The position numbers and the translations under genes were made by a program. 64,000 nucleotides of DNA from the IMG/VR virus record IMGVR_UViG_3300009037_000004, positions 1 to 64,000 of that record. The stretch is one strand, 5' to 3'. A model generated the notes under the pieces. The model was given only the letters and a program-made list of their open reading frames with translations. It had not been told where the DNA came from and ran no database searches. The stretch is from a virus. Lineage: Duplodnaviria > Caudoviricetes. Numbering within the stretch: the first letter of the stretch is position 1; the number at the start of each line of letters is the position of its first letter. Below are positions 1 to 64,000 of this stretch, piece by piece.

Positions 1-535
1 CGACCGGCGGGGTCGCTCCCTGGAGCGCCGAAGCGTTCAGGGCGGTGACCGAACCACCGTTGGCCTCGGCCTGGAGGGCCTGGACAGCGGCCTCGATGTG
101 GATGGTCCACTCGCGGTCCTCGATCTCCTGGATGTCCTTCACCGAGTTGTCCTCGATGACCTTGGTGATCGGCATTTCGTAGGCCAGGAGCTCCTGCTCC
201 GTCTTCTCGAACTTCTCCGAGCTGACGGTCCAGAAAGCCACCTCGGCACGGGGCGCGCGGATGAAGCGGGCCTCGGGCTGACCGCGGAAGGTCAGGGCCA
301 TCGCGCGGCTCTTGGGCTCCACGTCCACGATCTTCACGAGCGTGTCGTGGTTGACGGACCGCTGGCAGTCCGCCCTGGTCACCATCTGGGGCGGCTGGAC
401 CTTGCGGGCGTAGCTCACCTCACGGAGACGGTCGCGGACGTAGGTGCCGGCGTACTCGGCGATCTTCTCTTTCCCCTCGGCCGTCCCCACCTTGTTGGTG
501 AAGAGGTCGTTCAGGACTCTTGCGGGAACGCTCAT
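1..535 (-). CDS. Major capsid protein, 5' part (runs off the window)
   Basis: Not in the ORF track; read manually as MSVPARVLNDLFTNKVGTAEGKEKIAEYAGTYVRDRLREVSYARKVQPP...TLVKIVDVEPKSRAMALTFRGQP...EQELLAYEMPITKVIEDNSVKDIQEIED. AAGGAG RBS, strongly biased codons, and it follows the protease/scaffold/decoration-like genes. Confidence 0.7.
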   Translation of the reverse strand, partial: MSVPARVLNDLFTNKVGTAEGKEKIAEYAGTYVRDRLREVSYARKVQPPQMVTRADCQRSVNHDTLVKIVDVEPKSRAMALTFRGQPEARFIRAPRAEVAFWTVSSEKFEKTEQELLAYEMPITKVIEDNSVKDIQEIEDREWTIHIEAAVQALQAEANGGSVTALNASALQGATPPV

Positions 536-565
536 CGTGATTCTCCTTCGTGATCCTCTCCTGGC

Positions 566-1018
566 CTAGACCAGGGTCTGGATGAAGCGCAGCTTGTTGC
601 CGTTGTCGTTCGGGTGACGGGTGACGTAGCCGATGACCTCGCCGGACGAGTAGTTCGCCAGGCCGGACTTCGTTTTCCCATCCGGTCCGGTGACGCTCGC
701 GCTGATCTGGAGCTTGCCCAGGAGCGTGAGGCCAGCGGCGGTGAAGATCAGGGTGTCGGCTTCGTAGGTCATGCCGAACAGCACCGTCGTCTTCCCAAGA
801 GCCTGGACGTCGAAACGCCCCTTCTCCGCGAAGACTGCCCAGCCGATGCTTCCATCGACGCCACGGATGAGCTTGTAGCTGCTGTTGAGGTTCATGAACT
901 CGCCATCCAGTAGCGGGTTCGTTCCGTTCGGATTCGCCAGGGTCCGGTCGTTGAGGGGGAAATCCCTCCGGAGGACCGGAATGAGTTCCGTGATCAGAGT
1001 GAAGTTCGAAACGGACAT
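566..1018 (-). CDS. Putative capsid decoration/cement protein
   Basis: 150-aa beta-rich protein immediately upstream of the capsid gene, with AGGAG RBS. Call is from position. Confidence 0.5.
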   Translation of the reverse strand: MSVSNFTLITELIPVLRRDFPLNDRTLANPNGTNPLLDGEFMNLNSSYKLIRGVDGSIGWAVFAEKGRFDVQALGKTTVLFGMTYEADTLIFTAAGLTLLGKLQISASVTGPDGKTKSGLANYSSGEVIGYVTRHPNDNGNKLRFIQTLV

Positions 1019-1048
1019 TGAAGTTCTCCTTGGTTTTCCGGTTGGCTG

Positions 1049-1441
1049 CTACTCGGAGAGCCCACCCAGGATGTACGCCGTGAGAGCATCCGCACCGTTA
1101 CCCGGCGCCTCCGCTCCTGCCAGCTTCCCGAGAGCCCCATTGGGGGCCGACATCTCGATCGCCTCTTCGATGACGTCGAGCTTCCGGCCACGAGTCTCCG
1201 CCTCCTTGATCCGCTCGACCTTCTCCTCGAAGGTGGTGCCAGGGTCGATGCCCTTGGTCTCCATCGTGCGAGCGATCTTCTCGATTCGGTCGGATTTCTC
1301 GTACTCCCGCAGCTTGGTCTCCACACCCGCCAGCTTCGTGCGCAACTCGTCCCTCTCGGAGACGAGTGCCCGAAGAACACCTGGAACCTCGGCGTAGACC
1401 TGCGCGGCCTGGGCAGCACTGATCTTGGTCTGGCTCATCAT
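1049..1441 (-). CDS. Head-associated coiled-coil protein (scaffold-like)
   Basis: Charged coiled coil in the head operon, GGAGG RBS, K-x-[AS] motifs. Confidence 0.45.
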   Translation of the reverse strand: MMSQTKISAAQAAQVYAEVPGVLRALVSERDELRTKLAGVETKLREYEKSDRIEKIARTMETKGIDPGTTFEEKVERIKEAETRGRKLDVIEEAIEMSAPNGALGKLAGAEAPGNGADALTAYILGGLSE

Positions 1442-1447
1442 GTCCTC

Positions 1448-2545
1448 CTAGTACCCACCCGAGATGGGCATTGCGCTGCTACCGAAGGCGGCTTCCTTCT
1501 TCTCTTCCTGCTTGGCCTTGAGGGCTTCGTGCAGCTTCGCAGCCCTCTCCTTCTCCTCGGGCGAAGCATCGTCCTTCGCCCCCTCCTCCGCGATCTTGCG
1601 GAGGAGAGCCCTTGCCGCCACCGCTGATGAGAGCTTCACGCCCGCGCCGGCAGCAGAGTCGAGGTTTTCATGAAGCACCGGATCCGTGGACTTCTTCTGG
1701 GCTGGTTCGTCGATCACCTCACCCATCCGTTCCTTGGGTACGGCCTTCGCCTGCTGCTTGGTGTAGTCCCTTGCAGCTTCGTTGGAGTTGATCATGCTCT
1801 CCTGCCGGCTGGCTTCGCCGGGAAGAGAGGGGACGTCCTCACCGCTCTTGGACGCATCCGGGGGGACGTCATTGTGCGTGGCCTTGATCTGGGCGGCGGA
1901 TACGTCCTCGCCGGCCATCTTGCTCATGATACCCAGGACGCGGTTGACCTGCGCTGTCTTCTGCTTCCTGCTGATGAGGAGAGCAGCCGACTGTTTCATC
2001 TTGTCCTGGTGCGTCCAGTTCTCACTCCCGCCGGGAGGAGTGGTGGCGTCGGTCTTGAGGGAAGTTCCGGGGTTGGTCTGGCCGGGAGACTTGGTGTCCG
2101 ACCCCGTGGCCATCGGCGGCTTGCCGGTCTTGGCCTCTCCCGTCTCCTCCGACTGGACGCCGGGGGTGGGGGAGTTGACGTTGGTCTCCAGGGACGTCTG
2201 GCCGATGCCAGGTCCGATCCCCGGGGTGACGGTGTGGGGCGGGGGCGGCATGGTCTCGCCAACCGCTTCCTTCGTCAGGAAATGGTTGTTGAGATACTCC
2301 ACTGCCGACGCGAGCTTCTCCACGAACACGGAGGAGGTCTTCTCCCCATAACTCTCGTAGTTCCGCTCGGGGGTGTTGCCCGTCTCCTTGGGAGCGCCCT
2401 TGTTTTCGAAGCCGCTCTCTTTTTCCTTCTCGTCTTTCTTCTTGGACTCGTCCCGATCAGGCTCCTGCTGAAGCTGCGCGATCTTGACCCGCTCCTCAGC
2501 TTCGGCAAGCGACTGCCGGACCATGTCCTGTAGAGAGAATCGCAT
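1448..2545 (-). CDS. Head-associated low-complexity protein with many K-x-A motifs
   Basis: Start moved to MRFSLQDM (GAGGAG RBS). Motifs include KIAQ, KLAS, KEAV, KTAQ, KMAG, KIAE and KEAA. Confidence 0.6.
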   Translation of the reverse strand: MRFSLQDMVRQSLAEAEERVKIAQLQQEPDRDESKKKDEKEKESGFENKGAPKETGNTPERNYESYGEKTSSVFVEKLASAVEYLNNHFLTKEAVGETMPPPPHTVTPGIGPGIGQTSLETNVNSPTPGVQSEETGEAKTGKPPMATGSDTKSPGQTNPGTSLKTDATTPPGGSENWTHQDKMKQSAALLISRKQKTAQVNRVLGIMSKMAGEDVSAAQIKATHNDVPPDASKSGEDVPSLPGEASRQESMINSNEAARDYTKQQAKAVPKERMGEVIDEPAQKKSTDPVLHENLDSAAGAGVKLSSAVAARALLRKIAEEGAKDDASPEEKERAAKLHEALKAKQEEKKEAAFGSSAMPISGGY

Positions 2546-2568
2546 CTGATTTCTCCTCTCGTGTCCCA

Positions 2569-2880
2569 TCATCGTACCCCAAAGACCACATTGGGAGGCG
2601 GAGTACTTCGCTCCGCCGCACCCTGAGCAGGGTTGGCTGATGGGGAGGTGTCGATGTTCGGTTGCGCGTAGTCTGGTGGTCGCTTGCCGTACTGCGACGC
2701 TGGACCAACCAGCTTGGGGCTGAGAGAGGCAGGAGGTGTCGGCGCTCGGTCTGCCTGGATCGGTGGGGTCTTCGCCCGTGGTGCACCCACGGTCTTTGAC
2801 GACCACACGCTCGAGGAAGATCGAGCTTGTGCCCCGATCTTCTCCAGCTCATCCCAGAACGCCGTCATCATCTCTTCCAC
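2569..2880 (-). CDS. Small putative internal head protein with AFWDELEKIG leader
   Basis: Fills the gap in the operon and shares the F-x-DEL-x-K-I leader with other genes. Confidence 0.6.
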   Translation of the reverse strand: MEEMMTAFWDELEKIGAQARSSSSVWSSKTVGAPRAKTPPIQADRAPTPPASLSPKLVGPASQYGKRPPDYAQPNIDTSPSANPAQGAAERSTPPPNVVFGVR

Positions 2881-2905
2881 GCTCAGTCACCCAAGCTGTT
2901 CGGAC

Positions 2906-3745
2906 CTACTGCTCCCACTCCACCGGAATGCCGGACTCTTCGCAGATCTGGAGGGCGCGGAGCTCGAGCGCCTGGTCGAGAGCCGATGCCTGCTTCTCCT
3001 GAGTCTGGACCAAGAGGTTGCCCTGCTCGTCCACGTACCCGGCCTGCTTCGCCATCTCGAACGCCCTCTGCTGGGCGAGGGCTTCGAACGCGGAGCCTTC
3101 CTTCGTCGCCTCGGGTTCCTTCTTGCCCTTGACGGCGCTGTGGACACCCTTGGTTGCGAGCGCGGTCGCCCCGAGAGCTGCGACTGCCCCTTCCGGCGAC
3201 GACTTGATCGCCCGACCTACCTGCTTCGCCCTGTCCGCGAGGGAGGTACCTTTGCCAACGGCGCCCTTCAGGTGGCTCACTGCCTCACGCGCGGCTGCCC
3301 CACGGCCGCCGGCGAAGTTCTTCAGCTTGTTCACGAGCCCCAGCCCCTTCTCCGACATCGCCTGCTTCTCGATGTCGCGGAGCTCCTGCACCATGGAGTG
3401 CGCCATCACGCGCCCCAGGAAGTCGGCCTCGGCTGCCTTCTCCTTGGCCTCTTCTTCCTTCTCTTCCTTCTCCTTGGACTCGCCCTTCTCGTGCTCCTGG
3501 CCGAACTGGCTGTCCTTCTCCTTGGCCTTGGCCTCTTCCTTCTTCTCCTCCGCCGGGGTCTCTTCCGCTGACTTGTAGAGGTTGCCGATCATCTCGGCGA
3601 TCTCATTGTCGTTGAACCGAGCGAGGTCCACACCCTCTTCCTCCGCGAGCTTCACGAGGAGCTCCGCGGCGGCCATCTTCTCGATGTCGTTCTGCTCGGG
3701 CTCGTAGTTGCCGGTGCCGTAGATTGCGGCGAGGTCACGATCCAT
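2906..3745 (-). CDS. Head-associated/scaffold-like protein with an embedded Gly-rich amphipathic segment
   Basis: AAGGAG RBS, acidic helices, motifs KMAA, KLAE, KSAE, KAAE, KQAM and KQAS. Confidence 0.6.
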   Translation of the reverse strand: MDRDLAAIYGTGNYEPEQNDIEKMAAAELLVKLAEEEGVDLARFNDNEIAEMIGNLYKSAEETPAEEKKEEAKAKEKDSQFGQEHEKGESKEKEEKEEEAKEKAAEADFLGRVMAHSMVQELRDIEKQAMSEKGLGLVNKLKNFAGGRGAAAREAVSHLKGAVGKGTSLADRAKQVGRAIKSSPEGAVAALGATALATKGVHSAVKGKKEPEATKEGSAFEALAQQRAFEMAKQAGYVDEQGNLLVQTQEKQASALDQALELRALQICEESGIPVEWEQ

Positions 3746-3831
3746 TTGAAGATCTCCTTTTCGGTTGCGTTCGTTCTGTTGCCTTCGATGATCCGTTTCT
3801 TCGAGGTCTCAGCCCCTCACGCTCACCGAAG

Positions 3832-5832
3832 CTAGACATCCGGCTTATCTGCGAAGCCTGCGATGCCTTGGACGATCCTACGGGGGATCGTTGACCCTTG
3901 TTGGTGCAATGCTCCCATGCCCGCCAGGAACATGAGCAGCTTTGGATACTCCGCTGCGAAGTTCGTGATCGGGCCGACTGGCTCTTGTACACCCATCCGA
4001 GCTCGTTCCCTCTGCCACCGTGCGTATTCACTGAGAGCGTAACCACCACCGATTGCACCTAACAACACCGCTGGATTAACCTTTGCGCCAGCGGCGTTTT
4101 TCTCGAAACCGGTTGCCAGTCCCTCTCGGAAGACCGTTTCCCAAAGATCGGAATGGCTGCTCACAATATCTGCTGCTTGCTTCAGGCAGTCAACTGCCCG
4201 ATCTAGGTAGCCATTATAGGCTGCCGCGATCTTGCATAGGAAGGGACTTTCTGCTGTCTTCAACTTCTCCACCTTCAAGGTGTTACCCCAAGGCTCCTTG
4301 TGCAGCTCTGGAGGCTCACCCTCACCACCGATGGAGGTCGGGATCATACGACGCTTGGCGATCGGCTCCAACATGCTGCGCCCTTCCAAGAACGGCATCA
4401 GGAGTCTCTTGATGATATCGCTGAAATGTTCAGGACCCATCGGCACGGTCGTGTCACGTTCCCCAGACTGGGGAATGACCATGCTATCGCGATCCATCTG
4501 ATCTGCCAGATCTTTACGACCCAAGCTGATGATGGTGATGCGCTGGAATTCACGGGGCCGGAGGAGCATGCCCATAGAGGTGGGTGTAGATAGGGCCTCG
4601 TGTAGGGGACACTTTCCGAGTTGATCGAGAATCTCGTTTGGAAGATCGGGAGTTGAATGTTCTGTGGGCACTGCCTTACCGCCAAACTGCGATGGCACGA
4701 CCTCTTTTGTAATCTCCGCACCCTTGTGATGGGAAGCCTTTTTTTCCCGCAATCTCGCACGCACCAGGTCCAAACCAGCCTGCTTCTCCTCCGGCATCTC
4801 GGACTTGGCCACGCCCTTCCGCGCCATAGTGATTGCACGGTTGAGACTCATCTTTTCGGGATGGTATCTCTTCCCCGTCGCACGGACTACCTCACGCAGC
4901 ACTTGCCGAACTGGGACGGCCGCGACTTTCTCGAAATCCTTCTCGATCTCCGGCTGATACCCTAACTCCTCCGCGAGATGCCATGAAGGCACGACCTCGG
5001 AATGATAACCCAGGGTCACGTGAGCTAGCTTCGCCATCACCTTTGCGGTCTTGTCGGCTCCGATGAAGACGAAACTGATGTCGAAGAACCTGGGGAAGTC
5101 GTTGATCGCGTAGATCTTAGTCCCATCCGACAAGATCTTGTTGAGCTGAGTCTTGAGGTGCTCGCAATAATCATTCCTCGTGACCGACAATCCACGGATC
5201 GGATTCCGGCGATGGAAGACAAGAACAGCCTGCCCCACCGACTGGTGGAGGGAAGGATCGTAGGTGGACTGGGCATCACGGTATTTCGCCCAGTCTGTAC
5301 ACTTGGAGCAGAGGTCGTAGGGCACCTTGCATCCCATACTGACGTCGGGGAAGAGACCGTGATCGAGCTTGTCGCAGATGTCCTGAGCACCGAACTTAGC
5401 CGCCAACTCGCGATCTATGCAGACCACGAGCTCGACACGCTTCATCTCATCATGCCAGGCACTGATCTTCACCTCGCCGAAGGACCGGCTGGGATCTTTG
5501 TTGACGTGGTGCTTGTAAGGATGGGCCTGGTAGAAGGTCTCGTAACCGTAGATTGGGCCACGATGAATCAGCGACCCTTCTGGGAAGTAGTCGCCGTTGA
5601 TGTTCGATCCCCAGTACTCTCCCGCGCCCAGGGCGTTGACCAGGACGTAGATCTTCGAGGGGTCCGGCATGAGATGCTGGAGGAACTGCTGAACCTCCGG
5701 CAGCATCGGCTGAGCCGTCTTGCCCATGGCGAAGAAGGCAGCCGCCTTCTCGATCTCACCAGGTCGGAAGACCTCGACTAGACGCTCACCCTGATCGCGC
5801 CGAGCGCGAAACTGGCAGACCTTGATGATCAT
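3832..5832 (-). CDS. Prohead (capsid maturation) protease with Zn-finger insert and long C-terminal extension
   Basis: N-x-N-G-D-x-F, HPYKHH (candidate catalytic His), DVSMGC (candidate catalytic Ser), CSKC...YCEH, and FFDISFVFIGAD, which resembles the E-x-S-x-V..PA motif of HK97-type proteases. Lies upstream of the capsid gene. Confidence 0.75.
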   Translation of the reverse strand: MIIKVCQFRARRDQGERLVEVFRPGEIEKAAAFFAMGKTAQPMLPEVQQFLQHLMPDPSKIYVLVNALGAGEYWGSNINGDYFPEGSLIHRGPIYGYETFYQAHPYKHHVNKDPSRSFGEVKISAWHDEMKRVELVVCIDRELAAKFGAQDICDKLDHGLFPDVSMGCKVPYDLCSKCTDWAKYRDAQSTYDPSLHQSVGQAVLVFHRRNPIRGLSVTRNDYCEHLKTQLNKILSDGTKIYAINDFPRFFDISFVFIGADKTAKVMAKLAHVTLGYHSEVVPSWHLAEELGYQPEIEKDFEKVAAVPVRQVLREVVRATGKRYHPEKMSLNRAITMARKGVAKSEMPEEKQAGLDLVRARLREKKASHHKGAEITKEVVPSQFGGKAVPTEHSTPDLPNEILDQLGKCPLHEALSTPTSMGMLLRPREFQRITIISLGRKDLADQMDRDSMVIPQSGERDTTVPMGPEHFSDIIKRLLMPFLEGRSMLEPIAKRRMIPTSIGGEGEPPELHKEPWGNTLKVEKLKTAESPFLCKIAAAYNGYLDRAVDCLKQAADIVSSHSDLWETVFREGLATGFEKNAAGAKVNPAVLLGAIGGGYALSEYARWQRERARMGVQEPVGPITNFAAEYPKLLMFLAGMGALHQQGSTIPRRIVQGIAGFADKPDV

Positions 5833-6492
5833 CTACGCGTACTCTTTTTCAGTACGTCCAAGTTCTTCCCCGCCCGGCCCAAAACGACGTTCGCCGATCA
5901 GACGTGGCTGGGGAGACTGGACCTGCGCCGGTGCCAGTGCGGGCAGGGGGGAGAACTTCATCGAATCCAGGAATGGATGGCTCCCTCGAGCTTGAGACAG
6001 ATTCCTCGTGGTCTCGCTCAACAGCTTCGACGTCTCGATCGGGATCATGGGTCCACCCTCGGGGGCCCGTTCCATCATCTGGTGAACGAAAGAGCCCGCG
6101 ATGAGCGGATCCTTAGCCATGTCCGGTGACATGGCACGAAGGGAGTTGTAGAGGGACTGGATATGCCCAGCGTCCTCTTTGTGCAGGCGAGGATTGGCCT
6201 CCATCATCTGCTTGAAGTCACGCGCTTTCGCGAATCGTTCTCGGATGGCGCCGACTCCTTTGCCAGCTCCCGCGAAAGCAGCGCCCAGGAGTCCTGTGCC
6301 GATGGCCCCCGGCAGGATCGAGCCCGTTCCTCGAGCTATGACCTGCCCCAGACTTTGAGCTGCCTCCGACGTGGGCGGATGTTGCTGTAATCCTTCGGAG
6401 AAGGCGTGCCAGAGGTTCCCCAAGAAACCCGCTTCCTTTGTCTTAGGGGCCTCCTGAAGAGCAAGAAACTCCTCGACTGGATTTTTCGACAT
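5833..6492 (-). CDS. Putative virion protein with KEAG motif and Gly-rich hydrophobic segment
   Basis: Start moved to MSKNPVEEF, just after the upstream stop. Contains GAIGTGLLGAAFAGAG. Confidence 0.6.
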   Translation of the reverse strand: MSKNPVEEFLALQEAPKTKEAGFLGNLWHAFSEGLQQHPPTSEAAQSLGQVIARGTGSILPGAIGTGLLGAAFAGAGKGVGAIRERFAKARDFKQMMEANPRLHKEDAGHIQSLYNSLRAMSPDMAKDPLIAGSFVHQMMERAPEGGPMIPIETSKLLSETTRNLSQARGSHPFLDSMKFSPLPALAPAQVQSPQPRLIGERRFGPGGEELGRTEKEYA

Positions 6493-6494
6493 GG

Positions 6495-6785
6495 CTAGTA
6501 CCCGTAACCTTGCTGGGCCTGGCGGAGAGCCCTCTCGTACTTCCACTGCTGGTACTTGTTCTTCAGGGCCTGCCCCGTCTGAGTCTGAAGGGCCTTGTGG
6601 ATGCCGTAAGCGCCCGCCGCAGCCGGAAAAAGGCCAACCGCTGTCCCCGCAATCGGGTGACCTGCTTCCGCCAGTTCCTTACCGGCCTTGCGAGCTGTCT
6701 GGTGCAAGGCTCTGAGAACTCCTACCTTCTCCGCGATCTTCTCCCGGCTCAGGAGTGCCATCGCTAGGGCAAGCTTCGGTGTCAT
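6495..6785 (-). CDS. Small putative virion protein (EKIA motif, Gly/Ala-rich TM-like segment)
   Basis: ATGA overlap with the upstream gene; IAGTAVGLFPAAAGAYG. Confidence 0.6.
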   Translation of the reverse strand: MTPKLALAMALLSREKIAEKVGVLRALHQTARKAGKELAEAGHPIAGTAVGLFPAAAGAYGIHKALQTQTGQALKNKYQQWKYERALRQAQQGYGY

Positions 6786-7705
6786 GCCATCGCCTCCAGC
6801 CTGCGATTCACATCGTGGAGCTGGTCATTGACGATCTCGATCGCCTTCTCCAGTTTGGCGTGCTCGTGGGAGATTTTCGTGAGGGCGATGAAGCGATCGA
6901 CGACTGGATGGTTGGTGTTGGGAATCCTCTGGCCAGCCAGCTTGGCGATCGGGGTGAAGGACAAGCTGGCTTCCTTCGTCATCCCACTCGCCTTCAGATG
7001 CCCGGAGACCATCAGCATGGCCTCCTTCCACATCTGGGTCGGGGCGTAGCCATGCCAGGCCTTTCCGATGTCCTCCAGAGCCGTCCCGGCCAGAACTTCC
7101 CGGCGAACGGACTCGCAGAGGTCGTGGCGGACGTCGTGGAGGAGCACGCCGGAGGAAGCGTACTTGCTCCTCAGGTCGTCCCGGACACCTTCCAGACGTA
7201 CGCGAAGGTCTGCGATCTCCTCCCCCGGGTTCGCCCGGATGGCGTGATCGAGCTGGGCGGTCTTTTCCATCTCCGACTTGATGCCGAATGCCTCGGCCAG
7301 GATCGAATCGGAGGCCATCGCGGTCTTGTAGTGACCGATGGGCGGCTGGTATCCGGCGGTCTTGACCTGCCTGGGCGGGGGGGAGGAACCATCGTTGAGA
7401 TCTTGGAGGACGGCGGCTGGGTTGGCTGGCCCACCATCGAAGGTCACGTTCCTGACCTCACCGCCCTTCTCGAACTCCATGAGGTAAGCAGCGGTGTTGG
7501 CGAACTCGCACACGCGCTTCACCTGCTCGGGAGCCAGCCGGGCTTCCTTCACGATCTCCACCACCGCCTCGTTCAACGGCGTACGCTGTTCTGCGTAGAG
7601 AGCCGCTGCCCTCTTCCCCATCACCTCGAGCTGTTCTGGATCGACGTTCTTAGCGGCCTGCTGCTGGGCAAGACCGAGAGGAATGGCACCGGCCTGATCG
7701 CTCAT
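6782..7705 (-). CDS. Putative virion/head protein, first gene of the head operon
   Basis: Start MSDQAG with AAAGGTG RBS; K-x-A motifs KTAG, KTAM, KTAQ, KEAS and KLAG. Confidence 0.6.
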   Translation of the reverse strand: MSDQAGAIPLGLAQQQAAKNVDPEQLEVMGKRAAALYAEQRTPLNEAVVEIVKEARLAPEQVKRVCEFANTAAYLMEFEKGGEVRNVTFDGGPANPAAVLQDLNDGSSPPPRQVKTAGYQPPIGHYKTAMASDSILAEAFGIKSEMEKTAQLDHAIRANPGEEIADLRVRLEGVRDDLRSKYASSGVLLHDVRHDLCESVRREVLAGTALEDIGKAWHGYAPTQMWKEAMLMVSGHLKASGMTKEASLSFTPIAKLAGQRIPNTNHPVVDRFIALTKISHEHAKLEKAIEIVNDQLHDVNRRLEAMA

Positions 7706-7722
7706 CGTGTCACCTTTGGTCA

Positions 7723-7752
7723 ATCATAGGTTCGTGATTCCCGTTCTGTCAA
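7723..7752 (-). promoter_or_regulatory. Sigma70-like promoter of the head operon, TTGACA-N18-TATGAT
   Basis: Near-consensus hexamers read directly on the minus strand upstream of the ATG at 7705. Confidence 0.75.
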
Positions 7753-7763
7753 TCACGGCGGGC

Positions 7764-7792
7764 TTGTACACCGTGTGCGCGGTCTCTAGTAT
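7764..7792 (+). promoter_or_regulatory. Divergent sigma70-like promoter, TTGTAC-N17-TAGTAT
   Basis: Lies upstream of the plus-strand gene at 7827. Confidence 0.45.
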
Positions 7793-7826
7793 AGGTAGCA
7801 TGCACCCCAGGGAGATGGGAAGTCCA

Positions 7827-8321
7827 ATGGAAGATGAGTTCAGGATCAGGAAACTGGAAGCACGACTAGCGAATGCGGAGAAGCAGATTCAGTTCCTCCT
7901 CCACATCAACGGTCTTGACCTCTCCGCCATGCGAGATGCGCCGGATGAGGAGCTTCTGAAGTACTACCGGGACGCTGTGACCCTCCTAGGACTACGAAAG
8001 GAGCAACTCGCGCCGGACGTGATATCGGTCTGGGGCGAGCTCTTCCTCCAGCTCTCCGAATACGAGATGGTGCGCCTCCAGGAGCTGGTTGGGTGTGATC
8101 ATACCTGGGAGCCGTTCTATCTCCTAGTCGTCCGGATGATGACCTCCGTCCGCCAGCGGAAGAACTTCGCCAAGACTCCCGTCCTCAAGAACCTCTATGC
8201 GCTCCTTGATCGTGGCCGGAAGAACATCCGCGACTCCGCGATGATCATGATCCAAAATCACCCCCAGAATGTCCCCCAGGCTGCAAAAGCCCTCCTAAAT
8301 GATCGTTCCATTGCTGTTTAG
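7827..8321 (+). CDS. Hypothetical helical protein
   Basis: Start MEDEFRIRK after a GGAG-containing leader; protein-like composition. Confidence 0.6.
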   Translation: MEDEFRIRKLEARLANAEKQIQFLLHINGLDLSAMRDAPDEELLKYYRDAVTLLGLRKEQLAPDVISVWGELFLQLSEYEMVRLQELVGCDHTWEPFYLLVVRMMTSVRQRKNFAKTPVLKNLYALLDRGRKNIRDSAMIMIQNHPQNVPQAAKALLNDRSIAV

Positions 8322-8352
8322 CCCTCCAGACTGAAAATCCAGGGGGTTTCCT

Positions 8353-8362
8353 GGCATAAGAC
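8353..8362 (+). promoter_or_regulatory. GGCATAAG motif, putative phage-RNAP promoter
   Basis: Intergenic variant of the GGTATAAG motif found at 23269, 31082 and 48160. Confidence 0.5.
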
Positions 8363-8417
8363 CTTTGAAGACGAGAATGCCAACTTGTCCTCGTAAACCC
8401 TTGCAAGGAGATCGAAA

Positions 8418-8630
8418 ATGGCAGACCCGAAGGTCAAGGCCGAAGCCCTGGCCGGTGAGCTCACCAACACCGGCGAGCCCTCCGCTCCCCTCCTCACCCC
8501 CGGCCGGACCGGCTTCATCGCCGGGCTCGGCACCGCCGGGCTCGGCTACCTGGTCTACAGAGGAATCAGGTGGCTGGCGACGCCCCGCGTTGTCGCCGAG
8601 GCGTTCTCCCGGGCGATCGGCATCCGCTAG
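8418..8630 (+). CDS. Small membrane protein
   Basis: AAGGAG RBS, one Gly-rich TM-like helix, followed by a terminator. Confidence 0.65.
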   Translation: MADPKVKAEALAGELTNTGEPSAPLLTPGRTGFIAGLGTAGLGYLVYRGIRWLATPRVVAEAFSRAIGIR

Positions 8631-8642
8631 TCCCTCCCTCCC

Positions 8643-8669
8643 GAAGCGCCCCGCCAGGCGCTTCTCTTT
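8643..8669 (+). terminator. Intrinsic terminator
   Basis: GAAGCGCC/GGCGCTTC stem followed by TCTTT, between convergent genes. Confidence 0.6.
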
Positions 8670-11559
8670 ACCCCTGATACACGGGCACCCCAGACTCTCT
8701 CATCGGACGGATGATGTCGGGGCGTGGCTGTTGGATCATTGACGCCAGAAGACAGTACAGAATCGAGTGGAAGGCGTCGTCCGTCTTCCCATGAGCGTGC
8801 TTGAACTCCTCCATCCTCAGCCGGTTGTTGTACTCGCTGAAGATGTTGAGGATGTCCTGACCGTAGGGATCAAAGAACTCCTCCCAGTTCGGCAGGTCCA
8901 CCAGCTTCTTCTTGAACGCCGTGAAGAGGTCGCTCATCACCTCTGATCGATGGCACATGTAGCGAAGGAGGTTCTGCTCCCAGTAGATCTTCTTCCTCTG
9001 CCGCGGGTTGTACTGGTACTTGATGACCTTGTTGGGTCCGAACCGCTGGATGAGGATCTTGTTGTTGTGGAAGCCCCCACCGTAGTCCACGCCCACGAGC
9101 TGAACGTGAAGCTGAGTGATCATCTGGGAGATGAGGTCGAGCTGTCTGTCCGGCTCAAGATCTGGCCCGGTGAAACGGTGCACCCAGAAGATGGTGAAGT
9201 TCCCGCCACCAAGATAGCCGCCGAAGCTGATCACGGTGTAGGTGTTCTCGCCCGTGTTGCCCTGATAGGCGATCGATCCATTCCGTTCCGTCACGATGTA
9301 GCCGGAAGGGACCTTGCAACAGTAGACCTTGCCATTGTAAGGAACACGCTCTACTCGATCTTTGAGAGCATTGAACTGGAAGTCCCGACCGCTGGACCAG
9401 AGAGCCCTCCATCGGGTCTTCCGGTTTCCAATAGCTTCCTTGTGGAGGCGAACCACGCAGCGTAGTCCCAGTCGGATGCAGAGTTCCTGGAAGTCCTCGC
9501 AAAGACCCCTTGAAGTGGAATAATAAGCGCCGTTATTGCAGTCCTCTCTCGGATCAATGTACCCATCACCCAATGTCATGGCATCAAAGAGAATCTGAAG
9601 TTGTCGTTTGGAGAGTCCCAGCACCCAACGTGGCAGGCGTTTAGTATCGCCCGTCCTTCCCACATTGAAATAGAACCAGTGCCAGAATTGCTTCCCTTTG
9701 ATCGTCCAATTCAGATCACCCGTCTCTTCGTTTGGGAACTCGGTGAAGGGGATTCCTAATCTTTCCATGCATTCCTTAATCCGAAGCGACTTGATTGGGG
9801 CAGCATCCTCGCGCTGAGACATCTTCAGGGAATAGGGAAACATGACAGTCGGGTCGGCTTTGCTGGGACGGAGGCAGACCCCACCTTCGGACACCACGTA
9901 TCCAAGGAACTCCAGCCAATCATCCATCCTGAAGGTGCGATGATCACACCCCACATATCCGGGGCTCTTCGGTAAAGCTGGCAACTGGAATAGTTCTTCC
10001 TCCCGGCCATGCCAGTCCACGTGACCAACGAACTTGACTACACTTCTTTCGGCAGTTTCTTCCGCCGTCTCCGTTGTCCATCGCGTGGCGTTTGGGCCAA
10101 GTACACGCATACGGTGGACATGATTCAGCATCATGTCCAAGCCCCGTGCTTTGAAATGCAGGAGTGGTTGATCCCAGTCCCGAACGGTTCTTTCTAGGGG
10201 CCGAACTAGCATCATCTCCCGGGTCTCAGGATCCCATTGGGCCACCAGATCATCGTCGGTGAGGTCACGGAAGTAGACGAAGCCACGCTGGGTGAGGATG
10301 CGGGTTTCCTCATCATGGCAACCCCAGTCAATCCCAGCGTACACGCGACGGCCTTGGGCGAGCTCCTTGAACTGCTCGATGTCACCCATCCGGATGTGAG
10401 ACTTGCAGCAAGACTGAAGTTGAGCCCTGGTGATCGGGCGGACACCAGAGTCATAGGACATCCCCAGCTTCTCGTTCATGAACTGGGCACGAGGATAATG
10501 CTCCTGCGCCTCCAGAACCTCCTGCCAATCAACCCAGGGGACCATGAGTTGAGGGATTCGATAACCCTCGAAGGCCACCTTGTTCTCATTCGAGGGCGTT
10601 CGGGGGTTCATGCTAGCCCACTTGGCCTGTGGATGGGCAGCACTGATCAGCTCTCCGCACTTGTCACAGACCAATCCTTGCTTGCCGATGTTCTTCTCCC
10701 CCAGCACATTCCAGTGCCACGAGCTGGGGTTGTTCGGCGTCCCGTGCCGCTCGCAGGGGACCACCCACTCATTCTGGGTGGAGAACTCCTGCCAGTAGTG
10801 TTCGATCGTGTTGTCCTCCGACTTCGGCGTGCCGGAGTAGAGGAACAACTTGTAGCTGGAGTGGAAGGCGCACTGCTCGATGATCGGGATGTTGTCCACC
10901 AGGATGTCCTGGAGCTCATCGATGCAGACCAGGTCGGCTGGGATGCCTCGGACTCGGTCGGCGGTGAGGTAAGCGTACCGCAGACGGATTTGGGAGAAGT
11001 TGATGAACTTCTTAAAGAACACGGCCTGGCTGATCTTCGTGGTGGTGTACGCCTTGAGGAGTGGAGAAGACTCCACCACGTCCTTGATGCGGTCCACCGA
11101 GAAGACCTTAGCCTGCTCCGCGGAAGGGGCGACGTAGAGAGAACGGAAGTTGTTGGTCAGCGCGGAGTAACAGAGCAGCCTGTTCCCCAACGTCGTGCTC
11201 TTCTCCACCTGCCGTCCGCACTTCAGAAGCACCTTGTCCGAGGCGGTATCGTAGATCCTACGGAGATACTCTCTGCCTTCGAAGGAGAACTGACTGACTC
11301 GGCCAGCTTCTGGGACCTGGATAGCTGTCTCAGCAAACTGGGAAGGGGAGACGTCGTAGATCAACAGCTCAGGGTTGAGGGCCAGCAGGTCTTCAGGAGT
11401 TGGATCTGGCGGCTCCTCATCGAACCCGAAGTCGGTGGGCTCCCCGTCCTCATTGTAGTCGAACCAGGGCTCCTTCACCCCACGATCGATGGACCAAACA
11501 AGGGGGATGGTCCGAGCTGACTGAAGGATCTCCGCCTCTGACAGGTTGATGACACTCAT
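8668..11559 (-). CDS. terL: Terminase large subunit (lambda gpA-like) with intein
   Basis: KCGRQVEKST P-loop, DRVRGIPAD, CIDELQD Walker B, SGTPK, nuclease motif GIDWG, and C-terminal DDAFHS. Confidence 0.9.
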   Translation of the reverse strand: MSVINLSEAEILQSARTIPLVWSIDRGVKEPWFDYNEDGEPTDFGFDEEPPDPTPEDLLALNPELLIYDVSPSQFAETAIQVPEAGRVSQFSFEGREYLRRIYDTASDKVLLKCGRQVEKSTTLGNRLLCYSALTNNFRSLYVAPSAEQAKVFSVDRIKDVVESSPLLKAYTTTKISQAVFFKKFINFSQIRLRYAYLTADRVRGIPADLVCIDELQDILVDNIPIIEQCAFHSSYKLFLYSGTPKSEDNTIEHYWQEFSTQNEWVVPCERHGTPNNPSSWHWNVLGEKNIGKQGLVCDKCGELISAAHPQAKWASMNPRTPSNENKVAFEGYRIPQLMVPWVDWQEVLEAQEHYPRAQFMNEKLGMSYDSGVRPITRAQLQSCCKSHIRMGDIEQFKELAQGRRVYAGIDWGCHDEETRILTQRGFVYFRDLTDDDLVAQWDPETREMMLVRPLERTVRDWDQPLLHFKARGLDMMLNHVHRMRVLGPNATRWTTETAEETAERSVVKFVGHVDWHGREEELFQLPALPKSPGYVGCDHRTFRMDDWLEFLGYVVSEGGVCLRPSKADPTVMFPYSLKMSQREDAAPIKSLRIKECMERLGIPFTEFPNEETGDLNWTIKGKQFWHWFYFNVGRTGDTKRLPRWVLGLSKRQLQILFDAMTLGDGYIDPREDCNNGAYYSTSRGLCEDFQELCIRLGLRCVVRLHKEAIGNRKTRWRALWSSGRDFQFNALKDRVERVPYNGKVYCCKVPSGYIVTERNGSIAYQGNTGENTYTVISFGGYLGGGNFTIFWVHRFTGPDLEPDRQLDLISQMITQLHVQLVGVDYGGGFHNNKILIQRFGPNKVIKYQYNPRQRKKIYWEQNLLRYMCHRSEVMSDLFTAFKKKLVDLPNWEEFFDPYGQDILNIFSEYNNRLRMEEFKHAHGKTDDAFHSILYCLLASMIQQPRPDIIRPMRESGVPVYQG
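9256..10320 (-). mobile_element. Intein (355 aa) with LAGLIDADG homing endonuclease
   Basis: Begins CHDEETRILTQRGF and ends VYCCKVPSG...AYQGN, followed by Thr+1. LAGLIDADG-like blocks FLGYVVSEGG and LFDAMTLGDG. More AT-rich than its flanks. Confidence 0.9.
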
Positions 11560-11789
11560 GAAATCGCCTCGAGTCTGAAGACGACGGGGTCCACGGGTAT
11601 AAGAACCTTGACCGCCGACACCAAGCCTTGAGTCGGATGGTCAACTGCCGGCAACAGCATCACCGTGCCCGGTCTCTCAACCCCAAAACTCAAGTGTGGG
11701 ACCTCGGGCCGTAATGTAGATGCCGGCAACACCCGAGGGATCCACACTTGAGCGAGGGAAGTCGTGATGCCGGCGAAAGCCGGCCTCAC
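11556..11789 (-). CDS. Hypothetical protein
   Basis: Fills the gap exactly: GTG directly follows the upstream TAA, and its stop overlaps the terL ATG. Confidence 0.45.
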   Translation of the reverse strand: MRPAFAGITTSLAQVWIPRVLPASTLRPEVPHLSFGVERPGTVMLLPAVDHPTQGLVSAVKVLIPVDPVVFRLEAIS

Positions 11790-12317
11790 TTAGCTTCCAA
11801 GCAGTCTCGAGACCTCGAAGAAGGGGGCCTCGAACTGCTGCTTGGACCAACGCACGGGCGTGTTGGGCTCAGACATCACGACCGACCAGCTATCGACCTC
11901 CCGATAGAAGTCGAGCTTGAACGGCTGGAAGCGGAAGTGCTCCTTGAAGACCCCCTCCACCGTCTCCTTGAACCCCAGCCACCAGGGATGGCGCTCGAGC
12001 TCCTGGTTGGCGTGCTCCGCAATCTTCTGCTGGGCAGCCGGGAGATTTTCCTTGGAGCACGTCTTCTTGACGTCATCCATCGCAGCCTGGGCGACGTCGT
12101 AGATCTCCTTCCGGTCCTTCTTGTAGAAGTGGTAGATCAGGAGCCCGTCCTTGATGACCCACGCGCCCTTGAGATGCCCCGCATCCACCCACGTCAGGTC
12201 TGGCACGCCATCCGACACGGCGTTGGCCAAGTTCCCCTCGAGCTTCGGCAGCCCACGGAGTTTCCACTCCTCGTCATCCATCCAGAAAGGTTTGGTCGGT
12301 TCTTGTGTCTCAGCCAT
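11790..12317 (-). CDS. Hypothetical protein
   Basis: Start moved to MAETQEP (GAGGA RBS). Confidence 0.6.
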   Translation of the reverse strand: MAETQEPTKPFWMDDEEWKLRGLPKLEGNLANAVSDGVPDLTWVDAGHLKGAWVIKDGLLIYHFYKKDRKEIYDVAQAAMDDVKKTCSKENLPAAQQKIAEHANQELERHPWWLGFKETVEGVFKEHFRFQPFKLDFYREVDSWSVVMSEPNTPVRWSKQQFEAPFFEVSRLLGS

Positions 12318-13206
12318 GGTTCTCTTCCTCCTCGAACTGAGCATCGGCCAGTACTTCACTCCGTCCCGTCCCCACTCCAGACTGACTGTAATTCGGCCCG
12401 GCCACCTCCTCGATGGATGGGAGCGGGGCTGTGTCTTTCCGGAGACGGAACTTCTCGAACGCAGTGAGGACATCCTTCAAAGCCACATCGCTCTGCCGCA
12501 TCTGATTCTCGGCATCGCTGATGACGTCCATGTAGTTCTTCATCATCTTCGAATGCGCCAAGGTAGCTGGCTGTCGTTCGATCTCCAGCACTTTCAGGAA
12601 GGCGATGTCTCTCATCCTCCGGGAGACTACTCCTGTGTTCAGGCTCGTTGGTGGGCCGGACATTCCCAGCACCCACGGCACCAGTGCCTGGGCCATATCA
12701 GGGCTGACCCGAAGAACAGCCACGCTGTTCATCGCATGCGGCCGCTCTTCCAGGAACTCGACCCACTCGTGCATGGGCAGCAGCTTCTTGTTCCAGAAGT
12801 AGTGCCCGAATGCCTGCACTCCCTCGATCGTGAGACTGATCTCATGATGCCGGTTGAGGCGAGTGACTACCTCCTCGATCCGTAGCGGTGAGAGGAGCAA
12901 CTGTTCCACATCCGCACGGAGCTGGGGGTTGGCTAAGATCTCGTACGCTTCCTTCACATGAGGGCTGGGGAACCAGAGGTCGAGGATGCCCCACTTGCGA
13001 AGGAAGTCCCTGGACGGACCCGCCTTCTTTGTTGGCTCCCAGGGATTGGGGAACTCCCCCATCTCCATCTGAACCCGCTTGATGTACCCAGCCCCCAGTC
13101 CCTCCAGTCCGAAGTCCTCCAGCATCCGCAGGATAGTGTTGGGATCATACTCCCGTTGGCTCAGGAGGAACCTCACAAACACTTCGGAGGGAGAGCGAGA
13201 GATCAT
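12310..13206 (-). CDS. Hypothetical protein upstream of terL (possible packaging factor or small terminase)
   Basis: Helical protein. The function is guessed from position only. Confidence 0.5.
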   Translation of the reverse strand: MISRSPSEVFVRFLLSQREYDPNTILRMLEDFGLEGLGAGYIKRVQMEMGEFPNPWEPTKKAGPSRDFLRKWGILDLWFPSPHVKEAYEILANPQLRADVEQLLLSPLRIEEVVTRLNRHHEISLTIEGVQAFGHYFWNKKLLPMHEWVEFLEERPHAMNSVAVLRVSPDMAQALVPWVLGMSGPPTSLNTGVVSRRMRDIAFLKVLEIERQPATLAHSKMMKNYMDVISDAENQMRQSDVALKDVLTAFEKFRLRKDTAPLPSIEEVAGPNYSQSGVGTGRSEVLADAQFEEEENHG

Positions 13207-13207
13207 C

Positions 13208-15229
13208 TTACGCCTCAGGCGTCGTTCCCAGGGTCTTCAGTCCTGCCACGACCTTATCCAGGTGTACGAGAGCCCGCTGCACAGCACCCTGGTCCACCGC
13301 GTTCAGCCCCAGCCGGGAGGCCAGCAGAAGCTCCGACAGCTTCCGAATGGTCCCTTCGATCTCCGGGACGTAGCTTGCGAAGATCGAGATGTTTTCCGGG
13401 TTGATGAAGCCCATCGACAAGATCTTGTCCACGGCGATGGGGTCTTCGAGTGGCGCAGCTTCCTTCACGAGGTCTGCCCGCAGGTCCGGCATGCGCTGAA
13501 GCATCTCGGCCGCGTGCTTCCGTGCTTGAGCGAACTTCGTACGGAAGGTTTGGATCGGACGGGCCTGGAACCAGATCTCGTACTGTCCCTTCTTCCGCAT
13601 CTCCGCGAACGCCGTCTTGGTCAGATCGGGATCTTGCCCCAGGATGGAGGCCAGGAAGATGGCGTCGTCCTGGTCCAGGAATTGGGTGGGCATCACGCCA
13701 GCGAGCTTGTCGATCTCCTGCCCCTCGAAGGCGTAGAGAGTGCCATCCGTGAAGACCCGGACGGCTGTCTTCAGCATCCGTGCTTCAGCGGTCTTGATGT
13801 AGTCGTCCGGGCTGGAGGCCAGATCGACGTTGTTCTCCAGGGGCATGAAGCCGCAGTCCTCTGGGATGCCGTAGCGCCCCGGTCCGATCACGGAGACTTC
13901 CTTCAGGCCGGGGGTCTTGACGATTTCGCAGGGCTCCCCCATCACCGTCTCGGCGATGAAGGCGGCTCCTTCCGGCGTCTCCTGCTCACCCTTGATGTGC
14001 ACTGGGACGAGACCCACGGCCCCCGAATCGGAGGCGTAGTAGAAGCAGCCGGTTCCCTGAGGAGGAGCATCCAGTAGGTCGGTCTGCTTCGCCACCGGCA
14101 CGCCCGCGATGTTCTCCTGCATCGCGGACTCACTGCCGTTGCTGAAGACCGCTAGAGGAAGAACCTCTCCGGTGAACGCCATGATCTTGGGGAAGGCCCA
14201 CCCCACCAGCTCCCTGTTGTCGCCCACCGTCTTGACCTTGTAGAGACCGAAGGTGTCGATGACCTTGATCTCCAGGTCGATGAGCGTCTCCTTCATGGCC
14301 GGCTGGGCATTGATGGTGGTCGTACCATCCGACTCGACCTTGCTCACGAGATCTCCACCCAGAGCCCCTACTGCCGCGGGCCGGGACACCACGTCCGCGT
14401 TCGGGATGAGGGCCTCGGGGTTGGCGGTCTTGACGAGGAAACCCCCATCGACCTTCTGGACCTGGAGAACCGTTGGCGTGATGCAGGAAGCCACCTTCCG
14501 AAGGTAGTCGTCCCCGGTCTCCTTCGTCTCTGTCACCTCCGACAGCTTGGCCATGAAGGGAAGCATGGAGTCGTTGGAGAAGACGGCGGCGCGAAGAGAG
14601 GGATCGTCATTGAGTCGGTTGGTGAGCGCATCTACGTGCGCCTTCTTGATCGTGGGCAGAATGGCATCCATCAGGAACTCCGGCTTGGCGGAGGATGCCT
14701 TCTCGACACTGCCCAATGACGAACTTCCCACGTCCGCGATCAGCGGCCCCCTCGCCCCGCCGTACTGGCGGGTCGGTGGGTAGAGCTGCTCGACCATGGA
14801 GAGGTCGCCGGGGCGTTTCCGCACGGCATCGAAGAGGGAAGGGCGAAAGAGGGCGGTGCGAAGCCGCTCCTCCGTCATGGGCTCGACCTCTCCGTTGCTC
14901 AGGAGGAGGTCGAGTGGCGCCAACCGACCATCCTTGATGACGACTGGGAGCACGACCTTTTGTCTCCCCAGCAACTCCGCCGGAGTCGAGTCATCTCGTG
15001 GATTGATGGCCAGCTTGTTCAGGAGCTCCACCCGACCCATGGCGTAACGCCGATCGGGATCGACGGTGTCCAAGACCACCTTGGGGGAGTAGTCGCTGGA
15101 GTAGGGTACCTGCTTGTAGAGCTGGTCCAAGATCTGTTGAGGCCATTCACTGGGGTCCTCCCCCATTAGAGCTTCCTGCCCCAGCTTCTCGAACGTCAGC
15201 TTCTTATCAAGGAAGAGGTCCATTCTCAT
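13208..15229 (-). CDS. Large putative virion protein with K-x-A motifs
   Basis: Motifs KLGQ, KVAS, KTAE, KTAV, KLAG, KTAF and KEAA; biased codons. Confidence 0.6.
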   Translation of the reverse strand: MRMDLFLDKKLTFEKLGQEALMGEDPSEWPQQILDQLYKQVPYSSDYSPKVVLDTVDPDRRYAMGRVELLNKLAINPRDDSTPAELLGRQKVVLPVVIKDGRLAPLDLLLSNGEVEPMTEERLRTALFRPSLFDAVRKRPGDLSMVEQLYPPTRQYGGARGPLIADVGSSSLGSVEKASSAKPEFLMDAILPTIKKAHVDALTNRLNDDPSLRAAVFSNDSMLPFMAKLSEVTETKETGDDYLRKVASCITPTVLQVQKVDGGFLVKTANPEALIPNADVVSRPAAVGALGGDLVSKVESDGTTTINAQPAMKETLIDLEIKVIDTFGLYKVKTVGDNRELVGWAFPKIMAFTGEVLPLAVFSNGSESAMQENIAGVPVAKQTDLLDAPPQGTGCFYYASDSGAVGLVPVHIKGEQETPEGAAFIAETVMGEPCEIVKTPGLKEVSVIGPGRYGIPEDCGFMPLENNVDLASSPDDYIKTAEARMLKTAVRVFTDGTLYAFEGQEIDKLAGVMPTQFLDQDDAIFLASILGQDPDLTKTAFAEMRKKGQYEIWFQARPIQTFRTKFAQARKHAAEMLQRMPDLRADLVKEAAPLEDPIAVDKILSMGFINPENISIFASYVPEIEGTIRKLSELLLASRLGLNAVDQGAVQRALVHLDKVVAGLKTLGTTPEA

Positions 15230-15232
15230 CTC

Positions 15233-16510
15233 CTACTGGTTCACCGTCACGGTCTTGCTGCACAAGACTAACTTCATTTGGCTTGGGTTAGCCCCACTTG
15301 GTGTTGCCGTGTTCACAGTATCAGGCCCCTTCGTGACTCCTGCAACCGAGTGGCAATGCCCAGCCAACCATTGGACCAATTTTAGCCCAAGGGGTACGGG
15401 CTCAACAGCAGCTTCGCTTCCAAGCAGAAGCTTGGGAGCGGTGATGACCTTGGACGTTAGCCAGGTCTCCTTGCTGACTGTCCCCTTGATCGTGTGGGTG
15501 CCCGTGATAGTCGTGTCGGACTTGCCCAGGATCGTAGTGGTGTCGCTGCCAGTGATCTTGGTAGTCCGGCTCCCCTTGATTGTCAAACTATCACTCCCGC
15601 CAATCTCCTCCGTCCTGTCCCCCGACTGCTTCATGGATGTGTAGCCCGCTTTATCGATAAGCAGGGTGTACTCCGAAGAACCTGAGACTTCTCCAGTCGA
15701 GGGATCAATGCTTTCGGGGGCTACCGTGACCTCGATGAAAGCTGTGTCGTTCACGCTCTCAGACAAGCAACCTACGCTGACCTTGATCGAAGCCTTCTTA
15801 TCTTGGGCGTTCTCGCGGGCCAGGAGAGTGAACTCAGTTGGCGCATCCCCAGTGGGGTCATCCTCATCTCGACCCACGGTCCAGCTCAGCATCCCCGCAG
15901 CCGTGTTGAGCTCGTAATTCTCGCTGAAGTCGCGGATGTAGTTGAGGACCGGGATGTAGGCTCGCTGGCAGATGTTGGTCGCTCCGATCTGGAGCACACC
16001 ACCTCTGCGAAGCACCACGAAGTTCTCGTCCCTCCCCTGCCAGAGCATGTCGCCCGGGTTGAGGAGAGGCCGTCCACCGCGGAAGCTGGCATCGGGGGCG
16101 TTCTTGCTGGTCGAAGAGCCCCCGGACTTGGTGTCCGCTGCTGCGGAGAGATCTTCTTCACTCTCAACGCCGGCGTCCTTGGTCTTCTCCTCCAGGTACT
16201 TGTCAACGCTCGCCCCCTCCAGCTCTGGCCCGCCTAGAAACCCCATGATGAACGCCGGATCGCCATCTGAAGGCCAGCACACTGCACAGATCGCCCCCAC
16301 TTCTGGTACGCAGGAGAAGCCTTCCCCGTTGTTGAAGTGGAAGTAGGGAGTCATGATCTGAAGGTCGGTGATGTGCTTGCCGGAGAACTGGGAAACCCAA
16401 TCGGCAGTGAAGTTCTTGGTGTTGACGTTCGCGATCACGCCCGTCTCAATGATGGCTGCGCTCGTGCCGCGCTGAGTGGGTGAGTTGGAGAATGACTTAG
16501 CCGGAGGCAT
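15233..16510 (-). CDS. Baseplate central spike (gp5/gpV/VgrG-like)
   Basis: N-terminal OB-fold-like motif (PEVGAICAV...FIMGF), 8-residue beta-helix repeats (DRTEEIGG/SDSLTIKG/SRTTKITG/SDTTTILG) and a C-terminal HxH. Start moved to the TGATG overlap. Confidence 0.75.
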   Translation of the reverse strand: MPPAKSFSNSPTQRGTSAAIIETGVIANVNTKNFTADWVSQFSGKHITDLQIMTPYFHFNNGEGFSCVPEVGAICAVCWPSDGDPAFIMGFLGGPELEGASVDKYLEEKTKDAGVESEEDLSAAADTKSGGSSTSKNAPDASFRGGRPLLNPGDMLWQGRDENFVVLRRGGVLQIGATNICQRAYIPVLNYIRDFSENYELNTAAGMLSWTVGRDEDDPTGDAPTEFTLLARENAQDKKASIKVSVGCLSESVNDTAFIEVTVAPESIDPSTGEVSGSSEYTLLIDKAGYTSMKQSGDRTEEIGGSDSLTIKGSRTTKITGSDTTTILGKSDTTITGTHTIKGTVSKETWLTSKVITAPKLLLGSEAAVEPVPLGLKLVQWLAGHCHSVAGVTKGPDTVNTATPSGANPSQMKLVLCSKTVTVNQ

Positions 16511-16965
16511 CAGTAGTATCCGTATCCCTGCATCTGAGGCTGCGCCGGCGCTGTTTGCTGCGGCTGATGGTGGAGCAATTTCGACCCAGCATACAAGCCG
16601 GCTGCTCCAAGACCTGCCACGCCAGCCATCTGACCGTAGCGTGACTTCGCCAGAGCTCCAAGACCCCCCAGAACTCCGCCTTGCCTCGCGCCCATCATGT
16701 GCACTTGATTCGGGCCCCACATGAGAGCCCGCTCACCCGCCCCCTGCGTCCCTGACCGGTAGATCTGCCCGACGTGTCCGAGAATCCCCTGCGGCTTCCC
16801 CTCCACCAGTCTAGCCGCACCGCGAGACATCGCACTGGGTCCTCCTCGTAGGACCTGACCCCAACCCTTCATACCGCCCCCAAGGAAGCTCATGAGGCCT
16901 GCCTCCTTAGAGATCTGTTCGAGTTCATCCAAAAAGGCATTCTCTATGATCGCGTGCTTGTCCAT
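16510..16965 (-). CDS. Putative packaged Gly-rich membrane-type protein with AFLDELEQISKEAG leader
   Basis: Translationally coupled to the RNAP stop; leader, amphipathic Gly-rich body and TM-like end. Confidence 0.65.
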   Translation of the reverse strand: MDKHAIIENAFLDELEQISKEAGLMSFLGGGMKGWGQVLRGGPSAMSRGAARLVEGKPQGILGHVGQIYRSGTQGAGERALMWGPNQVHMMGARQGGVLGGLGALAKSRYGQMAGVAGLGAAGLYAGSKLLHHQPQQTAPAQPQMQGYGYY

Positions 16966-19900
16966 CAGTATTCCCAGGGCTTCTGACCCCGGCCGAAGTC
17001 GGCGCCATGCACGACCGGGGGAATGGGATGCTTGCCGTGCAGCTTCGACGTCCAGCCTTCCTGAGCCGCCTCGATCACTGTCTTGCTCAGATTCTGGTGG
17101 TTCAGCCTGGCGATCCAGTCTTCTTGCATGTCCAACGGCAGGACGTTTACACCCTTCAACACCGGCTGATGTACGATCGGCTTCTTCCCCTTGGGTAGCT
17201 GCCGATTGATGTTGGAGACCTGCGAAGTCGGAGCGAAGTCCCCGCGCAGGTAGCCGGTGTGATCGCCGACATCCTCAATCCGCGTGAGGTTCGTCAACGC
17301 CTTCACCACCACCTCGGTGTTCCTCCGGCGGATGCCGTGGGGCCCGTAGATTCCGTGAAGAGCATCTGAGAGGTAGCCCTGCACGGGCTCTACCCCGGTA
17401 AGCGGCAGCATCTCGTGAGGATTCACTGGGCCGCCAGAGAGGGGCATGCCCTTCTTCACTTCCATACCTGTCTGAAGAGACTTGCCCCCGAACTGGGGAA
17501 CGCCGCGGTTCTGGGGAACGTAGTGGCGCTTCCCGCCGACGTAGACGTTGTGTCCTCCAGCCGGATCTCTCTCGATCTTCTCGACCTTGCCGGATGCTGT
17601 GCTGAGAGTAGCCGAACCGGGGAGAGTCTTGGGGAAGAGGAGTAGGTGCTTCACCCGCTCGAACTCATCCACCAAGCCTTCCTTCGAGGATGCTGTGCCT
17701 CCCGTGTGGAACGCTTTCATCGCAAGCTGAGTGGCTCGTTCTCCCAGAGCTTGACCAGCCATCACGCCAACGTTGGTTCCTGGTTCCGGTAGGCGTCCTT
17801 CCTCATTCAACCCGAAGCACTTCTGACAGACACCCGGTCCATGATTACAGCGGAGCGGTGATCGAACTGGGACGAGTCCGATCTTGTTGTTCCGGAGGGT
17901 GCTGCGAACCTCTGGGGTGATGAGCGTGCCTGCCTTGAAGACCTTCTTCCCAGCCTTGATGTCTGAGGCCAGATGCCGATCCAGGATGTCCTTCTCATCG
18001 ACCGAGAGAGCGATCCCCCTGGTAGTCCCGCAGTCGTTGTCGATGACGACGTTGTTCATCACAGAGTTCATGACCTGCTTCGAAATGTAACCTGGCTCCT
18101 GGACCTGCTGAACCTTCTGGATGACTCCCTTTCGGGCACCCGACATCGAAGTCCAGTAGTCTGAGATGTCCAGGCCCTCAGCATACGACTTCCTGACCGG
18201 GGTGGGAATGATCTCACCTTTGGCGTTGGCGATGAGCATGGGAGATGCCTTGATCTGACGGACAGTCTCCGGCGACGCCTTCACACCAGCCTGCTTCATG
18301 ACCAGAATGTTGCTGCTGTCCTCGGGTAATAGATCCATTCTCCGCTGGAGTTCCTGGGTGGCTCGGTCGTAGATCTGTACGGTCTTCGCCTGCCGCTCCT
18401 TATCTGTCTTGGCGGAGATCTGTGCGACCGCAGCGTCCGCCTTGGCCATGACCTGATCCCGCATCTTTCTCTCTGGTCTGATGTCCTCCATCCCAAGTGT
18501 GAAGCCCTTCGCGGTGGACCAGTGGTTGCCCAAGTTCTTCAGCTTGTTCACCACGGTTCCGTAGTCGTTTCGATGATCTTGAGCCACCTGGGTGAGGAGA
18601 CGATCTTGACCCTTCTTGTCCAGCAGATCTTTGCTCCGAAGGAAGTCTCCTCTCATGGCTTCGGGAAGGGCCCCCGCAATCAGGAAGCGGCCGGCGTTCG
18701 CCGTGATAGTGCCGACCTTCACCTGATGGTTTGAATCAACCTCCCCTGTTCTCAGGGCACTCTCCAACTCCACCACAGTCTTGAAAGTCTTGCTGATCTT
18801 CTGCCCCGGCTTGGTGAGTCCGTAGAGGCCGAGCTGAGATTCCAACGTAGGCTTGTACATCAAGCTGCCGGTCGAGGGATTGAAGAGATTCCTAGACGGG
18901 TACATGCCCTTCGCTTCCTCAACCGCATCCGTCATCACCGGCACGAAGGCGGACATGGCATCGCCATCGAAGTCCGCGTTGTAGCCGGAAGTCACGAGAG
19001 GATGAATCTGGATCGCCTTCCCGGACACGATCTTAGGCTTGAATGCCTGAATGCCGTACTTGTGCAGGACGGGATCTCTCTTCAGCAACACTGGCCTGGA
19101 TTCCACCACCCGTTCCAGAGCTTTCTGCACCAGTGGGCCCCCTTCCTTCACCTGCTTCTGTGCAGCCAGCGGGGAGATGCCGGTGAGACCCCGCAATTCT
19201 CGAATCACGAATGGCTTGTAGAGCTCCAGCGCGGCCGCGCGAGGGATCCCCAGCTCATCCAATCCTAGTGAGGGTTCCGGTACGATCGTGGACCGCATGG
19301 AGAGGTCTTGCTTCCGCTGAGTGAGTTTCTTCTGGAAGAAACCTTCCTTCGGACTGCCGATCTTCTCCCCCGTCCCCTTACCGCCCTCCTTCTCCGGGCG
19401 CTTGCCCTGGAGGATGTCCAGCACACCACGGAAGTCCCTGTTGGCGTAGCCCCCAATGCCCGTGAGGGACTTCAGATGGTCGTAAACCTCGGCTCTGAGC
19501 TCGTGCTTCTCGCTCGGCGGCATCAATGGGGAGAGCTGCTCGAGCTTGTTAGCGGAGATCCCGATGAACTTGTACATCTGGTTGAGGTCATCGAAGTTGA
19601 GATCTCCATCCGGCCGCTGTGAAACAGGCCGCATGATCGGTGGGATCACCGGCACGTTCCGCATCAGGTAGGCGTCCTTGGGATGCAAGCCAGCCTCGGT
19701 CAGCGCGGTCAGGTAACGAACCTTCTTGTTCGCGCTGTCCAGCCGGTTGCCCTTCAAGTTCGGGTTCGCCAGCTTCTTCTTGGCGTCCTCGAGTTCCGCC
19801 TTGGGGTCAATCTTCTTCAGGAGATGCTCGAAGGCTACCCCTCCCGTGAGATGATCGTCTGTGTTGTTGCTCAGCTTCCCCGTCTTGGGATCAATAGCTG

Positions 19901-22900
19901 CCCGACCGGCGATGATGTCGTCGTACTGTTTCCCGTTCAGCCCAGTGAGGGACTGCACTGCTCTCTCGAACAGAGGATTGGGGTACAGTTCGGGCAGGCG
20001 GATGTGAGACCACTTCGTCCCGCCGTTTCCACCCGTGATCTTCGGATCGAACAGGCCGTCCTTCTCCTCCTTCAGGTCTTTCGCGCGAACCCAGCGACCA
20101 GGATCTTTGATCTGGCCATTGCTCATCTCCTCTACCTGCTTGTCGGTGAAGGGGATGAGCTGAAGGTTGTTGCCATTCTTCTTGACGTTCACACCCAGCG
20201 TATTCAGGTACGCCATGAACTTGTTGTAGGCGAACGTCGGGCGTGGGGCTGGGAGGGGCTCGCCGGCCTGGAGGGCGGACCAGAAGGCATCACCCTGGGC
20301 AGCATCACTTTTGACCGTCTGCATCTCCCGCAGGTTCGCTTTAGCCCCGTGAGCCAGCATTGAGTAGAGGCCAAGCTGGCCCAGAGCTTGCGCGCCATGC
20401 GGACCGCCCCCACGGGGGACCAGGTTCGCGTCGTAGGCGTATCCTGGTCCACCGGCACGAGCAATCATTTTCTTCTCGACCTGGTGCTTGAGCTTGATGA
20501 TGTGCTGGGGGCCGACTGTCACATCCCCGTAGCTCTTCCCAGTCGTGGGATCAACAACCTCTTCCTTGTCACTCAGCCCATGGGCCTTGAGATCTGCTGT
20601 GACCTTTTCATGTAGGTCGGCATTGGGGGAGAAGTTCTTGATGACGTAAGGCTTGCCCGTCTTTTCTGCGATCTTACCTGCAGCCGTCTCCAAGATCTGT
20701 CCCAGGTTCGTTCGACCAACTACGCCAGTGGGGTTCAGCAAGATCTCGAGTGGCTTCCCGTCCTTCGTGTGAGGCATCTCGTGATCTGGGATGACTTTCG
20801 TAACAATGCCCTTGTTCCCATGCCTCCCGGCCAGCTTGTCCCCCAGCTCCATAGGCTCCAGAGTCCGAACGTGAACCACCGCCTGCCGACCACGCTTGAT
20901 GACTTCGGTCACCACCCCAGGCCGATCTGCCTCCCATTTTACACTGTCATCTTTGAACGGCCTGATTAGGGAACGGTGCATTCGGGCAAGGTCCTTGTCC
21001 TCAACCTGCTCTGTCTTCTTTCGCAGAGCGGCGATGAGCGTGTCACCGGGCATCACTTGAACACCTGGCTTGATCAGACCATCGGCGTCTAGCTTGGCGG
21101 CCTGCTCTCGAGTCAGGGCATTGGGGACGTACGCCTGGAACTTCTCCTTGCTCAGGGTGAGGTTCGGATCGATGGCGATGCTCTTCCGGTGAAGATGCTC
21201 GCTGGCAAGACGCTGAGCCGCGGTCTCGCTGATGACGACTCCATCATCGAAGTTGTAGCCCTTGTAGGGCATGTAGCCCACCCGGAGATTGGTCCCCAAA
21301 GCTAGGGTCCCGTTCCTGGTGAAGTTGGTGTCGGCGATCGGCTGACCCCTCTTCACCTTATCTCCGACCTTCACGATGGGCTCGGAGTGCAGGAAGGACT
21401 TGTCAGCATTCAGCGGGAAGTGATCGTAGATTTGATGCTCGATCCTCTTACCTTGAGCATCCTTGACGACGATGTGGTCCTTTCCTACCCTCACGACCTC
21501 GCCGGAGATTCTGGAGGCGTGACCAGCGAAGTTGCCCACGATCTCATCAAACGTATTCTTGGCTGCCCCACTCTGAACCAGTGGGGCCTGCCGGTCGGCT
21601 AGGGGGATGGCCTGCTCCATGTGCCGGCCGGCCATCGTGCTCCGATTCGGGTGGTCGGCAGCCATGAAAGGGATGAGGTTCGAGGCAATGGAAAACATCT
21701 GGAGAGGATCACGCATCACGTACTGCGCGTCTTTCAAGTTCCCCTCCACTATCTCGTTCCCCGGCGCGCTGATCTTCACCTTCCCAGTAGCTGTCGGCTT
21801 GCCATTCTTCCACTGAACCTGGTCGGGGAGAACGAAACTGGACGCCATCGCTTTCTCAGGATTGACGTCCTCCATTTTACCCGTCTTGAGGTTGCGCATC
21901 TTGACTACGACGTCGTGGCCTCGCTTCTTCACCCCCATCGGAAGGCGTAGCGTCACACCCGTGGCTTGGCCCTCGGGTGTATGGATGGGATCAAGGAAGC
22001 CAAGGTGCGATGGGTCAATCAACTTGGCCTCTTCCGAGATTCCGTGTCCACTCTTGATGCCACCCTCCCCCATGATGGTCGTCTTCATCTGGGCGGAGAG
22101 CATCTCCAGAGGGTTGGTCTGGTCTGGGATGTTCGCCAGCGTCGTGTAGTACATCGTCCGGACAGGCTTCTGGAAGACGTCAGGTCCGATAATCTCTCGG
22201 ACCTTCTTCTTGCGATCCAGACTGTTCTGGATTCGCTGCATGATCCTCCGTGACTGATCTTGAATCCGCTCGGACATGAAGTCCTCGACCGAGTGCAGAT
22301 TCTTGAACATGAGCGCGTCACGAGAGTCCGGCTGGGCCTTACCCTGGGAGACGTGCAGGAGCTTGGTCGCTGCATCCAGAAGCACCGGGCCGGTGACCTT
22401 GGTGTACTCCTTGCCCAACGTGAGGCGCGTGGTCTCCGGGAGAAGGCGCGTCCCATCCAGGGTCTCGCGAAGATGCTGACGGGCCTGCTCGAGGTTGTCC
22501 GGCTTCTTCCCCGTGGAGGCTTTGAAGAACTTCAGCAGGGCCTGCTCACCGCTCTTCTGATTGGAGCCTGCGATCTCCTTCCCCCAGCGTGCTTCGATCT
22601 CTTCCGGCGGAGTGCCGAGTTCATGCAGAAGCGGACGGAGTGGGATGTTGGACGTGCCATAGCCCATCGTGAACTGGCGAGACTGAGGATTGAAGTCTAG
22701 GCTGAAGCCTCTTCCCTTGGCCAGGTTGAACTGGGACTCGAGCTCTCCGTTGTCCTTCACCCGCGCGTAGACACCAGACTTCAACCTCCATTGGTTGTCG
22801 ATCTGGTACTCCTGCCCATCCACGATGTGGGAGAAACGACGAGTGGTCTTGGGGAGACTCAGGAGGTTGATCTTCTTCTGGTCGATGACCTTGCCCGATT

Positions 22901-23129
22901 CGTTATCCTTCAACGCAACTGTGGCCTCCACTGGAACCGACCATGACCGCCCCATGGTCTTCGCTTGCTTTTGGGAACGGATGTCATCGATGTGGAGGTT
23001 GTCGTTGACCTGAACATCCTTCAGCTCAAGAGTGTTCTTTTTCCCAATGACAGGGAACAGCCCGCCAATGGTCTGGGTCACACGATCTTTGAGGATCTGG
23101 AATCCCTCTTCCGGGGACAGACGTGCCAT
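16965..23129 (-). CDS. rpoBC: Single-chain fused beta-beta' DNA-directed RNA polymerase
   Basis: Beta motifs GYNFDD, GDKLAGRHGNKG, LLNPTGVVGRTNLGQ and TVKSD continue in one frame into beta' motifs PVIPPIMRP, RDPVLH, NADFDGD (18960-18980), the bridge helix GARKG and the trigger loop GERATQLAMKAFHTGG. Confidence 0.95.
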   Translation of the reverse strand: MARLSPEEGFQILKDRVTQTIGGLFPVIGKKNTLELKDVQVNDNLHIDDIRSQKQAKTMGRSWSVPVEATVALKDNESGKVIDQKKINLLSLPKTTRRFSHIVDGQEYQIDNQWRLKSGVYARVKDNGELESQFNLAKGRGFSLDFNPQSRQFTMGYGTSNIPLRPLLHELGTPPEEIEARWGKEIAGSNQKSGEQALLKFFKASTGKKPDNLEQARQHLRETLDGTRLLPETTRLTLGKEYTKVTGPVLLDAATKLLHVSQGKAQPDSRDALMFKNLHSVEDFMSERIQDQSRRIMQRIQNSLDRKKKVREIIGPDVFQKPVRTMYYTTLANIPDQTNPLEMLSAQMKTTIMGEGGIKSGHGISEEAKLIDPSHLGFLDPIHTPEGQATGVTLRLPMGVKKRGHDVVVKMRNLKTGKMEDVNPEKAMASSFVLPDQVQWKNGKPTATGKVKISAPGNEIVEGNLKDAQYVMRDPLQMFSIASNLIPFMAADHPNRSTMAGRHMEQAIPLADRQAPLVQSGAAKNTFDEIVGNFAGHASRISGEVVRVGKDHIVVKDAQGKRIEHQIYDHFPLNADKSFLHSEPIVKVGDKVKRGQPIADTNFTRNGTLALGTNLRVGYMPYKGYNFDDGVVISETAAQRLASEHLHRKSIAIDPNLTLSKEKFQAYVPNALTREQAAKLDADGLIKPGVQVMPGDTLIAALRKKTEQVEDKDLARMHRSLIRPFKDDSVKWEADRPGVVTEVIKRGRQAVVHVRTLEPMELGDKLAGRHGNKGIVTKVIPDHEMPHTKDGKPLEILLNPTGVVGRTNLGQILETAAGKIAEKTGKPYVIKNFSPNADLHEKVTADLKAHGLSDKEEVVDPTTGKSYGDVTVGPQHIIKLKHQVEKKMIARAGGPGYAYDANLVPRGGGPHGAQALGQLGLYSMLAHGAKANLREMQTVKSDAAQGDAFWSALQAGEPLPAPRPTFAYNKFMAYLNTLGVNVKKNGNNLQLIPFTDKQVEEMSNGQIKDPGRWVRAKDLKEEKDGLFDPKITGGNGGTKWSHIRLPELYPNPLFERAVQSLTGLNGKQYDDIIAGRAAIDPKTGKLSNNTDDHLTGGVAFEHLLKKIDPKAELEDAKKKLANPNLKGNRLDSANKKVRYLTALTEAGLHPKDAYLMRNVPVIPPIMRPVSQRPDGDLNFDDLNQMYKFIGISANKLEQLSPLMPPSEKHELRAEVYDHLKSLTGIGGYANRDFRGVLDILQGKRPEKEGGKGTGEKIGSPKEGFFQKKLTQRKQDLSMRSTIVPEPSLGLDELGIPRAAALELYKPFVIRELRGLTGISPLAAQKQVKEGGPLVQKALERVVESRPVLLKRDPVLHKYGIQAFKPKIVSGKAIQIHPLVTSGYNADFDGDAMSAFVPVMTDAVEEAKGMYPSRNLFNPSTGSLMYKPTLESQLGLYGLTKPGQKISKTFKTVVELESALRTGEVDSNHQVKVGTITANAGRFLIAGALPEAMRGDFLRSKDLLDKKGQDRLLTQVAQDHRNDYGTVVNKLKNLGNHWSTAKGFTLGMEDIRPERKMRDQVMAKADAAVAQISAKTDKERQAKTVQIYDRATQELQRRMDLLPEDSSNILVMKQAGVKASPETVRQIKASPMLIANAKGEIIPTPVRKSYAEGLDISDYWTSMSGARKGVIQKVQQVQEPGYISKQVMNSVMNNVVIDNDCGTTRGIALSVDEKDILDRHLASDIKAGKKVFKAGTLITPEVRSTLRNNKIGLVPVRSPLRCNHGPGVCQKCFGLNEEGRLPEPGTNVGVMAGQALGERATQLAMKAFHTGGTASSKEGLVDEFERVKHLLLFPKTLPGSATLSTASGKVEKIERDPAGGHNVYVGGKRHYVPQNRGVPQFGGKSLQTGMEVKKGMPLSGGPVNPHEMLPLTGVEPVQGYLSDALHGIYGPHGIRRRNTEVVVKALTNLTRIEDVGDHTGYLRGDFAPTSQVSNINRQLPKGKKPIVHQPVLKGVNVLPLDMQEDWIARLNHQNLSKTVIEAAQEGWTSKLHGKHPIPPVVHGADFGRGQKPWEY

Positions 23130-23192
23130 CTTCAGCAATCTCCCGAGTCTTCGAGAGTCCCAAGACTCTCTTCGGGTGTAGCTAGTATGACC

Positions 23193-23222
23193 AAGCTACC
23201 AGATCGCAGCGGGGCAAGGCAA
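23193..23222 (-). promoter_or_regulatory. Sigma70-like promoter upstream of the RNAP gene, TTGCCT-N18-TAGCTT
   Basis: Weaker match, but has the same 18-bp spacer as the promoters at 7723 and 31008. Confidence 0.4.
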
Positions 23223-23248
23223 ACGAAATCATGGCTCCGAGGGTTCCG

Positions 23249-23278
23249 GAAACGATCATCTCGGATTGGGTATAAGGA
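23249..23278 (+). promoter_or_regulatory. Putative phage-RNAP promoter, GAAACGATCATC-N8-GGTATAAG
   Basis: Shares the upstream AAACG(G)ATCATC element and the core with the copy at 48141-48169. Confidence 0.6.
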
Positions 23279-23325
23279 AGGTAAGAGGCAGAGCTGCTTA
23301 ACCTCGTAGCCAAAGGAGAAAGAGA

Positions 23326-23460
23326 ATGGGACCTGAGGACCAAGAAGAGTTCGATCACATTGATGGAGATTCCCTCTCCGACTTCCAGGAGTTGGTCGAT
23401 GACCAACTTGAGGGAGGGGATTCGGATGAGGGTGGATCTGACAGCGGGGACGAGGAGTGA
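23326..23460 (+). CDS. 44-aa highly acidic peptide
   Basis: AAAGGAG RBS; MGPEDQEEFDHIDGDSLSDFQELVDDQLEGGDSDEGGSDSGDEE has 19 D/E and no K/R. Confidence 0.6.
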   Translation: MGPEDQEEFDHIDGDSLSDFQELVDDQLEGGDSDEGGSDSGDEE

Positions 23461-23582
23461 TTTTCCAGATCTTCGTCCTGTCTTTCCTCGCCGCCTTCCT
23501 TGAGGAGGTGGCCGCCGGGCTCTACGTCGCAGTGAGCGAAGCGAGGGAGCTGAGGGACGGACGGAGAACTGGGGACCACTAG
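23457..23582 (+). CDS. 41-aa peptide with hydrophobic N-terminus
   Basis: GTGA overlap; MIFQIFVLSFLAAFLEEVAAGLYVAV...; fills the gap to the next RBS. Confidence 0.45.
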   Translation: MIFQIFVLSFLAAFLEEVAAGLYVAVSEARELRDGRRTGDH

Positions 23583-23593
23583 GAGGTTCCCGA

Positions 23594-24070
23594 ATGGAAG
23601 ACGGATGCTTCGTCATGAACCCCGATCATAGCTGTGCCTTTTGCGGAGAACCGTTCGGCATAGAAGATGAACGGGAGTTCGTGCTTGTTGAATCGGGGCA
23701 AATGACACCAATGCGGAAAGACCCGCATTGCCTTCGATTCAGCGCCGACCATTCCAGTGAGTACGACGCCAAACTCAGGCGCCACGCCGTACTGGAGTTC
23801 TACCACGCGGACTGTTTCATTGATCGATTTCTACGGTCCGAGTGGGGCGCCAATTCTCCAACCTCATGCGATCTGTGTGGGGTGGACTTCCGAAGGGTGC
23901 GATGGGCGTTTCGTGTGAGGTTGGGACGACAGGATTTCGAGACGGGGATTTTCGTGCCTCTTGAAGATCCCCGGAACGAGACAATCCTTTGCCCAGAGTG
24001 CATCACGGAGGGCTTTGGAGAGGGAGACACGGAGGAAGGTGAACTACTCTTGGGCTCTGTGAGGAGGTAA
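23594..24070 (+). CDS. Zn-finger protein
   Basis: AGGAGG RBS; CAFC, HADC, CDLC and CPEC motifs. Confidence 0.7.
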   Translation: MEDGCFVMNPDHSCAFCGEPFGIEDEREFVLVESGQMTPMRKDPHCLRFSADHSSEYDAKLRRHAVLEFYHADCFIDRFLRSEWGANSPTSCDLCGVDFRRVRWAFRVRLGRQDFETGIFVPLEDPRNETILCPECITEGFGEGDTEEGELLLGSVRR

Positions 24071-24073
24071 CCG

Positions 24074-24505
24074 ATGACAAAGCGGGGAACGGCCTTTGTT
24101 GCGGACCCCGCTCTAGGGATCTGCACACGAGACGATCTCGACCGGCTCTGCCACGTAGAGCTGGACGAGGAAGTCAACACGTATCTGGCGAGATTCTCCA
24201 ACTCGGGGTTGCAGCTAGTGGCCGTGAACCCGGATGGAGAGCGGCACGCCAGTCGCGACCGGCTGTGCTTCTGGTACCCAAAGCTCCGAGCTCTGGAGCT
24301 GAAGGGACGACTCGTCAACCCAGAGATGGGAAGTGAGGAGGCGAAGTTCCGGGAGCACTACCGATGGCTCAAGGATTACCGGGTGGCGGCCTACTCCTGC
24401 ATCAAGAAGCAGGAGGCACAGCTAGAGAAGGTGACGAGGGAGGAGGCGGAAGCTGTCGCTCGGCAACAAGAGTTCGAATGGGCTCAGATGAAGAAAGGTT
24501 GCTAA
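24074..24505 (+). CDS. Hypothetical protein
   Basis: GAGGAGG RBS; convergent with the portal gene. Confidence 0.65.
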   Translation: MTKRGTAFVADPALGICTRDDLDRLCHVELDEEVNTYLARFSNSGLQLVAVNPDGERHASRDRLCFWYPKLRALELKGRLVNPEMGSEEAKFREHYRWLKDYRVAAYSCIKKQEAQLEKVTREEAEAVARQQEFEWAQMKKGC

Positions 24506-26547
24506 AGCAACTGAGCCTCGGGACCCCGCCGCGCTGGCCTCTGCTCCGGCAGAGGCCGCGCGGCGGCGGCTCCGGCCTGCGAAGGGCCATTGGCGCCACT
24601 CATCATTAGCCCCAAGACGACATCGTGGAGCTGGGGCTGCATCTCCTTGAGCTGGGCCAGCGCCTGGGGCTTCTGGGAAGGATCGAGGGCACTGAGCTTG
24701 TCGGCAAGTCCCCTTCCCAACAACAGGAGATCGACGTTGCTCTTCCCAGCCAGGTCTTCTCCTGTGGCGGTAGGGGCTACCGGCTGAACCGACTGGAGCG
24801 TGAGGGGCGACTTGATAGCCGGTGGTGGTTCAAGTAGCTCCGGATGCCGAGGAAGCGGCTGCATCGCCGGGTCTGGAGGCGGGGCCTCTCCACCCTGCTG
24901 CGCCGCCATCTGTTGCTGCTGCATACCACTCTGCATCTGTCCCTGGAAGGCGGCCTGGTCCTTAGCCATCTCGTTCTGGATGGCCATCTGCTCCTTCATC
25001 TGCTGGCTCTGGGCTTTGTTCTGCCACTTCATCTGAACCATCCCCGCCTCACCCTGGATCTCCGCCTGGAGGAGCTGCTGCTTCTTCGTGGAGGAGGCTC
25101 GCCTGGTGGCCTCCCGCTCCATGATCTTGTCTTCCTTCTCCGCATCGAAGTCGGCGTCCGCCATCAGACTCTCATCAGAGAGCTTGTTGGCCTGGTTGAG
25201 CTGGAAGAGGTACGCCTTCCGCTGAAGATCGTCGGCCATCTTGAACGGCTTGAAACGAGCCCGGACTGGGGACCACCCGAGGTACGAGCTGGTCCGCTTG
25301 ATGACCCACTTCATCAGAGTGACATGGTCCTGGAGGTAACCGAGGAAGGTATTCTCCAGCATCCGGAGACTGACGTTGCTGCCCGAGTAGCTGATGCCCC
25401 CAAACACGAGCTCCACTGGGATACCCATGCCGATTACAATCTGCTCGGACTGATTCCGCATCTCCTGGCTGAGAAGGAGCGCACGCCCATCACCACCGAT
25501 GGTCTGGTTGCCCAGGGGCAGTGGCATGATCGGCATGTAGTTGTTGTCTGCCCTCCATCGCCGGATCTCTGAGGAGACCTGATCCCTCCAATCCTGGAGG
25601 TTGACGGAAGTGTAGGGGTCGGACGTGGCTGAGCCCGACTGCGGGAAGAGGATGCGGAGAGGCACGATGTGCTCGAGAGCGATGGCCTCCTGCGCCTTCC
25701 TCAAGATCTGGAGGTAGAAGGTATCCTTCAACACGGGCAGGATGTTCGGCGTTCCCCAGCCTCGGTCCTTCCCGGCCAAGGTCGGGCGCTTGAAGTGGTA
25801 GATGTTGTCGCGGCTAAAGACCACCGCCATCTTCTTCTTGAGCGCCTCCACAAAGATCTGGGGGACAGTCTCAACCGTGGACTTCTTCCCGATGATGATG
25901 TCGTTCTTCAGAATCGTGGGGATCTCGTAGTAGTACTCGTACTCCCCGGTCTCGTTGATGTAGCGCACATCCACGTCCTCGGGATTCCACCGCAGAAGAC
26001 GGATGCCCTTGGGCGCCTTGATGTAGTGATCGTGAACCTTGGCTGGACCGTGATGCCCGCACTTCGAGCAGGTGATAATGAACTCGTAGTTTTGGAAGCG
26101 GTACTCTGAGTCCCTAGCAGGCTTGGTGTGATCGCAGTTCGGGCACTTCAGCATCTTCACGAACGGGTAGAAGATCGAGACCAGAGCGTTGCCGTAGGTG
26201 TGGTAGTCCAGCCCAACCTCGATCTGGAAGGACCGGTAGCGGAGGTGGTCGAGCAGAAAGTCGTTCCACTGGGCCTTCAACTCCGGCCGCTCAGTATCGA
26301 AGATGATGTCGGTGATGGGGTACTCCGACATCTTGAAGACGACTGCGTTGATCAGCGGGTTGACAAGGAAGTAGTACCGGCACCACCGGAACATCATCTT
26401 CACGGTGGCGGGCATGTAGGTGTGTGCGATGTCGAAGAAGGGACTGGGGTACTGGAGACCGTAATCTCCCGTGCCGCCCATTCTCCCGCGCGTGCTGGAG
26501 AAGCGCAGAGCGCCTTGAGAGCCCGTCATTCCAGAGCTATCAGCCAT
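24502..26547 (-). CDS. Portal protein with Zn-ribbon insert and Gln-rich C-terminus
   Basis: WCRYYFLVNPLINAVV helix, GNALV, IYHFKR..GWGTP and MGIPVELVFGG..YS are typical of phage portals; CPNC...CSKC insert. Confidence 0.75.
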   Translation of the reverse strand: MADSSGMTGSQGALRFSSTRGRMGGTGDYGLQYPSPFFDIAHTYMPATVKMMFRWCRYYFLVNPLINAVVFKMSEYPITDIIFDTERPELKAQWNDFLLDHLRYRSFQIEVGLDYHTYGNALVSIFYPFVKMLKCPNCDHTKPARDSEYRFQNYEFIITCSKCGHHGPAKVHDHYIKAPKGIRLLRWNPEDVDVRYINETGEYEYYYEIPTILKNDIIIGKKSTVETVPQIFVEALKKKMAVVFSRDNIYHFKRPTLAGKDRGWGTPNILPVLKDTFYLQILRKAQEAIALEHIVPLRILFPQSGSATSDPYTSVNLQDWRDQVSSEIRRWRADNNYMPIMPLPLGNQTIGGDGRALLLSQEMRNQSEQIVIGMGIPVELVFGGISYSGSNVSLRMLENTFLGYLQDHVTLMKWVIKRTSSYLGWSPVRARFKPFKMADDLQRKAYLFQLNQANKLSDESLMADADFDAEKEDKIMEREATRRASSTKKQQLLQAEIQGEAGMVQMKWQNKAQSQQMKEQMAIQNEMAKDQAAFQGQMQSGMQQQQMAAQQGGEAPPPDPAMQPLPRHPELLEPPPAIKSPLTLQSVQPVAPTATGEDLAGKSNVDLLLLGRGLADKLSALDPSQKPQALAQLKEMQPQLHDVVLGLMMSGANGPSQAGAAAARPLPEQRPARRGPEAQLL

Positions 26548-27479
26548 CAGTATCCCACCGGTTGAGCTTCAGCCATCGGCTGGGTTTCGGCCGCAGGGAC
26601 CACGTGACCCCGTCGTTTGAAGACGGAGGCTCCCACATCCATCGCCTTCCCCGCCCCACCTAGAGTTCCTCCAATCCCATGCATGAGCATGCCTGGGGCG
26701 ACCATGCCTGGGGCGACCATGCCCGCGGTTGCCCGACCGATACCCCTCAACCCCGCCTCCATCCGACCGGGCTCTCCCTCTTGAGGCTTGTGGGTGAACC
26801 CCTTGACTGCCTCGTAGGCCCCCAAGCCCGTGAAGGCTTTACCCACAGGATCCATGCGCTGCCAACTCGACTTCAGGACATCTGGGGCGTTGAGCTTACC
26901 TGCCTCATTCTTGCTCAGCAGGCCGTGAAGCACCCCCGGCATGGACTTGTAGCCCTTCTGGAAATGCTCGATGTCCCCCTGGTGCATGGCCGTCCGCCGA
27001 GCCAGGTCGATTTCATCATATTTGGAGAGCTGCGTCTTGGGAAGTTTCCCACGCATCTTATTGATCGTCCGACCGACAATCCCCGGTTCCTTGAGGTAGT
27101 CTGCTGCAGCCGGAGTCGCACCAATGAGCCCTATCTCCTTCGCCTTCGCAAGCTGTTCCTCGGGAGTCTTGCCCAAACCCTGCCCGGTCAGATGGTATCG
27201 TTCACGTTGGAATAGGTTCCCTACTGATTTCTTGGCCGCCTCCCTACCACCTTGAGTCGCCAGGACCCCTCCGGCAGTCAGCCCACCGCCGACCAAGGCC
27301 CCACGAATCGCTTGACCAAGAGTGCTTCCCGGCCGCTGCTCCTCTCCCGAAAGACGATGTCGGGCTACATTGGCTAGCGCACCCAAACCTGCCCCGCCAG
27401 CGATGAGGCCACCATACCCACCCAGCTTGGTCAGTTCATCCACGAACGCGATCATCTGCCGAGGAGAGACATGCGTCAT
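26547..27479 (-). CDS. Putative packaged Gly-rich membrane-type protein with AFVDELTKLG leader
   Basis: Leader plus several glycine-zipper-like hydrophobic segments. Confidence 0.65.
   Translation of the reverse strand: MTHVSPRQMIAFVDELTKLGGYGGLIAGGAGLGALANVARHRLSGEEQRPGSTLGQAIRGALVGGGLTAGGVLATQGGREAAKKSVGNLFQRERYHLTGQGLGKTPEEQLAKAKEIGLIGATPAAADYLKEPGIVGRTINKMRGKLPKTQLSKYDEIDLARRTAMHQGDIEHFQKGYKSMPGVLHGLLSKNEAGKLNAPDVLKSSWQRMDPVGKAFTGLGAYEAVKGFTHKPQEGEPGRMEAGLRGIGRATAGMVAPGMVAPGMLMHGIGGTLGGAGKAMDVGASVFKRRGHVVPAAETQPMAEAQPVGY
26688..26723. repeat. 15-bp tandem repeat (CATGCCTGGGGCGAC x2.4) encoding GMVAP-GMVAP
   Basis: Exact in-frame duplication visible in the sequence. Confidence 0.8.
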
Positions 27480-28318
27480 TGAAGCAACCTCAACTGATCA
27501 CTGAGCTGTCGGTACCGCATGGCGAGGTAATCTGCTGCCAGCTTGAGCTTCGCCACCTGGATGTCCACAGCCGTCTCATGCAAGATCGGCTCGCCAGAGG
27601 CCGTCCATACTTGTGGTGGGAGTCTCATGATGGTTTGATACCTTGCCTGTACCGGTCCCACCAATTCCTCCCCTACCTTCAGCTCTCTTAGCAGTTGTAC
27701 TATCTCATCCTGACAAAAAGCAACGGGGTTGGCAGCGTAGAACACACCCTCGTCCACCATGCACGACGCCACCCAACCCTGGACTTCCTGAGAGAACGTC
27801 TCTCCTCCCCGCACCATGTCCGCGATCTCGACAGCGTTGAAAAGCTGCGCGAGCGAGGGTTTCTGAATCACTAGGAAGTCTGGGATGTTGTTGTTCAGAG
27901 CTTGAGTGATCCAGCAGAAGACTTCCCACTTCGTCCAGAACCACTCGTTGATGTGGAGTGTCCTGATGGCCTGGATCTTGGCGCAGGTGTGGTCACTGAT
28001 TGAGGGTACATGGAAGTCGTCTTTGATCTCCCGCCAGAGAGTCTGCGGATCCCAGGTGAACCAGTCCAGATCGTAACGGGCAAGGAGAGCAACGTCGAAG
28101 ACCACTGGATGGGTGTCATGGTGCACGAAGAGATTGCGCTTGGTGATAGGCGCGAACTCAACGTGCGACTTCTCAACAGCCGGATCAGGTTGACCGGCGG
28201 TCTCTACATGATCTGCGTTGGAATCGGCGTCCTCAACGGCCGGGAAGGTCGAAGAGGTATCTATCCGCTGGCCAATCTTCTCGAGAAGGACCAGCAGTTT
28301 TTCTTCATGCGTCGGCAC
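27476..28318 (-). CDS. Hypothetical virion-operon protein
   Basis: Start moved to GTG (MPTHEEKLLVLLEKIG) just after the upstream stop. Confidence 0.6.
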   Translation of the reverse strand: MPTHEEKLLVLLEKIGQRIDTSSTFPAVEDADSNADHVETAGQPDPAVEKSHVEFAPITKRNLFVHHDTHPVVFDVALLARYDLDWFTWDPQTLWREIKDDFHVPSISDHTCAKIQAIRTLHINEWFWTKWEVFCWITQALNNNIPDFLVIQKPSLAQLFNAVEIADMVRGGETFSQEVQGWVASCMVDEGVFYAANPVAFCQDEIVQLLRELKVGEELVGPVQARYQTIMRLPPQVWTASGEPILHETAVDIQVAKLKLAADYLAMRYRQLSDQLRLLQ

Positions 28319-28322
28319 TCGA

Positions 28323-29060
28323 CTATGCGAGGACGCCGCTGAGGGCCTCGGAGAAGATGCCGTCCGACTCCACCACGACGTTGACGATATCGCCTGCTGC
28401 ACGGGCTGGCGTTTCGCCTGTCAGAGCAGGCACCGTCACGATGATCGCAGTGTTGGACCAAGAACTCGCGGCGTGCTTCGGCAGAGCCTCCACGCCGGAA
28501 ACCAGGATCTTGTTCCCGGCGTAGAACCCCGCACCGCCAGCCAGAGCAGTCTCAGCCGCCACCAGGACCGTGCCACCGCCACCACTGAGAACGGCTGCGA
28601 AGATCACTCCGATGCAGGCTGGGAGAGCATTGATTGCCGCCACCACCTGAGTGGCCGTGCTGCCCGCCGCCGCCAGGGTGACCGTGAGGAGACCGCTAGC
28701 GAAGGCTGCGGACAGAGCCCCTGCGCCCTGCACGATCTTCATGCTGAAGCCACTGTCGCCCGGCTTGAGACAGGTGACGACGACGCCAGCCGTGGTGAGA
28801 CCAAGGGTCAGCGTGTCGAAAGTCTGGCTCTGGAGGAGGTTCCTTCCCAAAATCTTGATGTCCCCGCCGGCTGCTAGGAGAGCACCGGTTGTGACATCCA
28901 GCCAATCGAGAGCTGGGAACCCCGCCTTGGCTTCGTTGTTCTGAAAGCCCTCCTCCACATCTGCGCGGAGGTCGCGGATTTCTTTCCCCATCCCGTGGCC
29001 CTGCAAGATGTGATCGCGGTAGGCACGGGCTGTCCCGAATGATTTACTCTGGTGAGACAT
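28323..29060 (-). CDS. Structural protein with IPT/TIG-like Ig module
   Basis: GGDIKILGRNL...SSWSNTAIIVTVP; rich in Ala, Gly and Thr. Confidence 0.55.
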   Translation of the reverse strand: MSHQSKSFGTARAYRDHILQGHGMGKEIRDLRADVEEGFQNNEAKAGFPALDWLDVTTGALLAAGGDIKILGRNLLQSQTFDTLTLGLTTAGVVVTCLKPGDSGFSMKIVQGAGALSAAFASGLLTVTLAAAGSTATQVVAAINALPACIGVIFAAVLSGGGGTVLVAAETALAGGAGFYAGNKILVSGVEALPKHAASSWSNTAIIVTVPALTGETPARAAGDIVNVVVESDGIFSEALSGVLA

Positions 29061-29071
29061 TGTGTCACTCC

Positions 29072-30982
29072 TTACGGTTGTGGATCGTTAGCCATCCGCA
29101 TGATGATACGCTTGGAATCCAAGGGGAGGGAACTGAAAATCTCCTTGGGTTTCTTGCCGAGCTCCTCCACAACCTCTCTCCCGAACTTCTTGCAAAGCTG
29201 CTTGTGGCTGGAGAGAGCGAGGCGCTTGAGCATGGGCTCATCCACTCGATCTCCGCCGTACTCGAACGTCCAGTCCGTCCCAGCCGTCTTGGTGATGCCG
29301 TAGGTTGTGGACCACGGGTCCACGACTGCCTCGTCCCAGCGGTAGCTCAGTCCAGTGATCTCATCGAACTGACGGAGCGCCTCGCAGAAGACGTCCGGGG
29401 AAACCTCCGCCTTCTTCTCCATCAGTCGATCGAGCATGCTCCGCTCCGGGTCATATTCTCCCCAGAGTTGACGGCGGGTATTCACGTCCCGCTCGACTTC
29501 TTCATCAGAGGCGTACCCTTTTCCGGCGTACTTGAGGATTGGATCGGGAAGGTCGATGTCAAGAGCGTCTGCCCGAGCTGCCAGCTTGACACAGAACTCT
29601 CTTCGGTCGGCTGGGTGAAGACTCTCGGAGTAGTCGTTGAACCACCGCTTGGCTTCCTCCACCTCGCTATAGGAATCGAGTGAGTAGGTCGCCCCGGCGA
29701 TCTTGATGAACTCCTTCGAGGCGACCTTCTCGATCCTGAGCGGGGGCTCCTTCCCCGTCACGTCCACGTAGGGACGGAGAGCCTCGGCGGTGTGCACTTG
29801 CTCTTCCGGGTGCCGATGTAGCAGATGTTTGCCCAGACGGTAGGCCCCGTACCCTGCGCCCAGTCCTCCAGCCACGACAGCCGCCGGTTTAGCTGCAAGT
29901 CTTGCCGCCGCCCCGATCCGAGAACTTACCCCCTCCAGGGGGTGAGAACCGGGCAGACCGTACCGAACATTGCTGAACCGTTTGGCACCCTCCCCAAATA
30001 GACCAGGTATTTGCTTTAGAGCCCCGAAATGCTCTCTGAGCGTGGGAGTATCTTCCTTGAGCATCTGCCCCACGTGCTCCCATCCACCTCCGAATCCCGC
30101 AACCTTCTCCTCATCTTCCGGCCGATCACTCTGGCTGGGCATGAGTCGCGAACCAGAGAGCTCTCCCGTCTTGGGCTCCCCCAGCATCTCCTGATGCCTC
30201 TCCATCCCTTGGTGGACCTTCCCAGAAACCTGTCCGGGAGCTGTGACGAGAGGCAGCCCAACAGAAAGGGGACTCTTGATCGCCTTCTTCCCCAGGAATC
30301 CGAGAACACCGGCCGTCTTCTCCACTGCTGCTGTCCGCGTCATTGGCTGGGGCTGCTGTTGCTGGGGACCTCGGAGAAGCCTTCTTGCTCCAGCGAGTGC
30401 CAATCCCGCCCCTCCAGCGATAGCAAGAGGCTTGGCCACCGCCCGCGCACCCAGTCCAATTCGACGGCCGATGGAGGCGGGTCCTTTCCCGAACTGCTGG
30501 GCGATCAAAGACCCTCGTTCCCCCAGTCCTGACAGACCGGCTTTTCCAGCCGCCTGCCAACCACCCGCGATGTCTCGACCGAAGTTCTGGACTTGCTGAA
30601 TGCCTTGCTGATGCGCCGGACTCCCCCACTCGAGGGCGAGCTTCTGAAGCTGGGTCGGGGGTTCGATGTCGTACCAACCGCAGGCGGTCAAGAGATTTGC
30701 GGCTGCGACCTTCTGGGCTTCCTCCGGCAGGCGATCGTGGTTCTCGAGGAAGTAGATCACTGAGAGGGCGGTGTTGCCCTTGTCCACACAGGCGTACTTC
30801 CGGATCGCTTCTCCCCCGTCCACCATCACCAGGGCGAACACGTCGTCCGGGAGTTTGGCTCTCCGGTTCTCATCGAGGTGCTCGGCGGTCTTGATGAAGT
30901 CCGGCAGGCCCTCGGGAAGGCGCTGCTGGAGGACGAAGCCGTTGGGGTCATCGTAGAAATCGACGATTGATCCGGTGTGCAT
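29072..30982 (-). CDS. Putative internal head polyprotein (K-x-A-delimited Gly-rich peptides)
   Basis: More than 10 K/R/H-x-A motifs, with three Gly-rich amphipathic segments between globular ends. Confidence 0.65.
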   Translation of the reverse strand: MHTGSIVDFYDDPNGFVLQQRLPEGLPDFIKTAEHLDENRRAKLPDDVFALVMVDGGEAIRKYACVDKGNTALSVIYFLENHDRLPEEAQKVAAANLLTACGWYDIEPPTQLQKLALEWGSPAHQQGIQQVQNFGRDIAGGWQAAGKAGLSGLGERGSLIAQQFGKGPASIGRRIGLGARAVAKPLAIAGGAGLALAGARRLLRGPQQQQPQPMTRTAAVEKTAGVLGFLGKKAIKSPLSVGLPLVTAPGQVSGKVHQGMERHQEMLGEPKTGELSGSRLMPSQSDRPEDEEKVAGFGGGWEHVGQMLKEDTPTLREHFGALKQIPGLFGEGAKRFSNVRYGLPGSHPLEGVSSRIGAAARLAAKPAAVVAGGLGAGYGAYRLGKHLLHRHPEEQVHTAEALRPYVDVTGKEPPLRIEKVASKEFIKIAGATYSLDSYSEVEEAKRWFNDYSESLHPADRREFCVKLAARADALDIDLPDPILKYAGKGYASDEEVERDVNTRRQLWGEYDPERSMLDRLMEKKAEVSPDVFCEALRQFDEITGLSYRWDEAVVDPWSTTYGITKTAGTDWTFEYGGDRVDEPMLKRLALSSHKQLCKKFGREVVEELGKKPKEIFSSLPLDSKRIIMRMANDPQP

Positions 30983-31007
30983 GGGGCTCTTCCTTGTGAT
31001 CTCAGTG

Positions 31008-31037
31008 ATACTACGTCCCTACTTTAGCACGGGTCAA
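31008..31037 (-). promoter_or_regulatory. Sigma70-like promoter of the portal operon, TTGACC-N18-TAGTAT
   Basis: Read directly upstream of the ATG at 30982. Confidence 0.6.
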
Positions 31038-31081
31038 GGAGTCTTGAGGAGCACCACTCACGCAATTCTTTTTGAAGCGCA

Positions 31082-31091
31082 GGTATAAGAA
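31082..31091 (+). promoter_or_regulatory. GGTATAAGAA motif, putative phage-RNAP promoter
   Basis: Intergenic, about 40 nt upstream of the gene at 31131. Confidence 0.6.
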
Positions 31092-31130
31092 CCTCGTCTA
31101 GGACTCCCAAACTCGCAAACAGGAGAAATC

Positions 31131-31481
31131 ATGAGCTATGCCGATCATATCGGTGCCAACCCCAGTCAGCGACCCACTTGTTGGGGAAACGCGAAAAGCT
31201 ACGAACCCAACGATGTCGAATGCAGCGAATGTCGTTACCGACATTCTTGCCGGGCCGAGATAGATCGATCCGGTACAGTTCGTTCGGTCCCAGTCACATC
31301 CGGTCGAGATTACGGAACCTATCGCCGTCGGACGCCAGACGATGCTGGGGCACACAACGCAGGCATCGTAGGCGAGCACGAACGGCCAATCGAACGGTTC
31401 GCCAAGGATGCGGTGGGGGGCATGTTGCGCGGAATGTTCCATGAGATGTGGCAGTTCTGGGTCAACTACCGCATCCGTTGA
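31131..31481 (+). CDS. Small Cys-rich (Zn-binding) protein
   Basis: AGGAG RBS; CWG...ECSECRYRHSC. Confidence 0.65.
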   Translation: MSYADHIGANPSQRPTCWGNAKSYEPNDVECSECRYRHSCRAEIDRSGTVRSVPVTSGRDYGTYRRRTPDDAGAHNAGIVGEHERPIERFAKDAVGGMLRGMFHEMWQFWVNYRIR

Positions 31482-31505
31482 CAGGACGCACGCCGTATGT
31501 ATAAT
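31478..31505 (+). promoter_or_regulatory. Consensus sigma70 promoter TTGACA-N16-TATAAT heading the replication block
   Basis: Both hexamers match the consensus perfectly. Confidence 0.8.
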
Positions 31506-31566
31506 AGGGGCTCTCCGTCAGATGGTAAGGGCCCCCCATCTCCTACATGCCCGAAAGGAGGTAGAT

Positions 31567-33033
31567 TTGCTTTTCGTCCGCAGAGACCCCGATTGCGGCT
31601 ACTACGGAAGGCAACTCTGGCTGCCGAAGCAAGAGATCAACACGAAGGCAGTGAAGGCCGGGCTGGAGTTTCCAGTCCTTGGCGCGGAGGGCATCAGTTA
31701 CTTGCAGCTCTGGGAGGATGTGGGGACTCACCTGGTAGTGCCCCGCGCTTTCATCCCACCCGATGAGCTGGGGACGCTTCCCTTTCCCGTCATTTCCACC
31801 CGGCCGCCTTCGCCAGCCAGAGTAGAGTTCCAAAGTCGCATCGTCCTGGATGCCAAGAAGCCAGATGATCACGTACAGCGTGACGCTGCGGGAGCCATGT
31901 TGCGGTCGCAAGGAGGTCTGCTCAACCTTGCTTGTGGCAAAGGCAAGACCGTCATGGCGCTGCATCTCATCTCCCAGCGGAAGGTCCCAACGCTGGTGAT
32001 CGTCAACAACACCACGCTCATCAACCAGTGGCGCGACCAGATCGCTCTCTTCCTAGATGTCCCTGGTGGAGTGGGCTTGGTTCAAGGACCGCCGGAGGAA
32101 TGGGACTGGGAAGGTCGAGGCATCTGCCTCTGTATGATCCACTCTCTCGGTCTCCGACACGCTGAACTTCCACTCAGCTTCGACCGATACTTCGGCCTCA
32201 TCATCTACGACGAAGTCCATCACTTGTCGGCCCCGCTCTTTCTCCCCACTGCTCCTTTGTTCTACGGGGAGAGACACGGACTCACAGCAACGACCAGCAG
32301 AGAAGATGGACTCGAAGCGATGTACCAGTACCACATCGGCCGAGTCTACTACCGAGACCTCACGCAAGACTTGAAGCCACGGATCTACTTCTTGGAGTGC
32401 CCTATCAGGGTCAACATGAACGATCCAGTGATTCGAGCTGAAGTGACGGATAAGAACGGGAAGCTCAGTATCCCCCGTCTGCGAAACTACCTCGGGACTC
32501 ACTCCGAGTGCAACGAGTTCATCGCCAGCAAGCTACGACAGCCCCTAGAGACTGGTCGGAAAGTGCTGGCGCTCAGTCACAGTGTCGATCAACTTCGACA
32601 TCTCAACCGCATGTTCGAGAACTCGGGTCTATGCACTGGAAGCGAGAAGCCCGGGGCTCGTCTGGAAACTCTCCGCACCCGTCCGATTAGCTTTGGAACA
32701 CTCCAGCTAGTGAAAGAGGGTCTGGATGAGGATACCCTTGATACCTTGTTCTTCCTCACGCCCTTCGGGAGTTCCGCGATCGAAGAGGGCGGCTTCAACA
32801 CTCTCCAACAGGGCATCGGACGGATCCAACGCCGGAGAGAAGGAAAGCGTACTCCCGTGGTCGTGATCATCGATCACATCTACGTCCCCAAATTCCATCG
32901 AATGTGCACGACCCTGAAACGCCAGTTCCAGAACTGGCCGAAGGATCAGGGAGGGCCGATGGAATACACCGTCCTAAAGCCCTACTCAAAGGAGACTCGC
33001 AATGAGAGAAGAACGATGGATTGCCGTCTCTGA
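31567..33033 (+). CDS. Superfamily 2 DExH helicase (UvsW/SSL2-like)
   Basis: ACGKGKT, DEVHH, GLTAT, EGLD and QGIGRIQR motifs; TTG start with AAGGAGG RBS. Confidence 0.85.
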   Translation: MLFVRRDPDCGYYGRQLWLPKQEINTKAVKAGLEFPVLGAEGISYLQLWEDVGTHLVVPRAFIPPDELGTLPFPVISTRPPSPARVEFQSRIVLDAKKPDDHVQRDAAGAMLRSQGGLLNLACGKGKTVMALHLISQRKVPTLVIVNNTTLINQWRDQIALFLDVPGGVGLVQGPPEEWDWEGRGICLCMIHSLGLRHAELPLSFDRYFGLIIYDEVHHLSAPLFLPTAPLFYGERHGLTATTSREDGLEAMYQYHIGRVYYRDLTQDLKPRIYFLECPIRVNMNDPVIRAEVTDKNGKLSIPRLRNYLGTHSECNEFIASKLRQPLETGRKVLALSHSVDQLRHLNRMFENSGLCTGSEKPGARLETLRTRPISFGTLQLVKEGLDEDTLDTLFFLTPFGSSAIEEGGFNTLQQGIGRIQRRREGKRTPVVVIIDHIYVPKFHRMCTTLKRQFQNWPKDQGGPMEYTVLKPYSKETRNERRTMDCRL

Positions 33034-33397
33034 CGGAACGCCACAGACCTGGTACATCGGGAAGACTGATCTGACGGAAGATCAGGTCGTCCAGGCCAAC
33101 AGCATCCTCCTGACAGAATGTCTGATGGCCAGGTCCATCATAGTCCCAGCCCAAGAAGGCTTCGGCCAGACCGACTTCTTCGCCCATCTCAACTTCTCCA
33201 AGAAGCCGATCACGCTTCGTGTTCGACCCATCGCCTGGTACTGGCTCGATCAGAATGAGGAAATGCTGAAGATCTTCCAGGTCGCGCTCGAGCAGAAGAT
33301 GCAGCAGGACATGATTGACAGGGCCAAAGCAGCAGGGCTGGCAATCGCGGGCGAGTCCCAAATCACGAAGGACGGGCTGAGGATGAAAATCCGATGA
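33002..33397 (+). CDS. Hypothetical protein
   Basis: AAGGAG RBS; operon packing. Confidence 0.6.
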   Translation: MREERWIAVSDGTPQTWYIGKTDLTEDQVVQANSILLTECLMARSIIVPAQEGFGQTDFFAHLNFSKKPITLRVRPIAWYWLDQNEEMLKIFQVALEQKMQQDMIDRAKAAGLAIAGESQITKDGLRMKIR

Positions 33398-34146
33398 GCG
33401 TGCTAGCTCCCAAGCTCCTCCAGCTCCAGAGGGAGTGGGCAGACTGCACTCGATGCAAGCTCTCCAAGACCCGCAACAAGCTAGTGTTCGGAGAGGGAAA
33501 CCCAGGGGCGCACATCCTGGTCCTTGGGGAAGCCCCCGGGGAACACGAGGACGAGACCGGTCTGCCCTTTCAGGGGGAGGCGGGAAGCATCCTCAATGGC
33601 TACCTCGAGAGCATGCAGATTGACCGAGATCGAGACCTCTACGTCACCAATGTCGTTTGTTGCCGACCCACGGTCGAAGGCAAAGACGAGAGGACTGGAG
33701 AGCCTCGCATCGAGAACCGTCCACCCTCTAAGATTGAGCGGGAGGCATGTCGTCCCCGACTTCTGGAGACCATCTACCTTGTCGATCCACTTCTCATCGT
33801 CACCATCGGGAAGGTGCCTTTCCAAGCCTTGTTCGGGAAAGCACCTACCATCGCCTCAATCCGAGGCCGGATGCACACATTCCATCTTCCCGGCCGACAC
33901 ACGGATGTGAGATACGCCGTGCTGCCGATGTATCACACCGCGTTCCTCTATCGGACGCACGACAACCGACACGAAGGACCATGGGGGAGAACCTCGACCG
34001 ACTGGGCGAAGGTTTGTAGTGTTATCGATCATCTTCGGGAGGTCTACTACGGCATCCCACAACCACAAAGGGAGAACGAACCTGATGACGAAGGCGGCGA
34101 ATCGAAGTCTCGCCGAACGCGCCGTGGAGCAGTTTCACGACGCTGA
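33394..34146 (+). CDS. udg: Uracil-DNA glycosylase, family 4 (Fe-S)
   Basis: CTRCKL, GEAPGEHE..G.PF.G.AG, TNVVCCRP and PMYH motifs. Confidence 0.9.
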   Translation: MSVLAPKLLQLQREWADCTRCKLSKTRNKLVFGEGNPGAHILVLGEAPGEHEDETGLPFQGEAGSILNGYLESMQIDRDRDLYVTNVVCCRPTVEGKDERTGEPRIENRPPSKIEREACRPRLLETIYLVDPLLIVTIGKVPFQALFGKAPTIASIRGRMHTFHLPGRHTDVRYAVLPMYHTAFLYRTHDNRHEGPWGRTSTDWAKVCSVIDHLREVYYGIPQPQRENEPDDEGGESKSRRTRRGAVSRR

Positions 34147-34567
34147 GGCTCAGCTACGAGAGTTCCTCACCGACCCAGACATCCACGATCTCATGCAGGA
34201 GTTCGAGCGCCGAGTCGATCTACGAAACCAAGCCCTGGACGCAGCGATGCGGGCGATCAAAGGCGAGCTGCGAAGCTCCGACAAGGAGAAGCTCGTCATC
34301 CAGGGGCTGGGCGCACAGAAGCGGTACAAGCGGTGGTACGACACTGACTTCTTGGCCAATGCTCTCCCCGCCGAGCAGGCAGATCTCATCCTCACGGAGA
34401 AGATCACCTACGAGGTCAACCAGACCCGGCTCGAGCAGCTTGCCCGACAGGGAGAGATCAACAACGAGATCGTACGAGAATCTTACCGACAAGAGGAGAT
34501 GGCGCCGGCGAGTATGCCTGGGACACCGAAGGAGTACATCCTTCCGGCCATCCCGGTGAACGAATGA
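34085..34567 (+). CDS. Hypothetical coiled-coil protein
   Basis: GGAG RBS, start MTKAANR. Confidence 0.6.
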   Translation: MTKAANRSLAERAVEQFHDAEAQLREFLTDPDIHDLMQEFERRVDLRNQALDAAMRAIKGELRSSDKEKLVIQGLGAQKRYKRWYDTDFLANALPAEQADLILTEKITYEVNQTRLEQLARQGEINNEIVRESYRQEEMAPASMPGTPKEYILPAIPVNE

Positions 34568-35001
34568 CACGCGCCACCTACTCAGGAACCGCCCGCGTCT
34601 GGAATCGTACAGACGATCGGGAGACAAGGAGATATGAGATGGCGGGATCGCGCATAGTCGATGTCCCAGAAGGAAACGCTCGGGTCACCGCGACCCGTGG
34701 CTTCAAGAACTGGTTCAGCACTCGGGAGGCCGGGCTGACGGTCGAGTCCACCGTGTCCGTGATGATCTCCTGCGAGCAGAGTGAGAGTGCTATCTCAATC
34801 GCGGCCGAAGCTGCGGGAGAGCTGGCAGAGGGACTGGCAATCGAGGGCGGCGAGAAGATGGGCATGCACATGGATCGATTTGCCCGTCAGGTGTCAGAGG
34901 GACTGGGCGATCGACCTCCCAGTCCTCCCCGCCATCGAGAGGTCGAGGAGCCGGTTCGCCGAAGTGAGAAGGTCCGCCGGGGCCTGCCGGGGCGAAGATG
35001 A
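34564..35001 (+). CDS. Hypothetical protein
   Basis: ATGA coupling at both ends. Confidence 0.55.
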   Translation: MTRATYSGTARVWNRTDDRETRRYEMAGSRIVDVPEGNARVTATRGFKNWFSTREAGLTVESTVSVMISCEQSESAISIAAEAAGELAEGLAIEGGEKMGMHMDRFARQVSEGLGDRPPSPPRHREVEEPVRRSEKVRRGLPGRR

Positions 35002-35348
35002 TCATCACCAAAGCCGACTGCCGCATCAACGGACTTCACATCCTGGAGGTCACCATCACTACCCAGCCAGCGCCCGGATACCGGCCGGTCATGGTGGCCT
35101 CCTACGTGAAGGTCGAAGAGCAAGACCTGGGTGACGGACGGAAGGTTCTCAACACCCACGGAAAGTGCACCACGACACCCGTGACTCAGCGGGGCGTGGA
35201 CTGGTCCGAGAACACGAAGAGGCTCCTGGATGAACTACTGGAGTCCATGGAGCAAGATCTTCTACCCCGGCATTTCAAGACTGCCGGACAGGAGGGTTTG
35301 AATGAACGGGATTCGTCTGGAGACTCTGAAGACGCTAGCCAAATTTGA
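34998..35348 (+). CDS. Hypothetical protein
   Basis: ATGA coupling. Confidence 0.55.
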   Translation: MIITKADCRINGLHILEVTITTQPAPGYRPVMVASYVKVEEQDLGDGRKVLNTHGKCTTTPVTQRGVDWSENTKRLLDELLESMEQDLLPRHFKTAGQEGLNERDSSGDSEDASQI

Positions 35349-36459
35349 GGATGTCCGTGCTGTCGTGGCAGCGGAAGACGACCTCAAGAACCCGGATGTC
35401 GAGATCGAGATGGCCAAGCTGCGGATCGTCCCGCACGTCGAGCAGGTCATCAATGACCCCAAGCCCAGGCTCTTCTTCGACATCGAGATCCCCCAGCAGG
35501 GGACGTTCCGCATGACGGACTGGGCCAAGAAGCAGCTCGGCCAGGTCCTGGGCATCCAGTGGGGGAAGTGGTTCGACTCCAAGCTCGTGACGGCCGAGAT
35601 CGTGCAGGAGGAGATCCACAGGCGCTTCTCCCGGACCGGAGACTCCCGGAAGCTCCGCACCAAGAGGTTCAAGCCCGGCGCCCCCGGTGTCGATGGGTGC
35701 GATGGCTACATGAGGGCCATCCTCAGTCCCACCTACCACCCCATCGATGACGAGCGTGTCTTCGACCGGATGGACAAGCGGTTCGGGAGCCGGCTGGAGG
35801 AGATGAGGTTCATGCCGAATCACCTCTCCAAGAAGAGCTCCTGGGGCAACGATCACTGCAACCACTACACGATCGTGGGCCCGCCCATCAGCCTGGGGGC
35901 CATCGACATGAACCACCCCGACCCGGCTGTGGCGCACTGGTACAAGGTGGCGGCGATGGAGAAGAAGCTGCCGACCGATGACACGGTCTACCCGGGCTAC
36001 CACATGAGGAACTCCGAGGTTGGCTTCACCGCCATCACCATCGATGAGTTCTGCTTCCGGCTGGTCTGTCTCAACGGGCTGATGATCACGGTGGGCGACT
36101 CCCGCCTTCTCTACCGGCAGCACCGCGGCATCACGGATGACGAGATCGACAAGCAGCTCGACAAGGCCCTCACCAACGCCCCCCTCCGCTGGGAGGACAC
36201 CAGGCAGAAGATGCTCAAGGCGCAGGGCCACTCCATCGAGAATCCGGCCGAGTTTCTCGAGACCGAGCTGAAGAGGCTCGATGCCCCCAAGTACTTCCGC
36301 GAGGCGGCGATCAAGGCACTGGAAGAGGAGCCTCTCCGAAACCTCTACGGTGCGGTCCAGGCCGTCACCCGCGCGGCGCAGGAGTACCACGAGGACATGG
36401 ACCAGCGGTACGAGTTCGAGGCGCTGGGTGGGCGCATCCTCCAGAAAGTCCTGGCCTAG
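35302..36459 (+). CDS. DUF932-like protein
   Basis: RAILSPTYHPID, NSEVG, FRLVCLNG and QHRG motifs; strongly biased codons. Confidence 0.7.
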   Translation: MNGIRLETLKTLAKFEDVRAVVAAEDDLKNPDVEIEMAKLRIVPHVEQVINDPKPRLFFDIEIPQQGTFRMTDWAKKQLGQVLGIQWGKWFDSKLVTAEIVQEEIHRRFSRTGDSRKLRTKRFKPGAPGVDGCDGYMRAILSPTYHPIDDERVFDRMDKRFGSRLEEMRFMPNHLSKKSSWGNDHCNHYTIVGPPISLGAIDMNHPDPAVAHWYKVAAMEKKLPTDDTVYPGYHMRNSEVGFTAITIDEFCFRLVCLNGLMITVGDSRLLYRQHRGITDDEIDKQLDKALTNAPLRWEDTRQKMLKAQGHSIENPAEFLETELKRLDAPKYFREAAIKALEEEPLRNLYGAVQAVTRAAQEYHEDMDQRYEFEALGGRILQKVLA

Positions 36460-36468
36460 TTTCCAGCC

Positions 36469-36535
36469 GGTGGGAGGAGGGATTTACCCCTCTTGACGGA
36501 CGCTGTTTGGAGGGGTACGGATCTCTCCTCCCACC
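36469..36535 (+). other. 67-nt imperfect inverted repeat (long hairpin)
   Basis: Arms GGTGGGAGGAG/CTCCTCCCACC and TACCCCTC/GAGGGGTA. Confidence 0.8.
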
Positions 36536-36551
36536 ATCTCAGGAGGAATCA

Positions 36552-36860
36552 ATGCCGTCAAAACCGACGCTGGAAACGCTGGCCAAGCAAGAGCAGAGCC
36601 TGCGGGACAAGATCACTCGTCTGGAGAAAGAACTCCGGGCGCTGAAGGACGTGCTCAACATCCACGACAACTGGAATGCCGAGATTCGAGAATGGATCGG
36701 GAAGCAAGTGAAGGTAAGGACCTCGGTGGATGGGTTCGTCGGAGGGAAGCTTCTCTGGTCTGATCGCTACAACATTTGCCTGGAGATCGCCACCAGTTCT
36801 GCAATGCTACACAAGCGCATTGTCAACAAGGGTCACATCGTCTGGATCGAGCTTACCTAG
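36552..36860 (+). CDS. Coiled coil plus Hfq/Sm-like domain protein
   Basis: AGGAGG RBS; Sm1-like KQVKVRTSVDGFVGGKLLWSDRYNICL and Sm2-like IVNKGHIVWI. Confidence 0.6.
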   Translation: MPSKPTLETLAKQEQSLRDKITRLEKELRALKDVLNIHDNWNAEIREWIGKQVKVRTSVDGFVGGKLLWSDRYNICLEIATSSAMLHKRIVNKGHIVWIELT

Positions 36861-36868
36861 GAGGGTCC

Positions 36869-38353
36869 ATGGCCAACGACGAACTTGTTCTACTCTCAAA
36901 GGTTCTGGAAGAGCAGGACATTCGACCTCTCACGGATGCCAACATCACGCTCAACCACTTCCAGACCGAAGACGGTCAACTGATCTACCGGCGTATCACG
37001 CGGTACTACAAGATGCCCAAGACCGCTGGTCTTGTCCCCTCCCGCGAATACATCGAGAAGAACTTCCCCACGGTCACGCTCCCCAAGCCGCCCAAGAAGA
37101 CGACGCTGAAGGCGCTGGTGGAGGAGTTCCTCCAAACCTATCTCCGTTCAGAGCTCCAGCTCATGGCGGACAGGATCGTGGAATCTCTGGCCAGCTCCGA
37201 TAACCCGGACACCACGCTGGACGAGGTGGGGGAGAAGTACCTGGAGCTATCGGCGAAACGGCGGATTAGCGAAGATCAGATCGTAGCTGACATTGCCAAG
37301 AACATCAAGGAACGCTACGACAGCGCAGCAGCAGGAGGACTCACCGGCATCCCCTACCCTTGGGACCATTTCAACCTGGAAAGCACGGGGTTCAACAACG
37401 GTGAATTTGTGCTCCTCTATGGCCGGCCCAAGTCCATGAAGACCTGGATCCTCCTGGTCTGTGCCTGCCACGCCTACGACTTTGCCAACCGGCGGGTTCT
37501 CATCTGCACAAGAGAGATGAAGCCGGAGGAGATCGCAGACCGCTGCATCTGTCTGCTCATTGAGGCTCCTTACCGAGCCTTCAAGCGCAAGACACTCGAT
37601 CAGATTCCTGTCCCGGAAGGCGGGACGATGTACGATCGATTCGCCCGCTATCTCGACACGATGAAGATAGACGAGAACACCTGCCGAATCGAGATGGGCA
37701 GAGACAAGTCTCTGATCATCACCAGTGACCGAGCTGACCCGAATGGTGGGGGTGTCTCCGGGCTGCGGCAGAAGATTCGGGACCACAGACCAGACGCGCT
37801 GTACGTGGACGGCTTGTACCTCATGCGGCATGAGGGCCGGCGATCTCCCAAGTGGAATGACCAGACAGCCATCGCGCAGGACATCCGAGATCTGGCCCTG
37901 GACGAAAACCTCCCCATCATGGGGACCAACCAGGCAAACCGTGACAGCGAAGATCGCGGTGGCAAGTCTGCCTCCAACATCTCCTATGCGGATGCCTACG
38001 GCCAGTCGTGCACCACCGCAATCGAGATCATGAAGAAGACGACGCCAGACCCCGAGGTGAACGAGCTGGCTCTGGCCATCACGGTCGCCCGGGAGATGAA
38101 CATCACCGGCTTCGCCATCAACGGGAATCCGGCCACTGACTTCGGATGTCTGATGACCAAGCAGCGCAACCTGGAGGGCAATGTGGTCGTAGACGAGGAC
38201 GGGAATCCAGTCTTGACGCCCCTCATCTTCCAGGAGTACTCCGACCTGAAGAACTTCTTCAAGGAGGAGGAAGAGCGTCCTCGTACCAAGTCCAAGATGG
38301 CTGATCATGCTCGGGAAGCCTGGAGGGAGTTGAAAGGGCGGAAAAGCTCGTGA
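36869..38353 (+). CDS. dnaB: DnaB-like replicative helicase
   Basis: GIPYPW, YGRPKSMKTW P-loop variant, TREM, YVDGLYLM and NQANR. Confidence 0.85.
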   Translation: MANDELVLLSKVLEEQDIRPLTDANITLNHFQTEDGQLIYRRITRYYKMPKTAGLVPSREYIEKNFPTVTLPKPPKKTTLKALVEEFLQTYLRSELQLMADRIVESLASSDNPDTTLDEVGEKYLELSAKRRISEDQIVADIAKNIKERYDSAAAGGLTGIPYPWDHFNLESTGFNNGEFVLLYGRPKSMKTWILLVCACHAYDFANRRVLICTREMKPEEIADRCICLLIEAPYRAFKRKTLDQIPVPEGGTMYDRFARYLDTMKIDENTCRIEMGRDKSLIITSDRADPNGGGVSGLRQKIRDHRPDALYVDGLYLMRHEGRRSPKWNDQTAIAQDIRDLALDENLPIMGTNQANRDSEDRGGKSASNISYADAYGQSCTTAIEIMKKTTPDPEVNELALAITVAREMNITGFAINGNPATDFGCLMTKQRNLEGNVVVDEDGNPVLTPLIFQEYSDLKNFFKEEEERPRTKSKMADHAREAWRELKGRKSS

Positions 38354-39342
38354 GGGACACCGTCCTTCGATCGGCCAAGAAATACCTGCGCTTCACCAGG
38401 ATGTCCGGGCCGAACAATGTCGGCGGCCCCTGCCCCTTCCACAAGCAAGGGGAAGAGAAGAAGCCGTCGTTCTACATGAATTTGTCAACAGGGGTCTACT
38501 ACTGCCACGCCTGCGGGGCCAAGGGGACGTTCATCCAATTCCTCCAGAAGATGGGGGCTCCCCGAGACCTGATCGACATGACGCTGGAGGAGGAGAAAAC
38601 CCGCCCTCGCCAGCCCCGCAGAGACGTTCACATCAACGCCGGAAGAGGCGATCACTTCCTGAACGAGTCCATTCTTGGCGTCTTCCAGTACCTTCCAACC
38701 AACTTGGTGAAGGAGGGATTCGACCCAAAACTGCTGAAGAAACTAGAGATTGGATTCGACAAGCACGCAATGCGTATCATCTTCCCAATTCGCGACCTGG
38801 AGGGGAGGCTGGTAGGACTGGCTGGACGCACTGTGTTGGGGGAGGGTGAAAAGTACCGTGTTTACAAGGCGCAGGACATCCTACCGTATGCCCCTGACGA
38901 CCCTGTAGTTCGAGCCAGATACGAGAAATACGACATCAAGAGCCACAACTTCCTGTGGAACGGCCACAACGTCTACCCGTTGGCTTTCTTCGACAAACTT
39001 GATACAGTCGTGGTGGTCGAAGGCTACAAAGCGTGTATCTGGTTGATCCAACACGACATCGACAACGTAGTCGCGCTTCAGGGAAGCCGAATGTCGGGAG
39101 CTCAGGAACGAATCTTCTCCCGGCTAGGCTGCACGATCATTCTGTTCCTCGACAACAACAAAGCAGGGAAGGAGGGAATGCTGGATACCGGCCGGAGGCT
39201 CAGACGAAGGGGTCTTCGGGTCTTGTGTGCGCGATACCCAGACTGGGCGGATGACCACACCCAGCCAGACAACCTTGATCAAGCCAGCCTTTTAGGGGTC
39301 CTTGACGCCGCCGTAGACTGGCACTTTTGGAGGTCAAGATGA
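38350..39342 (+). CDS. dnaG: DnaG-like primase
   Basis: CPFH...CHAC Zn finger, IIFPI..GR, TOPRIM motifs VVEGY and FLDNN.AG. Confidence 0.9.
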   Translation: MRDTVLRSAKKYLRFTRMSGPNNVGGPCPFHKQGEEKKPSFYMNLSTGVYYCHACGAKGTFIQFLQKMGAPRDLIDMTLEEEKTRPRQPRRDVHINAGRGDHFLNESILGVFQYLPTNLVKEGFDPKLLKKLEIGFDKHAMRIIFPIRDLEGRLVGLAGRTVLGEGEKYRVYKAQDILPYAPDDPVVRARYEKYDIKSHNFLWNGHNVYPLAFFDKLDTVVVVEGYKACIWLIQHDIDNVVALQGSRMSGAQERIFSRLGCTIILFLDNNKAGKEGMLDTGRRLRRRGLRVLCARYPDWADDHTQPDNLDQASLLGVLDAAVDWHFWRSR

Positions 39343-40472
39343 GCTATTCAGCGAAGAGAAGTTCCTTCGGACAGCGCGTCCAGGGATACAACACGAGGAG
39401 AAGCGAGAGCTCGGGTGGGGGCAGGGGCGGGGGTCTCAGCATCCGGTGGAGACACCGCTGGGCACCGCCTGTGGGGGTCACCACCCAGGCCATCCTCCTC
39501 CCCGGCAACTACCTCAACATGGAAGGAGAGGAGACCGAGTACTTCCCCTACGTCGATCACTTCGCGGCCCGCTCGAACAGGGGCTTCATCTGCTCGAAGA
39601 AGTACCAGATCGTGGACGGGGAACTGACGAGCGTGGGCGGCAAGTGCCTGGGGTGCAAGGAGAGGGAAGGGGGTGCCGATGACATCCGCTGGAGCATGAA
39701 GCACGCCTTCAACGTCCTCCACCTCGCCTGGTACCACAAGGTTCCGGCCGAAGACGAACACGGCCGGCCCATCAAATACACGAAGGGGAAGCGCACGGGC
39801 GAGCAGATCATGAACGATGAGATCTGCGAAGGTCGCCGCTGCCCCCACTGCGCCGCCAAGCTCGACAAGTTCTTCGGCCGCAAGGTCCACTGGAGCATCG
39901 GCTCCGGTCACATGAGCGAACTCGCGGGCATCGTGTCCGAGATCGAGAAGGACTGCAAGAGCTGCGGGGAAGGCCGCCTGGAGACTGTCTCCTACGAGTG
40001 CGACAAGTGTGGCTTCCCGCTCATCGACATGCAGACCACGGAGATGAAGCTGGAGGACATCCTCAGCTTCGTGGCCCGCAAGCGCGAGTGCCCCAAGTGC
40101 GGCAACGTCGCGATCCCCCTCAAGCAGGTGGAGTGTGACCACTGCCAGGACCCCAAGCCGCTGTCGATCTTCGACTGCGAGCTGGAGATCAAGCGCCAGG
40201 GTGAGGGCACCAACTCGACCGTCCAGGTTCCCAGATGGACCGCCATCGACATCATGTCCTACAAGGATAAGGTCGATGACTTCGAGGAGAAGATCAAGCC
40301 GTTCGTCTTCAAGAAGATCTTCTGCTCCGATCCGTTCGACATCCAGGCGAAGATCCTGAAGATCAAGAACCCCTGGGGCTCCGAGAATCCCGATGCGGAC
40401 AAGCACGCGAAGGGGTACGAAGAGGGCGAAGGAGGAGAGGGAGAAGAGGGCGACCCCGACTACAACGAGTAG
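39339..40472 (+). CDS. Putative single-stranded DNA-binding protein with multiple Zn ribbons
   Basis: Lies between primase and polymerase; acidic C-terminal tail, highly biased codons, many CxxC pairs. Confidence 0.55.
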   Translation: MSYSAKRSSFGQRVQGYNTRRSESSGGGRGGGLSIRWRHRWAPPVGVTTQAILLPGNYLNMEGEETEYFPYVDHFAARSNRGFICSKKYQIVDGELTSVGGKCLGCKEREGGADDIRWSMKHAFNVLHLAWYHKVPAEDEHGRPIKYTKGKRTGEQIMNDEICEGRRCPHCAAKLDKFFGRKVHWSIGSGHMSELAGIVSEIEKDCKSCGEGRLETVSYECDKCGFPLIDMQTTEMKLEDILSFVARKRECPKCGNVAIPLKQVECDHCQDPKPLSIFDCELEIKRQGEGTNSTVQVPRWTAIDIMSYKDKVDDFEEKIKPFVFKKIFCSDPFDIQAKILKIKNPWGSENPDADKHAKGYEEGEGGEGEEGDPDYNE

Positions 40473-40478
40473 CCTGAC

Positions 40479-40516
40479 AGACACCCCCTCCTGTGGCGGG
40501 AGGGGGTGTCTCTTTT
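40479..40516 (+). terminator. Intrinsic terminator
   Basis: 13-bp perfect stem AGACACCCCCTCC/GGAGGGGGTGTCT followed by CTTTT. Confidence 0.8.
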
Positions 40517-40527
40517 GTGGAGGACCA

Positions 40528-42510
40528 ATGGGAACCCAGTACGTTCCACCCGTCACCTGGGTGGATGACCCCGAATCGTTCATGCAGTTTGCCCGGCATG
40601 TCCAGGACACTCGGGAGTGCGCGGTGGACACGGAGACCACTGGACTCAATCGTGCCCGGGACCACGTCAAGTTCTGGTCAGCTTGCCCCGACATCAACTC
40701 CCGCTACTGCCTCTCCCGCGATATGCTCGAGCTGTTCGGGCAAGAGCTTGCCTCCGACCTGGACCTCACCTGGTATTTCACCAACCAGAACTTCGACTTC
40801 GCGATGATGGAGAACTCCGGCATCAAGGCGCCCAAGGGAGACTGCTACGATACCCTGGCCATGGACTGGCTGGTGGACGAGAACCGACAGGGCCGTCACG
40901 GTCTAAAAGAGACGGCTCTCGATCACCTCGGTCTGAACATGCGGGAGTTCAAGGAAGCCTTCAAAGGTCGAAAGAAGGGGGAGTCGATCCCAGAACGGCT
41001 TGACCGGGCCATGCGGGAAGACCCGGACTCGGCCAAATCCTACGCGGCCCTGGATGCCTGGGCTACCTTCCGCGTGTACCACTGTCTCAAGGAGAAGCTT
41101 GAGCAGCTCCACAGCATGGACGGCATGTGCCTCTGGGACTACTTCCAGGAGGTGGAGATGCCGTTCACCCGCGTGCTCTACAACTGCTGCCGCCGCGGCG
41201 TCATGGTGGACATCGGCTACCTGACCGAACTCAGCCCGAAGATCGAGGTCGAGATGGTAGCTATCCAGAAGACGATCAACAGGATCGCGGGCAGGGAAGT
41301 TAACATCAGGAGTACCCCACAGCTCCGCGATCTGTTCTTCGACACGCTCGGGTTGAAGCCCATCAAGATGACGACTGGCGGAGACAGTGGGAACAGGCAG
41401 CCCTCCACGGATGAAAGCTGCTTGCAGATCTGGGCAGATCAGGGTGTGGAAGTCGCAGTCTTGATGCTCCAGTACCGCGAGCTGGCCAAGATGAAAGGCA
41501 CCTACGTGGACGGGCTGAGAAAGTGGGTGGACGACGACTACCGGATTCACCCCACGCTCACCCAGCACGTCACGGTCACCGGACGTCTTTCGTCCGTGGA
41601 CCCCAACCTCCAGAACATCCCCCGGCCGGATGGCGACAAGTTCGGCATCCGCACGGCCTTCATACCCAAAGACAAGCACGCCCTCCTGGTGGTGGACTAC
41701 GAGCAGCTCGAGATGCGGCTCATGGCTCACTTCTCCCAGGACCCCAACATGATCGACGTCATCCGCAAAGGCTGGGACATCCACGCCGGGACTGGCTCGC
41801 TCATGTACAACTACGACTACGATGCGATCATCGCCGCCGGCAAGAAGAAGAAATCGAATGCCAAGGCGAAGGAACAGGGCCTGCCCTACACGGAACTGAC
41901 CGAGCTCGAGAAGGGCATGATCTTCGCCAGGCAAGCCGCCAAGACTATCGGCTTCGGATTGAACTACGGCGAGGGGCCCCAGAAGCTGGGCAAGTCGCTG
42001 GGAGTGGGAGTGGAGGAAGCCAAGGCGCTGATCCAGAAGTACTTCGCGCCCTACCCCCGAGTCCGGGAGTTCATCGAGGGCGTCCACAACTACATCCTCG
42101 ACCACGCGATGGTCGAAACCATCCTGGGCCGTCCGCGTCGCTTCCACGAACTCCCCGCCATCGGGGAGCTGCTGGACAAGATGAGTCGGTGGAAGCTCCC
42201 CGGCTCGGCCAGGAAGAACCTCGCCCAAGCAGAACGCCAGAGCGTCAACTCGGTCATCCAGGGTTCTGCGGCAGATGTGGCGAAGATGGCTATGATCAAG
42301 TGCGAGTTCGACCACCGACTTCGGAATCTCGGAGTCGAGATGCTCCTCCAGGTCCACGATGAACTACTCTTCGAAGTCCCGGAAGAGAACGTGGACGAGG
42401 CCAAGAAAATCGTTCTGGAGCTGATGGAACACCCGTTCGGTGACGACCTCCTGGTCCCACTGAATGCGGATGCTGGAGTCGGGTTTTCTTGGGCAACGGC
42501 GAAGGCGTAG
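40528..42510 (+). CDS. polA: Family A DNA polymerase with 3'-5' exonuclease
   Basis: DTETTG, TGRLSS.DPNLQNIP, DYEQLEMR, KTIGFGLNYG and QVHDEL motifs. Confidence 0.95.
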   Translation: MGTQYVPPVTWVDDPESFMQFARHVQDTRECAVDTETTGLNRARDHVKFWSACPDINSRYCLSRDMLELFGQELASDLDLTWYFTNQNFDFAMMENSGIKAPKGDCYDTLAMDWLVDENRQGRHGLKETALDHLGLNMREFKEAFKGRKKGESIPERLDRAMREDPDSAKSYAALDAWATFRVYHCLKEKLEQLHSMDGMCLWDYFQEVEMPFTRVLYNCCRRGVMVDIGYLTELSPKIEVEMVAIQKTINRIAGREVNIRSTPQLRDLFFDTLGLKPIKMTTGGDSGNRQPSTDESCLQIWADQGVEVAVLMLQYRELAKMKGTYVDGLRKWVDDDYRIHPTLTQHVTVTGRLSSVDPNLQNIPRPDGDKFGIRTAFIPKDKHALLVVDYEQLEMRLMAHFSQDPNMIDVIRKGWDIHAGTGSLMYNYDYDAIIAAGKKKKSNAKAKEQGLPYTELTELEKGMIFARQAAKTIGFGLNYGEGPQKLGKSLGVGVEEAKALIQKYFAPYPRVREFIEGVHNYILDHAMVETILGRPRRFHELPAIGELLDKMSRWKLPGSARKNLAQAERQSVNSVIQGSAADVAKMAMIKCEFDHRLRNLGVEMLLQVHDELLFEVPEENVDEAKKIVLELMEHPFGDDLLVPLNADAGVGFSWATAKA

Positions 42511-42513
42511 ACC

Positions 42514-42921
42514 ATGGAATACCAAGAACTAATCGAAGCCGTAGCCGGACAGACCAAGTACACCAAGCGGGAGATCCGCAAGATCATGCGCCTGGTAGCG
42601 AGGACAATCCGGGAAGCTATGGGACGGGGGCGAGACGTCCAGTACCACGGCCTCGGTCGGTTCGTGAACGTGCTGGAAAAGGCACGGAAGGGACGGAACC
42701 GCTACACTGGGGAGGCCATCATCATCCCTCCCCGCCGCCGTGTTCGCTTCCGGCCCAACGAAGTTCTTCGCATCATGGTGGCGCAGTCCCAGGAGGTCTT
42801 CAAGGAACCCGACCTCCGTGAACGATTTGGCCTAAAGAAAGGAGCCAACGATGGAAAAGTACGCAGTGGAGATCGACCCAAAGAAGGTGCCAACGGAAAA
42901 GAAGGCCGGGGCGGGGGATAA
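42514..42921 (+). CDS. HU/IHF-like DNA-binding protein
   Basis: ELIEAVA, GLGRF and ARKGRNRYTGEAIIIP..RVRFRP. Confidence 0.85.
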   Translation: MEYQELIEAVAGQTKYTKREIRKIMRLVARTIREAMGRGRDVQYHGLGRFVNVLEKARKGRNRYTGEAIIIPPRRRVRFRPNEVLRIMVAQSQEVFKEPDLRERFGLKKGANDGKVRSGDRPKEGANGKEGRGGG

Positions 42922-43015
42922 GGATCCTCACCCGAACACGAACATACCCCTCGATCCCGATCTCGGAAGTGAACCGTACGAAAGGAGGCCAGACAAGGAT
43001 GGCAAAGAAGGCTGA
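42851..43015 (+). CDS. 54-aa hypothetical protein overlapping the HU-like gene end and recA start
   Basis: AAAGGAG RBS; MEKYAVEIDPKKVPTEKKAG...GSEPYE. Confidence 0.45.
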   Translation: MEKYAVEIDPKKVPTEKKAGAGDKDPHPNTNIPLDPDLGSEPYERRPDKDGKEG

Positions 43016-44336
43016 GAAGACCGAGAACCGACCCACCCGGTTGCCGAAGATGGACATGGACGACCTCGTGGAGGGCATCACCGCGGAGCTGGGCGGTTAT
43101 GGAGTGGTACTCCAACGCGGTTCGGAGCTGGAAGGGCGCTTCGACCTCCGGCGGCCCTGCGGAATCCCCTCCCTGGACATCGCCACTGGCGGTGGGCTCG
43201 CAGCGGGGGGGCTATCTCAGATCGATGGGCCAGACGGAGCCGGGAAGAACCTGCTGATCTACAACTACTTCGCCCAGGTGCAAAGACTCTACGGGGACTC
43301 CACCAGGATCTTCATGCTCTGCATGGAGTTCCCGTTCGACAAGATGTACGCCCGGAAGATCGGCTTCCGGGTTCCCTTCTCCAACTACGAGCTCGAGGTG
43401 GAGGCACGACGCCGGAGGGAGGCCGGGGAAGAGCCCCTTACAGTACAGGAGTGCCACGAGCTTCAGGACAAGAAGGGGTGCGGTGAGTTTCTGGTTCTGC
43501 GGGGAGCGGCGGAGGGGAACCTAGATGCTCTCGTCCGCATGATCTGGTCCAACGCCTTCCAGATTGGAGCGGTGGACTCCTGGGACTCGATGCTCACCGC
43601 GGCTGAAGATGAGGCCGACTTGGCTGATGACCCCCGCATCGCCAGCTCCTCCTCCGTCCAGACGAAGTGGATGAAGAAGGTGCAGGGGGCAATGGCTCCC
43701 CGGAAGCGGTGCCCGGAGTGCTACGAGCTGGAGATCGAGTTCAAGAAGCACAGTGAGACCAGCTACGGCTACACCTGCAAGAGTTGTGGATGGAAGGGGA
43801 AGCGGCCGTTCCTGGAAGAGAACGAGACCACGATCATCGGTATCCGTCAGGTTCGGGCCAACCTGAACAAGGCCGGGATGCGCTCGAGGGAATGGAAAGT
43901 GGGTGGGGCCTGGGCGCTCAAGCACGGCAAGCTGGTAGACATCCAGCTCCGTCCAGGGGAGATCCTCTACACCAAGGACGGCAAGACCAAGATCGGTAAG
44001 GAAATCAACTGGGAGATCACCAAGGGGAAGGCAGGGACGCACGAGGGGATCACGGGGGCCTTCAAGTACTTCTTCGAGCCACCCGAGATCGACATCGACT
44101 CGGACTTCATCAACTACTGCACCTCGAAGAGCATCATTCGGCGAGGTGGGTCTGTCTACTACGTCGATCATGGTGGTGCCCTTCCCAACGAGGACGACCC
44201 GCTGAAGTTCAGTGGGAAGGACGCGCTGATGGATGCATTCGATGATCCCAAGCTGGGGCTGAAGAACCTTCTGTGGAAGATGATGCTGAAGGACGCCGGT
44301 CTCCAGCATGTCCGCCACAAGGACGTCGAGGGATGA
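42999..44336 (+). CDS. recA: RecA-like recombinase with Zn-ribbon insert
   Basis: GIPSLDIATGGG, GPDGAGKN, VDSWD, IRQVR and GGAWALKH; CPEC...CKSC insert. Confidence 0.85.
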   Translation: MAKKAEKTENRPTRLPKMDMDDLVEGITAELGGYGVVLQRGSELEGRFDLRRPCGIPSLDIATGGGLAAGGLSQIDGPDGAGKNLLIYNYFAQVQRLYGDSTRIFMLCMEFPFDKMYARKIGFRVPFSNYELEVEARRRREAGEEPLTVQECHELQDKKGCGEFLVLRGAAEGNLDALVRMIWSNAFQIGAVDSWDSMLTAAEDEADLADDPRIASSSSVQTKWMKKVQGAMAPRKRCPECYELEIEFKKHSETSYGYTCKSCGWKGKRPFLEENETTIIGIRQVRANLNKAGMRSREWKVGGAWALKHGKLVDIQLRPGEILYTKDGKTKIGKEINWEITKGKAGTHEGITGAFKYFFEPPEIDIDSDFINYCTSKSIIRRGGSVYYVDHGGALPNEDDPLKFSGKDALMDAFDDPKLGLKNLLWKMMLKDAGLQHVRHKDVEG

Positions 44337-44860
44337 AGGTTGAGCTGGTAATCAGATACCTGGGATTCGGAAGGCAGTGCTCGGGATGCGGCAGAGTCAG
44401 AGAGACGACCAGATACCAGATCCGCGACCAGGCGGAGCACATCCTACAGGAGTTCCTGCTCTGCGATGGCTGTCAGGACAACGGGTACGTGGTCGAGTTC
44501 GAGCCCGCCCGCTCCTCCTCTCCTGTCACCAAGCAGGAGAGGAGGCGGCGGATCAAGATCTCCCAGAAGCTGGAGAAGGGGCTAGCCCTGGACATTGGCG
44601 GCCACACCCAGCCTGGCTCTGGAAACCAGGACGCGAAAGACGACGTACGAAAGATCGACGAGTGGCGAGTTGAGCACAAATACACGGAAAGTACGAAAGG
44701 CTTCCGGTTGCTCGTGGATCAGCTCGCGGCTGTCGTTCGGCATGCGAACATTGCGGGCGAGTGGCCGGCACTCGTCATCACCTTCAGGCGACTTGGCCGA
44801 AAGTTCGCCGTCATCCCTTATGAACTCTTCATCGAGATCGCGAGGAAAACACATGGCTGA
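44333..44860 (+). CDS. Zn finger plus Hjc-like PD-(D/E)xK resolvase
   Basis: CSGC...CDGC, then E...GG...PGSG...KDD...VEHKYT. Confidence 0.65.
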   Translation: MKVELVIRYLGFGRQCSGCGRVRETTRYQIRDQAEHILQEFLLCDGCQDNGYVVEFEPARSSSPVTKQERRRRIKISQKLEKGLALDIGGHTQPGSGNQDAKDDVRKIDEWRVEHKYTESTKGFRLLVDQLAAVVRHANIAGEWPALVITFRRLGRKFAVIPYELFIEIARKTHG

Positions 44861-45734
44861 GACTCTTCTGACCATCGAGGACGCCAAGCGGCACCTCGGC
44901 CCGGGCGGTAAGATCAAGGATCTCGTCCGGCACATCTCCGTGGTTTCACGGATCGATGCATTTCTGGAAGACCTGAATGTGGAACCACCAGCTCCACTGA
45001 AGGTCTCCTTCGATCTCAACTCCATCCGGCATGGAAGCATCTTCCATCCGTCAAGCATCGGAAGCACCTCGGGAAAGTCCCTCGATGGGAAGTACTCCAT
45101 CGGGTGTGCCCGGCTCCTCTACTACGACTACATCGGAGCGGAACAAACTGGGGCCATCGAACCCAGACTCCGAAGGATCTTCGACACCGGCTCTGCAATC
45201 CATGCCCAACTCCAGGCGTACCTGGGGGAGATTGTCAGAAGAAGTGAGGGCGTCGAGGAGTTCACGCCCGAAGCGTTCTTCCACCCGGGCAACAACAAGG
45301 CCGCCGACTCCTACGACATCGCGGGGAGTACGGACGGCATCTACGTCATGCATGAGCCTGCCAACATCCGCTTCGGTGTGGAGATCAAGTCGATCAACGA
45401 TGCGGGATATCAGAAGACCACGAACCCACACGCTGAGCACCTCATGCAGGGCACCGTCTACCAGCACTGCCTCGACCTCCCGGCGATGCTGTTCGTCTAC
45501 TACAACAAGAACGACTCCAGCATGGCCGAGTTCGTCCAGGTCTACGATGAACGGCGCTGGGATGCCATCGCCAAGAAGCTCGACCGCGTGCGAGAGATGG
45601 CCCTCAAGGAGGAGGAGCCGGAGCGCGAGGACGGCTGGCACTGCATGACCTGCAAGTACAAGGCGATCTGCAATCCGCCCAAGAAGAGCAAGAACGAGGG
45701 CGCCAAGATGTTCAACACGAGCAGGAGGCGCTGA
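44853..45734 (+). CDS. Cas4-like PD-(D/E)xK exonuclease
   Basis: HPSS..C.R, GSAIH, GSTDG, EIKS, Q..VY and C-terminal CxxCxxxxxC. Confidence 0.8.
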   Translation: MAETLLTIEDAKRHLGPGGKIKDLVRHISVVSRIDAFLEDLNVEPPAPLKVSFDLNSIRHGSIFHPSSIGSTSGKSLDGKYSIGCARLLYYDYIGAEQTGAIEPRLRRIFDTGSAIHAQLQAYLGEIVRRSEGVEEFTPEAFFHPGNNKAADSYDIAGSTDGIYVMHEPANIRFGVEIKSINDAGYQKTTNPHAEHLMQGTVYQHCLDLPAMLFVYYNKNDSSMAEFVQVYDERRWDAIAKKLDRVREMALKEEEPEREDGWHCMTCKYKAICNPPKKSKNEGAKMFNTSRRR

Positions 45735-46372
45735 TGCCGAATCCCTTTGAAGTCACGCTGGACCGGGCCATCGAGATCTACGATGAAGCCGGGGACCAAG
45801 CTGAAGCGGATGTGATCAAGATGGGACTACCACTTGCAGTCCGACCGATAAGACGGGATGGAACGCTGGCGGACTCCCCCCAGCCTCCCATCGACCTCAG
45901 CGAGGCGAGATACGCCGAACTCACTACCCTGATCGGGCAGTTCACCGCCTGGTACTCCTACGCCATCAGCCAACTGAAGATTGCGGAGGGGGAGAGGAAC
46001 AGGGCTCAGAAGAAGCGGGACGTTGCCTGGTCACACATCCGGCAGAAGAAGGACGGAACAGTGTCGGACAAGGACGATGCAGCTAGGCTAGACAAGCGGT
46101 TCTTGGACGTGGACGCCCACTACGAGTACTGCGACAGCAAGGTCCGACACCTCACTGCCATCACGGAAGGCTACAAGCGTGAGATCGAAACCGTCTCCAG
46201 GGCCTTCTCCGCCCTTGACGGGAAGGCCAACGTGGAGGGACGTGGAGCCACCTTCGCCAGGAAGCGGTCGGCAGAGGTAGCTGGGGACGCATTCAAAACG
46301 TCCCGGAGATCTGAGCAACCTCACGAATCGAAACGGTCCGCACTGGACGTGTTCAAGAAGGGACGACGATGA
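45734..46372 (+). CDS. Coiled-coil protein, possible recombination mediator
   Basis: Helical protein in a recombination cluster. The function is inferred from context. Confidence 0.5.
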   Translation: MPNPFEVTLDRAIEIYDEAGDQAEADVIKMGLPLAVRPIRRDGTLADSPQPPIDLSEARYAELTTLIGQFTAWYSYAISQLKIAEGERNRAQKKRDVAWSHIRQKKDGTVSDKDDAARLDKRFLDVDAHYEYCDSKVRHLTAITEGYKREIETVSRAFSALDGKANVEGRGATFARKRSAEVAGDAFKTSRRSEQPHESKRSALDVFKKGRR

Positions 46373-46911
46373 TCTTCAGGGTTTGGATTCCACGGCTGCC
46401 CCCTTCTTCGAACAACATCTACATCCGCCACCCGGCGGGCAAGGGAAGAGTCCTGAGCCCACAGGCCAGGACGTTCAAGCTCAAGGCGATGCAGGCGATC
46501 CAAGACGGAGCGAAGGTGGCCCTCCTGAAGCTGGAGAAGAACGTCCCGTACGAGCTCCACCTGGCGGTGTTCTTCGAACAGGTGGAAAACAAAGCATCGA
46601 CCAAGGGCAATCGCTACAAGCAGATGGACCTGAGCAACCGGATCAAGCTGATCGAAGATACGGTTGCATCAGCCATCGGGCTTGATGACTGCCACAACTT
46701 TCGCACGTCGCAGGAGAAACACTGCGACCCAGAACACCCAGGTCTCTACGTCACGCTCAGTCGGGTCCCGGAGGCCGAGGTGGGAATGACAAAGGAGGCT
46801 TATGATCGAGTACGATTACAACAACCTGAACGAGACCGAGCTAGTCGAGCTGGCGCGACATCACGGCTGTTGGGTAGGTCACCGTGGGTTAGGAAGGGAG
46901 CTTCTCATTAA
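46369..46911 (+). CDS. rusA: RusA-like Holliday junction resolvase
   Basis: PPSSNNIY and DLSNRIKLIED...GLDD. Confidence 0.75.
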   Translation: MIFRVWIPRLPPSSNNIYIRHPAGKGRVLSPQARTFKLKAMQAIQDGAKVALLKLEKNVPYELHLAVFFEQVENKASTKGNRYKQMDLSNRIKLIEDTVASAIGLDDCHNFRTSQEKHCDPEHPGLYVTLSRVPEAEVGMTKEAYDRVRLQQPERDRASRAGATSRLLGRSPWVRKGASH

Positions 46912-47137
46912 GATCATCGAGGGAAAAGTCGATCCCGGTGACTGTCCAGCAGACCCCGTGGATGACGAGAGGAACGCGATGATGTTGATGAAGGAGACCT
47001 GGAAGGATGTCTACCATCAGCTCAAGTGTGCAGACCAGTTCTATGCTTGCTGGGATTGTCCACCCGCTAGAGCCAGGGCTTGCGCGGTGGACGAGTGCGA
47101 GAAAGACCTCCTGGAGAAGGTGAAGGACGGGGGATGA
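46802..47137 (+). CDS. Rho-N/HeH-like plus Cys-rich protein
   Basis: AAGGAGG RBS; NLNETELVELAR..G..RELLI, then C..CWDCP..C. Confidence 0.55.
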   Translation: MIEYDYNNLNETELVELARHHGCWVGHRGLGRELLIKIIEGKVDPGDCPADPVDDERNAMMLMKETWKDVYHQLKCADQFYACWDCPPARARACAVDECEKDLLEKVKDGG

Positions 47138-47364
47138 GGAAAAGCTGCGTGACCTGCAAGCATCTTTCGAGCTGTGAGGAGGTGTCGGCACCCAGGCTAA
47201 ACGAGGGGTATTCCTGCTCTGTTTGGACTCTGGCTGAAGAAGAGGAACGAAAGGCACGAGACTCGATCATTAGGGAGTTTGGACCATCGGCGCTGCGGTT
47301 CGCACTTCCACAATCCCAAGTCAGCGCCAACGCAAGAGCACGGAGACGAAGGAAACATGTCTGA
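47134..47364 (+). CDS. Small Cys-rich protein
   Basis: ATGA coupling; CVTCKHLSSC...C. Confidence 0.55.
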   Translation: MRKSCVTCKHLSSCEEVSAPRLNEGYSCSVWTLAEEEERKARDSIIREFGPSALRFALPQSQVSANARARRRRKHV

Positions 47365-47923
47365 GAAACTCACGAAGGAAGACCTGGATGGTATGAGCCG
47401 AGTCCAACTCCGCCGCGCGGCCATGGAAGTGTTGGGCATGGGCAACAAGGAAGCGACCGAGATGAACAGCGCGGACCTCAAGGCCAAGATCCTGGAGGCC
47501 CAGGAAGGCGGGGGAAAGAAGAAGGGTAAGGCCGCGCCGCCCCCGGAGGAGCCGAAGAAGGGCAGGGGCAAGCCCGCCCCGGAACCCGAGCCGGAAGAAG
47601 AACCCGAGCCGGAGCCCGAAGAGGAGGCTCCGCCCCCGAAGGGCAAGGTCGCTGCGTCGTCCGAAACCAGGACGCTGACTGAGATCTTGAAGGTCGTCCA
47701 TGCGGTCGGGAAGGCCGTGGACGAGCTCGCCCAGACCGTGGCGGAACGCCTGGACACGCAGGACGAGCACCTGGTCGAGATCGAGCGGAAACTCTTCCAC
47801 CAGCTCGGACTCACCGAGAACATCTTCAAGGGTGTGAGCGAGCCGGACGAGTTCGAGCCCAGGATCGAGGCGCTGGAGGACGAGTGGAAGAAGCAGGCGG
47901 AGGGCGAGGAGGGAAACGACTAG
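47357..47923 (+). CDS. Rho-N/HeH-like, PE-linker, coiled-coil protein ending at a slippery site
   Basis: AAGGA RBS; LDGMSRVQLRRAA...SADLKAKIL, PEPEPEEEPEPEPEEE; ends GAG GGA AAC GAC TAG. Confidence 0.7.
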   Translation: MSEKLTKEDLDGMSRVQLRRAAMEVLGMGNKEATEMNSADLKAKILEAQEGGGKKKGKAAPPPEEPKKGRGKPAPEPEPEEEPEPEPEEEAPPPKGKVAASSETRTLTEILKVVHAVGKAVDELAQTVAERLDTQDEHLVEIERKLFHQLGLTENIFKGVSEPDEFEPRIEALEDEWKKQAEGEEGND

Positions 47924-48114
47924 CAGGGGGCTCTACCCTGGGTCCCCGCCCAGCTCGTCCGGATGAGACCGTGAACGTGACCGAAGCCTACCTGGCCGAC
48001 CTGACCTTGGACAGCCTCCGGCTGCTAGCTGTCCAGCTCGTTGTGGACATCGACCCGGCCGCCATCGAGGATCGCGAGGAGCTACTCCAGCTCCTCCGAT
48101 CCAACTCCCTCTAG
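47911..48114 (+). other. Putative -1 programmed frameshift (G GGA AAC plus hairpin) and -1 frame extension
   Basis: In-phase X XXY YYZ heptamer, a stem-loop at 47923-47949, and a -1 frame open to 48114. Confidence 0.65.
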
Positions 48115-48134
48115 CCCCTTCGGGGGCTTTTCTT
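48113..48134 (+). terminator. Intrinsic terminator ending the replication block
   Basis: AGCCCC-TTCG-GGGGCT followed by TTTCTT. Confidence 0.85.
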
Positions 48135-48140
48135 AACCTG

Positions 48141-48169
48141 CAAACGGATCATCCATGCCGGTATAAGAA
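48141..48169 (+). promoter_or_regulatory. Putative phage-RNAP promoter, CAAACGGATCATC-N6-GGTATAAGAA
   Basis: Lies directly after a terminator and matches the copy at 23249-23278. Confidence 0.6.
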
Positions 48170-48280
48170 ACGTAGAGGAAAGAACGCAAGTTCCCCCTCC
48201 TTGAGCTACCCCGATAAGTAGGGGATTGCTGGTGCCAAGCCAGTGATGGCTCGCAGGGCCCCTGCCTGCGGAGGTCACCG

Positions 48281-48586
48281 ATGCTCAAGATCGATCTCTC
48301 GGTGACCCCGAGCAACCCGCTGTACGCGGGCCTTGGGGTCACGGAGGTCGGTGGGCGGGCGAACCTCCCCAACGCGACCAGTGCCGAGGTGATCAACACC
48401 ATTGGCAAGGTCGTGAAGGGGATGGTTGACGCACTGCCCGTGGGCGAGCGTGACGAGGTGGTTCTGACCGGGCCCGCGCCGGTCCAGATCTACCTCGTTG
48501 CGTTTCACGGGGTGGTCCACTGCTTCCGGTCCGTCCGCTACCAGGATGGCCGGGGTGGTGACTGCCTCGTGTCGCAACACGGGTAG
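48281..48586 (+). CDS. Csx3/Crn3-like putative cyclic-oligoadenylate ring nuclease
   Basis: GGAGG RBS; EVVLTGPAPVQIYLVAFHGVVH...YQDGRGG..LVSQH resembles the Csx3 pattern VV.SG..P.W...AH...H....YDPR.G.VVV.SH; 101 aa. Confidence 0.6.
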   Translation: MLKIDLSVTPSNPLYAGLGVTEVGGRANLPNATSAEVINTIGKVVKGMVDALPVGERDEVVLTGPAPVQIYLVAFHGVVHCFRSVRYQDGRGGDCLVSQHG

Positions 48587-48604
48587 CGCCTCCCACCGAC
48601 CTCG

Positions 48605-48636
48605 ACCCAGGCGGCTTGCGACGCCTGGGTTTCTTT
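48605..48636 (+). terminator. Intrinsic terminator
   Basis: ACCCAGGCG/CGCCTGGGT stem followed by TTCTTT. Confidence 0.8.
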
Positions 48637-48645
48637 AGCTAGTAA

Positions 48646-49161
48646 TCACTTGGCGACGTAGGCTACGGCCACGACTGCGACCGTGGTAACAACCACCCCC
48701 ACGACCGCCCCGAAGGTCCAGGAGCGGTACCACGCCCGCTCCTTTGACAGCTCAGTCTGAAGCTGGGTGACCTGCTTCTTGTACGACTCCCGCTGGCTGG
48801 TCCGGAGATCGAGGTCGGCCCGCAAGGACTGGGTGGTGAACTTCACCTCACTCGCCAGCTTCTCCCCGGCCGAGGTCGTCTCCATCCACCGGATGCGCCG
48901 AAGGGCGGTGATGCGAAGGCCGAGCTCCAAGACCCGGTCCTTGTCCAGCAGGATGCCCTCCCAGGGGGCTGGGACACCCAGCTTGAGGGCTACTGAGTCC
49001 TTGGGGTTCAGCCTGGGTACCAGGGCATCCTCCCCAGGCCCCGGACAGGCGTAGGAGGGCTCCTTCTTGGGGTCGGAGTAGTCTTGGGCCAGGCACTGGG
49101 GATTCTGCGCTCTGAGAGGCGCTGGGAGCGCCAGGAGGGCAACTACGAGCAACCACCTCAT
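48646..49161 (-). CDS. Exported protein with coiled coil and C-terminal TM (spanin-like lysis candidate)
   Basis: Signal peptide, coiled coil and hydrophobic C-terminus. Confidence 0.5.
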   Translation of the reverse strand: MRWLLVVALLALPAPLRAQNPQCLAQDYSDPKKEPSYACPGPGEDALVPRLNPKDSVALKLGVPAPWEGILLDKDRVLELGLRITALRRIRWMETTSAGEKLASEVKFTTQSLRADLDLRTSQRESYKKQVTQLQTELSKERAWYRSWTFGAVVGVVVTTVAVVAVAYVAK

Positions 49162-49904
49162 CGGTTCCTCCCCGCCGGGTAGCGACCGGGTAACGACCGG
49201 ATAGCCTCCGACGTCTTATCAAGGAGTTGCAGCTCGTCCAGAAAGGACCGGTAGGAGACCTGGGAGAGCTTCTTGATGGGGCCCCGCTCCTGAGCCAGGG
49301 TCTTCAGCCTCTGGTCGGGCGGCTGGGGGAAGGGAGCAGGAGGGTCAGTTCCCCGCTGGGCGTCGTCCAGGTTCTCCTCCTGGTCCAGCCCGGCCGACCT
49401 CTTGAGCTTGCCCGGCATCTGCCAGGAGACATGAACTCCCCCCGTCCCGGCATTCGGACCGAGATCTGCGTACTCGAATTCCCCCTGAGCTGTCTTCTCA
49501 CGAGGCACGACGTGACCTGTCTTGTGGATCGCACGTAGATTCGGCATGATCCGTGTTCCATCTCCGCCAAAAGCGGAATCATCGAAGTCGCTGACCTTGT
49601 CCTTGCTGACCTTCGGCTCACCCTGCTTCCAAGGGCTGTCGCCTACCGCGTCCCAGTCTTCTGGTCCAGCCGAGTTAGGGAAGTCGGCTCCCTTGATCTT
49701 CCCCGGTCCCTTCTGAAGGATGCGATCCCAATCCTGCATGGAGACGCCTGGGGGTGGACCTGGCTCCGCTTTCTTGATCTTCCCCTTCTTCGGGGCGTGC
49801 TCTGGGAGCGCCTCTTCCGAAGGAGTCTCTCTCTCCCACCTCTTCGCGAGCTCAGGTTTCTGGGAGCGCATCCAGGCTCTCTGGGCCTTTGACTTGAACG
49901 GCAT
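49158..49904 (-). CDS. Putative virion protein (MPFKSKAQ N-terminus, K-x-A motifs)
   Basis: Motifs KKAE, KGAD, KTGH, KTAQ and KLSQ; C-terminal SFLDELQLLDKTS. Confidence 0.6.
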   Translation of the reverse strand: MPFKSKAQRAWMRSQKPELAKRWERETPSEEALPEHAPKKGKIKKAEPGPPPGVSMQDWDRILQKGPGKIKGADFPNSAGPEDWDAVGDSPWKQGEPKVSKDKVSDFDDSAFGGDGTRIMPNLRAIHKTGHVVPREKTAQGEFEYADLGPNAGTGGVHVSWQMPGKLKRSAGLDQEENLDDAQRGTDPPAPFPQPPDQRLKTLAQERGPIKKLSQVSYRSFLDELQLLDKTSEAIRSLPGRYPAGRNR

Positions 49905-49905
49905 G

Positions 49906-50115
49906 CTACTCGTCCTTCCAGATGATCTTCGTCTGCCCGTTGTGGCAGTGCACCTTCTCCAGATGATCCATGCTGCTGTAGAAGACCACGCTAGGAGTGG
50001 AGGAGGTCCAACGAAGAGCTACCGTCCCGTCAGTGAAGACACAGCCCTCGGCTACGATCCCCACACCTGAGACTCCTGAAACATCCGAGAGGCGGTGCAG
50101 GTGGAAGCGTCGCAT
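49906..50115 (-). CDS. Small phage hypothetical protein
   Basis: DVSGVSG.G.VAEG..F.DG.VALRW...H.H.G.T pattern, recalled from small phage proteins. Confidence 0.6.
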   Translation of the reverse strand: MRRFHLHRLSDVSGVSGVGIVAEGCVFTDGTVALRWTSSTPSVVFYSSMDHLEKVHCHNGQTKIIWKDE

Positions 50116-50146
50116 CAGGCACGGTCAGAGATCGCCATCGGATCGG

Positions 50147-50473
50147 TCAGAGTGAATCGATCCATTTCGCCACCTCATCAAGAGGCTTGTCCTTGAGTCC
50201 GTTGAACTGATCCACCTGGTCCTTGGAGGCTTTCTGGAGTCTCTCCCCAGCCTTCTTCACCAGATCGTCCAGCCGGGCCTTGAACTGAGCCATGGCCTCG
50301 TCCTTCGCCTTCATGGCACCGTCCGCGGCCGCATCGGTCGTCCCGCTGGGTAGGAAGGGCTTCTTGCCACCGAAGAAGAGCCACACCAGGATGAGAGAGA
50401 CGATCCAGAGTGGGGCGATCAACCACTTCCAGTTCTTCTTCAGCCACTCCCAAATCTTCTTCAGCGTGCTCAT
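50147..50473 (-). CDS. Membrane-anchored coiled-coil protein (i-spanin-like)
   Basis: Start MSTLKKIWEW; N-terminal TM followed by a helical domain. Confidence 0.55.
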   Translation of the reverse strand: MSTLKKIWEWLKKNWKWLIAPLWIVSLILVWLFFGGKKPFLPSGTTDAAADGAMKAKDEAMAQFKARLDDLVKKAGERLQKASKDQVDQFNGLKDKPLDEVAKWIDSL

Positions 50474-50811
50474 CCGTGACCGCCTAGATGGTTTCGGCCA
50501 ACCCACTTTCCCACGATGGGAGCCGCCAGGAGCCCTAGACCGCCTGCCTCGATGGGATCGTGCCACTTCTCTTTGATGAGACGCTTGCTCTCAATCCCTT
50601 CCTCAGTCGGCTTCCCATGGGGGTCTACTAGACCAGCTCGGCGAGCCCTCCATTTCGCGACCATATTGTCCACGCTCGGGGCAGCGAGGATACCCAGACC
50701 GCCCACCTCGATGGGGTCCTCCATCTTGTGAAGGAAGGCTCCAGCCGCGCCGAGTACACCCGAGATCTTCTCGAGCTCGTCAAACAAGCCGGAGAGAACA
50801 TGCTCATCCAT
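50470..50811 (-). CDS. Putative packaged protein with LFDELEKISG leader
   Basis: Start moved to MDEHVL (AAGGAG RBS); internal duplication DPIE.GGLG.LAAP. Confidence 0.6.
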   Translation of the reverse strand: MDEHVLSGLFDELEKISGVLGAAGAFLHKMEDPIEVGGLGILAAPSVDNMVAKWRARRAGLVDPHGKPTEEGIESKRLIKEKWHDPIEAGGLGLLAAPIVGKWVGRNHLGGHG

Positions 50812-50828
50812 GGGGAGCTCCTTCCGAA

Positions 50829-51236
50829 CTAGGCTGACGGAGGGGTTGTGTCTGTAGGAGGTGACGTCGGAGAAGCTACGAACGCATCCCCACTGAAGGT
50901 TACCCCAAATCCCTTCTCCAGAACTTTCTTCGCGAGCTGGTAGCTGAAGCCAGAGATCCATCCTGTCCATAGCCCGAACATGATCTTGACCGCGATTGTC
51001 TTGGGTAGTACCTCCGGCATGGGTAGCCCAGGAGTAAAGACCGCAAGCATCGCCAGGGCGTAGGGGTAGATAGGGAGAAGCATCTGGAACCAGCGATTCA
51101 GGGCGAACCCACCGATCACCTTCCCAGCCTTGTCCTTCTTCGTGCCCAACGCACGGATGACTCCCAAGAGAGCGAAGGAGGCGAAGGCCACCAGGAGGGC
51201 CTGCCAATTCACGAGTGCCGCCATGATCTTGTCCAT
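50829..51236 (-). CDS. Putative holin (about 3 TM)
   Basis: Three hydrophobic helices; lies right after the tailspike gene. Confidence 0.5.
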   Translation of the reverse strand: MDKIMAALVNWQALLVAFASFALLGVIRALGTKKDKAGKVIGGFALNRWFQMLLPIYPYALAMLAVFTPGLPMPEVLPKTIAVKIMFGLWTGWISGFSYQLAKKVLEKGFGVTFSGDAFVASPTSPPTDTTPPSA

Positions 51237-51245
51237 CAGCTTCTC

Positions 51246-54200
51246 CTATACACTCCGGTTGAGATCGTCGATCGGTGCGAGTGCGGTGGTGTTGTAATTC
51301 GTAGACACCGGCATGACACCAACGCCGTGGATGAAGGCGCCCGTAGATAGAACGACGTTTCCCACCGCCATGGAATAGTTGGCGCCGGCGTTGCTGAGCG
51401 TGATCTGAAGACCTGTCGGATCTCCCGCCAGGAATCCGGCGAGATTCCCCACCGCCACGCAGTTGTTCCCATCCATTCGGATAGCGCCGTAAGTTGCAGC
51501 ACCGCCCAGGTAGAAACCCGTCACGAGGTTGCCGGAGGCCATAACTTTCGAAATAGAACCCGCATAGATGCCCCAAGCAACATCCTGCGAGCCACTACCC
51601 GTCCAGTAGATCTGGTTTCCTAGAATCTGGGTGTACTCACCGCTGGCTCCCACGAAGATTCCATAGGCGCATGATCCCATCGTGGAGGAGACATCATTGT
51701 AGATCTTGTTCCCCTGGATCAAGCAGGCGGCATGGGCAGCGATGAAGTAGTTGTTGATGCCGCTGGATGCGAATTCGTAGTTGTAGCACTCCTTGAGCAC
51801 GTTATTAACGATCGACGCGCGTGCGTTTGCTCGGATGTGGTAGTAATGCTGGACCTCGAGATCCCCACACGCATCCAGGATGTTCCCATCGACCACCGAA
51901 TCATCTGCACCCGTGTTCACAAGGATAGAGTAGTGTGCTGCCGCGCCCGCTATCCTGCCGTTCACGTGAAGAGCGTTGTGATGGGCAACAGAACCTGTAC
52001 CTGACATGCTGATCCCAGCATTTGTCCCAGAAAGCTTGTTCCGGCCAACAATCGTACGCTCGCCGCTGACGTAGATTTCCCAGCCATAAGCCGAGGCGTC
52101 GTCCGTGCAGGTGTTGCCGTCGATCAAGAGATCGGCGGCAGAGGCCGTCCCCATCACGCCGTAGGTCGTGTAGTTGGTGATCGTGTTGCCGGTGACTTTA
52201 CAGTCAGCAGCGTCAATCTCCACGCCTATCCCGAAGTTCGTCCCGCCAGTCGCCCCATCGATGTAGTTATCCTTCACGTGCGAGTAGGCGGAGAGAACCT
52301 CGACTACGATGCCGGTCGCATCCGAACCACCGTCCGAGTAAAGGTGGTTGCCCTGAATGAGAGCTGCCCCAGCCGCCGCAGTCACCAAGACCGCGCGGGA
52401 ACTCGTGCCGGTGTGACCAGTGACGTTGTTCTCTCGAATCTTGGTGATCGAATCATCCGCCACCCAGATCCCGTAGAGGCCGGAGTTATTCAGGATCGAG
52501 TTCTTCTCGATCAAAGCGTACCGAGCACGCTTGACGAAGATGCCTGTTCCCGTGGCAACCAGGACGCCATCGACCGTGTTGCCGGAGATCTTAAATGAAC
52601 TACCGTCCAGCGTATTGGTGGGATCGTTGTCCACCCACACTCCGATACGGACAGTCTCGGCGTAGTTGTCCTGGAAGGCGACCATAGCCGTCTTCGGTAT
52701 CGCCACGGTCGCCTGGATGCTACAGCCCACCCCATACTGCATGTCCTTGATCTTGTTGTCTTTGACCGTAGCCGAACAGACCACCTCGATCGTATTCGTC
52801 TGGACCAGAACGCCAGATCCATCTAGGAGGCTGTTTCCCGTTCCCGTGATGTCGTTCCCGATAGCCCTACCACGATGGCCGATCCTGATGCCGCTCTTGT
52901 AGAGATTGCCCGAAGACGAAACCGTGCACTTCTCCACCAGATTCCCGTCCCCAGCAACGTCGAACGCGAATGCCGTGGAAGCAGAAGGGTAGTTGTTCTT
53001 CGCCACGCACAGGCGGAAGACGGAATCCATGAGGAAATTGTACGCAGGGAGGGTCACAAGACCCGACGCACACACAAACCTCGTGGAGACCTCAGCGTAG
53101 CACTGATCCACAACCACGCGGTAGTTGTTGGTCGTGTCCCAGAAGAACATGTTGGCGAAACTGTTGGCGGAGACGTGTGACCAGACCTGGCACCCCCGAA
53201 TCACGCTGTACGTGCCGAGGTTGTAGAACAGTGCCTTGTCCACGTCTTGCGTGGCCGCGCCATTGTCCCACTTGAAATTGATGTTGTAGACCTCCACCTT
53301 CGGGGTGGTCGTAGTCCCGTCAAAGGTATTGATGCTCGACCCATGGGACACGAGAACCGTGGGTTGTCCTTCCCCGATCAACACCAAACCGTGCGGAAGA
53401 ACCAGACTACCCGTGACCGAAGTCTGTCCTCGCACGCGGATGACAGCGGGACGATGCGCCCCAACTGTCGTCAGACGAAGGGCTGATACGAGATCAAACG
53501 CCGTGGCCAGATCGGCGAAATCGCATCCTGGGAGGAGATCACCATTCGTGTCCGCCCCCACCGCGATCTCGAGCGCATCCGCACGCTTGTTCATCACCCA
53601 GCGAGCATCGTACTTGATCGTGAAGACGCCGCCAGCGTGGCTGTAGACGGCCAAGATCGCATCGGTGGGGACAACGTCAGCGATCTGACGTTGCTGTGTC
53701 GCTCCCGCTACATCCACGACCAGCACCCTCGTCCCAGCTCCGGTTGGGGCCGTGACATTTCCTGAAGGCAGATTCCGACGATCCCCGTTGTGCATCAAGA
53801 CAGACGTTGGCCAAGCCACCGCCGCAGTGCCATCTGTGAAGGTGATCGGGGTGCCCACATCGAGGAAGCGGTTGCCCCCGATACCCACCAGGGATGCCCG
53901 ATGGCTGTTGAGCGACCCAACCAGGCTGGGCCAGATACCCTCTACGCCAGTGATCCCAGTCTCACTCAGAGAAACCGGTGAGCTAAGGAACTGGTCTTTG
54001 AGGGTCAGTGTCGTATCACCTTGGAGCTGGAGCTCTTGCTGAGAACGAACCAGCAGATCGGCTGCGGCTTCTCCCCGAGCCTCGTTGAGGTTGAGCAGCT
54101 TGTGCCCATCCCAGTCCGCATCCCCCGTCATCTTCTTGGAGCCGTCCTGTAGGAAAGCCCCCGCCTCTACTTCTCCAGCGGCCTGAACTTTGAAGCGGGT

Positions 54201-54794
54201 GAAAGCGTCCGTCGTGAGCCCCTCCAAGCTGCCCCGCTCCCCGTAGAGGATTCTGACGTCCGTGCCGAGGGGGATCGTGTAGGGGTCTGCGACAATCGCG
54301 CCGGTACTTGGGTGGACGGTACAGAAATAGACCCAGGGGTCAGTCACGAAGCCGGTTTTGTAGACGTCCGTGACTTCGGTCGTCTCTCGAACGCGCCGGA
54401 TACGGACCTCATTGTCCGAGCCATCCGTGAGCTCGTTGTACTGATCATCCAAGACCGAGAAGAGCATGAAGAGACCTTCCATATCGGAAGTCCCCGCCAC
54501 GCCCGGGTAGGTCGCATCCCCAGTAAAGACGTCGGCCGTGAAGTGGTACTTCTGCTGGCCAGTGCTGGTGAACGCGACTCCAGCAGGAAGCGACCGATCT
54601 GCGGCCATCTTCTGGTAGAGGTAGTCGATGTTCGCGGAGAGCGCCCAATGCGCCCGATTCGCAATCATCGAGGTCCCCTCTTCCCCGAACCCGATGAACT
54701 TCCCCCCAGTTGAGCCCGGAGTGAAGCCGGTGTCGTAAGAAGCGTTGTTCGCGATCTCACCAGCAGCATTGCCATGAGGGTACGGAAGCGTCAT
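51246..54794 (-). CDS. Tailspike/tail fibre with parallel beta-helix (depolymerase-like)
   Basis: Repeated I.GN.I / V..N units over the C-terminal roughly 700 aa. Confidence 0.8.
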   Translation of the reverse strand: MTLPYPHGNAAGEIANNASYDTGFTPGSTGGKFIGFGEEGTSMIANRAHWALSANIDYLYQKMAADRSLPAGVAFTSTGQQKYHFTADVFTGDATYPGVAGTSDMEGLFMLFSVLDDQYNELTDGSDNEVRIRRVRETTEVTDVYKTGFVTDPWVYFCTVHPSTGAIVADPYTIPLGTDVRILYGERGSLEGLTTDAFTRFKVQAAGEVEAGAFLQDGSKKMTGDADWDGHKLLNLNEARGEAAADLLVRSQQELQLQGDTTLTLKDQFLSSPVSLSETGITGVEGIWPSLVGSLNSHRASLVGIGGNRFLDVGTPITFTDGTAAVAWPTSVLMHNGDRRNLPSGNVTAPTGAGTRVLVVDVAGATQQRQIADVVPTDAILAVYSHAGGVFTIKYDARWVMNKRADALEIAVGADTNGDLLPGCDFADLATAFDLVSALRLTTVGAHRPAVIRVRGQTSVTGSLVLPHGLVLIGEGQPTVLVSHGSSINTFDGTTTTPKVEVYNINFKWDNGAATQDVDKALFYNLGTYSVIRGCQVWSHVSANSFANMFFWDTTNNYRVVVDQCYAEVSTRFVCASGLVTLPAYNFLMDSVFRLCVAKNNYPSASTAFAFDVAGDGNLVEKCTVSSSGNLYKSGIRIGHRGRAIGNDITGTGNSLLDGSGVLVQTNTIEVVCSATVKDNKIKDMQYGVGCSIQATVAIPKTAMVAFQDNYAETVRIGVWVDNDPTNTLDGSSFKISGNTVDGVLVATGTGIFVKRARYALIEKNSILNNSGLYGIWVADDSITKIRENNVTGHTGTSSRAVLVTAAAGAALIQGNHLYSDGGSDATGIVVEVLSAYSHVKDNYIDGATGGTNFGIGVEIDAADCKVTGNTITNYTTYGVMGTASAADLLIDGNTCTDDASAYGWEIYVSGERTIVGRNKLSGTNAGISMSGTGSVAHHNALHVNGRIAGAAAHYSILVNTGADDSVVDGNILDACGDLEVQHYYHIRANARASIVNNVLKECYNYEFASSGINNYFIAAHAACLIQGNKIYNDVSSTMGSCAYGIFVGASGEYTQILGNQIYWTGSGSQDVAWGIYAGSISKVMASGNLVTGFYLGGAATYGAIRMDGNNCVAVGNLAGFLAGDPTGLQITLSNAGANYSMAVGNVVLSTGAFIHGVGVMPVSTNYNTTALAPIDDLNRSV

Positions 54795-54804
54795 TTCATC
54801 TCCC

Positions 54805-55506
54805 TCAGAACTGGATTTCCCAGTAGACCTCGAAGGCCACGGAGACCGTCTTCGAGATGGTGTCGAAGGTATTGTAAGCGATGAGCCGTTGACGGGTCGA
54901 GTAGTTGATGTGCGCTGGGTGAGCCCCCACGCTGTAGTCGTAAACCTCCTCCGAGGTCCGGCTCGCTTGCTGATTGCTGAGCATCAGCCCGATCTCGGAC
55001 AGTGGTACGGAAGGATACGATCCCGAGAGATTGATGTCGGTGTAGTTGAACAGACAGGTGTAGGTCACCTTCGTGATCGGCACGCCGCCGAAGGTCGGGG
55101 GCGCCGTGACGCTGTTCATCCAAACACCCGCTGAAGAACCCACTCCGGCTGTCCCCGTCACCTTCACCGGCCGCTCGAGGTATGGCGTCGTCAAAACGGT
55201 GTCATCGAACGTGTTCTGGCCAGGGTAGTGGGCATCGAGGGTTGGATAGGTCCCGGCGATGTCACTGACCAACTGGGAATCCCCTCCGATCCCCAGCGCC
55301 ATGTACCGCACGACTCGAATGGGCGAATCGTTGTAGTGCGCGGCAAAGCTGGAGTCCAGGGGGGAGATCACTTCGGGCAGATACTGCCGGCCGAGGTTGA
55401 CCCAGATGTTATGCCCTTCGCGGCAAAGCCCAGGAACCTTCTTCCCGCGATCGTCTCGAGCGACGATCTTCACGTTGGTTTTGACGTCAATGATGTCCCT
55501 GAACAT
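54805..55506 (-). CDS. Baseplate/tail-fibre attachment protein
   Basis: NIWVNLGR..L, MALGIGG, SEIGL and AYNTF..ISKT....EVYWEIQF pattern. Confidence 0.6.
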   Translation of the reverse strand: MFRDIIDVKTNVKIVARDDRGKKVPGLCREGHNIWVNLGRQYLPEVISPLDSSFAAHYNDSPIRVVRYMALGIGGDSQLVSDIAGTYPTLDAHYPGQNTFDDTVLTTPYLERPVKVTGTAGVGSSAGVWMNSVTAPPTFGGVPITKVTYTCLFNYTDINLSGSYPSVPLSEIGLMLSNQQASRTSEEVYDYSVGAHPAHINYSTRQRLIAYNTFDTISKTVSVAFEVYWEIQF

Positions 55507-55512
55507 GGTTCC

Positions 55513-58500
55513 TCACTTCATCCAGCGTTCACGATGATAAGTCCCGGCGGTCACAGCCGCATCGTGAGTGATGACACCAACCAGCGGCCCGTAGGGCGCC
55601 GGAGATAGGCTGTCGGGTCCACTGAGAGGAACCTTGTCCTCTGAGACCAGATCTCCGTCCGTGTCCCCATCATCATAGGACCAGATCGTATCAAAGAACC
55701 ACCCCGCTCCGCCAGGGTGGATGTAGGAAATGGCCACCCACAGAAGGTCGTCCGGGCAGAGTCGGTGAGTGTCGTGAATCCAAGCCGGGGGAGGGGTAAC
55801 TGGATCGTACTGATGCGTCCAGTTACCGCTTTCATCTGTGTCGTCCCAGCGGTAGGAGCCAGATTCAATCCGAGAGCAGAAGGTATCGGAGAGCGCCAGC
55901 TTCACCTTCATCGTAATCGTGTCTGCCACGTCCACCTCGGTGGTAGGCAGCTTCTTCAGCATCACGAAGAGAGGCCAGGTATAGGCCGGCTTGATCTTCT
56001 TCACGAAGTCCTGCGCGAAGATGAGGTTGGTCAGGTTGAACGTGTCCACATCCGCCCGGATGAGAAAGCGAAAGTACTTGTCGAGCTCCAACATCTGATG
56101 TTGAGCAACGTAGGACTGAAGCCAAGCGGGATCTGAGACCCAGTCTTCTACCTCGACACCCCCACTGAGCGGCGCGAACATAGCCACGGTGTCCCCCTCA
56201 ACATAGGGAAGTCCGGTGGCATCATTGGTCGCCAAGCCAGCGGCCAGTGGGTAATAGTAGGTGCGAACGATGTTGGTCTGGTAAGTGTCCTGGATGATGA
56301 TCCTACCCTCGGTCGCACTGAAGTTCGGCTCAACCGAGGTGATCATGCCATCAGCCTCTGAGAAAGGAAGACCGAGTAAGATCTGCGCTCCGACCTTGAC
56401 CTTGTACAAGGACGGGCCGCCAAAGTAGGCCCACCACAAACCCCGGACGGCGGAGAGGTAGTCCAGGTCGTCAGTCCGAGTCTCCAAACCCTCGATTGTG
56501 AAGTTCACCATCCGCCCGAAATTGGCCTCGATCGTTGGGCGGTTGTCCAGGTACGTGATCTCAGCCCACAGAATATCTGGTGGAGGATCGAGGTAGGTGA
56601 ACGTGCCGGATGAGAGGGAGATGGCGTTCTGATCTCCCACCTTCTCAATCACGTAGTCCACGTTCTGAGCCAACGTACTCGGAGGATCTTTGATGGTTTG
56701 CTGGAGTCTGGGAATCTCCAACACAAGATCATCCACCGGGATGTACTTGACGTGTTTGGTTCCCAGGAAACGCGTCTCGTAGAGGTTGGGTGAGCCGGCG
56801 TAGCTTTCCAGCAGCGGAGCCGGATCGAAACCCAAGCCATAGCCATTCACGGCCACGACCTCACAAGCTACTTCTCGCGTGGTCCTGGTTGTCCTGAGCT
56901 TCACCTCGAACCGAGCGATGTCCCCAGGCATCACCAGCCTAGACTCGAAGTCGATCTCCTCCGAGACCACGATCGAGGGAATGATCCATGGACCAGGTGG
57001 AGTGATGGGGTCTGTCGGATCTGGGAGATCGCTCTCGAGTGTCAGCCCCCGCATCTCCGTGTAGGGAGATGCCGACTCTGCCGCGGTCTTCACAATGACG
57101 TAACCCTGACCGTACGTCACCAGGAGGTCGCCAGCGACCACGCCTTGCTCATCGAAATCGAGGACCGGGGGATCTGTCGCCTCGAAGGAAGTCAGCCGGG
57201 TCGGAGAGAGCGCGGAACCAAGAGAGCCTCGCAGGTCGTTCTGGGTGTACTCGGTGGCCGAGAACCCCAGAGTCGAGTTCGCTGTCCCTCCCGGCCGGAT
57301 TCGAAGGAGCAGAGCGTAGTCCAGCGTGAGGTATTGGGATGCGCCCTTGGTTACCGCTGCTGCCAGCTTGGTAGCCGCCGTTCCAAACCCCATCTGCTCA
57401 TTGATTTGGTCCACGATGTCCGAAAGTGAGATGGGATTCGCGCCGCTGAAGGTGACAATCTGGACGGCTGAGGCATCGAGGACAAGTTGGAGGGTAAGCC
57501 CATCCACGTTTGCCCCAGCCGCCAGATCTGAACTGAAGATCGGCCCTCGGATGATGCGGACCGAGGCCGTGGTCGGGTCGTCAATGTCGCGGGTATCATA
57601 GCCCAGCCAGCGGCGTTGGAAGACTCGCTGGATATCGATGAGGCTCTTGTTGTAGTCAATCTGCCAGGCTGTTAAAAGTTGCGCGGCTGCGGCCTGGGCG
57701 AAGCCTGACCAGAAAGTCTCGATGATCTCCCGATCCTCCAGCAGGTTCCAGAAGTCCCCAAGCAGGTTCCAGATCCAACTCAGGTCCGGGATGCACCCCA
57801 GTGCCACGGAAGTCTGGCTGACATTCAGCAACACCGTGGTGGGGAGGCTGTCGAGCGATCCATCGTTCACCACGAGCTGGACGTAGTAGAGCCCACTGAT
57901 GTCCGGGATGGCCGAGGTCGTGGGCTGAGTACGATCGTTGAAGAAGGTGGCGCTATGGAAGACGTCCCAGGCCACCCCGCTCAGATCGTCCGGTAGAGTA
58001 TCAGTCGTGATGACGATCTCATCATCATCCCACGTGAGCGTGTCTCGCTCATACTTCCCAGTCGAGGTATTGAGCGTCCAGCGATCGGTGCTGACCTCAT
58101 AGACCGTACCCTCTACGAGAAGCGCATCACCCGGCTGGAGAAGCGGGGCATTGTCTTCACTGAACACGTCAGTCCCGCCGTTGAAGATATCGGTGAACCC
58201 ATCCACATCTCCATCATCCGAAGTCGAACCATCCGTCCCGGAGATTCGGTATCTGGAGACCTCGGGGGCATCCACAAGGGACCACTTGTAGGTCAGGGGT
58301 GCCCGTTCCGGGTCGTAGCTGGCCATGCCATCGTAGGTCACCGCCGAGCCCACGTTCGCAGTCTGGTCATTCCCAGCATCCGCGATCGGCCGGCGGTTGG
58401 GGACCAAGGCCTGATTGCAGCAAGCGCGGAATGAGCTGAACTTTCCAACGACGGCCCGGGTAGACTGCCCAATGATCTCGACCCGGATGGAATCGGGAAC

Positions 58501-59070
58501 GCCACTGGGAGTCGATGGGGCCGCGGTCGTGTACCGAAGTTGATGCCCCGTCAGCGGGAGATCTGAAGTCTTGGTGAGGTAGAGGTACATCGTGTCCGAC
58601 GTGCCCTCTACCACCAGCCTGAGCGTGTAGTAGGTTTCTCCCTCCGTCAGGAGATCCTGGCTGCCCGGCAGGACTAGCGCGCTGGTTCCGAAAGAGGCGA
58701 GGAGCGCGATGCCACTCTTCGAGAGGAGGATACCGCCAGCATTGTCCTGCTGGTCGTAGGTTCCGATGAAAAACCGGTAGAGATCGAGCTTAGAAAGGTC
58801 TTCGGGCAGGGCGCTGGGTTTGAACGTCGTCTCAAACGTGTGATCTGGCTGGAGGGACAGATCAAACTCAAGACTGCTGGAGGCCCCATCATCGCTGGTG
58901 ATGACTAGATCGTCGTAGCTATCGATTGAGAACCAGGGGGAACCACGGGATGCTGTGACCTCGGGGAAAGTGAGGATCAGCGGCATGCTGGCCTCACCCA
59001 CATCCATGCAAGTGAATTCGTCCCCAGTCGGGAGGATGAGAGTGGTGGAAAAGCTGTAGGTGACTGACAT
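55513..59070 (-). CDS. Large baseplate wedge-like protein with PKD/Ig domain
   Basis: PIADAG.DQ...YDP...LTYKW...G.Y.VQLVVNDG (PKD) and FVKKIKPAYT (wedge-like). Confidence 0.65.
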   Translation of the reverse strand: MSVTYSFSTTLILPTGDEFTCMDVGEASMPLILTFPEVTASRGSPWFSIDSYDDLVITSDDGASSSLEFDLSLQPDHTFETTFKPSALPEDLSKLDLYRFFIGTYDQQDNAGGILLSKSGIALLASFGTSALVLPGSQDLLTEGETYYTLRLVVEGTSDTMYLYLTKTSDLPLTGHQLRYTTAAPSTPSGVPDSIRVEIIGQSTRAVVGKFSSFRACCNQALVPNRRPIADAGNDQTANVGSAVTYDGMASYDPERAPLTYKWSLVDAPEVSRYRISGTDGSTSDDGDVDGFTDIFNGGTDVFSEDNAPLLQPGDALLVEGTVYEVSTDRWTLNTSTGKYERDTLTWDDDEIVITTDTLPDDLSGVAWDVFHSATFFNDRTQPTTSAIPDISGLYYVQLVVNDGSLDSLPTTVLLNVSQTSVALGCIPDLSWIWNLLGDFWNLLEDREIIETFWSGFAQAAAAQLLTAWQIDYNKSLIDIQRVFQRRWLGYDTRDIDDPTTASVRIIRGPIFSSDLAAGANVDGLTLQLVLDASAVQIVTFSGANPISLSDIVDQINEQMGFGTAATKLAAAVTKGASQYLTLDYALLLRIRPGGTANSTLGFSATEYTQNDLRGSLGSALSPTRLTSFEATDPPVLDFDEQGVVAGDLLVTYGQGYVIVKTAAESASPYTEMRGLTLESDLPDPTDPITPPGPWIIPSIVVSEEIDFESRLVMPGDIARFEVKLRTTRTTREVACEVVAVNGYGLGFDPAPLLESYAGSPNLYETRFLGTKHVKYIPVDDLVLEIPRLQQTIKDPPSTLAQNVDYVIEKVGDQNAISLSSGTFTYLDPPPDILWAEITYLDNRPTIEANFGRMVNFTIEGLETRTDDLDYLSAVRGLWWAYFGGPSLYKVKVGAQILLGLPFSEADGMITSVEPNFSATEGRIIIQDTYQTNIVRTYYYPLAAGLATNDATGLPYVEGDTVAMFAPLSGGVEVEDWVSDPAWLQSYVAQHQMLELDKYFRFLIRADVDTFNLTNLIFAQDFVKKIKPAYTWPLFVMLKKLPTTEVDVADTITMKVKLALSDTFCSRIESGSYRWDDTDESGNWTHQYDPVTPPPAWIHDTHRLCPDDLLWVAISYIHPGGAGWFFDTIWSYDDGDTDGDLVSEDKVPLSGPDSLSPAPYGPLVGVITHDAAVTAGTYHRERWMK

Positions 59071-59462
59071 CAGGCCAATCTCTCAGGATTGCCGGCGAGG
59101 TCGAGGGCGGCAACCTTCACGTGAATCAACTCCCCCGTCTCAAAGTCCGTGTCAGGATCGATGACCACGCGGAATCCTCCCAGGATGTTGGTGACCGCCG
59201 ATGATGGCCCATCGTACCCCGATTTGAACTGTGGCGTCTCCCCCTGAGCAAAAACGAGCACGAACCCGGCACCGCGGTCAATCCAAATGTTGATGGAGTC
59301 ATCCTTCACCCCCTCATCATCCGTGATCTCTACCGTGATATCGGTATTCACAGGAACCTGTGTCTCATCCTTGTGAGGATTGATCGCCGTTACGAGGGGG
59401 CCGACTAAATCGATCTCCAAACCATACTGATTGATCCCGTATCTGGTACCGTAACCCGCCAT
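59070..59462 (-). CDS. Ig-like domain tail/virion protein
   Basis: P.V..INP....VPVNT.I...D.AGN pattern. Confidence 0.65.
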   Translation of the reverse strand: MAGYGTRYGINQYGLEIDLVGPLVTAINPHKDETQVPVNTDITVEITDDEGVKDDSINIWIDRGAGFVLVFAQGETPQFKSGYDGPSSAVTNILGGFRVVIDPDTDFETGELIHVKVAALDLAGNPERLA

Positions 59463-59469
59463 GAGATCC

Positions 59470-59919
59470 TCAGCTCAAATGCCTTGTCGCAGCCCACACG
59501 ATATCCGTGAGCTGGGAGAAGGGAACAGCACCATCATAGTAGTTGCCGTCCGGGTCTGGTCCATTCTCCGCCTCCCAGAAAACCCAAGCTGCTCCGCCCC
59601 CCGTGTTCTTCCCGCGCATGATCGCATAGAAGGGCGGGGTGCTCACCGCCGGAGAACCCTGGTCTACCAGGAGAGGGGCCAGGTCTGGAATCGGGTCCGT
59701 GTTCATGTTGGCCCAATCCCCAAACTGCACGACCCTCTCCACGAGGACAACAGAGAGGTCCGGGATCGGATCTGCGTTCAGTGCGTAGCCGTCGCCGTAC
59801 TCGTCCAGGGCAGGACTGGCAGAGACGCCGAGCGCAGGCAGAGACGCCCCATCGGCAAAGTACCCCCGCTCTTCCTTCCGAACGTCTGCGTACACATTGA
59901 GCGCGGGTAGCGTTGCCAT
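59470..59919 (-). CDS. Tail cassette gene C' (paralog of 62336-62572)
   Basis: MATLP...MRG.NTG.G....W.A..PD..G.YY...VPF..LTDI. Confidence 0.65.
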   Translation of the reverse strand: MATLPALNVYADVRKEERGYFADGASLPALGVSASPALDEYGDGYALNADPIPDLSVVLVERVVQFGDWANMNTDPIPDLAPLLVDQGSPAVSTPPFYAIMRGKNTGGGAAWVFWEAENGPDPDGNYYDGAVPFSQLTDIVWAATRHLS

Positions 59920-59926
59920 GTCTCAC

Positions 59927-61135
59927 CTAGAGCTGGGGAGTGATCCCTGGCCAATCGACAGCGAGGCCATTCGCAATGTGTAGCGTGTCCTTTGCCGTGA
60001 CTCTTGAGAGAGGCTTATGCGCACTGAACCCTCGGCGCATCCGGTAGGCGCCTCTGACGATCCCAAAGATTTCGTAGTCATCCCGTGCGTTGGTGTAGTC
60101 CTTCACCATCAGAGTCCCATCGATGTAGTCATTCTTCCCCGTCCTGGCGTTTGCCTCATTGTGACCAGAAGAATAACTGAATCCCTCACCCTCCCAGCTT
60201 CTCGTTGGATCGAGAGGGTAGCAGTAGTTCTTTGCGACGTTGAATCGCTCTTGCCATGTCACTAGGTTCCCCCACTGCAAGTAACGTGAGTCATAATGCG
60301 CCCACGGATTCACGAAATAGTTTCCCCCACTGCCCAGATTGACTCCCTGGAGCGCCCACCTCTCCGAAGCAACATCATGCTGGGAATCGAATGGCTCAAT
60401 CAAGCTCACAGAACACATGTGCTGTGGCTGATACCAGAGCGTAGGCCCGTATGTCCAGAGGTGCAGCATCGTTCCTTCTGTATTCGCCAGTCCAAAGCAC
60501 CACAGGTTTGCACCACCACCGTAGTTGCCCTTGATGCGTGGGTACGCAGGACTGAGATCGCCGGTGCCGGGAAGGATCTTGCCGGTCGCGGTCCAATCGC
60601 CGTTTAGAGACAACCGGAGAGCCAGCTCGTTGCCACTGTAGGTCGCCATGAGCTGGATCTGCCACCCATCCGCATGAGGCGTTTGCAAGCGGATGTAGTT
60701 CCCATCGGAGCTGGGGTTGGCGTAGTTGTCCGCCATGAGCCACCACGACAGGCTACTCGCGGCCACAGGATACTCGGACGGCAAAGAGCGGAAGTCGATG
60801 GCGATCGTGTTCGCATCAGTGTACCCAATGATCCTGTACCAGCCGCAGTTGACTGGATTGGTGGCGTCAAGGATCAAGATCCACTTGCCTAGATCGGTCG
60901 AGGCGAACGTGGAGTCACCGCCACTCCGAGTGAAGGTGAAGGTGCTCCCCGCAAAGGCTCCGCCGGTGCCCGTCTTCTCCGTCGATCGAAAGCTGCCTGT
61001 GTTCACGGACTCACTGACGAACGTGTACCCACAGCACTTCTCGAGGAACAGCGCGAAGAACTTGATATAGGCGAACGTCCCGTAGTTTGAGAGAGAGGAC
61101 TTCGGGCAAACTTCACGCATCCAGCGATTGGCCAT
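59927..61135 (-). CDS. Tail cassette gene B' (paralog of 62581-63741)
   Basis: MANRWMREV...GKWILI.DATNPVN.GWY...DWPG.TPQ. Confidence 0.7.
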   Translation of the reverse strand: MANRWMREVCPKSSLSNYGTFAYIKFFALFLEKCCGYTFVSESVNTGSFRSTEKTGTGGAFAGSTFTFTRSGGDSTFASTDLGKWILILDATNPVNCGWYRIIGYTDANTIAIDFRSLPSEYPVAASSLSWWLMADNYANPSSDGNYIRLQTPHADGWQIQLMATYSGNELALRLSLNGDWTATGKILPGTGDLSPAYPRIKGNYGGGANLWCFGLANTEGTMLHLWTYGPTLWYQPQHMCSVSLIEPFDSQHDVASERWALQGVNLGSGGNYFVNPWAHYDSRYLQWGNLVTWQERFNVAKNYCYPLDPTRSWEGEGFSYSSGHNEANARTGKNDYIDGTLMVKDYTNARDDYEIFGIVRGAYRMRRGFSAHKPLSRVTAKDTLHIANGLAVDWPGITPQL

Positions 61136-61144
61136 GATCGTCTC

Positions 61145-62326
61145 CTAGTAGGCCGGCATGATATGCACCTTCGACCCATTCCAGGGAGTGCAAACACCCA
61201 TTCCAAAATGGATGTACTCCCTGGATGGCCCAAAGGGCGTAAGCCGCTCGTTCAATCCGGTGATGCTCCAGATGTCCTTCAGCAGTCCGCGCCGTTCGGT
61301 GTGCGGGACCGAGGGATACATCATCATTACCCGCTGGAGCTGTAACTTTCGGTTGAACGCGCTCCAGCGTTGCATGATGCTGTACTCGATCGGCCAGTTG
61401 ATCCCCGTGATGATGCTCGGCACCTCTCCGTAACAGGTGAGAGTTGTGCGATTGTCTGGAGCCAGCCATCTTCCGCCACTCTTGGTCCCTAGGAAATCGG
61501 TACCAGAGGATCCAAAGATCTGGTATATCCCCGCCTCCGCCAGACAGCCGATCACAACCATCGGTCCAGGATCGACAGAGGGGTGGAACGCGGTAAACTC
61601 CCCCACATAGAGGAAGAACCCCCTGGTCTTGTACCGTCCGGTGTTGGCAACCCAGACGATGATTTTGTTCTGATCTACACAGGCGAACAGAGTTCCGTAG
61701 GAGGCGAACCCGAAACTTTCATCATTACTGGGCTGGTAGTCCGAAGTGTTTCTCGCATCTGTTGCTGACCACGCATGTGTCCCTGCATCCCACGTCGCAT
61801 AAGGGCCGAGCGCGAAGTATGGACAGGAGTTACTGGCCCTGACCTTCAAGTGCCAGTTCCCACCGACCGAGTAGGCTCCTTGCAGGATGGCCCACGAGTC
61901 CGCCGGTGGGTAATACGACGCCGAGTTCTCCCAGAGTCTCCAGGTCAGCCCGGTCTCTCCCGGAGGGATGCCATCCTCATGAACGCAGACCTTGGCGTTG
62001 AACTTGACGATCTTGGAGGTGAGAACGTCTGTGATCCTGTAGATGCCATTCCGAGATGGGACGGTCATACCCGTGATCGTGAGATACCGGCCGATGTCCG
62101 CACTCGTGAAGCTGTAGCCGTCTCCAGTGGTGTCGAGTTGATCTGTTTGCCCCACGACAGACGCGCCATTAACCCCCGTCGAAATCGTGGCTGTCCACTG
62201 ACTGTCCCCGACCTTGGAGTCGAATAGGGTCATACCCGCGACCTGAGTACACAGCTCTACCAGCCAGCGGGAGAGGAAGAGACCTCCCAACGAGGAGGAG
62301 AGGCCATTCTGGAATGAGTAGGCCAT
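61145..62326 (-). CDS. Tail cassette gene A' (paralog of 63751-64000)
   Basis: C-terminal RWS.F.RK...ERRG.LKD.W...PFG.SREY.H...PWNGSKVH. Confidence 0.7.
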   Translation of the reverse strand: MAYSFQNGLSSSLGGLFLSRWLVELCTQVAGMTLFDSKVGDSQWTATISTGVNGASVVGQTDQLDTTGDGYSFTSADIGRYLTITGMTVPSRNGIYRITDVLTSKIVKFNAKVCVHEDGIPPGETGLTWRLWENSASYYPPADSWAILQGAYSVGGNWHLKVRASNSCPYFALGPYATWDAGTHAWSATDARNTSDYQPSNDESFGFASYGTLFACVDQNKIIVWVANTGRYKTRGFFLYVGEFTAFHPSVDPGPMVVIGCLAEAGIYQIFGSSGTDFLGTKSGGRWLAPDNRTTLTCYGEVPSIITGINWPIEYSIMQRWSAFNRKLQLQRVMMMYPSVPHTERRGLLKDIWSITGLNERLTPFGPSREYIHFGMGVCTPWNGSKVHIMPAY

Positions 62327-62335
62327 GGCGGGCTC

Positions 62336-62572
62336 CTAGGTTCTCAGCACAGCGGAAATCATAATGTCGGTCAAGTCCACGAACGGAACACCATCTGGGT
62401 CTGGCGAGGGGTAGTAGTACCCTGTGAAGTCCGGCTCTCGCGCCTGCCAGTAGATATAGGTCGGTCCAGCCCCCGTGTTCCGGCCGCGCATCATGACGTA
62501 CCGTAGAGGAACGTCCCCATCCGCCGGAGATTGGGTCGTAGGGTTGCCGTTGATCTCTGGAAGCGTGGCCAT
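62336..62572 (-). CDS. Tail cassette gene C
   Basis: Shorter paralog of 59470-59919. Confidence 0.65.
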   Translation of the reverse strand: MATLPEINGNPTTQSPADGDVPLRYVMMRGRNTGAGPTYIYWQAREPDFTGYYYPSPDPDGVPFVDLTDIMISAVLRT

Positions 62573-62580
62573 CCGATCTC

Positions 62581-63741
62581 CTAGAACTGCGGCGTCAGAC
62601 CAGGCCAGTCGATGGCTGTGCCATCGTACAGGTGGATCATATCCTTGGCACTCACGTTGGTGATAGTCGTTCGCACCCCCACATTGTTCCGAATCGAATA
62701 GTGCCCCGTGAGAGATCCTGGGATCTCGTACTCGTCGGCTCCGTTATCCGTGTCTACCTGTAGGATTGTTCCCGGTCGGATGTCGTTCTTGCCCGTGCGG
62801 ACATTGATCTCATTTGCGGCACGCCCGGTGAACGTGTAGTTGTAATCCCATTCTGACGGATCGAGGTGATACGATCTGCGCTCCGCGTTCGAGTGCTCTC
62901 GCCAAACACGGTTGTACGCCCAGTTGTCGTAGTGCCGGGAGAAGTAGGTTGAGGACGTGCTTCCCGAGATGGAGTTTGGCCCCATGAGCGACCATCGCTC
63001 AACCGCCGGATGGCCCGTCTCGTACTCGGGATCGATCTTCGCCACTCCCGCTCCACAGTTCCCCCCGGCCGAGGTGTGGAACTGGTAGAACATGACGTAA
63101 GTGCCGCCAGTGTCCGCGAAGATGTAGTTGTACATATCGTTGGTCCCCCCGCCCTCCAGATTGAACCACGCAGGCCCCAAAATCTTCCCGGTAGCCGTCC
63201 AATCCGCGTTCATGGACAGCCGATAGTTGATCTTCGAGCTGCTCCCACCCGTGACGTACTTCAACTCCAGATCCCAGCCATCCGCGTGCGGCGTATTGCA
63301 ACGGACGTAGTCCCCCACAGTGGAGGTGATCTGGTAAGTCTCATCCATGATGAACCATGTGAGACCGCTGGCCGCCGTGGGATATTCCGTGCCACCAGAT
63401 CTGAAGTCGATCGTGATATTCGAGGCATCCGTGTAGCCGGTGATCTTGTACCAGCCGTTGTTCACGGGATTGGTAGCATCAACGATCAAGATCCATTTGC
63501 CAACATCGCCGACCACAAAAGAGGCAGCCGTGGCGTCCGTGAAGACGAAGTCGGTTCCCGCGAATGCGCCATTTGTCCCGGTCTTTTCGGTGGTAGTGAA
63601 GTCCCCCGTCGTGTTCTGCTGCGACACGAACGTGTAGCCACAGCACTCCTTCAGAAAGAGGTACTGCATCTTGATGAGCTGGGGCACTCCGCGATTGCTC
63701 GCTCCGAGAAGTTTGACTTCGCGCATCCATCGGTTGGCCAT
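62581..63741 (-). CDS. Tail cassette gene B
   Basis: Paralog of 59927-61135. Confidence 0.7.
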   Translation of the reverse strand: MANRWMREVKLLGASNRGVPQLIKMQYLFLKECCGYTFVSQQNTTGDFTTTEKTGTNGAFAGTDFVFTDATAASFVVGDVGKWILIVDATNPVNNGWYKITGYTDASNITIDFRSGGTEYPTAASGLTWFIMDETYQITSTVGDYVRCNTPHADGWDLELKYVTGGSSSKINYRLSMNADWTATGKILGPAWFNLEGGGTNDMYNYIFADTGGTYVMFYQFHTSAGGNCGAGVAKIDPEYETGHPAVERWSLMGPNSISGSTSSTYFSRHYDNWAYNRVWREHSNAERRSYHLDPSEWDYNYTFTGRAANEINVRTGKNDIRPGTILQVDTDNGADEYEIPGSLTGHYSIRNNVGVRTTITNVSAKDMIHLYDGTAIDWPGLTPQF

Positions 63742-63750
63742 TGGCGTCTC

Positions 63751-64000
63751 CTAGAACTGAACGTGGACCTTGGAGCCATTCCACGGAATGGATATGCCCG
63801 ATATCAAATGGAGGTACTCCCGACTCGCCCCAAAGGGCATCGCCTTAACGTAGTCCTGACCCCCGATCCAGACATCCTTGAGTACCCCACGTCGCTCGAA
63901 TCTACCTGCCGTTGACGCCATGATCGGAATCTCGAACCGGTAGAACTTCCGGCTGAACTGGCTCCACCGACGTAGCACACCTCGAATCCGTACGGCGCTG
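63751..64000 (-). CDS. Tail cassette gene A, 3' part (starts outside the window)
   Basis: Frame is open to the window edge, and the C-terminus matches 61145-62326. Confidence 0.7.
   Translation of the reverse strand, partial: SAVRIRGVLRRWSQFSRKFYRFEIPIMASTAGRFERRGVLKDVWIGGQDYVKAMPFGASREYLHLISGISIPWNGSKVHVQF

Follow-up and report, generated by a model that had tools for sequence, protein, structure and literature searches.

Cellular-type RNA polymerases do not normally function without alpha, omega and sigma. The phages phiKZ and AR9 encode enzymes of the beta/beta' kind that have neither alpha nor omega, act on short promoters of their own and occur in a virion form for the early genes; these enzymes consist of four to five very divergent subunits, among them a specificity subunit that is barely sigma-like, and their promoters are AT-rich or of the TATG type. 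Many phage sigma factors work on the host core enzyme, and the late promoters of phage T4, TATAAATA, are read by gp55/gp33 on the host core. Weinheimer and Aylward (2020; PMC7481178) described uncultured tailed phages that possess beta and beta' genes of the cellular type, in a paper that leaves promoters and sigma unmentioned. Among cultured phages, Salmonella phage Arash (OQ632216) and the Vibrio phages D69, D148 and D181 possess a bacterial-type polymerase about 31–33% identical to the one considered here, together with a sigma factor of 26–29% identity (E 1e-23 and 4e-18); the word 'promoter' is absent from the Arash paper (PMC10585845). A literature search for the 8-mer discussed below yielded only unrelated primer matches among the matches listed, and no paper describing it was found.

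In this study, we focus on the window, namely the whole stretch of 64,000 nucleotides that was analysed, which is part of the 137-kb genome of a large uncultured phage. Two classes of predicted promoter are distinguished, namely sigma-70-like sites (class I) and a two-part element built around the box GGYATAAG (class II). These promoters, the genes for the phage polymerase and sigma, and the associated elements are as follows.

8333..8367, plus strand: predicted class II promoter 1, with G-n-A-A-A at 8333-8337, box GGCATAAG at 8353-8360 and start near 8367; heads a 70-aa ORF (8418-8630)
11576..11610, plus strand: predicted class II promoter 2, with box at 11596-11603 and start near 11610; not followed by an ORF that has a ribosome-binding site
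11610..11795, plus strand: candidate structured RNA of ~185 nt from promoter 2, with a GC-rich 3' hairpin and a GNRA-type loop
16965..23138, minus strand: single-chain beta-beta' RNA polymerase, an ORF of 2057 aa with a likely ATG at 23129
23193..23222, minus strand: predicted class I promoter of the RNA polymerase gene (TTGCCT, 18-nt spacer with TGG, TAGCTT)
23249..23283, plus strand: predicted class II promoter 3, with box at 23269-23276; heads 23326-24505
31008..31037, minus strand: predicted class I promoter (TTGACC, 18 nt, TAGTAT); heads the minus-strand block starting at 30982
31062..31096, plus strand: predicted class II promoter 4, with box at 31082-31089; no other copy precedes the 17-kb replication block (31131-48114)
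48113..48128, plus strand: hairpin and T-run resembling an intrinsic terminator, closing the replication block just 5' of promoter 5
48140..48174, plus strand: predicted class II promoter 5, with box at 48160-48167 and the highest PWM score; heads a 101-aa ORF (48281-48586)
88,928-89,698 of the genome, outside the window, minus strand: divergent sigma-70-family protein of 256 aa, by Pfam, PHROG and profile matches

GGYATAAG occurs five times in the window against an expectation of 0.99 ± 0.93, and none of 100 shuffles reached five. The 137-kb genome holds nine forward copies and one reverse copy, and a control with the reversed pattern gave none on either strand. All ten copies lie outside gene calls and tRNAs, in the roughly 12% of the genome that is non-coding, as judged by our own, crude gene calls; the motif had been described as intergenic on the evidence of four copies, and this description extends to the whole genome. 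The phage genome is mostly minus-strand coding, yet nine of the ten copies are on the plus strand.

The original prediction had named four plus-strand cassettes, headed by GGCATAAG at 8353 and by GGTATAAG at 23269, 31082 and 48160. All four copies are present at these sites and all four cassettes were confirmed, but a fifth plus-strand copy, at 11596, had been overlooked. The first genes of the four cassettes (starts at 8418, 23326, 31131 and 48281) each possess a Shine-Dalgarno sequence and begin 49–121 nt 3' of the box, in agreement with the claim that the motif stands shortly before the first gene. In the genome as a whole, seven copies are followed by a Shine-Dalgarno sequence and ATG 27–121 nt downstream and one by a tRNA 21 nt downstream, while the copies at 11596 and 102113 have no downstream ORF. 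Terminator hairpins lie directly upstream of two copies, and variants with one mismatch, accompanied by the correct upstream element, stand at the head of other units (at 114299, 98929, 77795 and 118610).

In the window, the box stands ahead of the 17-kb replication module, the 101-aa ORF, genes for a small acidic and a small membrane-like protein, and a candidate structured RNA without an ORF; elsewhere in the genome, it heads genes for a ligase and an HU protein as well as a tRNA. The replication block encodes an SF2 helicase, a DnaB-like helicase, a primase, a family A DNA polymerase, a UvsX-like recombinase and a Cas4-like exonuclease, and the unit 23326-24505 encodes an acidic peptide of 44 aa followed by ORFs of 41, 158 and 143 aa. 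The 101-aa product of 48281-48586 is one which we take to be Csx3-like and an anti-CRISPR candidate; neither Pfam nor PHROGs gave a match for this ORF or for the small ORFs that follow promoters 1 and 3. The earlier picture of islands scattered between late operons fits the layout, for each clear plus-strand unit in the window is headed by a single copy. Promoter 3 stands back-to-back with the class I promoter of the polymerase gene, and the spacer of promoter 1 overlaps a minus-strand hairpin.

The ten genome copies were aligned without gaps, the search pattern having left the upstream positions unfixed. A second element, G-n-A-A-a at -20 to -16 of the box, recurs at fixed spacing in 10 of 10 copies, with G at -20 in eight, A at -18 in all ten and A at -17 in nine; the [G/C]AA proposed 19–20 nt upstream is real, and sharper than had been claimed. 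The sequence AAACG(G)ATCATC said to be common to the copies at 23269 and 48160 is likewise present in both. Downstream of the box, a pyrimidine at +13 and a purine at +14 are each found in nine of ten copies, and transcription probably starts at this step. The class II consensus can be written as G-n-A-A-a, 15 nt, GG(Y/G)ATAAG, 5 nt and a pyrimidine-purine step. With the start so predicted, the layout is that of the sigma-70 family, in that the upstream element falls at about -34 to -30, while YATAAG, at -12 to -7, forms a composite -10 together with the GG at -14/-13. This -10-type element has A at -11 and lies 6–8 nt 5' of the purine start, and the second element is placed ~17 bp upstream of it. 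Since Arash does not conserve the second element, contacts by sigma domain 4 may not be general. As had been noted, a TTGACA-like -35 was found in none of the copies, and a sigma-70 consensus scan gave no site around the copies that it covered (8353, 11596 and 48160). Every copy has G, not T, at -7. In this genome GGTATAA never precedes T, A or C, and GGTATAAT, which occurs once in Arash against 30 occurrences with G, is absent. A T preceding the GG is not favoured in this phage (3/10 copies).

These features bear on whether the motif is a promoter at all, rather than, for example, a regulator-binding site or an RNA-processing, replication or packaging signal. Such a role, to which the copies at 11596 and 102113 without a downstream ORF might point, is extremely improbable in view of the strict orientation, the placement before a Shine-Dalgarno sequence and ATG or a tRNA, the second element at a fixed distance and the pyrimidine-purine step, as well as the copies just after terminators or back-to-back with divergent promoters. 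Moreover, downstream of the copy at 11596, which lacks an ORF, lies a candidate RNA that is stable and conserved in position. The position of promoter 2 is kept in at least 8 relatives; the RNA at 11610..11795 folds with z = -5.3, none of 200 shuffles being as stable, and its GC-rich hairpin, which lies directly against the stop codon of the minus-strand gene 11790-12473, is kept in 11 relatives. Rfam searches of the ORF-less regions behind 11596 and 102113 gave no credible match, and the region behind 102113 folds no better than shuffles (z -1.1).

A Megablast comparison of 24 kb from the window with the phage collection returned nothing, and relatives were reached through protein searches only. 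In 30 related loci, with polymerases 43–75% identical and a GC content of 35–65%, 46 copies of the box lie on the strand opposite the polymerase gene and 4 on its strand, against 12–13 per strand in the control. Most of these relatives possess an orthologous copy 60–90 nt upstream of the polymerase start on the opposite strand. Among 46 non-redundant copies from relatives, A(-18) is found in 33 and R(+14) in 41; the upstream element is also retained in close relatives, and in the relative G004, where a cluster of boxes precedes small ORFs. In Arash the box is again strand-specific (30 vs 1), and GGNATAAG matches 36 times in reverse and 7 times forward. Each GGTATAAG copy in Arash is followed by a Shine-Dalgarno sequence and ATG, the base after GGTATAA is G in 30 cases vs T in 1, A in 4 and C in 4, and the Y(+13)/R(+14) step is found in 31 of 31 copies. 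In Vibrio phage D69, G[GT]TATAAG is distributed 24 vs 4 by strand. A motif search of the whole genome and of relatives, which the original prediction had proposed as a check, has thus returned non-coding enrichment in the former and strand-specific recurrence in the latter. The proposal of a bipartite, phage-specific promoter distinct from that of host sigma-70 is well supported by the position of the box, its internal structure and its conservation in ~35 related phage sequences, two of them from cultured phages.

Promoters of the ordinary kind are also predicted in this genome. Sites of the form TTGAC-N16-18-TAnnnT lie on the minus strand in nine of nine cases, opposite the main strand of the box, and the class I promoter of the polymerase gene is kept in relatives down to 45% polymerase identity; the promoters predicted for the minus-strand blocks, the polymerase gene included, are of the TTGAC-N17/18-TAnnnT kind. 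Nine of 10 large minus-strand proteins are without annotation in PHROGs and one has a weak portal match, and because so few were annotated, the label of virion genes for this strand rests on the terminase, the portal-like match and synteny with Arash.

An unmodified host holoenzyme might be thought to read the box as a sigma-70/sigma-A extended -10 promoter with an unusual last base, as YATAAG equals TATAAT at five of six positions, the geometry is that of sigma-70, and 18 of 30 Arash copies have a T before the GG and read TGGTATAAG, giving TGnTATAAg, which departs from a sigma-70 promoter of the extended -10 type at -7 alone. We nevertheless regard this as very unlikely, since the G at -7, where sigma-70 strongly prefers T, is invariant, as is the GG at -14/-13, which T precedes here in so few copies. 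In addition, the identical 8-mer is found across phages of very different GC and host, unlike the scatter of host promoters, true TTGAC/TAnnnT promoters serve other units of the same genome, and the consensus scan does not score the copies that it covered.

The phage itself encodes the candidate components of a reader. Pfam identifies Rpb2_6, Rpb2_3, Rpb1_1, Rpb1_2, Rpb1_3 and Rpb1_5 in the single polymerase ORF, and the clamp-helix region of beta', which in bacteria is the docking site of sigma domain 2, aligns to bacterial beta' without deletion. The 256-aa sigma scores 29.7 bits for Sigma70_r3 (cut-off 25.3) and 21.5 bits for r4, just below the cut-off of 24.1, while Pfam gives no separate call for region 2. 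It matches PHROG 351, its profile aligns to SigA/RpoD structures from regions 2.x to 4.2 (E 1e-9 to 1e-8), and regions 2, 3 and 4 of the sigma-70 family are recognisable in it. With the FliA/WhiG model (TIGR02479) it reaches 20.9 bits, far below the cut-off of 189.6, and the RpoD and SigB/F/G models give similar scores. In region 2.3 of the phage sigma the aromatic pair is missing, and region 2.4 is altered, in agreement with a non-canonical -10. It is kept in four of five large relatives as well as in Arash and D69, and accompanies the fused beta-beta' polymerase in relatives; its gene is co-conserved with the polymerase, and its role in initiation is putative. The sigma gene lies deep inside a long minus-strand block, and neither promoter class was found directly upstream of it, here or in four relatives. 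An N-terminal tag, F-x-D-E-L-x-K-I, occurs on four proteins, one encoded just upstream of sigma; a pattern search found it on neither the polymerase nor sigma, and hence it is no evidence for their packaging.

Rather than the fused polymerase, to which the original prediction had assigned the box, the phage sigma is the more likely protein to read it directly, and in principle it might also work with the host core. According to the latter possibility, sigma would direct host core polymerase to the box, as do SPO1 gp28 and T4 gp55, and the fused polymerase would have another role or promoter class. This is unlikely: although the phage sigma is recognisably of the sigma-70 family, aligns to bacterial primary sigmas, and its binding to the phage polymerase is putative, this sigma and the fused polymerase co-occur throughout the lineage, the phage beta' retains the clamp-helix region, and a phage with a complete catalytic core has little need of another. 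Both proteins are, moreover, abundant in Arash virions (3516 spectra for Gp206, 1210 for Gp216 and 467 for the sigma Gp10), as determined by virion mass spectrometry, which according to the authors may pick up abundant non-structural proteins (PMC10585845).

The assignment of the two promoter classes might also be swapped or more complex, sigma reading TTGAC/TAnnnT and the box being read by the polymerase with an unrecognised factor or alone. The phage sigma aligns best to primary sigmas, the readers of TTGACA/TATAAT, and the very divergent specificity subunits used by the phiKZ and AR9 polymerases may be counted in favour of this arrangement. It is nonetheless highly improbable, as the box, and not class I, co-varies with sigma across the lineage, the TTGAC-type sites of Arash are not at the heads of its structural operons, and the altered regions 2.3/2.4 fit a non-canonical -10 in a box with the two-part geometry of the sigma family.

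We therefore favour, with a probability of roughly 60%, the reading that the box marks a phage-specific class of promoter, class II, and is recognised by the phage sigma in complex with the phage single-chain beta-beta' (16965-23138). Which sigma and which core enzyme act at the box, and when, is inferred. This holoenzyme would transcribe the plus-strand non-structural units, namely the replication module, the presumed Csx3-like gene, small early-type proteins and the structured RNA, and, outside the window, the ligase, HU protein and tRNA. The units would be early, judging from gene content (the Csx3-like candidate, HU and replication genes) and the virion proteomics of the distant relative Arash (PMC10585845). 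With a sigma-70-like promoter before the polymerase gene, the transcription programme may be either a cascade like that of T7 or an inverted one like that of N4. In the latter, the polymerase and sigma would be made late from class I host-type promoters and packaged, and would act on class II promoters in the next round of infection; this extension is likely but unproven. Its full form, in which a packaged minimal holoenzyme (beta-beta' plus sigma, without alpha or omega) is injected and fires the GGYATAAG promoters at once, turning on anti-defence and replication genes and leaving the virion genes and polymerase gene to host sigma-A via TTGAC/TAnnnT, is a tentative proposal that we place somewhat short of an even chance.

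This lineage seems to run a stripped-down enzyme, with one fused catalytic chain, one sigma and a short, sharply defined promoter. If true, this would be the simplest natural bacterial-type holoenzyme-promoter pair, useful for studying how a sigma reads a -10 ending in G, how a core assembles without alpha, and how phage and host transcription are separated. The box may also serve as a simple annotation marker of non-structural, probably early, units in widespread and almost unstudied large phages. As the same box is found in Arash and the Vibrio phages, which are in culture, the prediction is directly testable.

Several known systems resemble this one in part. Promoters of sigma-28 (FliA, group 3) read TAAAGTTT-n11-GCCGATAA (PMC2859248). 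They have the same format, with an A-rich -35, ~15 nt and a composite -10 of 8 nt, in which a 2-nt extension is joined to a core with ATAA, and sigma-28 proteins are similar to the phage sigma in size (~250 aa) and in having regions 2, 3 and 4. Their -10 is, however, shifted by one base in register, and the box differs from GCCGATAA at five of eight positions in register, so that it is not a sigma-28 promoter. A T7-like promoter, which is contiguous over ~20 bp and served by a single-subunit enzyme, was likewise rejected, as the enzyme here is a two-barrel beta-beta' and the motif has two parts with a variable spacer between them. T4 late promoters share TATAA in a phage-specific -10-type box whose specificity comes from a phage sigma-family protein, but T4 relies on the host core, a protein with sigma domain 2 only and a sliding clamp for its late genes, whereas a full-length sigma, a phage core and non-structural units are concerned here. 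Compared with the enzymes of phiKZ and AR9, the polymerase and sigma of this phage are both recognisable in Pfam. N4, in which a virion-carried phage polymerase serves the early genes and host sigma-70-type promoters serve the virion genes, offers a possible likeness in programme only; its enzymes are single-subunit and T7-like, with hairpin promoters, unlike those here. In Arash and D69, the box is on the strand opposite the polymerase, sigma and structural genes, as here, and the Arash copies show a T-R step at +13/+14, as here. Arash differs in its larger genome with ~30 copies of the box, in a downstream TGTA in place of a conserved upstream element, and in a polymerase split into two ORFs (gp206 and gp216), which in this phage is a single chain.

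The virus record comprises 137,433 bp (GC ~59%), of which the window is the first 64 kb, and a megablast comparison of 24 kb of the window with the phage collection returned no close relative. GGYATAAG (the box, numbered from its first G) occurs five times in the window, always on the plus strand, at 8353, 11596, 23269, 31082 and 48160, against an expectation of ~1; five copies were reached in 0 of 100 shuffles. The original prediction had named four of these, all of which are present on the plus strand, and had overlooked the copy at 11596. The whole genome holds nine forward matches and one reverse match, as against none for the reversed pattern used as a control. All 10 copies lie outside gene calls and tRNA genes, which cover ~88% of the genome, and the intergenic placement originally described thus holds genome-wide by the present calls, these being crude, codon-usage based, and lacking at least two real genes (11790-12473, minus; 39327-40472, plus). 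Words beginning with TATAA are scarce in this genome; GG precedes six of the seven forward occurrences of TATAAG, and no GGTATAA has T, A or C as its next base.

Plus-strand units of the window and the box copies that head them
8418-8630, plus strand: 70-aa ORF, headed by the box at 8353
23326-24505, plus strand: unit opening with a very acidic 44-aa peptide, headed by the box at 23269
31131-48114, plus strand: 17-kb replication block, headed by the box at 31082
48281-48586, plus strand: 101-aa ORF, headed by the box at 48160

The replication block encodes an SF2 helicase, a DnaB-like helicase, a primase, a family A DNA polymerase, a UvsX-like recombinase and a Cas4-like exonuclease, with no further box copy inside it. 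With the ORF-less candidate RNA behind 11596 counted, each clear plus-strand unit of the window is thus headed by one copy and no more. Outside the window, box-headed units encode an ATP-dependent DNA ligase, an HU-type protein and a 70-aa ORF. Seven copies are followed at 27-121 nt by a Shine-Dalgarno sequence and ATG, and one at 21 nt by a tRNA-Thr gene, while terminator-like hairpins immediately precede two copies (48160 and 122732). The 44-aa peptide (23326-23460, plus) is extremely acidic, and its gene comes first after the promoter that points away from the RNA polymerase (RNAP) gene; in the relative examined by translation (L009, duplicated in L024) a similar acidic ORF occupies the same place, and such a peptide might mimic DNA or bind the polymerase or sigma. 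At 102113 (plus; L056:2113, L056 being a piece of this genome) a complete box promoter is followed by neither an ORF nor an RNA of significant stability. The region from 119 to 137 kb has, by ARAGORN, 42 tRNA genes and one tmRNA (tag ANDNHFVEEIRAAA), each of them on the minus strand, with a box promoter at 133196 (minus) between two tRNAs.

Behind the box at 11596 there is no ORF, and the 185 nt that follow the promoter (11610-11795, plus) fold far more stably than shuffled sequences (z -5.3). This candidate RNA, which has no match in Rfam, is flanked by the terminase gene and that gene's upstream neighbour and lies antisense to an intergenic part of the minus-strand operon, and its 3' end is a GC-rich hairpin with a four-base loop, conserved in 11 relatives, that adjoins the stop codon of a minus-strand gene. 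In the large terminase itself (8668-11559, minus; 963 aa, GpA ATPase domain), residues 663-727 weakly match LAGLIDADG_3, pointing to a possible intein or to the insertion of a homing-endonuclease domain.

The 10 genome copies were aligned without gaps, the flanking positions not having been imposed by the search. Upstream of the box, position -18 is A in 10/10 copies, -17 is A in 9/10 and -20 is G in 8/10, which bears out the second, upstream element of the bipartite motif originally proposed; downstream, +8 is A in 8/10, +13 a pyrimidine in 9/10 and +14 a purine in 9/10. If transcription starts at +14, as predicted, the upstream element would fall at about -34 to -30 and the box at -14 to -7, where GG leads into YATAAG and A occupies -11; this predicted layout is the geometry of a sigma-70-family promoter. 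The sequence differs from that read by a primary sigma, the last base of the -10 hexamer being G in every copy. The absence of a TTGACA-like -35 was likewise confirmed at the box copies, and a sigma-70 consensus scan gave no score to any copy that it covered. A position weight matrix built from the 10 copies recovered four further sites in the genome with one box mismatch and a correct upstream element (114299, 98929 and 77795, plus; 118610, minus), with no site scoring ≥12 in the control. The spacer of the 8353 promoter (8339-8354, minus) reads as a hairpin and then a T-run on the minus strand, and this element may combine a promoter on one strand with a terminator on the other in one compact unit.

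A different class of promoter, class I (TTG[AC]NN, 16-18 nt, TAnnnT; non-coding sites kept), was found at nine sites, all of which lie on the minus strand and head either minus-strand blocks or RNA genes.

Class I promoter sites
23222, minus strand: directly before the RNAP gene
31037, 66485, 98919, 99454, 119467, 121549, 133086 and 136230, minus strand: further class I sites

Given this distribution, the minus strand, which carries RNAP, terminase, a portal-like gene and most tRNAs, has ordinary bacterial-looking promoters and the plus strand has the box. Back-to-back pairs of a class I site and a box promoter occur three times; the class I site of the RNAP gene is kept in relatives down to 45% RNAP identity, where it always adjoins a divergent box promoter. 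From their sequence we infer that class I sites are host sigma-A promoters, and such a promoter ahead of the RNAP gene would fit a T7-like cascade, with the host enzyme acting first.

The RNAP (ORF 16965-23138, minus) carries beta domains and then beta' domains in one chain. In bacteria, sigma domain 2 docks on the clamp-helix region of beta', and this region of the phage enzyme aligns to bacterial beta' with no deletion. The window holds no sigma gene, as originally stated; a divergent 256-aa sigma-70-family protein is encoded outside it, at genome 88,928-89,698 (minus; L039:1480-2250, L039 being another piece of this genome). In Pfam its region 3 scores above the cut-off and region 4 just below; it matches PHROG 351 ('RNA polymerase sigma factor'), it is not assigned to any NCBIfam subfamily, and a profile of five homologues matched SigA/RpoD structures over regions 2 to 4 (E ~1e-9). 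In region 2.3 the protein is without the aromatic pair, and its region 2.4 differs as well, both of which fit a non-canonical -10 element. Its gene lies inside a long minus-strand block, directly after that of a 77-aa protein bearing an F-W-D-E-I-T-K-I-A tag also present on other proteins.

An RNAP search of IMG/VR gave 30 loci (43-75% identity, GC 35% to 66%) with 46 non-redundant box copies opposite the RNAP strand and four on the same strand, versus 12-13 per strand for a control pattern. A is found at -18 and at -17 in 33/46 copies each, and a purine at +14 in 41/46. The orthologue of 23269 is divergent from the RNAP gene, 60-90 nt upstream of its start, and that of 11596 lies ~11.4 kb downstream; where a relative lacks the exact word, these two places are occupied by GTT-, GAT-, GAG- or GGG-ATAAG. 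The 199-kb, 95%-complete relative G004 has its copies clustered at 132-151 kb, before small ORFs, and four of the five large relatives that were examined also encode the sigma (43-70% identity). In two relatives (L026 and L027, ~9800-10000), the RNAP gene is preceded by a short ORF that repeats its first ~10 codons (M-A-R-L-S/D-P-E-E-G...) along with the ribosome-binding site, which may mark a past insertion or duplication.

The only records matched by the sigma in tblastn were cultured phages, namely Salmonella phage Arash (29% identity, E 1e-23; RNAP ~33%) and Vibrio phages D69, D148 and D181, in which RNAP is found too. In Arash, GGTATAAG occurs once on the strand that carries the RNAP, sigma and structural genes and 30 times on the other, with G as the last box base in 30 cases, T in 1, A in 4 and C in 4; TGTA follows each copy at +13, and then Shine-Dalgarno and ATG or, once, a tRNA. 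T precedes GG in 18/30 copies, and the Arash box, unlike that of the present phage, is without a conserved upstream element. D69 has G[GT]TATAAG 24 versus 4 times by strand. In Arash (L059-L067), C/T-TAAAAT-like or TTAAACTA-like words with no -35 precede several plus-strand structural-gene starts (e.g., 109.2, 128.1, 137.6 and 142.7 kb) and may form a third, late promoter class, with no obvious counterpart in the present genome.

The box is almost certainly a promoter, and very probably not a plain host sigma-A promoter, because G at -7 and GG are both invariant, because the identical word recurs in phages of Salmonella and Vibrio and in the further relatives, with very different GC, and because this genome also has true TTGAC/TAnnnT sites. 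The co-conserved phage sigma is its obvious and probable reader, and to the whole statement, that this sigma reads the box on the phage's own core enzyme, we assign a probability of about 0.6. As to timing, an N4-like inverted programme, in which packaged enzyme would fire box promoters first, can be entertained at somewhat less than even odds: RNAP and sigma genes lie on the virion-gene strand, and purified Arash particles are reported to contain RNAP subunits and sigma Gp10 among their most abundant proteins (PMC10585845). Neither that paper, on promoters, nor the one on RNAP-encoding Caudovirales (PMC7481178), on promoters or sigma, makes any mention, and no published description of the box was found in the literature searched.

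In format, an A-rich -35 with an 8-nt composite -10, the box resembles promoters of group 3 sigma factors such as sigma-28, TAAAGTTT-n11-GCCGATAA (PMC2859248); membership of that group was rejected on the sequence of the box and on the phage sigma alike. TATAA is shared with T4 late promoters, whereas the T4 late system differs in enzyme, sigma architecture and gene class. Unlike the phiKZ and AR9 systems, polymerase and sigma are here both plainly bacterial in type.

What the first reader, a model, noticed from the sequence alone, without database searches (positions are those of the whole stretch)
16965..23129. Compact single-chain beta-beta' RNA polymerase embedded among virion genes
Seen: one uninterrupted 2054-aa ORF carries bacterial-type beta motifs and then beta' motifs, including NADFDGD, with the junction near 20.3-20.1 kb. 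It is translationally coupled to a leader-tagged protein and the baseplate spike. I recognise no alpha, omega or sigma gene in the window. Known: cellular beta plus beta' total about 2700 aa and need alpha for assembly; phiKZ-like phages split these subunits rather than fusing them; a metagenomic Caudoviricetes lineage with multisubunit-type RNAP (mReC) has been described. Inference: this is a late-expressed, virion-packaged, possibly alpha/sigma-independent polymerase for early genes.
Basis: partly seen in the sequence, partly recalled or inferred. Interest (0 to 1): 0.85.

Follow-up and report, generated by a model that had tools for sequence, protein, structure and literature searches.

The report
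Single-chain bacterial-type phage RNA polymerase
An uncultured large tailed phage from freshwater sediment encodes both big subunits of a bacterial-type RNA polymerase as one trimmed 2,054-residue protein. It belongs to a very large phage family that I found described in no paper.

Summary
Window 16968-23129 (-) is one intact 2054-aa gene in which a complete RNA polymerase beta module (residues 1 to about 985) runs directly into a beta' module (about 1003-2054). The catalytic motifs are intact.

It is compact because E. coli's lineage-specific inserts (SI1, SI2, SI3), much of the beta lobe and the beta' N-terminal zinc domain are absent.

It is not a captured bacterial gene. The 150 best 50%-identity clusters among 1.84 billion proteins are nearly all such fusions (35-67% identical), whereas bacteria reach only 28-31%. 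On a tree the fusions form one clade. That clade is sister to Salmonella phage Arash and Vibrio phage D69, which have beta fused to the N-terminal part of beta' and the C-terminal part as a separate gene.

The gene order portal, RNAP, spike, terminase is conserved in 30 related contigs. In Arash both RNAP proteins and a sigma-like protein were found in particles.

The genome encodes a homologue of that sigma70-like protein outside the window, and it is conserved in relatives. The sigma docking elements are retained, so "sigma-independent" is not supported. No alpha or omega gene was found.

The scan has noted this family before on other genomes. Verdict: a new variant of a known kind; interest 0.65.

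The parts
16968..23129 (-). Single-chain beta-beta' RNA polymerase CDS, 2054 aa (stop at 16965-16967)
20178..23129 (-). Beta module, residues 1 to about 984. It includes the fork region PIHTPEG and the GRHGNKG lysine loop. SI1, SI2 and most of the lobe are absent.
   Evidence: BLASTP against E. coli RpoB. Alignment blocks. The AlphaFold model matches bacterial beta chains over about 1100 columns, Foldseek E 2e-56.
20940..21032 (-). Flap-tip region, residues about 700-730. In bacteria this is the docking site of sigma region 4.
   Evidence: Aligned to E. coli beta 885-920. It is 3 residues shorter and is conserved within the family.
20121..20177 (-). Beta/beta' junction, residues about 985-1003. 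It is a direct head-to-tail fusion with a very short linker.
   Evidence: Beta ends at residue 983 (E. coli beta 1338). Beta' residues 34-63 align to residues 1003-1033.
16968..20123 (-). Beta' module, residues 1003-2054. The N-terminal zinc-binding domain and SI3 are absent, and the C-terminal tail is short.
   Evidence: The protein has only four cysteines.
19455..19607 (-). Beta' clamp helices (coiled coil), residues about 1175-1225. In bacteria this is the main sigma region 2 docking site.
   Evidence: Aligned to E. coli beta' 260-312. It forms the predicted interface with the phage sigma-like protein.
18960..18980 (-). NADFDGD catalytic Mg loop, residues 1384-1390
   Evidence: It is the commonest intein or insert site in homologues (46 of the mapped insertions).
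17817..18032 (-). Second zinc site of beta' (Cys1700, 1761, 1768, 1771). These are the only cysteines in the protein.
23193..23222 (-). Promoter-like element of the RNAP unit: TTGCCT, 18 nt containing TGG, then TAGCTT. It resembles a sigma70 extended -10 promoter and lies 93 nt upstream of the ATG.
   Evidence: The same architecture lies 57-86 nt upstream of the RNAP ATG in six closer relatives. It is not repeated elsewhere in the window. Function is inferred.
16510..16965 (-). 151-aa Gly-rich protein with an N-terminal AFLDELEQIS tag. Its start overlaps the RNAP stop (TGATG).
   Evidence: Weak homologues sit at the same place in 5 relatives.
15233..16512 (-). gp5-like baseplate spike. Its likely start is the ATG that overlaps the stop of the 151-aa gene.
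   Evidence: Weak Pfam hits to Gp5_trimer_C and Gp5_C. The overlap was seen. The position is conserved.
24502..26547 (-). Portal protein
   Evidence: 33% identical to Arash portal Gp204, E 2e-80. Weak match to phrog_2833.
8668..11559 (-). Large terminase, at the end of the conserved block. It carries an intein-like LAGLIDADG insert.
   Evidence: phrog_675 E 6e-58; Pfam GpA_ATPase and LAGLIDADG_3; homologous to Arash TerL.
23269..24505 (+). Plus-strand cassette between the portal and the RNAP: GGTATAAG motif at 23269, then ORFs 23326-23460, 23594-24070 and 24074-24505.
   Evidence: The plus-strand frames look like proteins; the minus-strand ORFs here are low-complexity. The divergent arrangement and the motif are conserved upstream of the RNAP in relatives.

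Best explanation
The gene encodes an active DNA-dependent RNA polymerase core in which bacterial-type beta and beta' are joined head to tail in one 228-kDa chain. It belongs to an uncultured phage of roughly 180 kb from freshwater sediment or wetland. The phage is distantly related to Salmonella phage Arash.

The fusion takes over the job that the alpha dimer does in cells, which is to hold beta and beta' together in a 1:1 ratio. That would explain why no alpha or omega gene is present.

Promoter recognition is supplied by a phage-encoded sigma70-family protein of 256 aa, encoded outside the window. It docks on the retained beta' clamp helices and beta flap.

The gene is a fixed member of the portal-to-terminase morphogenesis block. 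The enzyme, probably together with the sigma-like protein, is packaged into the particle and delivered with the DNA to start phage transcription. Because relatives have only one RNAP gene, the same enzyme probably also serves later in infection.

Shown here: the fused architecture, intact catalytic motifs, the domain losses, the family size, the conserved gene order, co-occurrence with the sigma-like gene, and the absence of detectable alpha and omega.

Inferred: catalytic activity, the sigma partnership, independence from alpha, packaging and injection, and timing of expression.
For: Architecture and motifs:
- Pfam and NCBIfam matches cover both subunits.
- E. coli alignments give the junction and the retained or lost elements.
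- The only four cysteines form the second zinc site.
- The beta model matches bacterial beta chains.

Selection:
- More than 100 full-length fusions are 46-78% identical.
- The top 150 clusters at 50% identity are nearly all fusions.
- Inserts in homologues cluster at the catalytic motifs.

Not bacterial:
- The best bacterial identity is 28-31%.
- On the tree, bacteria form one side (support 100), the fusions form one clade (93-97), and that clade is sister to Arash plus D69 (96).

Structural block:
- The order portal, RNAP, spike, p673, p298, p227, TerL is kept in about 30 contigs, down to 43% RNAP identity.
- Arash has the same portal, small gene, RNAP order.

Packaging by homology:
- Arash Gp206 had the most spectra (3516) in particle proteomics. 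Gp216 had 1210 and the sigma-like Gp10 had 467 (PMC10585845).

Sigma:
- A homologue of Gp10 lies in this genome (E 4e-28). It matches Sigma70_r3 above the Pfam cut-off and r4 just below it.
- It is present in 4 of 5 long relatives.
- The complex model scores 0.72, against 0.00 for the best of 3 controls. In calibration that mark was reached by 58 of 80 solved complexes and 2 of 110 mismatched pairs. The three runs share at least 45% of contacts and the partner pLDDT is at least 71.
- The interface is clamp helices 1175-1218 against sigma residues 69-89.
- This is a textbook-like pair, so the pass may only reflect likeness to solved holoenzymes.

Other subunits and polymerases:
- No alpha or omega in G000, or in the 95% and 89% complete relatives.
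- One RNAP gene per genome.
Against: - No experiment exists for any full-length fusion.
- The Arash particle proteome listed 116 of about 270 proteins, including ribonucleotide reductases and ligases. Its authors themselves allow carry-over of abundant proteins.
- G000 is only about 75% complete, and divergent alpha-like or omega-like proteins could escape Pfam. Host alpha could still bind.
- The universally conserved beta motif GGQRFGEME reads GAQALGQLG here. The histidine equivalent to E. coli beta H1237 is not kept. The effect on activity is unknown.
- The promoter-like element upstream of the gene resembles a host sigma70 promoter. The gene could therefore be read by host RNAP soon after infection rather than late.
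- The isolated-module structure models are of low global confidence (pTM 0.33-0.34).
Confidence: 0.55

Rival explanations
1. The polymerase is not a virion component. Host RNAP reads the gene from the conserved sigma70-like promoter after infection. The single-chain enzyme, with the phage sigma-like factor, then transcribes middle and late genes. Its place among structural genes is historical, and its presence in Arash particle preparations is carry-over.
For: - A conserved TTGMC, 18 nt with TG, TAGNTT element lies upstream of the RNAP in the window and six relatives.
- Consensus host-type promoters exist elsewhere in the genome, for example a perfect TTGACA-16-TATAAT at 31478.
- The Arash proteome lists many clearly non-structural enzymes.
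- There is only one RNAP gene per genome.
Against: - Gp206 was the protein with the most spectra in Arash particles, and Gp216 and Gp10 were also high.
- The gene is fixed between portal and spike, and coupled to the spike unit, across a very deep family.
- Giant single-chain virion RNAPs that are injected have precedents: N4 (from my own knowledge), and the crAss-like phi14:2 enzyme and the P23-45 tape-measure fusion (abstracts listed).
Confidence: 0.27
2. The single chain initiates on its own, or with a non-sigma factor, as phiKZ-like and AR9 enzymes do. The sigma-like protein instead redirects the host RNAP.
For: - The beta' zinc-binding domain, which helps form the RNA exit and sigma region 3-4 surroundings in bacteria, is deleted.
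- A non-sigma70-like motif, GGYATAAG, heads plus-strand cassettes. There are 5 in the window against about 1 expected, and 9 of the 10 in the genome lie on one strand.
Against: - The sigma-like gene co-occurs with the fused RNAP from this genome out to Arash.
- The clamp helices and the flap tip are conserved.
- The predicted docking is on the canonical site.
- Carin-5, a related phage with separate subunit genes, has its sigma gene directly beside its RNAP genes.
Confidence: 0.12
3. It is a recently captured or contaminating bacterial rpoBC fusion (Helicobacter or Wolbachia type), or an assembly artefact joining two genes.
For: Bacterial rpoB-rpoC fusions exist, and NCBIfam NF007172 gives the best single hit.
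Against: - The NF007172 score is 573 against a cut-off of 5372.
- Identity to bacteria is at most 31%.
- The gene falls in a separate clade.
- The same fusion is found in hundreds of independent assemblies with the same phage neighbours.
- DNA contigs from four further runs cover the gene without differences.
Confidence: 0.01

Closest known systems
RNA polymerase of Salmonella phage Arash (Gp206 + Gp216, with sigma-like Gp10; PMC10585845) and of Vibrio phages D69, D181 and D148
   Same: - It is the sister clade on the tree.
- Beta is fused to beta'.
- The beta' zinc-binding domain is deleted.
- The GGQRFGEME motif is altered.
- The gene lies directly after the portal and a small gene.
- A homologous sigma70-like protein is present.
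- Genomes are about 180 kb.
- There is one RNAP per genome.
   Different: - In Arash and D69 beta' is cut into two genes at about residue 1476 of this protein. That is the position where cyanobacteria split rpoC1 and rpoC2. Here the whole of beta' is in the same chain.
- Identity is only about 31-33%.
- In the passages I retrieved, the Arash paper annotates the proteins as beta and beta' subunits and does not remark on the fusion.
mReC, multisubunit-RNAP-encoding Caudovirales (Weinheimer and Aylward 2020, PMC7481178), and Cobetia phage Carin-5 (sigma, beta', beta operon)
   Same: - These are phage-encoded, alignable, compact bacterial-type beta and beta' (about 1000 + 900 aa).
- They branch outside cellular clades.
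- Carin-5 groups with the fused plus Arash clade (support 98) and has a sigma gene beside its RNAP genes.
   Different: - All mReC rows that I read (parts 9-10 of Supplementary Data 2) list beta and beta' as separate genes, and some contigs have two sets.
- mReC TerL and MCP are PF03237 and PF07068, whereas the TerL here matches PF05876.
- Carin-5 keeps the beta' zinc-binding domain, and its RNAP lies among replication genes.
phiKZ-like and AR9 virion and non-virion RNAPs
   Same: They are phage multisubunit-type RNAPs without alpha or omega. One set is packaged and injected.
   Different: - Their beta and beta' are split into 4-5 polypeptides.
- They are much more divergent.
- They have no sigma70 homologue.
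- They have two RNAP sets per genome (PMC7598289, PMC7824862).
- Here there is one chain, one set, and a sigma70-like factor.
Single-chain two-barrel virion RNAPs: crAss-like phi14:2 gp66, the P23-45 tape-measure fusion, and YonO
   Same: They are single polypeptides that carry both catalytic barrels. Those of phi14:2 and P23-45 are packaged in virions.
   Different: Those enzymes have no readily detectable sequence similarity to the cellular beta and beta' profiles (mReC paper). This protein matches them at E 1e-62 to 1e-156 and keeps the bacterial domain order.
Bacterial RpoB-RpoC fusions (Helicobacter, Wolbachia; NCBIfam NF007172, NF011417)
   Same: They have the same head-to-tail order, beta then beta', in one chain.
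   Different: Those are about 2840-2890 aa with all bacterial domains. By my own knowledge they still work with alpha2 and omega. This protein scores about a tenth of their family cut-offs and lies in a phage clade.

Membership tests
Multisubunit (two double-psi beta-barrel) DNA-dependent RNA polymerase, bacterial type | Beta' barrel with the NADFDGD Mg-binding loop | tested here: met
   Residues 1384-1390. Pfam Rpb1_2, E 3e-25.
Multisubunit (two double-psi beta-barrel) DNA-dependent RNA polymerase, bacterial type | Beta barrel with the conserved lysine loop (GRHGNKG) and the fork region | tested here: met
   GRHGNKG and PIHTPEG are aligned to E. coli. Pfam Rpb2_6, E 1e-62.
Multisubunit (two double-psi beta-barrel) DNA-dependent RNA polymerase, bacterial type | Bridge helix, trigger loop and second zinc site in beta' | tested here: met
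   There is a continuous alignment to E. coli beta' 177-939 and 1171-1346. Cys1700, 1761, 1768 and 1771 are present.
Multisubunit (two double-psi beta-barrel) DNA-dependent RNA polymerase, bacterial type | Beta' N-terminal zinc-binding domain and the beta GGQRFGEME motif | tested here: not met
   The zinc-binding domain is deleted, with no cysteines there. The motif reads GAQALGQLG. This is a family-wide departure, not a disruption of this copy.
Multisubunit (two double-psi beta-barrel) DNA-dependent RNA polymerase, bacterial type | Catalytic activity and assembly with alpha2 and omega | not testable with these tools
   No alpha or omega genes were found. Binding of host alpha cannot be judged from sequence here.
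Arash-like phage RNAP clade | Beta fused to beta', zinc-binding domain deleted, gene next to the portal, Gp10-like sigma in the genome | tested here: met
   Sister position on the tree.
Arash-like phage RNAP clade | Beta' split into two genes at the rpoC1/rpoC2-like position | tested here: not met
   Arash Gp206 aligns to nt 23057-18711 and Gp216 to nt 18692-16983 of one open frame.
mReC (PMC7481178) | Separate beta and beta' genes, each of at least 800 aa | tested here: not met
   There is one gene here. All mReC rows that I read (parts 9-10 of Supplementary Data 2) list two genes.
mReC (PMC7481178) | TerL of PF03237 and MCP of PF07068 | tested here: inconclusive
   The TerL here matches PF05876, not PF03237. 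The MCP was not identified. No mReC sequences were in the tree, only the similar Carin-5.
phiKZ/AR9-type phage RNAPs | Beta and beta' each split into several polypeptides, no sigma70 homologue, two sets per genome | tested here: not met
   There is a single chain, a sigma70-like gene and one set. The phiKZ-type PHROGs match only weakly.
Bacterial RpoBC fusion (NF007172, NF011417) | Score above the family cut-off and placement within bacteria | tested here: not met
   Scores are 573 against a cut-off of 5372, and 502 against 4632. The gene falls in a separate clade.
Sigma-70 family (for the partner protein, G000 88928-89698) | Regions 2, 3 and 4 | tested here: inconclusive
   Region 3 scores 29.7, above the cut-off of 25.3. 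Region 4 scores 21.5, below the cut-off of 24.1. Region 2 is not detected by Pfam here, though it is weakly detected in Arash Gp10. NCBIfam sigma models match weakly.

The most novel reading that the evidence does not exclude
The single chain and its sigma-like partner form a two-polypeptide, alpha- and omega-free holoenzyme. It is packaged in the head, threaded through the tail and refolded in the host. It is the only RNA polymerase the phage needs from first to last gene. The beta-beta' fusion evolved so that a bacterial-type polymerase can be delivered and reassembled in a 1:1 ratio. This would be the hallmark of a very large phage lineage (at least 150 clusters at 50% identity) that has not been recognised.
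Probability: 0.3. Interest if true: 0.8.

Novelty: new variant of a known kind. Interest (0 to 1): 0.65.

Why it matters
Cellular RNA polymerases need the alpha dimer to assemble beta and beta'. Phage multisubunit polymerases known so far are either shattered into many pieces (phiKZ, AR9) or so divergent that they barely align (crAss-like, YonO).

This family keeps an easily alignable bacterial-type core and a sigma70-like factor. Yet it is one chain of about 2050 residues with no alpha, no omega, no zinc-binding domain and no lineage-specific inserts.

If it is active, it is a natural minimal bacterial-type polymerase. It would be a tractable system for three things:
- asking what alpha, omega and the zinc domain are really needed for;
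- asking how a 228-kDa enzyme is packaged and delivered through a tail;
- biotechnology, as an orthogonal polymerase encoded by two genes.

The family is very large and widespread in freshwater, sediment and soil metagenomes. It has cultured outliers (Arash, Vibrio D69) on which the predictions can be tested.

Tried and rejected
- Megablast of the locus against cultured phages found nothing.
- Pfam searches for Sigma70_r2, alpha (PF01000, PF01193), omega (PF01192) and T7-type RNAP (PF00940) in the genome and two near-complete relatives gave no hit. The PF00940 control rang nowhere, so that search is uninformative.
- AlphaFold of the isolated beta and beta' modules gave low global confidence (pLDDT 65 and 63, pTM 0.34 and 0.33). 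Only the beta model was searched, and it added little beyond sequence homology.
- The conserved -10-like word upstream of the RNAP (CTGGTAGNTT) is not enriched elsewhere in the window, with 5 matches against 7.4 expected. It is not a general promoter motif.
- Near-consensus sigma70 promoters are not more numerous than in shuffled sequence, 5 against 6.2.
- In my first tree the two Carin-5 genes were concatenated in the wrong order. Repeating with the right order gave the same topology.
- Wetland metatranscriptome contigs match the RNAP and its neighbours at 99% or more in short pieces. DNA carry-over in RNA libraries cannot be excluded and contigs give no strand or level, so I do not count this as evidence of expression.
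- Parts of the stretch without RNA cover are not interpreted.
- The minus-strand ORFs 23182-23616 and 23800-24318 between the portal and the RNAP were rejected as genes. Their translations are low-complexity, and protein-like ORFs lie on the opposite strand.
- Seven paper searches and readings of the jumbo-phage reviews found no description of the full fusion. The library is limited to open papers.

Full report
OBSERVATION

The minus-strand ORF ending at 16965 is real. Translated from the ATG at 23129 it gives 2054 residues without a stop. The ATG has GGGAG 9 nt upstream, and homologues begin with the same residues.

Pfam places RNA_pol_Rpb2_6 (E 1e-62) and Rpb2_3 in the first half, and Rpb1 domains 1, 2, 3 and 5 in the second half. 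NCBIfam matches the bacterial rpoB and rpoC models at E 1e-100 to 1e-156, but far below their equivalog cut-offs.

NADFDGD is at residues 1384-1390. The stop overlaps the start of a 151-aa gene (TGATG). The stop of that gene overlaps, in the same way, the probable start of a gp5-like spike gene.

ANATOMY

BLASTP against E. coli RpoB and RpoC, fetched, gives the map (alignment blocks).
- Beta ends at residue 983 (E. coli beta 1338 of 1342).
- Beta' residues 34-63 align to residues 1003-1033. The fusion is therefore head to tail with almost no linker.
- Retained: the fork region PIHTPEG, GRHGNKG, the flap with a flap-tip segment of nearly normal length, the beta' clamp helices, NADFDGD, the bridge helix, a short trigger loop, and the second zinc site.
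- The protein has only four cysteines, and all four are in that zinc site.
- Absent: beta SI1 and SI2, most of the lobe, the beta' N-terminal zinc-binding domain, SI3, and the long C-terminal tail.
- Two near-universal beta features are changed across the family: GGQRFGEME reads GAQALGQLG, and the histidine equivalent to E. coli H1237 is not kept.

An AlphaFold model of the beta module has a confident N-terminal third. It matches bacterial beta chains over about 1100 columns (Foldseek E 2e-56). Both isolated-module models have low global confidence.

WHOSE GENE IS IT

The window is part of a 137-kb IMG/VR virus record estimated at 75% complete. Near-identical DNA occurs in freshwater-sediment and wetland or soil metagenomes from several studies.

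Around the gene lie a portal (33% identical to the Arash portal, E 2e-80), a spike, and a large terminase with an intein-like insert. On the other strand lies a replication block with helicases, a DnaB-like helicase, a family A DNA polymerase and a recombinase.

A FAMILY, NOT A ONE-OFF

A search of 5.8 billion proteins returned more than 100 full-length fusions of 2037-2109 aa at 46-78% identity. Many longer ones carry intein or homing-endonuclease domains.

An exhaustive HMMER search with the beta' half against 1.84 billion cluster representatives gave a top 150 (35-67% identity) that are nearly all such fusions, or fragments of them.

In 100 longer homologues the insertions cluster at PIHTPEG, GRHGNKG, NADFDGD and the trigger loop. 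These are the most constrained sites of an active polymerase.

Bacterial genomes reach only 28-31% identity.

On a 59-row tree of concatenated beta and beta' (IQ-TREE quick search, LG+G4, about 2000 columns):
- the 15 bacteria form one side (support 100);
- the 39 fusions form one clade (93-97);
- that clade is sister to Arash plus Vibrio D69 (96);
- Cobetia phage Carin-5 comes next (98, on a long branch).

Caveats: the bacterial sampling is dominated by Bacillota, there is no archaeal or mReC sequence, and the search was the quick one.

CLOSEST DESCRIBED RELATIVES

In Arash and in Vibrio phages D69, D181 and D148, beta and the N-terminal 40% of beta' are one gene of 1525 aa, directly after the portal and a small gene. 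The rest of beta' is a separate gene of about 606 aa. The break corresponds to residue 1476 here. That is the position at which cyanobacteria split rpoC1 and rpoC2.

These phages share the zinc-domain deletion and the altered GGQRFGEME motif with the fused family.

The mReC paper defines its lineage by separate beta and beta' genes. Every metagenomic-phage row that I read in its Supplementary Data 2 (parts 9-10) lists two genes, of about 1000 + 900 or 1365 + 1000 aa. Its TerL and MCP families differ from what I find here.

I found no paper that describes the complete fusion. Earlier follow-ups in this scan reached the same reading on other genomes.

CONTEXT IS CONSERVED

In about 30 IMG/VR contigs the order is kept: p636, p245, p308, p310, portal, RNAP, (p151), spike, p673, p298, p227, TerL. 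This holds down to 43% RNAP identity.

In this genome the stretch between the portal and the RNAP is probably not coded on the minus strand. The minus-strand ORFs there are low-complexity. Three protein-like plus-strand ORFs follow a GGTATAAG motif at 23269. The reverse complement of that motif, followed by a divergent small acidic gene, is conserved upstream of the RNAP in relatives.

Closer to the RNAP start lies a promoter-like element, TTGCCT, 18 nt containing TGG, then TAGCTT (23193-23222). It is shared in position and architecture by six closer relatives but is not repeated elsewhere in the window.

The RNAP therefore appears to head its own unit, together with p151 and the spike, under a sigma70-type promoter. 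Which holoenzyme reads it is unknown.

SIGMA, ALPHA, OMEGA

Arash Gp10, annotated as a sigma factor, has a homologue in this genome at 88928-89698 (-), outside the window (29% identity, E 4e-28). It matches Sigma70_r3 above the Pfam cut-off, matches r4 just below it, and matches NCBIfam sigma models weakly.

It is present in four of five relatives with long contigs, including a 95% complete one. The exception is a 64% complete fragment. Carin-5 has a sigma gene directly next to its RNAP genes.

A complex model of the sigma-like protein with residues 1001-1430 scored 0.72, against 0.00 for the best of three controls. In calibration that mark was reached by 58 of 80 solved complexes and 2 of 110 mismatched pairs. 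The three runs shared at least 45% of contacts and the partner pLDDT was at least 71. The interface is the clamp helices (1175-1218) against sigma residues 69-89, which is the canonical region 2 contact. Because sigma-core complexes are textbook structures, this shows likeness to them rather than independent proof.

No alpha or omega domain was found in this genome or in the 95% and 89% complete relatives, and the controls rang in all reference genomes. Each relative has a single RNAP gene.

PACKAGING

The only experimental evidence is from Arash. In particle proteomics Gp206 had the most spectra of any protein (3516). Gp216 had 1210 and Gp10 had 467 (PMC10585845).

That study listed 116 proteins, including obvious enzymes, and its authors allow that abundant infection proteins may be carried over.

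The deep conservation of the gene inside the morphogenesis block and its coupling to the spike unit fit packaging. They do not prove it.

MECHANISM PROPOSED

A single-chain beta-beta' core, in which the fusion replaces the assembly role of alpha, works with a phage sigma70-like factor. The enzyme, and probably the factor, is packaged and delivered with the DNA to start transcription. As the only phage RNAP, it probably also acts later.

My confidence by step:
- active polymerase: about 0.9;
- sigma partnership: about 0.7;
- packaging: about 0.6;
- the whole statement: 0.55.

The main rival (0.27) is a non-virion middle/late polymerase whose gene is read by host RNAP. A bacterial capture or assembly artefact is excluded.

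VERDICT

This is a new variant of a known kind: phage-encoded bacterial-type RNAP of the Arash and mReC sort, here as a complete fusion with characteristic domain losses, in a very large family I found undescribed. Interest is 0.65.

Noticed in passing
window 8668-11559 (-): The large terminase is 963 aa. The ATPase part covers residues 69-415 and more terminase similarity covers 768-859. A LAGLIDADG-like segment (663-727) lies between them, so there is probably an intein. Relatives match only the first 420 or so residues in one piece.
   Followed up: partly
window 8353, 11596, 23269, 31082, 48160 (+); G000 99459, 102113, 122310, 122732 (+), 133196 (-): GGYATAAG occurs 5 times in the window against about 1 expected, all on the plus strand. 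Nine of the ten copies in the genome are on that strand. The copy at 23269 heads the plus-strand cassette next to the RNAP, and its position is conserved in relatives. It is a candidate phage-specific promoter element and resembles a T4 late -10 box.
   Followed up: partly
L021:9870-10000 and L022:9850-10000: In two relatives a short ORF repeating the first 10 or so codons of the RNAP (MARLSPEEGF... or MARLDPEEGL...) lies just upstream of the full-length gene. This may be the footprint of a mobile insertion at the 5' end.
   Followed up: no
homologues P0003-P0266 (100 proteins longer than 2300 aa): Inteins or other inserts interrupt many family members, up to 4739 aa. The hotspots are PIHTPEG (13), the GRHGNKG region (29), NADFDGD (46) and the trigger loop (33). 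The gene in this window has none.
   Followed up: partly
window 16510-16965 (-); L040:889-1488 (+): The 151-aa protein after the RNAP begins with ...NAFLDELEQISKEAG. A protein encoded just upstream of the sigma-like gene in a relative carries GSFFDELVKLAKD. This is the recurrent FxDELxK tag that first readers noted on unrelated late proteins, and it may be a capsid-targeting or protease signal. The RNAP itself lacks it.
   Followed up: no
window 31478-31505 (+): A perfect TTGACA-16-TATAAT lies at the head of the plus-strand replication block. Three other sites with one mismatch occur in the genome (7752, 121549 and 133086, minus strand). They are likely host-RNAP promoters.
   Followed up: no
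L125 (Cobetia phage Carin-5, PV155638.1 119641-126466): This cultured phage has an operon of sigma factor, beta' (1083 aa) and beta (927 aa) among replication genes. Both RNAP genes are annotated 'subunit beta'. It keeps the beta' zinc-binding domain and groups with the fused plus Arash clade.
   Followed up: partly
window 12000-31500: Wetland metatranscriptome runs from one study contain many contigs of 150-350 nt that are 99% or more identical to the structural block, including the RNAP. This hints that the phage is active in that habitat, but DNA carry-over cannot be excluded.
   Followed up: partly

Follow-up and report, generated by a model that had tools for sequence, protein, structure and literature searches.

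A Csx3-like phage gene behind a solitary type III-A CRISPR repeat: a candidate counter-defense cassette

Introduction

Why would a phage carry a small gene resembling the ring nucleases of type III CRISPR loci, and against which signal would its product act? Crn3/Csx3 of Archaeoglobus fulgidus (AfCsx3) belongs to type III CRISPR loci (PMC7371418) and is a ring nuclease that requires Mn to cleave cA4. We addressed this question in a stretch of 64,000 nucleotides (hereafter the window), positions 1 to 64,000 of the IMG/VR record IMGVR_UViG_3300009037_000004, the record of an uncultivated large phage, 137,433 bp long and about 75% complete. A first-pass annotation of the window had proposed that one 101-amino-acid gene encodes a Csx3/Crn3-like ring nuclease directed against type III CRISPR immunity. 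Here, we describe the cassette that carries this gene, the relationships of its protein, and an element in its leader that may identify the immune system it would counteract.

Results

The gene occupies its own transcription unit

The gene is located at the end of the phage replication/recombination module, at the junction between the replication and structural genes. Judged from this neighborhood, it lies outside any CRISPR locus, as the first-pass annotation had stated. The ORF contains the four stretches cited for it (VVLTGPAP, FHGVVH, YQDGR and VSQH), and all parts of the proposed unit were located in the order terminator, motif, leader, ORF and terminator, with a GGAGG preceding the ORF:

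48113-48134, + strand: upstream terminator-like hairpin and T run (hairpin 48113-48128; 6-bp stem with 5 GC pairs, tail TTTCTT)
48160-48167, + strand: promoter-like motif (-10-like) GGTATAAG
48200-48280, + strand: structured 5' leader, with helix P1, then three hairpins, then GGAGG
48209-48232, + strand: solitary CRISPR-repeat unit, formed by the hairpin CCCC-GATAAGTA-GGGG (48209-48224) and the handle-like ATTGCTGG (48225-48232)
48270-48274, + strand: GGAGG, between the leader hairpins and the ORF
48281-48586, + strand: ORF of the Csx3/Crn3 superfamily, candidate viral ring nuclease (ATG start, 101 aa)
48604-48640, + strand: downstream 10-bp GC-rich hairpin and T-rich run (hairpin 48604-48631; -20.5 kcal/mol)

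The upstream hairpin closes the preceding replication/recombination operon. The GGTATAAG motif occurs four times in the window, always on the + strand, where 0.23 copies are expected, and four copies were never attained in shuffled sequences. It also heads the + strand replication module, at 31082, and is found 92 nt 5' of the homologue in another contig (L030). Because the cassette shares this promoter-like motif with the replication module, it may be expressed early. The downstream hairpin is probably a terminator common to two convergent units; its z value is only -1.8, a weak signal, and it was missed by a terminator consensus scan. With a G+C content of 0.65, compared with 0.56-0.67 in its surroundings, the gene is not anomalous and thus gives no compositional sign of recent capture. 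An Rfam search of 47900-48800 returned no score near the gathering level, and no further copy of the Csx3-like family was found in the same phage.

The protein is distantly related to Csx3

Conservation indicates that the ORF is a real gene, since 22 homologues (E <= 2e-18) share invariant residues with it, namely G24, G25, R26, R57, T63, G64, P65, H76, H80, Y87, D89, G90 and H100. The sole NCBIfam match of the window protein is TIGR02579 (Csx3), at E 0.038 and 14.3 bits against a cut-off of 55.4, and the curated Csx3 thresholds are not reached. A Pfam search of the protein gave nothing at E <= 10, and a TIGR02579 search of the 137-kb record gave no match at E <= 1.

TIGR02579 matches recur in 16 of the 22 close homologues (best E 7e-4). 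A wider profile search collected 101 cluster representatives (50% identity), 18 of which match TIGR02579 at E <= 0.01, with a best E of 1.1e-11; the best of these intermediates reach 44.8 bits, still under the same cut-off. When the wider family profile was compared with PDB sequences, AfCsx3 (PDB 3WZG, 3WZH, 3WZI, 6VJG and 6YUD; TIGR02579, PF09620) took the top five places at E 0.0076, while the profile of the 22 close homologues alone had no match there. An hhalign comparison of the family with AfCsx3 gave P 1.8e-4 (46 columns, 30% identity). In the ESM Atlas, the closest clusters are mostly viral and carry the automatic name Csx3 family. A PHROGs search yielded noise only, and tblastn against 50,697 GenBank phage records found no homologue. 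The contigs of three intermediates (P0099, P0122 and P0024) are short and have no gene context, and the wide alignment (A2) was too diverse for use in locus scans.

The structure model of the window protein has a pLDDT of 96.1. The Foldseek comparison with Csx3 that the first-pass annotation had put forward as a check placed AfCsx3 chains at ranks 1-8 (E 0.09-0.16, Foldseek prob 0.89-0.96). In the VIA comparison with AfCsx3, the model gave Z 5.9-6.2 and an rmsd of 2.0-2.2 A over 71 of about 100 residues, at 20-22% identity. It shows the small alpha/beta domain, distantly CARF-like, that defines the Csx3 fold, Z scores below 8 being common and SAVED lobes scoring alike. Most of the remaining top structural matches are SAVED or CARF domains, which sense cyclic oligonucleotides; 9r8s, a viral ring nuclease of the SAVED type, is among them. 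Against SAVED lobes the single-lobe model scored Z 5.4-7.4, as high as against Csx3. A BFVD fold search gave no match at E <= 0.001.

One family member, P0060, is a natural tandem fusion (model pLDDT 88.7). It matched whole SAVED domains with Z 9.9 to 6.7 over 187 residues, the top 13 rows all being SAVED, and with a Foldseek E of 2.3e-4, which argues for a dimer of the CARF/SAVED type. Taken together, profiles, intermediate sequences and fold support in silico the Csx3/Crn3-like identity that had been proposed, with the window protein as a distant member of the Csx3/CARF/SAVED superfamily.

The roles of H57, H60, D69, R71 and H80 in AfCsx3 have been described (PMC7371418). The first-pass reading by eye, in which the equivalents of H57, D69, R71 and H80 appear retained and that of H60 may be shifted by one, was confirmed by HMMER with the family profile and by hhalign. 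Both place H76, D89, R91 and H100 at the four retained positions and align V79 with H60 and H80 with H61. These catalytic-type residues are invariant in the 22-member clade, save for position 91, which is R or K. In the cA4-contact loop, T63-G64 corresponds to AfCsx3 S44-G45 and V68 to I49, and R46, a cA4 contact in AfCsx3, is replaced by P65; the invariant R26 might stand in for it. Across the 101 representatives the histidines are absent from about half, the ligand-face motifs GGR, LTG and Y-x-DGR are conserved family-wide, and some members keep the H-x-x-H spacing of AfCsx3.

The leader contains a solitary type III-A repeat

The leader RNA is predicted to fold at -50.5 kcal/mol (z -3.2; -2.5 to -3.2 among MFE folds). 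In the MFE fold, helix P1 pairs 48200-48206 with 48283-48289, which are codons 1-3 of the ORF. This architecture recurs, with other stem sequences, in three further contigs (L030, L050 and L055).

Beyond what the first-pass annotation had read in the leader, we recognized a CRISPR repeat core in it. The 21 nt at 48209-48229 match the 3' part of a 37-nt type III-A repeat, from which they keep the hairpin and the handle, and their identity to the array repeats is complete save for one loop base that varies among copies and was searched as N. Of the 37 nt, the leader shares the 3' 24 nt only, and the remaining 5' 13 nt vary among the arrays too; in the window phage the handle matches at 6/8 positions. 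The window, and likewise the entire 137-kb record, contains the core once (0.00 expected by chance), and it also stands upstream of homologues in two more phage-like contigs. Four leaders with wholly diverged flanks and downstream stems keep the core unchanged; one of the four is in a far more AT-rich contig, and that of L055 precedes a different ORF. The core is absent from five larger cellular carriers of the family and from 401 genomes of one phylum.

The matching 37-nt repeat forms metagenomic arrays of up to 26 copies, spaced at about 74 bp. The arrays adjoin type III-A operons with Cas10/Csm1 (338-512 bits, cut-off 170), Csm2-5 and Cas6, and one of these loci encodes a CARF nuclease of the Card1/Can2-like kind. 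The array-bearing metagenome contigs are similar to the phage in G+C. None of the 21 array- or repeat-bearing loci contains a Csx3-like gene. We compared 79 array spacers with the whole phage and 16 related phage loci and observed only chance matches of 13-15 nt, the best spacer match being 22 of 25 nt at E 0.1.

Genes against immune signaling lie nearby

A second candidate counter-defense gene is located 1.3 kb from the Csx3-like gene:

49906-50115, - strand: Acb5-family gene, 69 aa

The assignment is based on precomputed PF26761 annotations in three contigs of the phage and on the Atlas feature matches, all 30 of which are Acb5 (TM 0.92-0.95). Acb5 is a phage anti-CBASS enzyme that cleaves cGAMP (bioRxiv 10.1101/2025.07.12.664507). 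In contig L030, Acb2/Tad1 is encoded 1.4 kb from the homologue, and in L041 Lockin and Acb2/Tad1 are encoded 1.1 kb and 2.9 kb from it. Thus, known anti-signaling genes occur within 3 kb in 3 of about 6 independent phage contexts. The window phage's own record has no member of the Acb2/Tad1 family.

The clade of the window protein is separated from its sister clade with support of 97/92, and its members of known origin are all phage-like. The sister clade is chromosomal in Patescibacteria genomes of 0.6-1.1 Mb, often near a TrmB-type regulator and, in L029, near ParAB. These cellular genomes lack Cas10 in 17 of 18 cases and a SMODS CD-NTase in all 18, which suggests that the family also has a role outside cOA defense, or that the chromosomal copies act on foreign signals. 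The family as a whole forms its own branch, mostly of viruses and Patescibacteria, and in cells it is not CRISPR-associated.

Discussion

What does this cassette do? Our analysis supports the anti-type III reading in silico and adds two lines of support, the type III-A repeat core in the leader and the nearby anti-signaling genes. Counting homology, fold, residues, repeat-core identity, array context and anti-signaling neighbors in its favor, we consider that the cassette is probably a phage counter-defense unit against type III-A signaling, in which a candidate ring nuclease is combined with a repeat-mimic leader. Several observations weigh against this reading: the scores under the curated cut-offs, the empty PDB search with the close homologues, structural Z values in a common range, the change of R46 to P65 and the offset second histidine, the cellular carriers that mostly lack Cas10 and all lack a CD-NTase, the representatives devoid of the histidines, the lack of spacer matches to the phage, and the incomplete repeat with its imperfect handle.

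Our model suggests that the window protein is most likely a two-fold dimer that would bind a cyclic oligoadenylate, probably cA4, on a face to which the GGR loop, the LTG-x-x-P/V loop and the Y-x-D-G-R strand contribute. The histidine face (H76, H80 and H100) would come from a second dimer stacked on the first head-to-tail, and the ligand would be broken down as in Crn3, by a metal-dependent mechanism. Cleavage would remove the signal that activates host CARF or SAVED effectors. Through the Cas6-recognition hairpin and handle in its leader, the transcript would most likely be bound or cut by the host Cas6, with the repeat acting either as a Racr-like RNA decoy or as a site of processing. A bolder version seems unlikely to us: the cassette would sense Cas6 and arm itself against type III systems, its ring nuclease being made only in cells with the matching type III-A system. 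In the intact transcript, the translation start would lie under a junction of three hairpins closed by P1. Cleavage by the host Cas6 at the foot of the repeat hairpin, on its 3' side, would remove the 5' strand of P1 and free the start region, while Cas6 remained on the decoy hairpin. If this were true, the occurrence of the same leader before a different ORF in L055 would mark a portable sensor module.

The activity of the protein can be read in other ways. It could bind a cyclic oligonucleotide without cleaving it and so sequester the host signal, either as a sponge or as an enzyme that works very slowly, such as Csx15, which is reported to be a good cA4 sponge and a slow nuclease (PMC13148439). 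The ligand-face motifs are indeed kept family-wide while many members are without the histidines, and the neighbors in related phages, Lockin and Acb2/Tad1, are themselves sponges. However, unless the protein is catalytic or binds metal, it is difficult to see why H76, H80 and H100 should be invariant in the window clade, and the output of type III signal has been argued to be too large for effective sponging (PMC13148439); we find the sponge reading rather improbable. The ligand could also be another immune nucleotide, such as the cA3 of CBASS or a cyclic dinucleotide, and not type III cA4. SAVED domains of CBASS (Cap5, with Z 7.4, and Cap4) give the best structural scores, the nearest known anti-defense neighbors target CBASS or Thoeris, the cA4 contact R46 has given way to P65, and Csx15 is reported in the title of a 2026 preprint to bridge CRISPR and CBASS signals. 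We nevertheless hold such a target to be quite improbable: the leader carries a type III-A repeat core and no CBASS-related element, the sole relatives at sequence level are Crn3 proteins, reported to be cA4-specific (PMC13148439), and the Card1/Can2-like effector in one matching type III-A locus belongs to a family that is cA4-activated according to PDB titles.

Two further alternatives concern the origin of the cassette and its place in phage biology. The earliest activity described for Csx3 was that of an RNA deadenylase (PMC7371418), the present gene terminates a replication/recombination module, and the sister clade resides on small Patescibacteria chromosomes without Cas10 (17/18) or a CD-NTase, often beside a TrmB-type regulator. 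These observations would suit a housekeeping role in RNA or nucleotide metabolism, for example the trimming of RNA 3' ends, with the phage copy serving phage RNA metabolism. Such a role appears distinctly improbable, as it leaves the CRISPR-repeat leader unaccounted for, and it is countered by the separation of the phage-like window clade (97/92) and by the anti-signaling genes within 3 kb in half of the roughly six phage contexts. Finally, the repeat core might be a functionless relic of the recombination that captured the gene beside a CRISPR array, as the leader contains just the 3' two-thirds of the repeat, the handle of the window phage is imperfect, and cellular csx3 genes do reside in type III loci (PMC7371418). 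Against this, the 21-nt core is unchanged in four leaders that have otherwise diverged, and the 21 array- or repeat-bearing loci hold no Csx3-like gene, so we judge a relic to be highly improbable.

Returning to the counter-defense reading, how does the cassette compare with known systems? The window protein resembles AfCsx3 in its length of about 100 aa, its fold, the order of its motifs and its equivalents of S44-G45, H57, D69, R71 and H80. It differs in its N-terminal part, which is longer and carries an invariant NPLY...GGR motif of its own, in scores below the family cut-offs, in the change of R46 to P65 and in the second histidine, shifted by one residue. Moreover, its family is encoded by phages and Patescibacteria and not in type III loci. 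Its proposed role, that of a virus-encoded destroyer of cA4, is the role of AcrIII-1 (DUF1874) and of AcrIII-2 (viral SAVED, PDB 9R8S), which belong to other sequence families. The fold of AcrIII-1 is unlike that of the window protein. AcrIII-2 shares with it a CARF/SAVED-like structure (9r8s Z 5.4-5.5, and 7.3 for P0060), in the window protein probably arranged head-to-tail; however, AcrIII-2 is a fused two-lobe SAVED protein of about 235 aa, whereas the window protein is a single 101-aa lobe that would have to dimerize.

On the RNA side, solitary repeats of viruses can function as RNA anti-CRISPRs, and they are found clustered with acr genes (PMC10651486). The arrangement recalls racr-acr operons such as RacrIC1-AcrIC5: a phage carries a single repeat hairpin next to a gene that may encode an anti-CRISPR protein, and in the window phage the two share a transcript. 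Tests of Racrs have covered types I-C, I-E, I-F and V-A only (Camara-Wilpert et al. 2023, PMC10651486), while the window repeat is of type III-A and is located in a 5' leader, within a larger conserved fold that is predicted to pair with the ORF start. Acb5, Acb2/Tad1 and Lockin, which neighbor the family in three phage lineages, are likewise small phage proteins that remove immune second messengers; their folds and families are unrelated, and the signals they are known to target are those of CBASS and Thoeris, not of type III systems.

To our knowledge, the characterized viral ring nucleases are of two kinds only, AcrIII-1 and the viral SAVED protein AcrIII-2. We found no description of a viral Crn3 in the literature, and a 2025 survey of 28,114 phage genomes that included Crn3 models reported AcrIII-1, Csx16 and Csx20 and no Crn3 (PMC12409355). 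If active, the window protein would represent a third structural solution of viruses against type III signaling, drawn from a sizeable family whose scores stay under the curated thresholds. Its coupling to a type III-A repeat mimic allows the likely target system to be named without knowing the host. An RNA decoy or sensor and a signal-destroying enzyme on one 480-nt cassette would also make a directly testable pair. Lastly, the histidine-free and tandem-fused members of the family suggest that nuclease, sponge and SAVED-like sensor form a natural series in this order, which bears on the origin of SAVED domains.

A self-contained cassette encodes the Csx3-like protein

The first-pass annotation had reported a 101-aa gene in a transcription unit of its own. 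We found this gene, with every motif quoted for it, in a self-contained cassette that runs from a terminator-like hairpin through the promoter-like motif GGTATAAG, a leader and GGAGG to the ORF and a closing hairpin:

48113-48134, + strand: terminator-like hairpin and T run (terminator scan)
48160-48167, + strand: GGTATAAG motif (motif count)
between GGTATAAG and the ORF, + strand: leader, ~110 nt
48270-48274, + strand: GGAGG
48281-48586, + strand: ORF, ATG start, 101 codons (sequence read)
48604-48631, + strand: 10-bp hairpin, then T-rich run (folding; z -1.8, which is weak, and missed by the terminator scan)

The virus record, a linear IMG/VR contig, is 137,433 bp long and estimated to be 75% complete. 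Upstream of the cassette, the + strand encodes a primase, PolA, a RecA/UvsX-like recombinase, a Cas4-like PD-(D/E)XK exonuclease and RusA; downstream, the - strand encodes tail-fibre-sized proteins. The window contains four copies of GGTATAAG, each on the + strand, against 0.23 expected; they read GGTATAAG(A/G)A, at 11596, 23269, 31082 and 48160 (+), and the copy at 31082 stands at the head of the entire + strand replication module. Because of this orientation and position, we infer that GGTATAAG is a phage promoter element, and that the Csx3-like gene would be co-regulated with the replication genes yet form a separate unit. The copy at 23269 precedes a + strand islet within the - strand structural genes, and its three ORFs may be further counter-defense cargo:

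23326-23460, + strand: very acidic 44-aa ORF
23594-24070, + strand: Cys-rich 158-aa ORF
24074-24505, + strand: 143-aa ORF

Downstream of the copy at 11596 lies a small hairpin without an obvious ORF; this copy may give a small RNA.

The protein belongs to a separate branch of the Csx3/Crn3 superfamily

A Pfam search with the window protein gave zero matches, and its only NCBIfam match, to TIGR02579 (Crn3/Csx3), scored 14.3 bits, below the cut-off of 55.4; it is therefore not a Crn3 by curated criteria. The same model was matched by 16 of 22 close homologues (50-100% identity, word-indexed search), in whose alignment G24, G25, R26, R57, T63, G64, P65, H76, H80, Y87, D89, G90 and H100 are invariant. 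Profile searching of 1.84 billion cluster representatives recovered 101 proteins at E <= 1e-3 (47 at E <= 1e-10), and 18 of the 101 representatives matched TIGR02579 at E <= 0.01, with intermediates down to 1.1e-11, 1.7e-9 and 7.7e-7. Against the PDB, the wide family profile placed five sequences of AfCsx3, the Archaeoglobus fulgidus cA4 ring nuclease, on top (E 0.0076). Using the AfCsx3 core segment as printed in that alignment, hhalign matched it to the close clade at P 1.8e-4, with 30% identity over 46 columns. In the ESM Atlas, the clusters closest to it are mostly from Uroviricota and auto-named Csx3 family. This sequence link to Csx3/Crn3 is reproducible. No family homologue was found in 50,697 GenBank phage records, so the family is known from uncultivated material only.

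Both alignments, by family profile and by hhalign, gave an identical residue pairing (the AfCsx3 PDB chains are numbered native + 6).

Residues of the window protein and their AfCsx3 counterparts
T63-G64: S44-G45
H76: H57
V79 / H80: H60 / H61
D89: D69
R91: R71
H100: H80

The equivalents of H57, D69, R71 and H80 that had been picked out by eye are thus retained, and the suspected shift of H60 by one position is borne out. Several members of the family, such as P0047, P0098 and P0122, keep the canonical H-x-x-H-G spacing. In AfCsx3, the absolutely conserved H57, H60 and H80 make up the 'H60 face', with H57 and H60 as the probable Mn ligands; the 'D69 face' binds cA4 and needs D69 and R71; cA4 contacts come from S44, G45, R46 and I49 (PMC7371418). 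The clear difference is at R46, where the window protein has P65.

The AlphaFold2 model of the window protein, built on the 22-sequence alignment, reached pLDDT 96.1 and pTM 0.85. AfCsx3 chains took Foldseek ranks 1-8 against the PDB (E only 0.09-0.16, probability up to 0.96), and VIA-align superposed 71 residues on AfCsx3 at rmsd 2.0-2.2 A and 20-22% identity, with Z 5.9-6.2, a Z near 6 not being decisive by itself. The other best matches were mostly cyclic-oligonucleotide sensor domains, including the SAVED lobes of Cap5, Cap4 and CHAT (Z up to 7.4) and the CARF domains of Cad1, Cat1, Csm6 and Can2; the viral SAVED ring nuclease 9r8s scored Z 5.4-5.5. Because sensor domains are enriched among the matches and the sequence link points the same way, we regard the assignment of the modeled protein to the Csx3/CARF/SAVED superfamily as solid.

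P0060, in which two family domains are naturally fused in tandem (predicted fold, pLDDT 88.7), matched whole SAVED domains (Z 9.9 over 187 residues for 8tl0; Foldseek E 2.3e-4), and its top 13 rows were SAVED without exception. This model supports a two-lobe, SAVED-like arrangement in which the single-domain proteins would dimerise. The histidines are missing from fusions such as P0060 and about half of the representatives, and the GGR, LTG and Y-x-DGR motifs are kept; therefore, every member has the ligand face and the His face is optional, as would be expected of a family that includes binders as well as nucleases. Both faces are present in the window protein. All three histidines are lost, with GGR/LTG/DGR kept, in the fusions P0059, P0060, P0070 and P0126, which are predicted to fold as a mini-SAVED domain and whose genomic surroundings are cellular (AspRS, RadA-like); two other tandem forms, P0099 and P0104, retain the histidines. 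One fusion, at L043:1966-2607, is followed by a 101-aa gene (L043:2678-2983), and the 44-kb viral contig L028 carries two family copies side by side (7511-7843, 7995-8288).

In the maximum-likelihood tree, the window clade is set apart (support 97/92) and its members of known origin are all phage-like; in the sister clade, cellular and viral sequences are interleaved. The earlier wording of a 'captured' ring nuclease is not supported as it stands: the family forms a deep separate branch and has no member in the 21 repeat-bearing loci described below.

The core of a type III-A CRISPR repeat lies in the leader

Comparison of upstream regions located the 21-mer CCCCGATNAGTAGGGGATTGC in the leader (48209-48229) and also 5' of the homologues in L050 and L030, the latter with GGTATAAG 92 nt before the homologue. 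Scanning JGI metagenome contigs for CCCCGATNAGTAGGGGATTGC yielded 21 loci, many with a copy every 73-78 bp and up to 26 copies. These periodic loci are CRISPR arrays, and their 37-nt repeat ends in ...CCCCGATGAGTAGGGGATTGCTAC. Four independent arrays adjoin Cas10/Csm1 (512, 500, 503 and 338 bits; cut-off 170), with Csm2, Csm3, Csm4, Csm5 and Cas6 beside them. Among the array loci, L062 encodes a Card1/Can2-like CARF nuclease, and the L053 protein contains a Cap4-type nuclease domain together with EAD7. Because Cas10, Csm2-5, Cas6 and effectors flank the arrays, the repeat is assigned to type III-A systems that possess Cas6 and effectors dependent on cOA. Two repeat-owning type III-A loci (L071:2020-3456, L053:2945-4273) encode a RAMP-superfamily protein, probably Csm5, with a C-terminally fused S1 RNA-binding domain.

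The phage element consists of the repeat hairpin and the first 6/8 handle bases (8/8 in L030); the hairpin of a CRISPR repeat is the usual Cas6 determinant. The core occurs once in the 137-kb record, with 0.00 expected by chance. When four leaders and three repeats were aligned, this 21-nt core was the sole invariant block, and the two hairpins after it kept their positions with entirely different sequences among leaders. An invariant core amid diverged hairpins argues for selection on the core and not for a recombination scar. By sequence, the cassette leader is a mimic of a type III-A CRISPR repeat. Solitary repeat units of viruses can act as RNA anti-CRISPRs that bind Cas6 and Cas7; such units are significantly enriched beside acr genes and were tested for types I-C, I-E, I-F and V-A; we found no tested type III unit in that study (PMC10651486).

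The same leader (core, two hairpins and GGAGG), which may be a portable module, also occurs at L055:544-960, on a 1-kb metagenome contig of the phage's sample series, where the ORF behind it is a different one, neither Csx3-like nor of any known family. Single cores with runs of a short CTCTAGCTCT-like repeat on their flanks (L054, L058, L063, L065, L068) are neither arrays nor Csx3 cassettes, and may represent a further mobile or leader-like element with the Cas6 hairpin. A hairpin and block CACCTGGGAACAGAACGG lie 3' of two homologues (L048:4304-4393, L050:983-1072), conserved between these contigs of very different G+C; the block was not seen in the window.

In minimum-free-energy (MFE) folds of the leaders (z -2.5 to -2.7), a closing helix joins the bases immediately 5' to the repeat hairpin with the ORF start:

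48200-48206 with 48283-48289, + strand: closing helix, CUUGAGC with GCUCAAG (MFE fold)

L030 forms the same kind of helix from unrelated sequences, and L050 a weaker, 4-bp helix plus a hairpin covering the RBS and start codon; the helix is absent from the L055 MFE fold. Were Cas6 to cut at the 3' base of the repeat hairpin, the closing helix would lose its 5' strand, and this loss suggests, speculatively, Cas6-dependent translation activation. With four leader sequences to go by, we think it rather unlikely that Cas6 cleavage switches on the Csx3-like ORF in this way.

Genomic contexts and the function of the viral branch

At a distance of 1.3 kb, within the late-gene run of the - strand, lies an anti-CBASS family gene:

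49906-50115, - strand: Acb5-family 69-aa gene (precomputed PF26761 in three contigs; Atlas)

In the Atlas, 30/30 of its feature hits were Acb5, with structural TM 0.92-0.95. Acb5 cleaves 3'3'-cGAMP and blocks CBASS (bioRxiv 10.1101/2025.07.12.664507). An Acb2/Tad1-hairpin gene lies 1.4 kb from the L030 homologue, and on the 90-kb phage contig L041 Lockin (1.1 kb) and Acb2/Tad1 (2.9 kb) share one run of small genes with the homologue. In the temperate phage L045 the homologue is placed after the repressor region, and three more phage-like contexts (L034/L035, L048, L050) have small unannotated genes only.

We lean towards the window protein being a cOA ring nuclease, probably for cA4, directed against type III-A immunity. 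Most of the remaining probability is shared by a sponge, by action on another nucleotide and by a housekeeping role. The last of these draws on the cellular carriers: scanning cellular MAGs gave 21 loci, mostly in tiny Patescibacteria (CPR) genomes of 0.6-1.1 Mb such as L004-L020, in which the family genes, of the sister clade, are chromosomal. Cas10 was absent from 17/18 of the carrier genomes searched and a SMODS CD-NTase from 18/18, MAG incompleteness being a caveat to both counts. A TrmB-family regulator lies 1-4.5 kb from the gene in 11 cellular loci, as a divergent pair in Saccharibacteria, and in L029 the gene is downstream of ParAB. With such cellular carriers in the sister clade, a non-defense function stays a rival to the ring nuclease.

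No viral Crn3 was described in the literature searched, and a 2025 phage survey using Crn3 HMMs reported none. The best description of the window protein is that it belongs to a new branch, chiefly viral, of the Csx3/Crn3 superfamily and that its Crn3 catalytic set looks intact.
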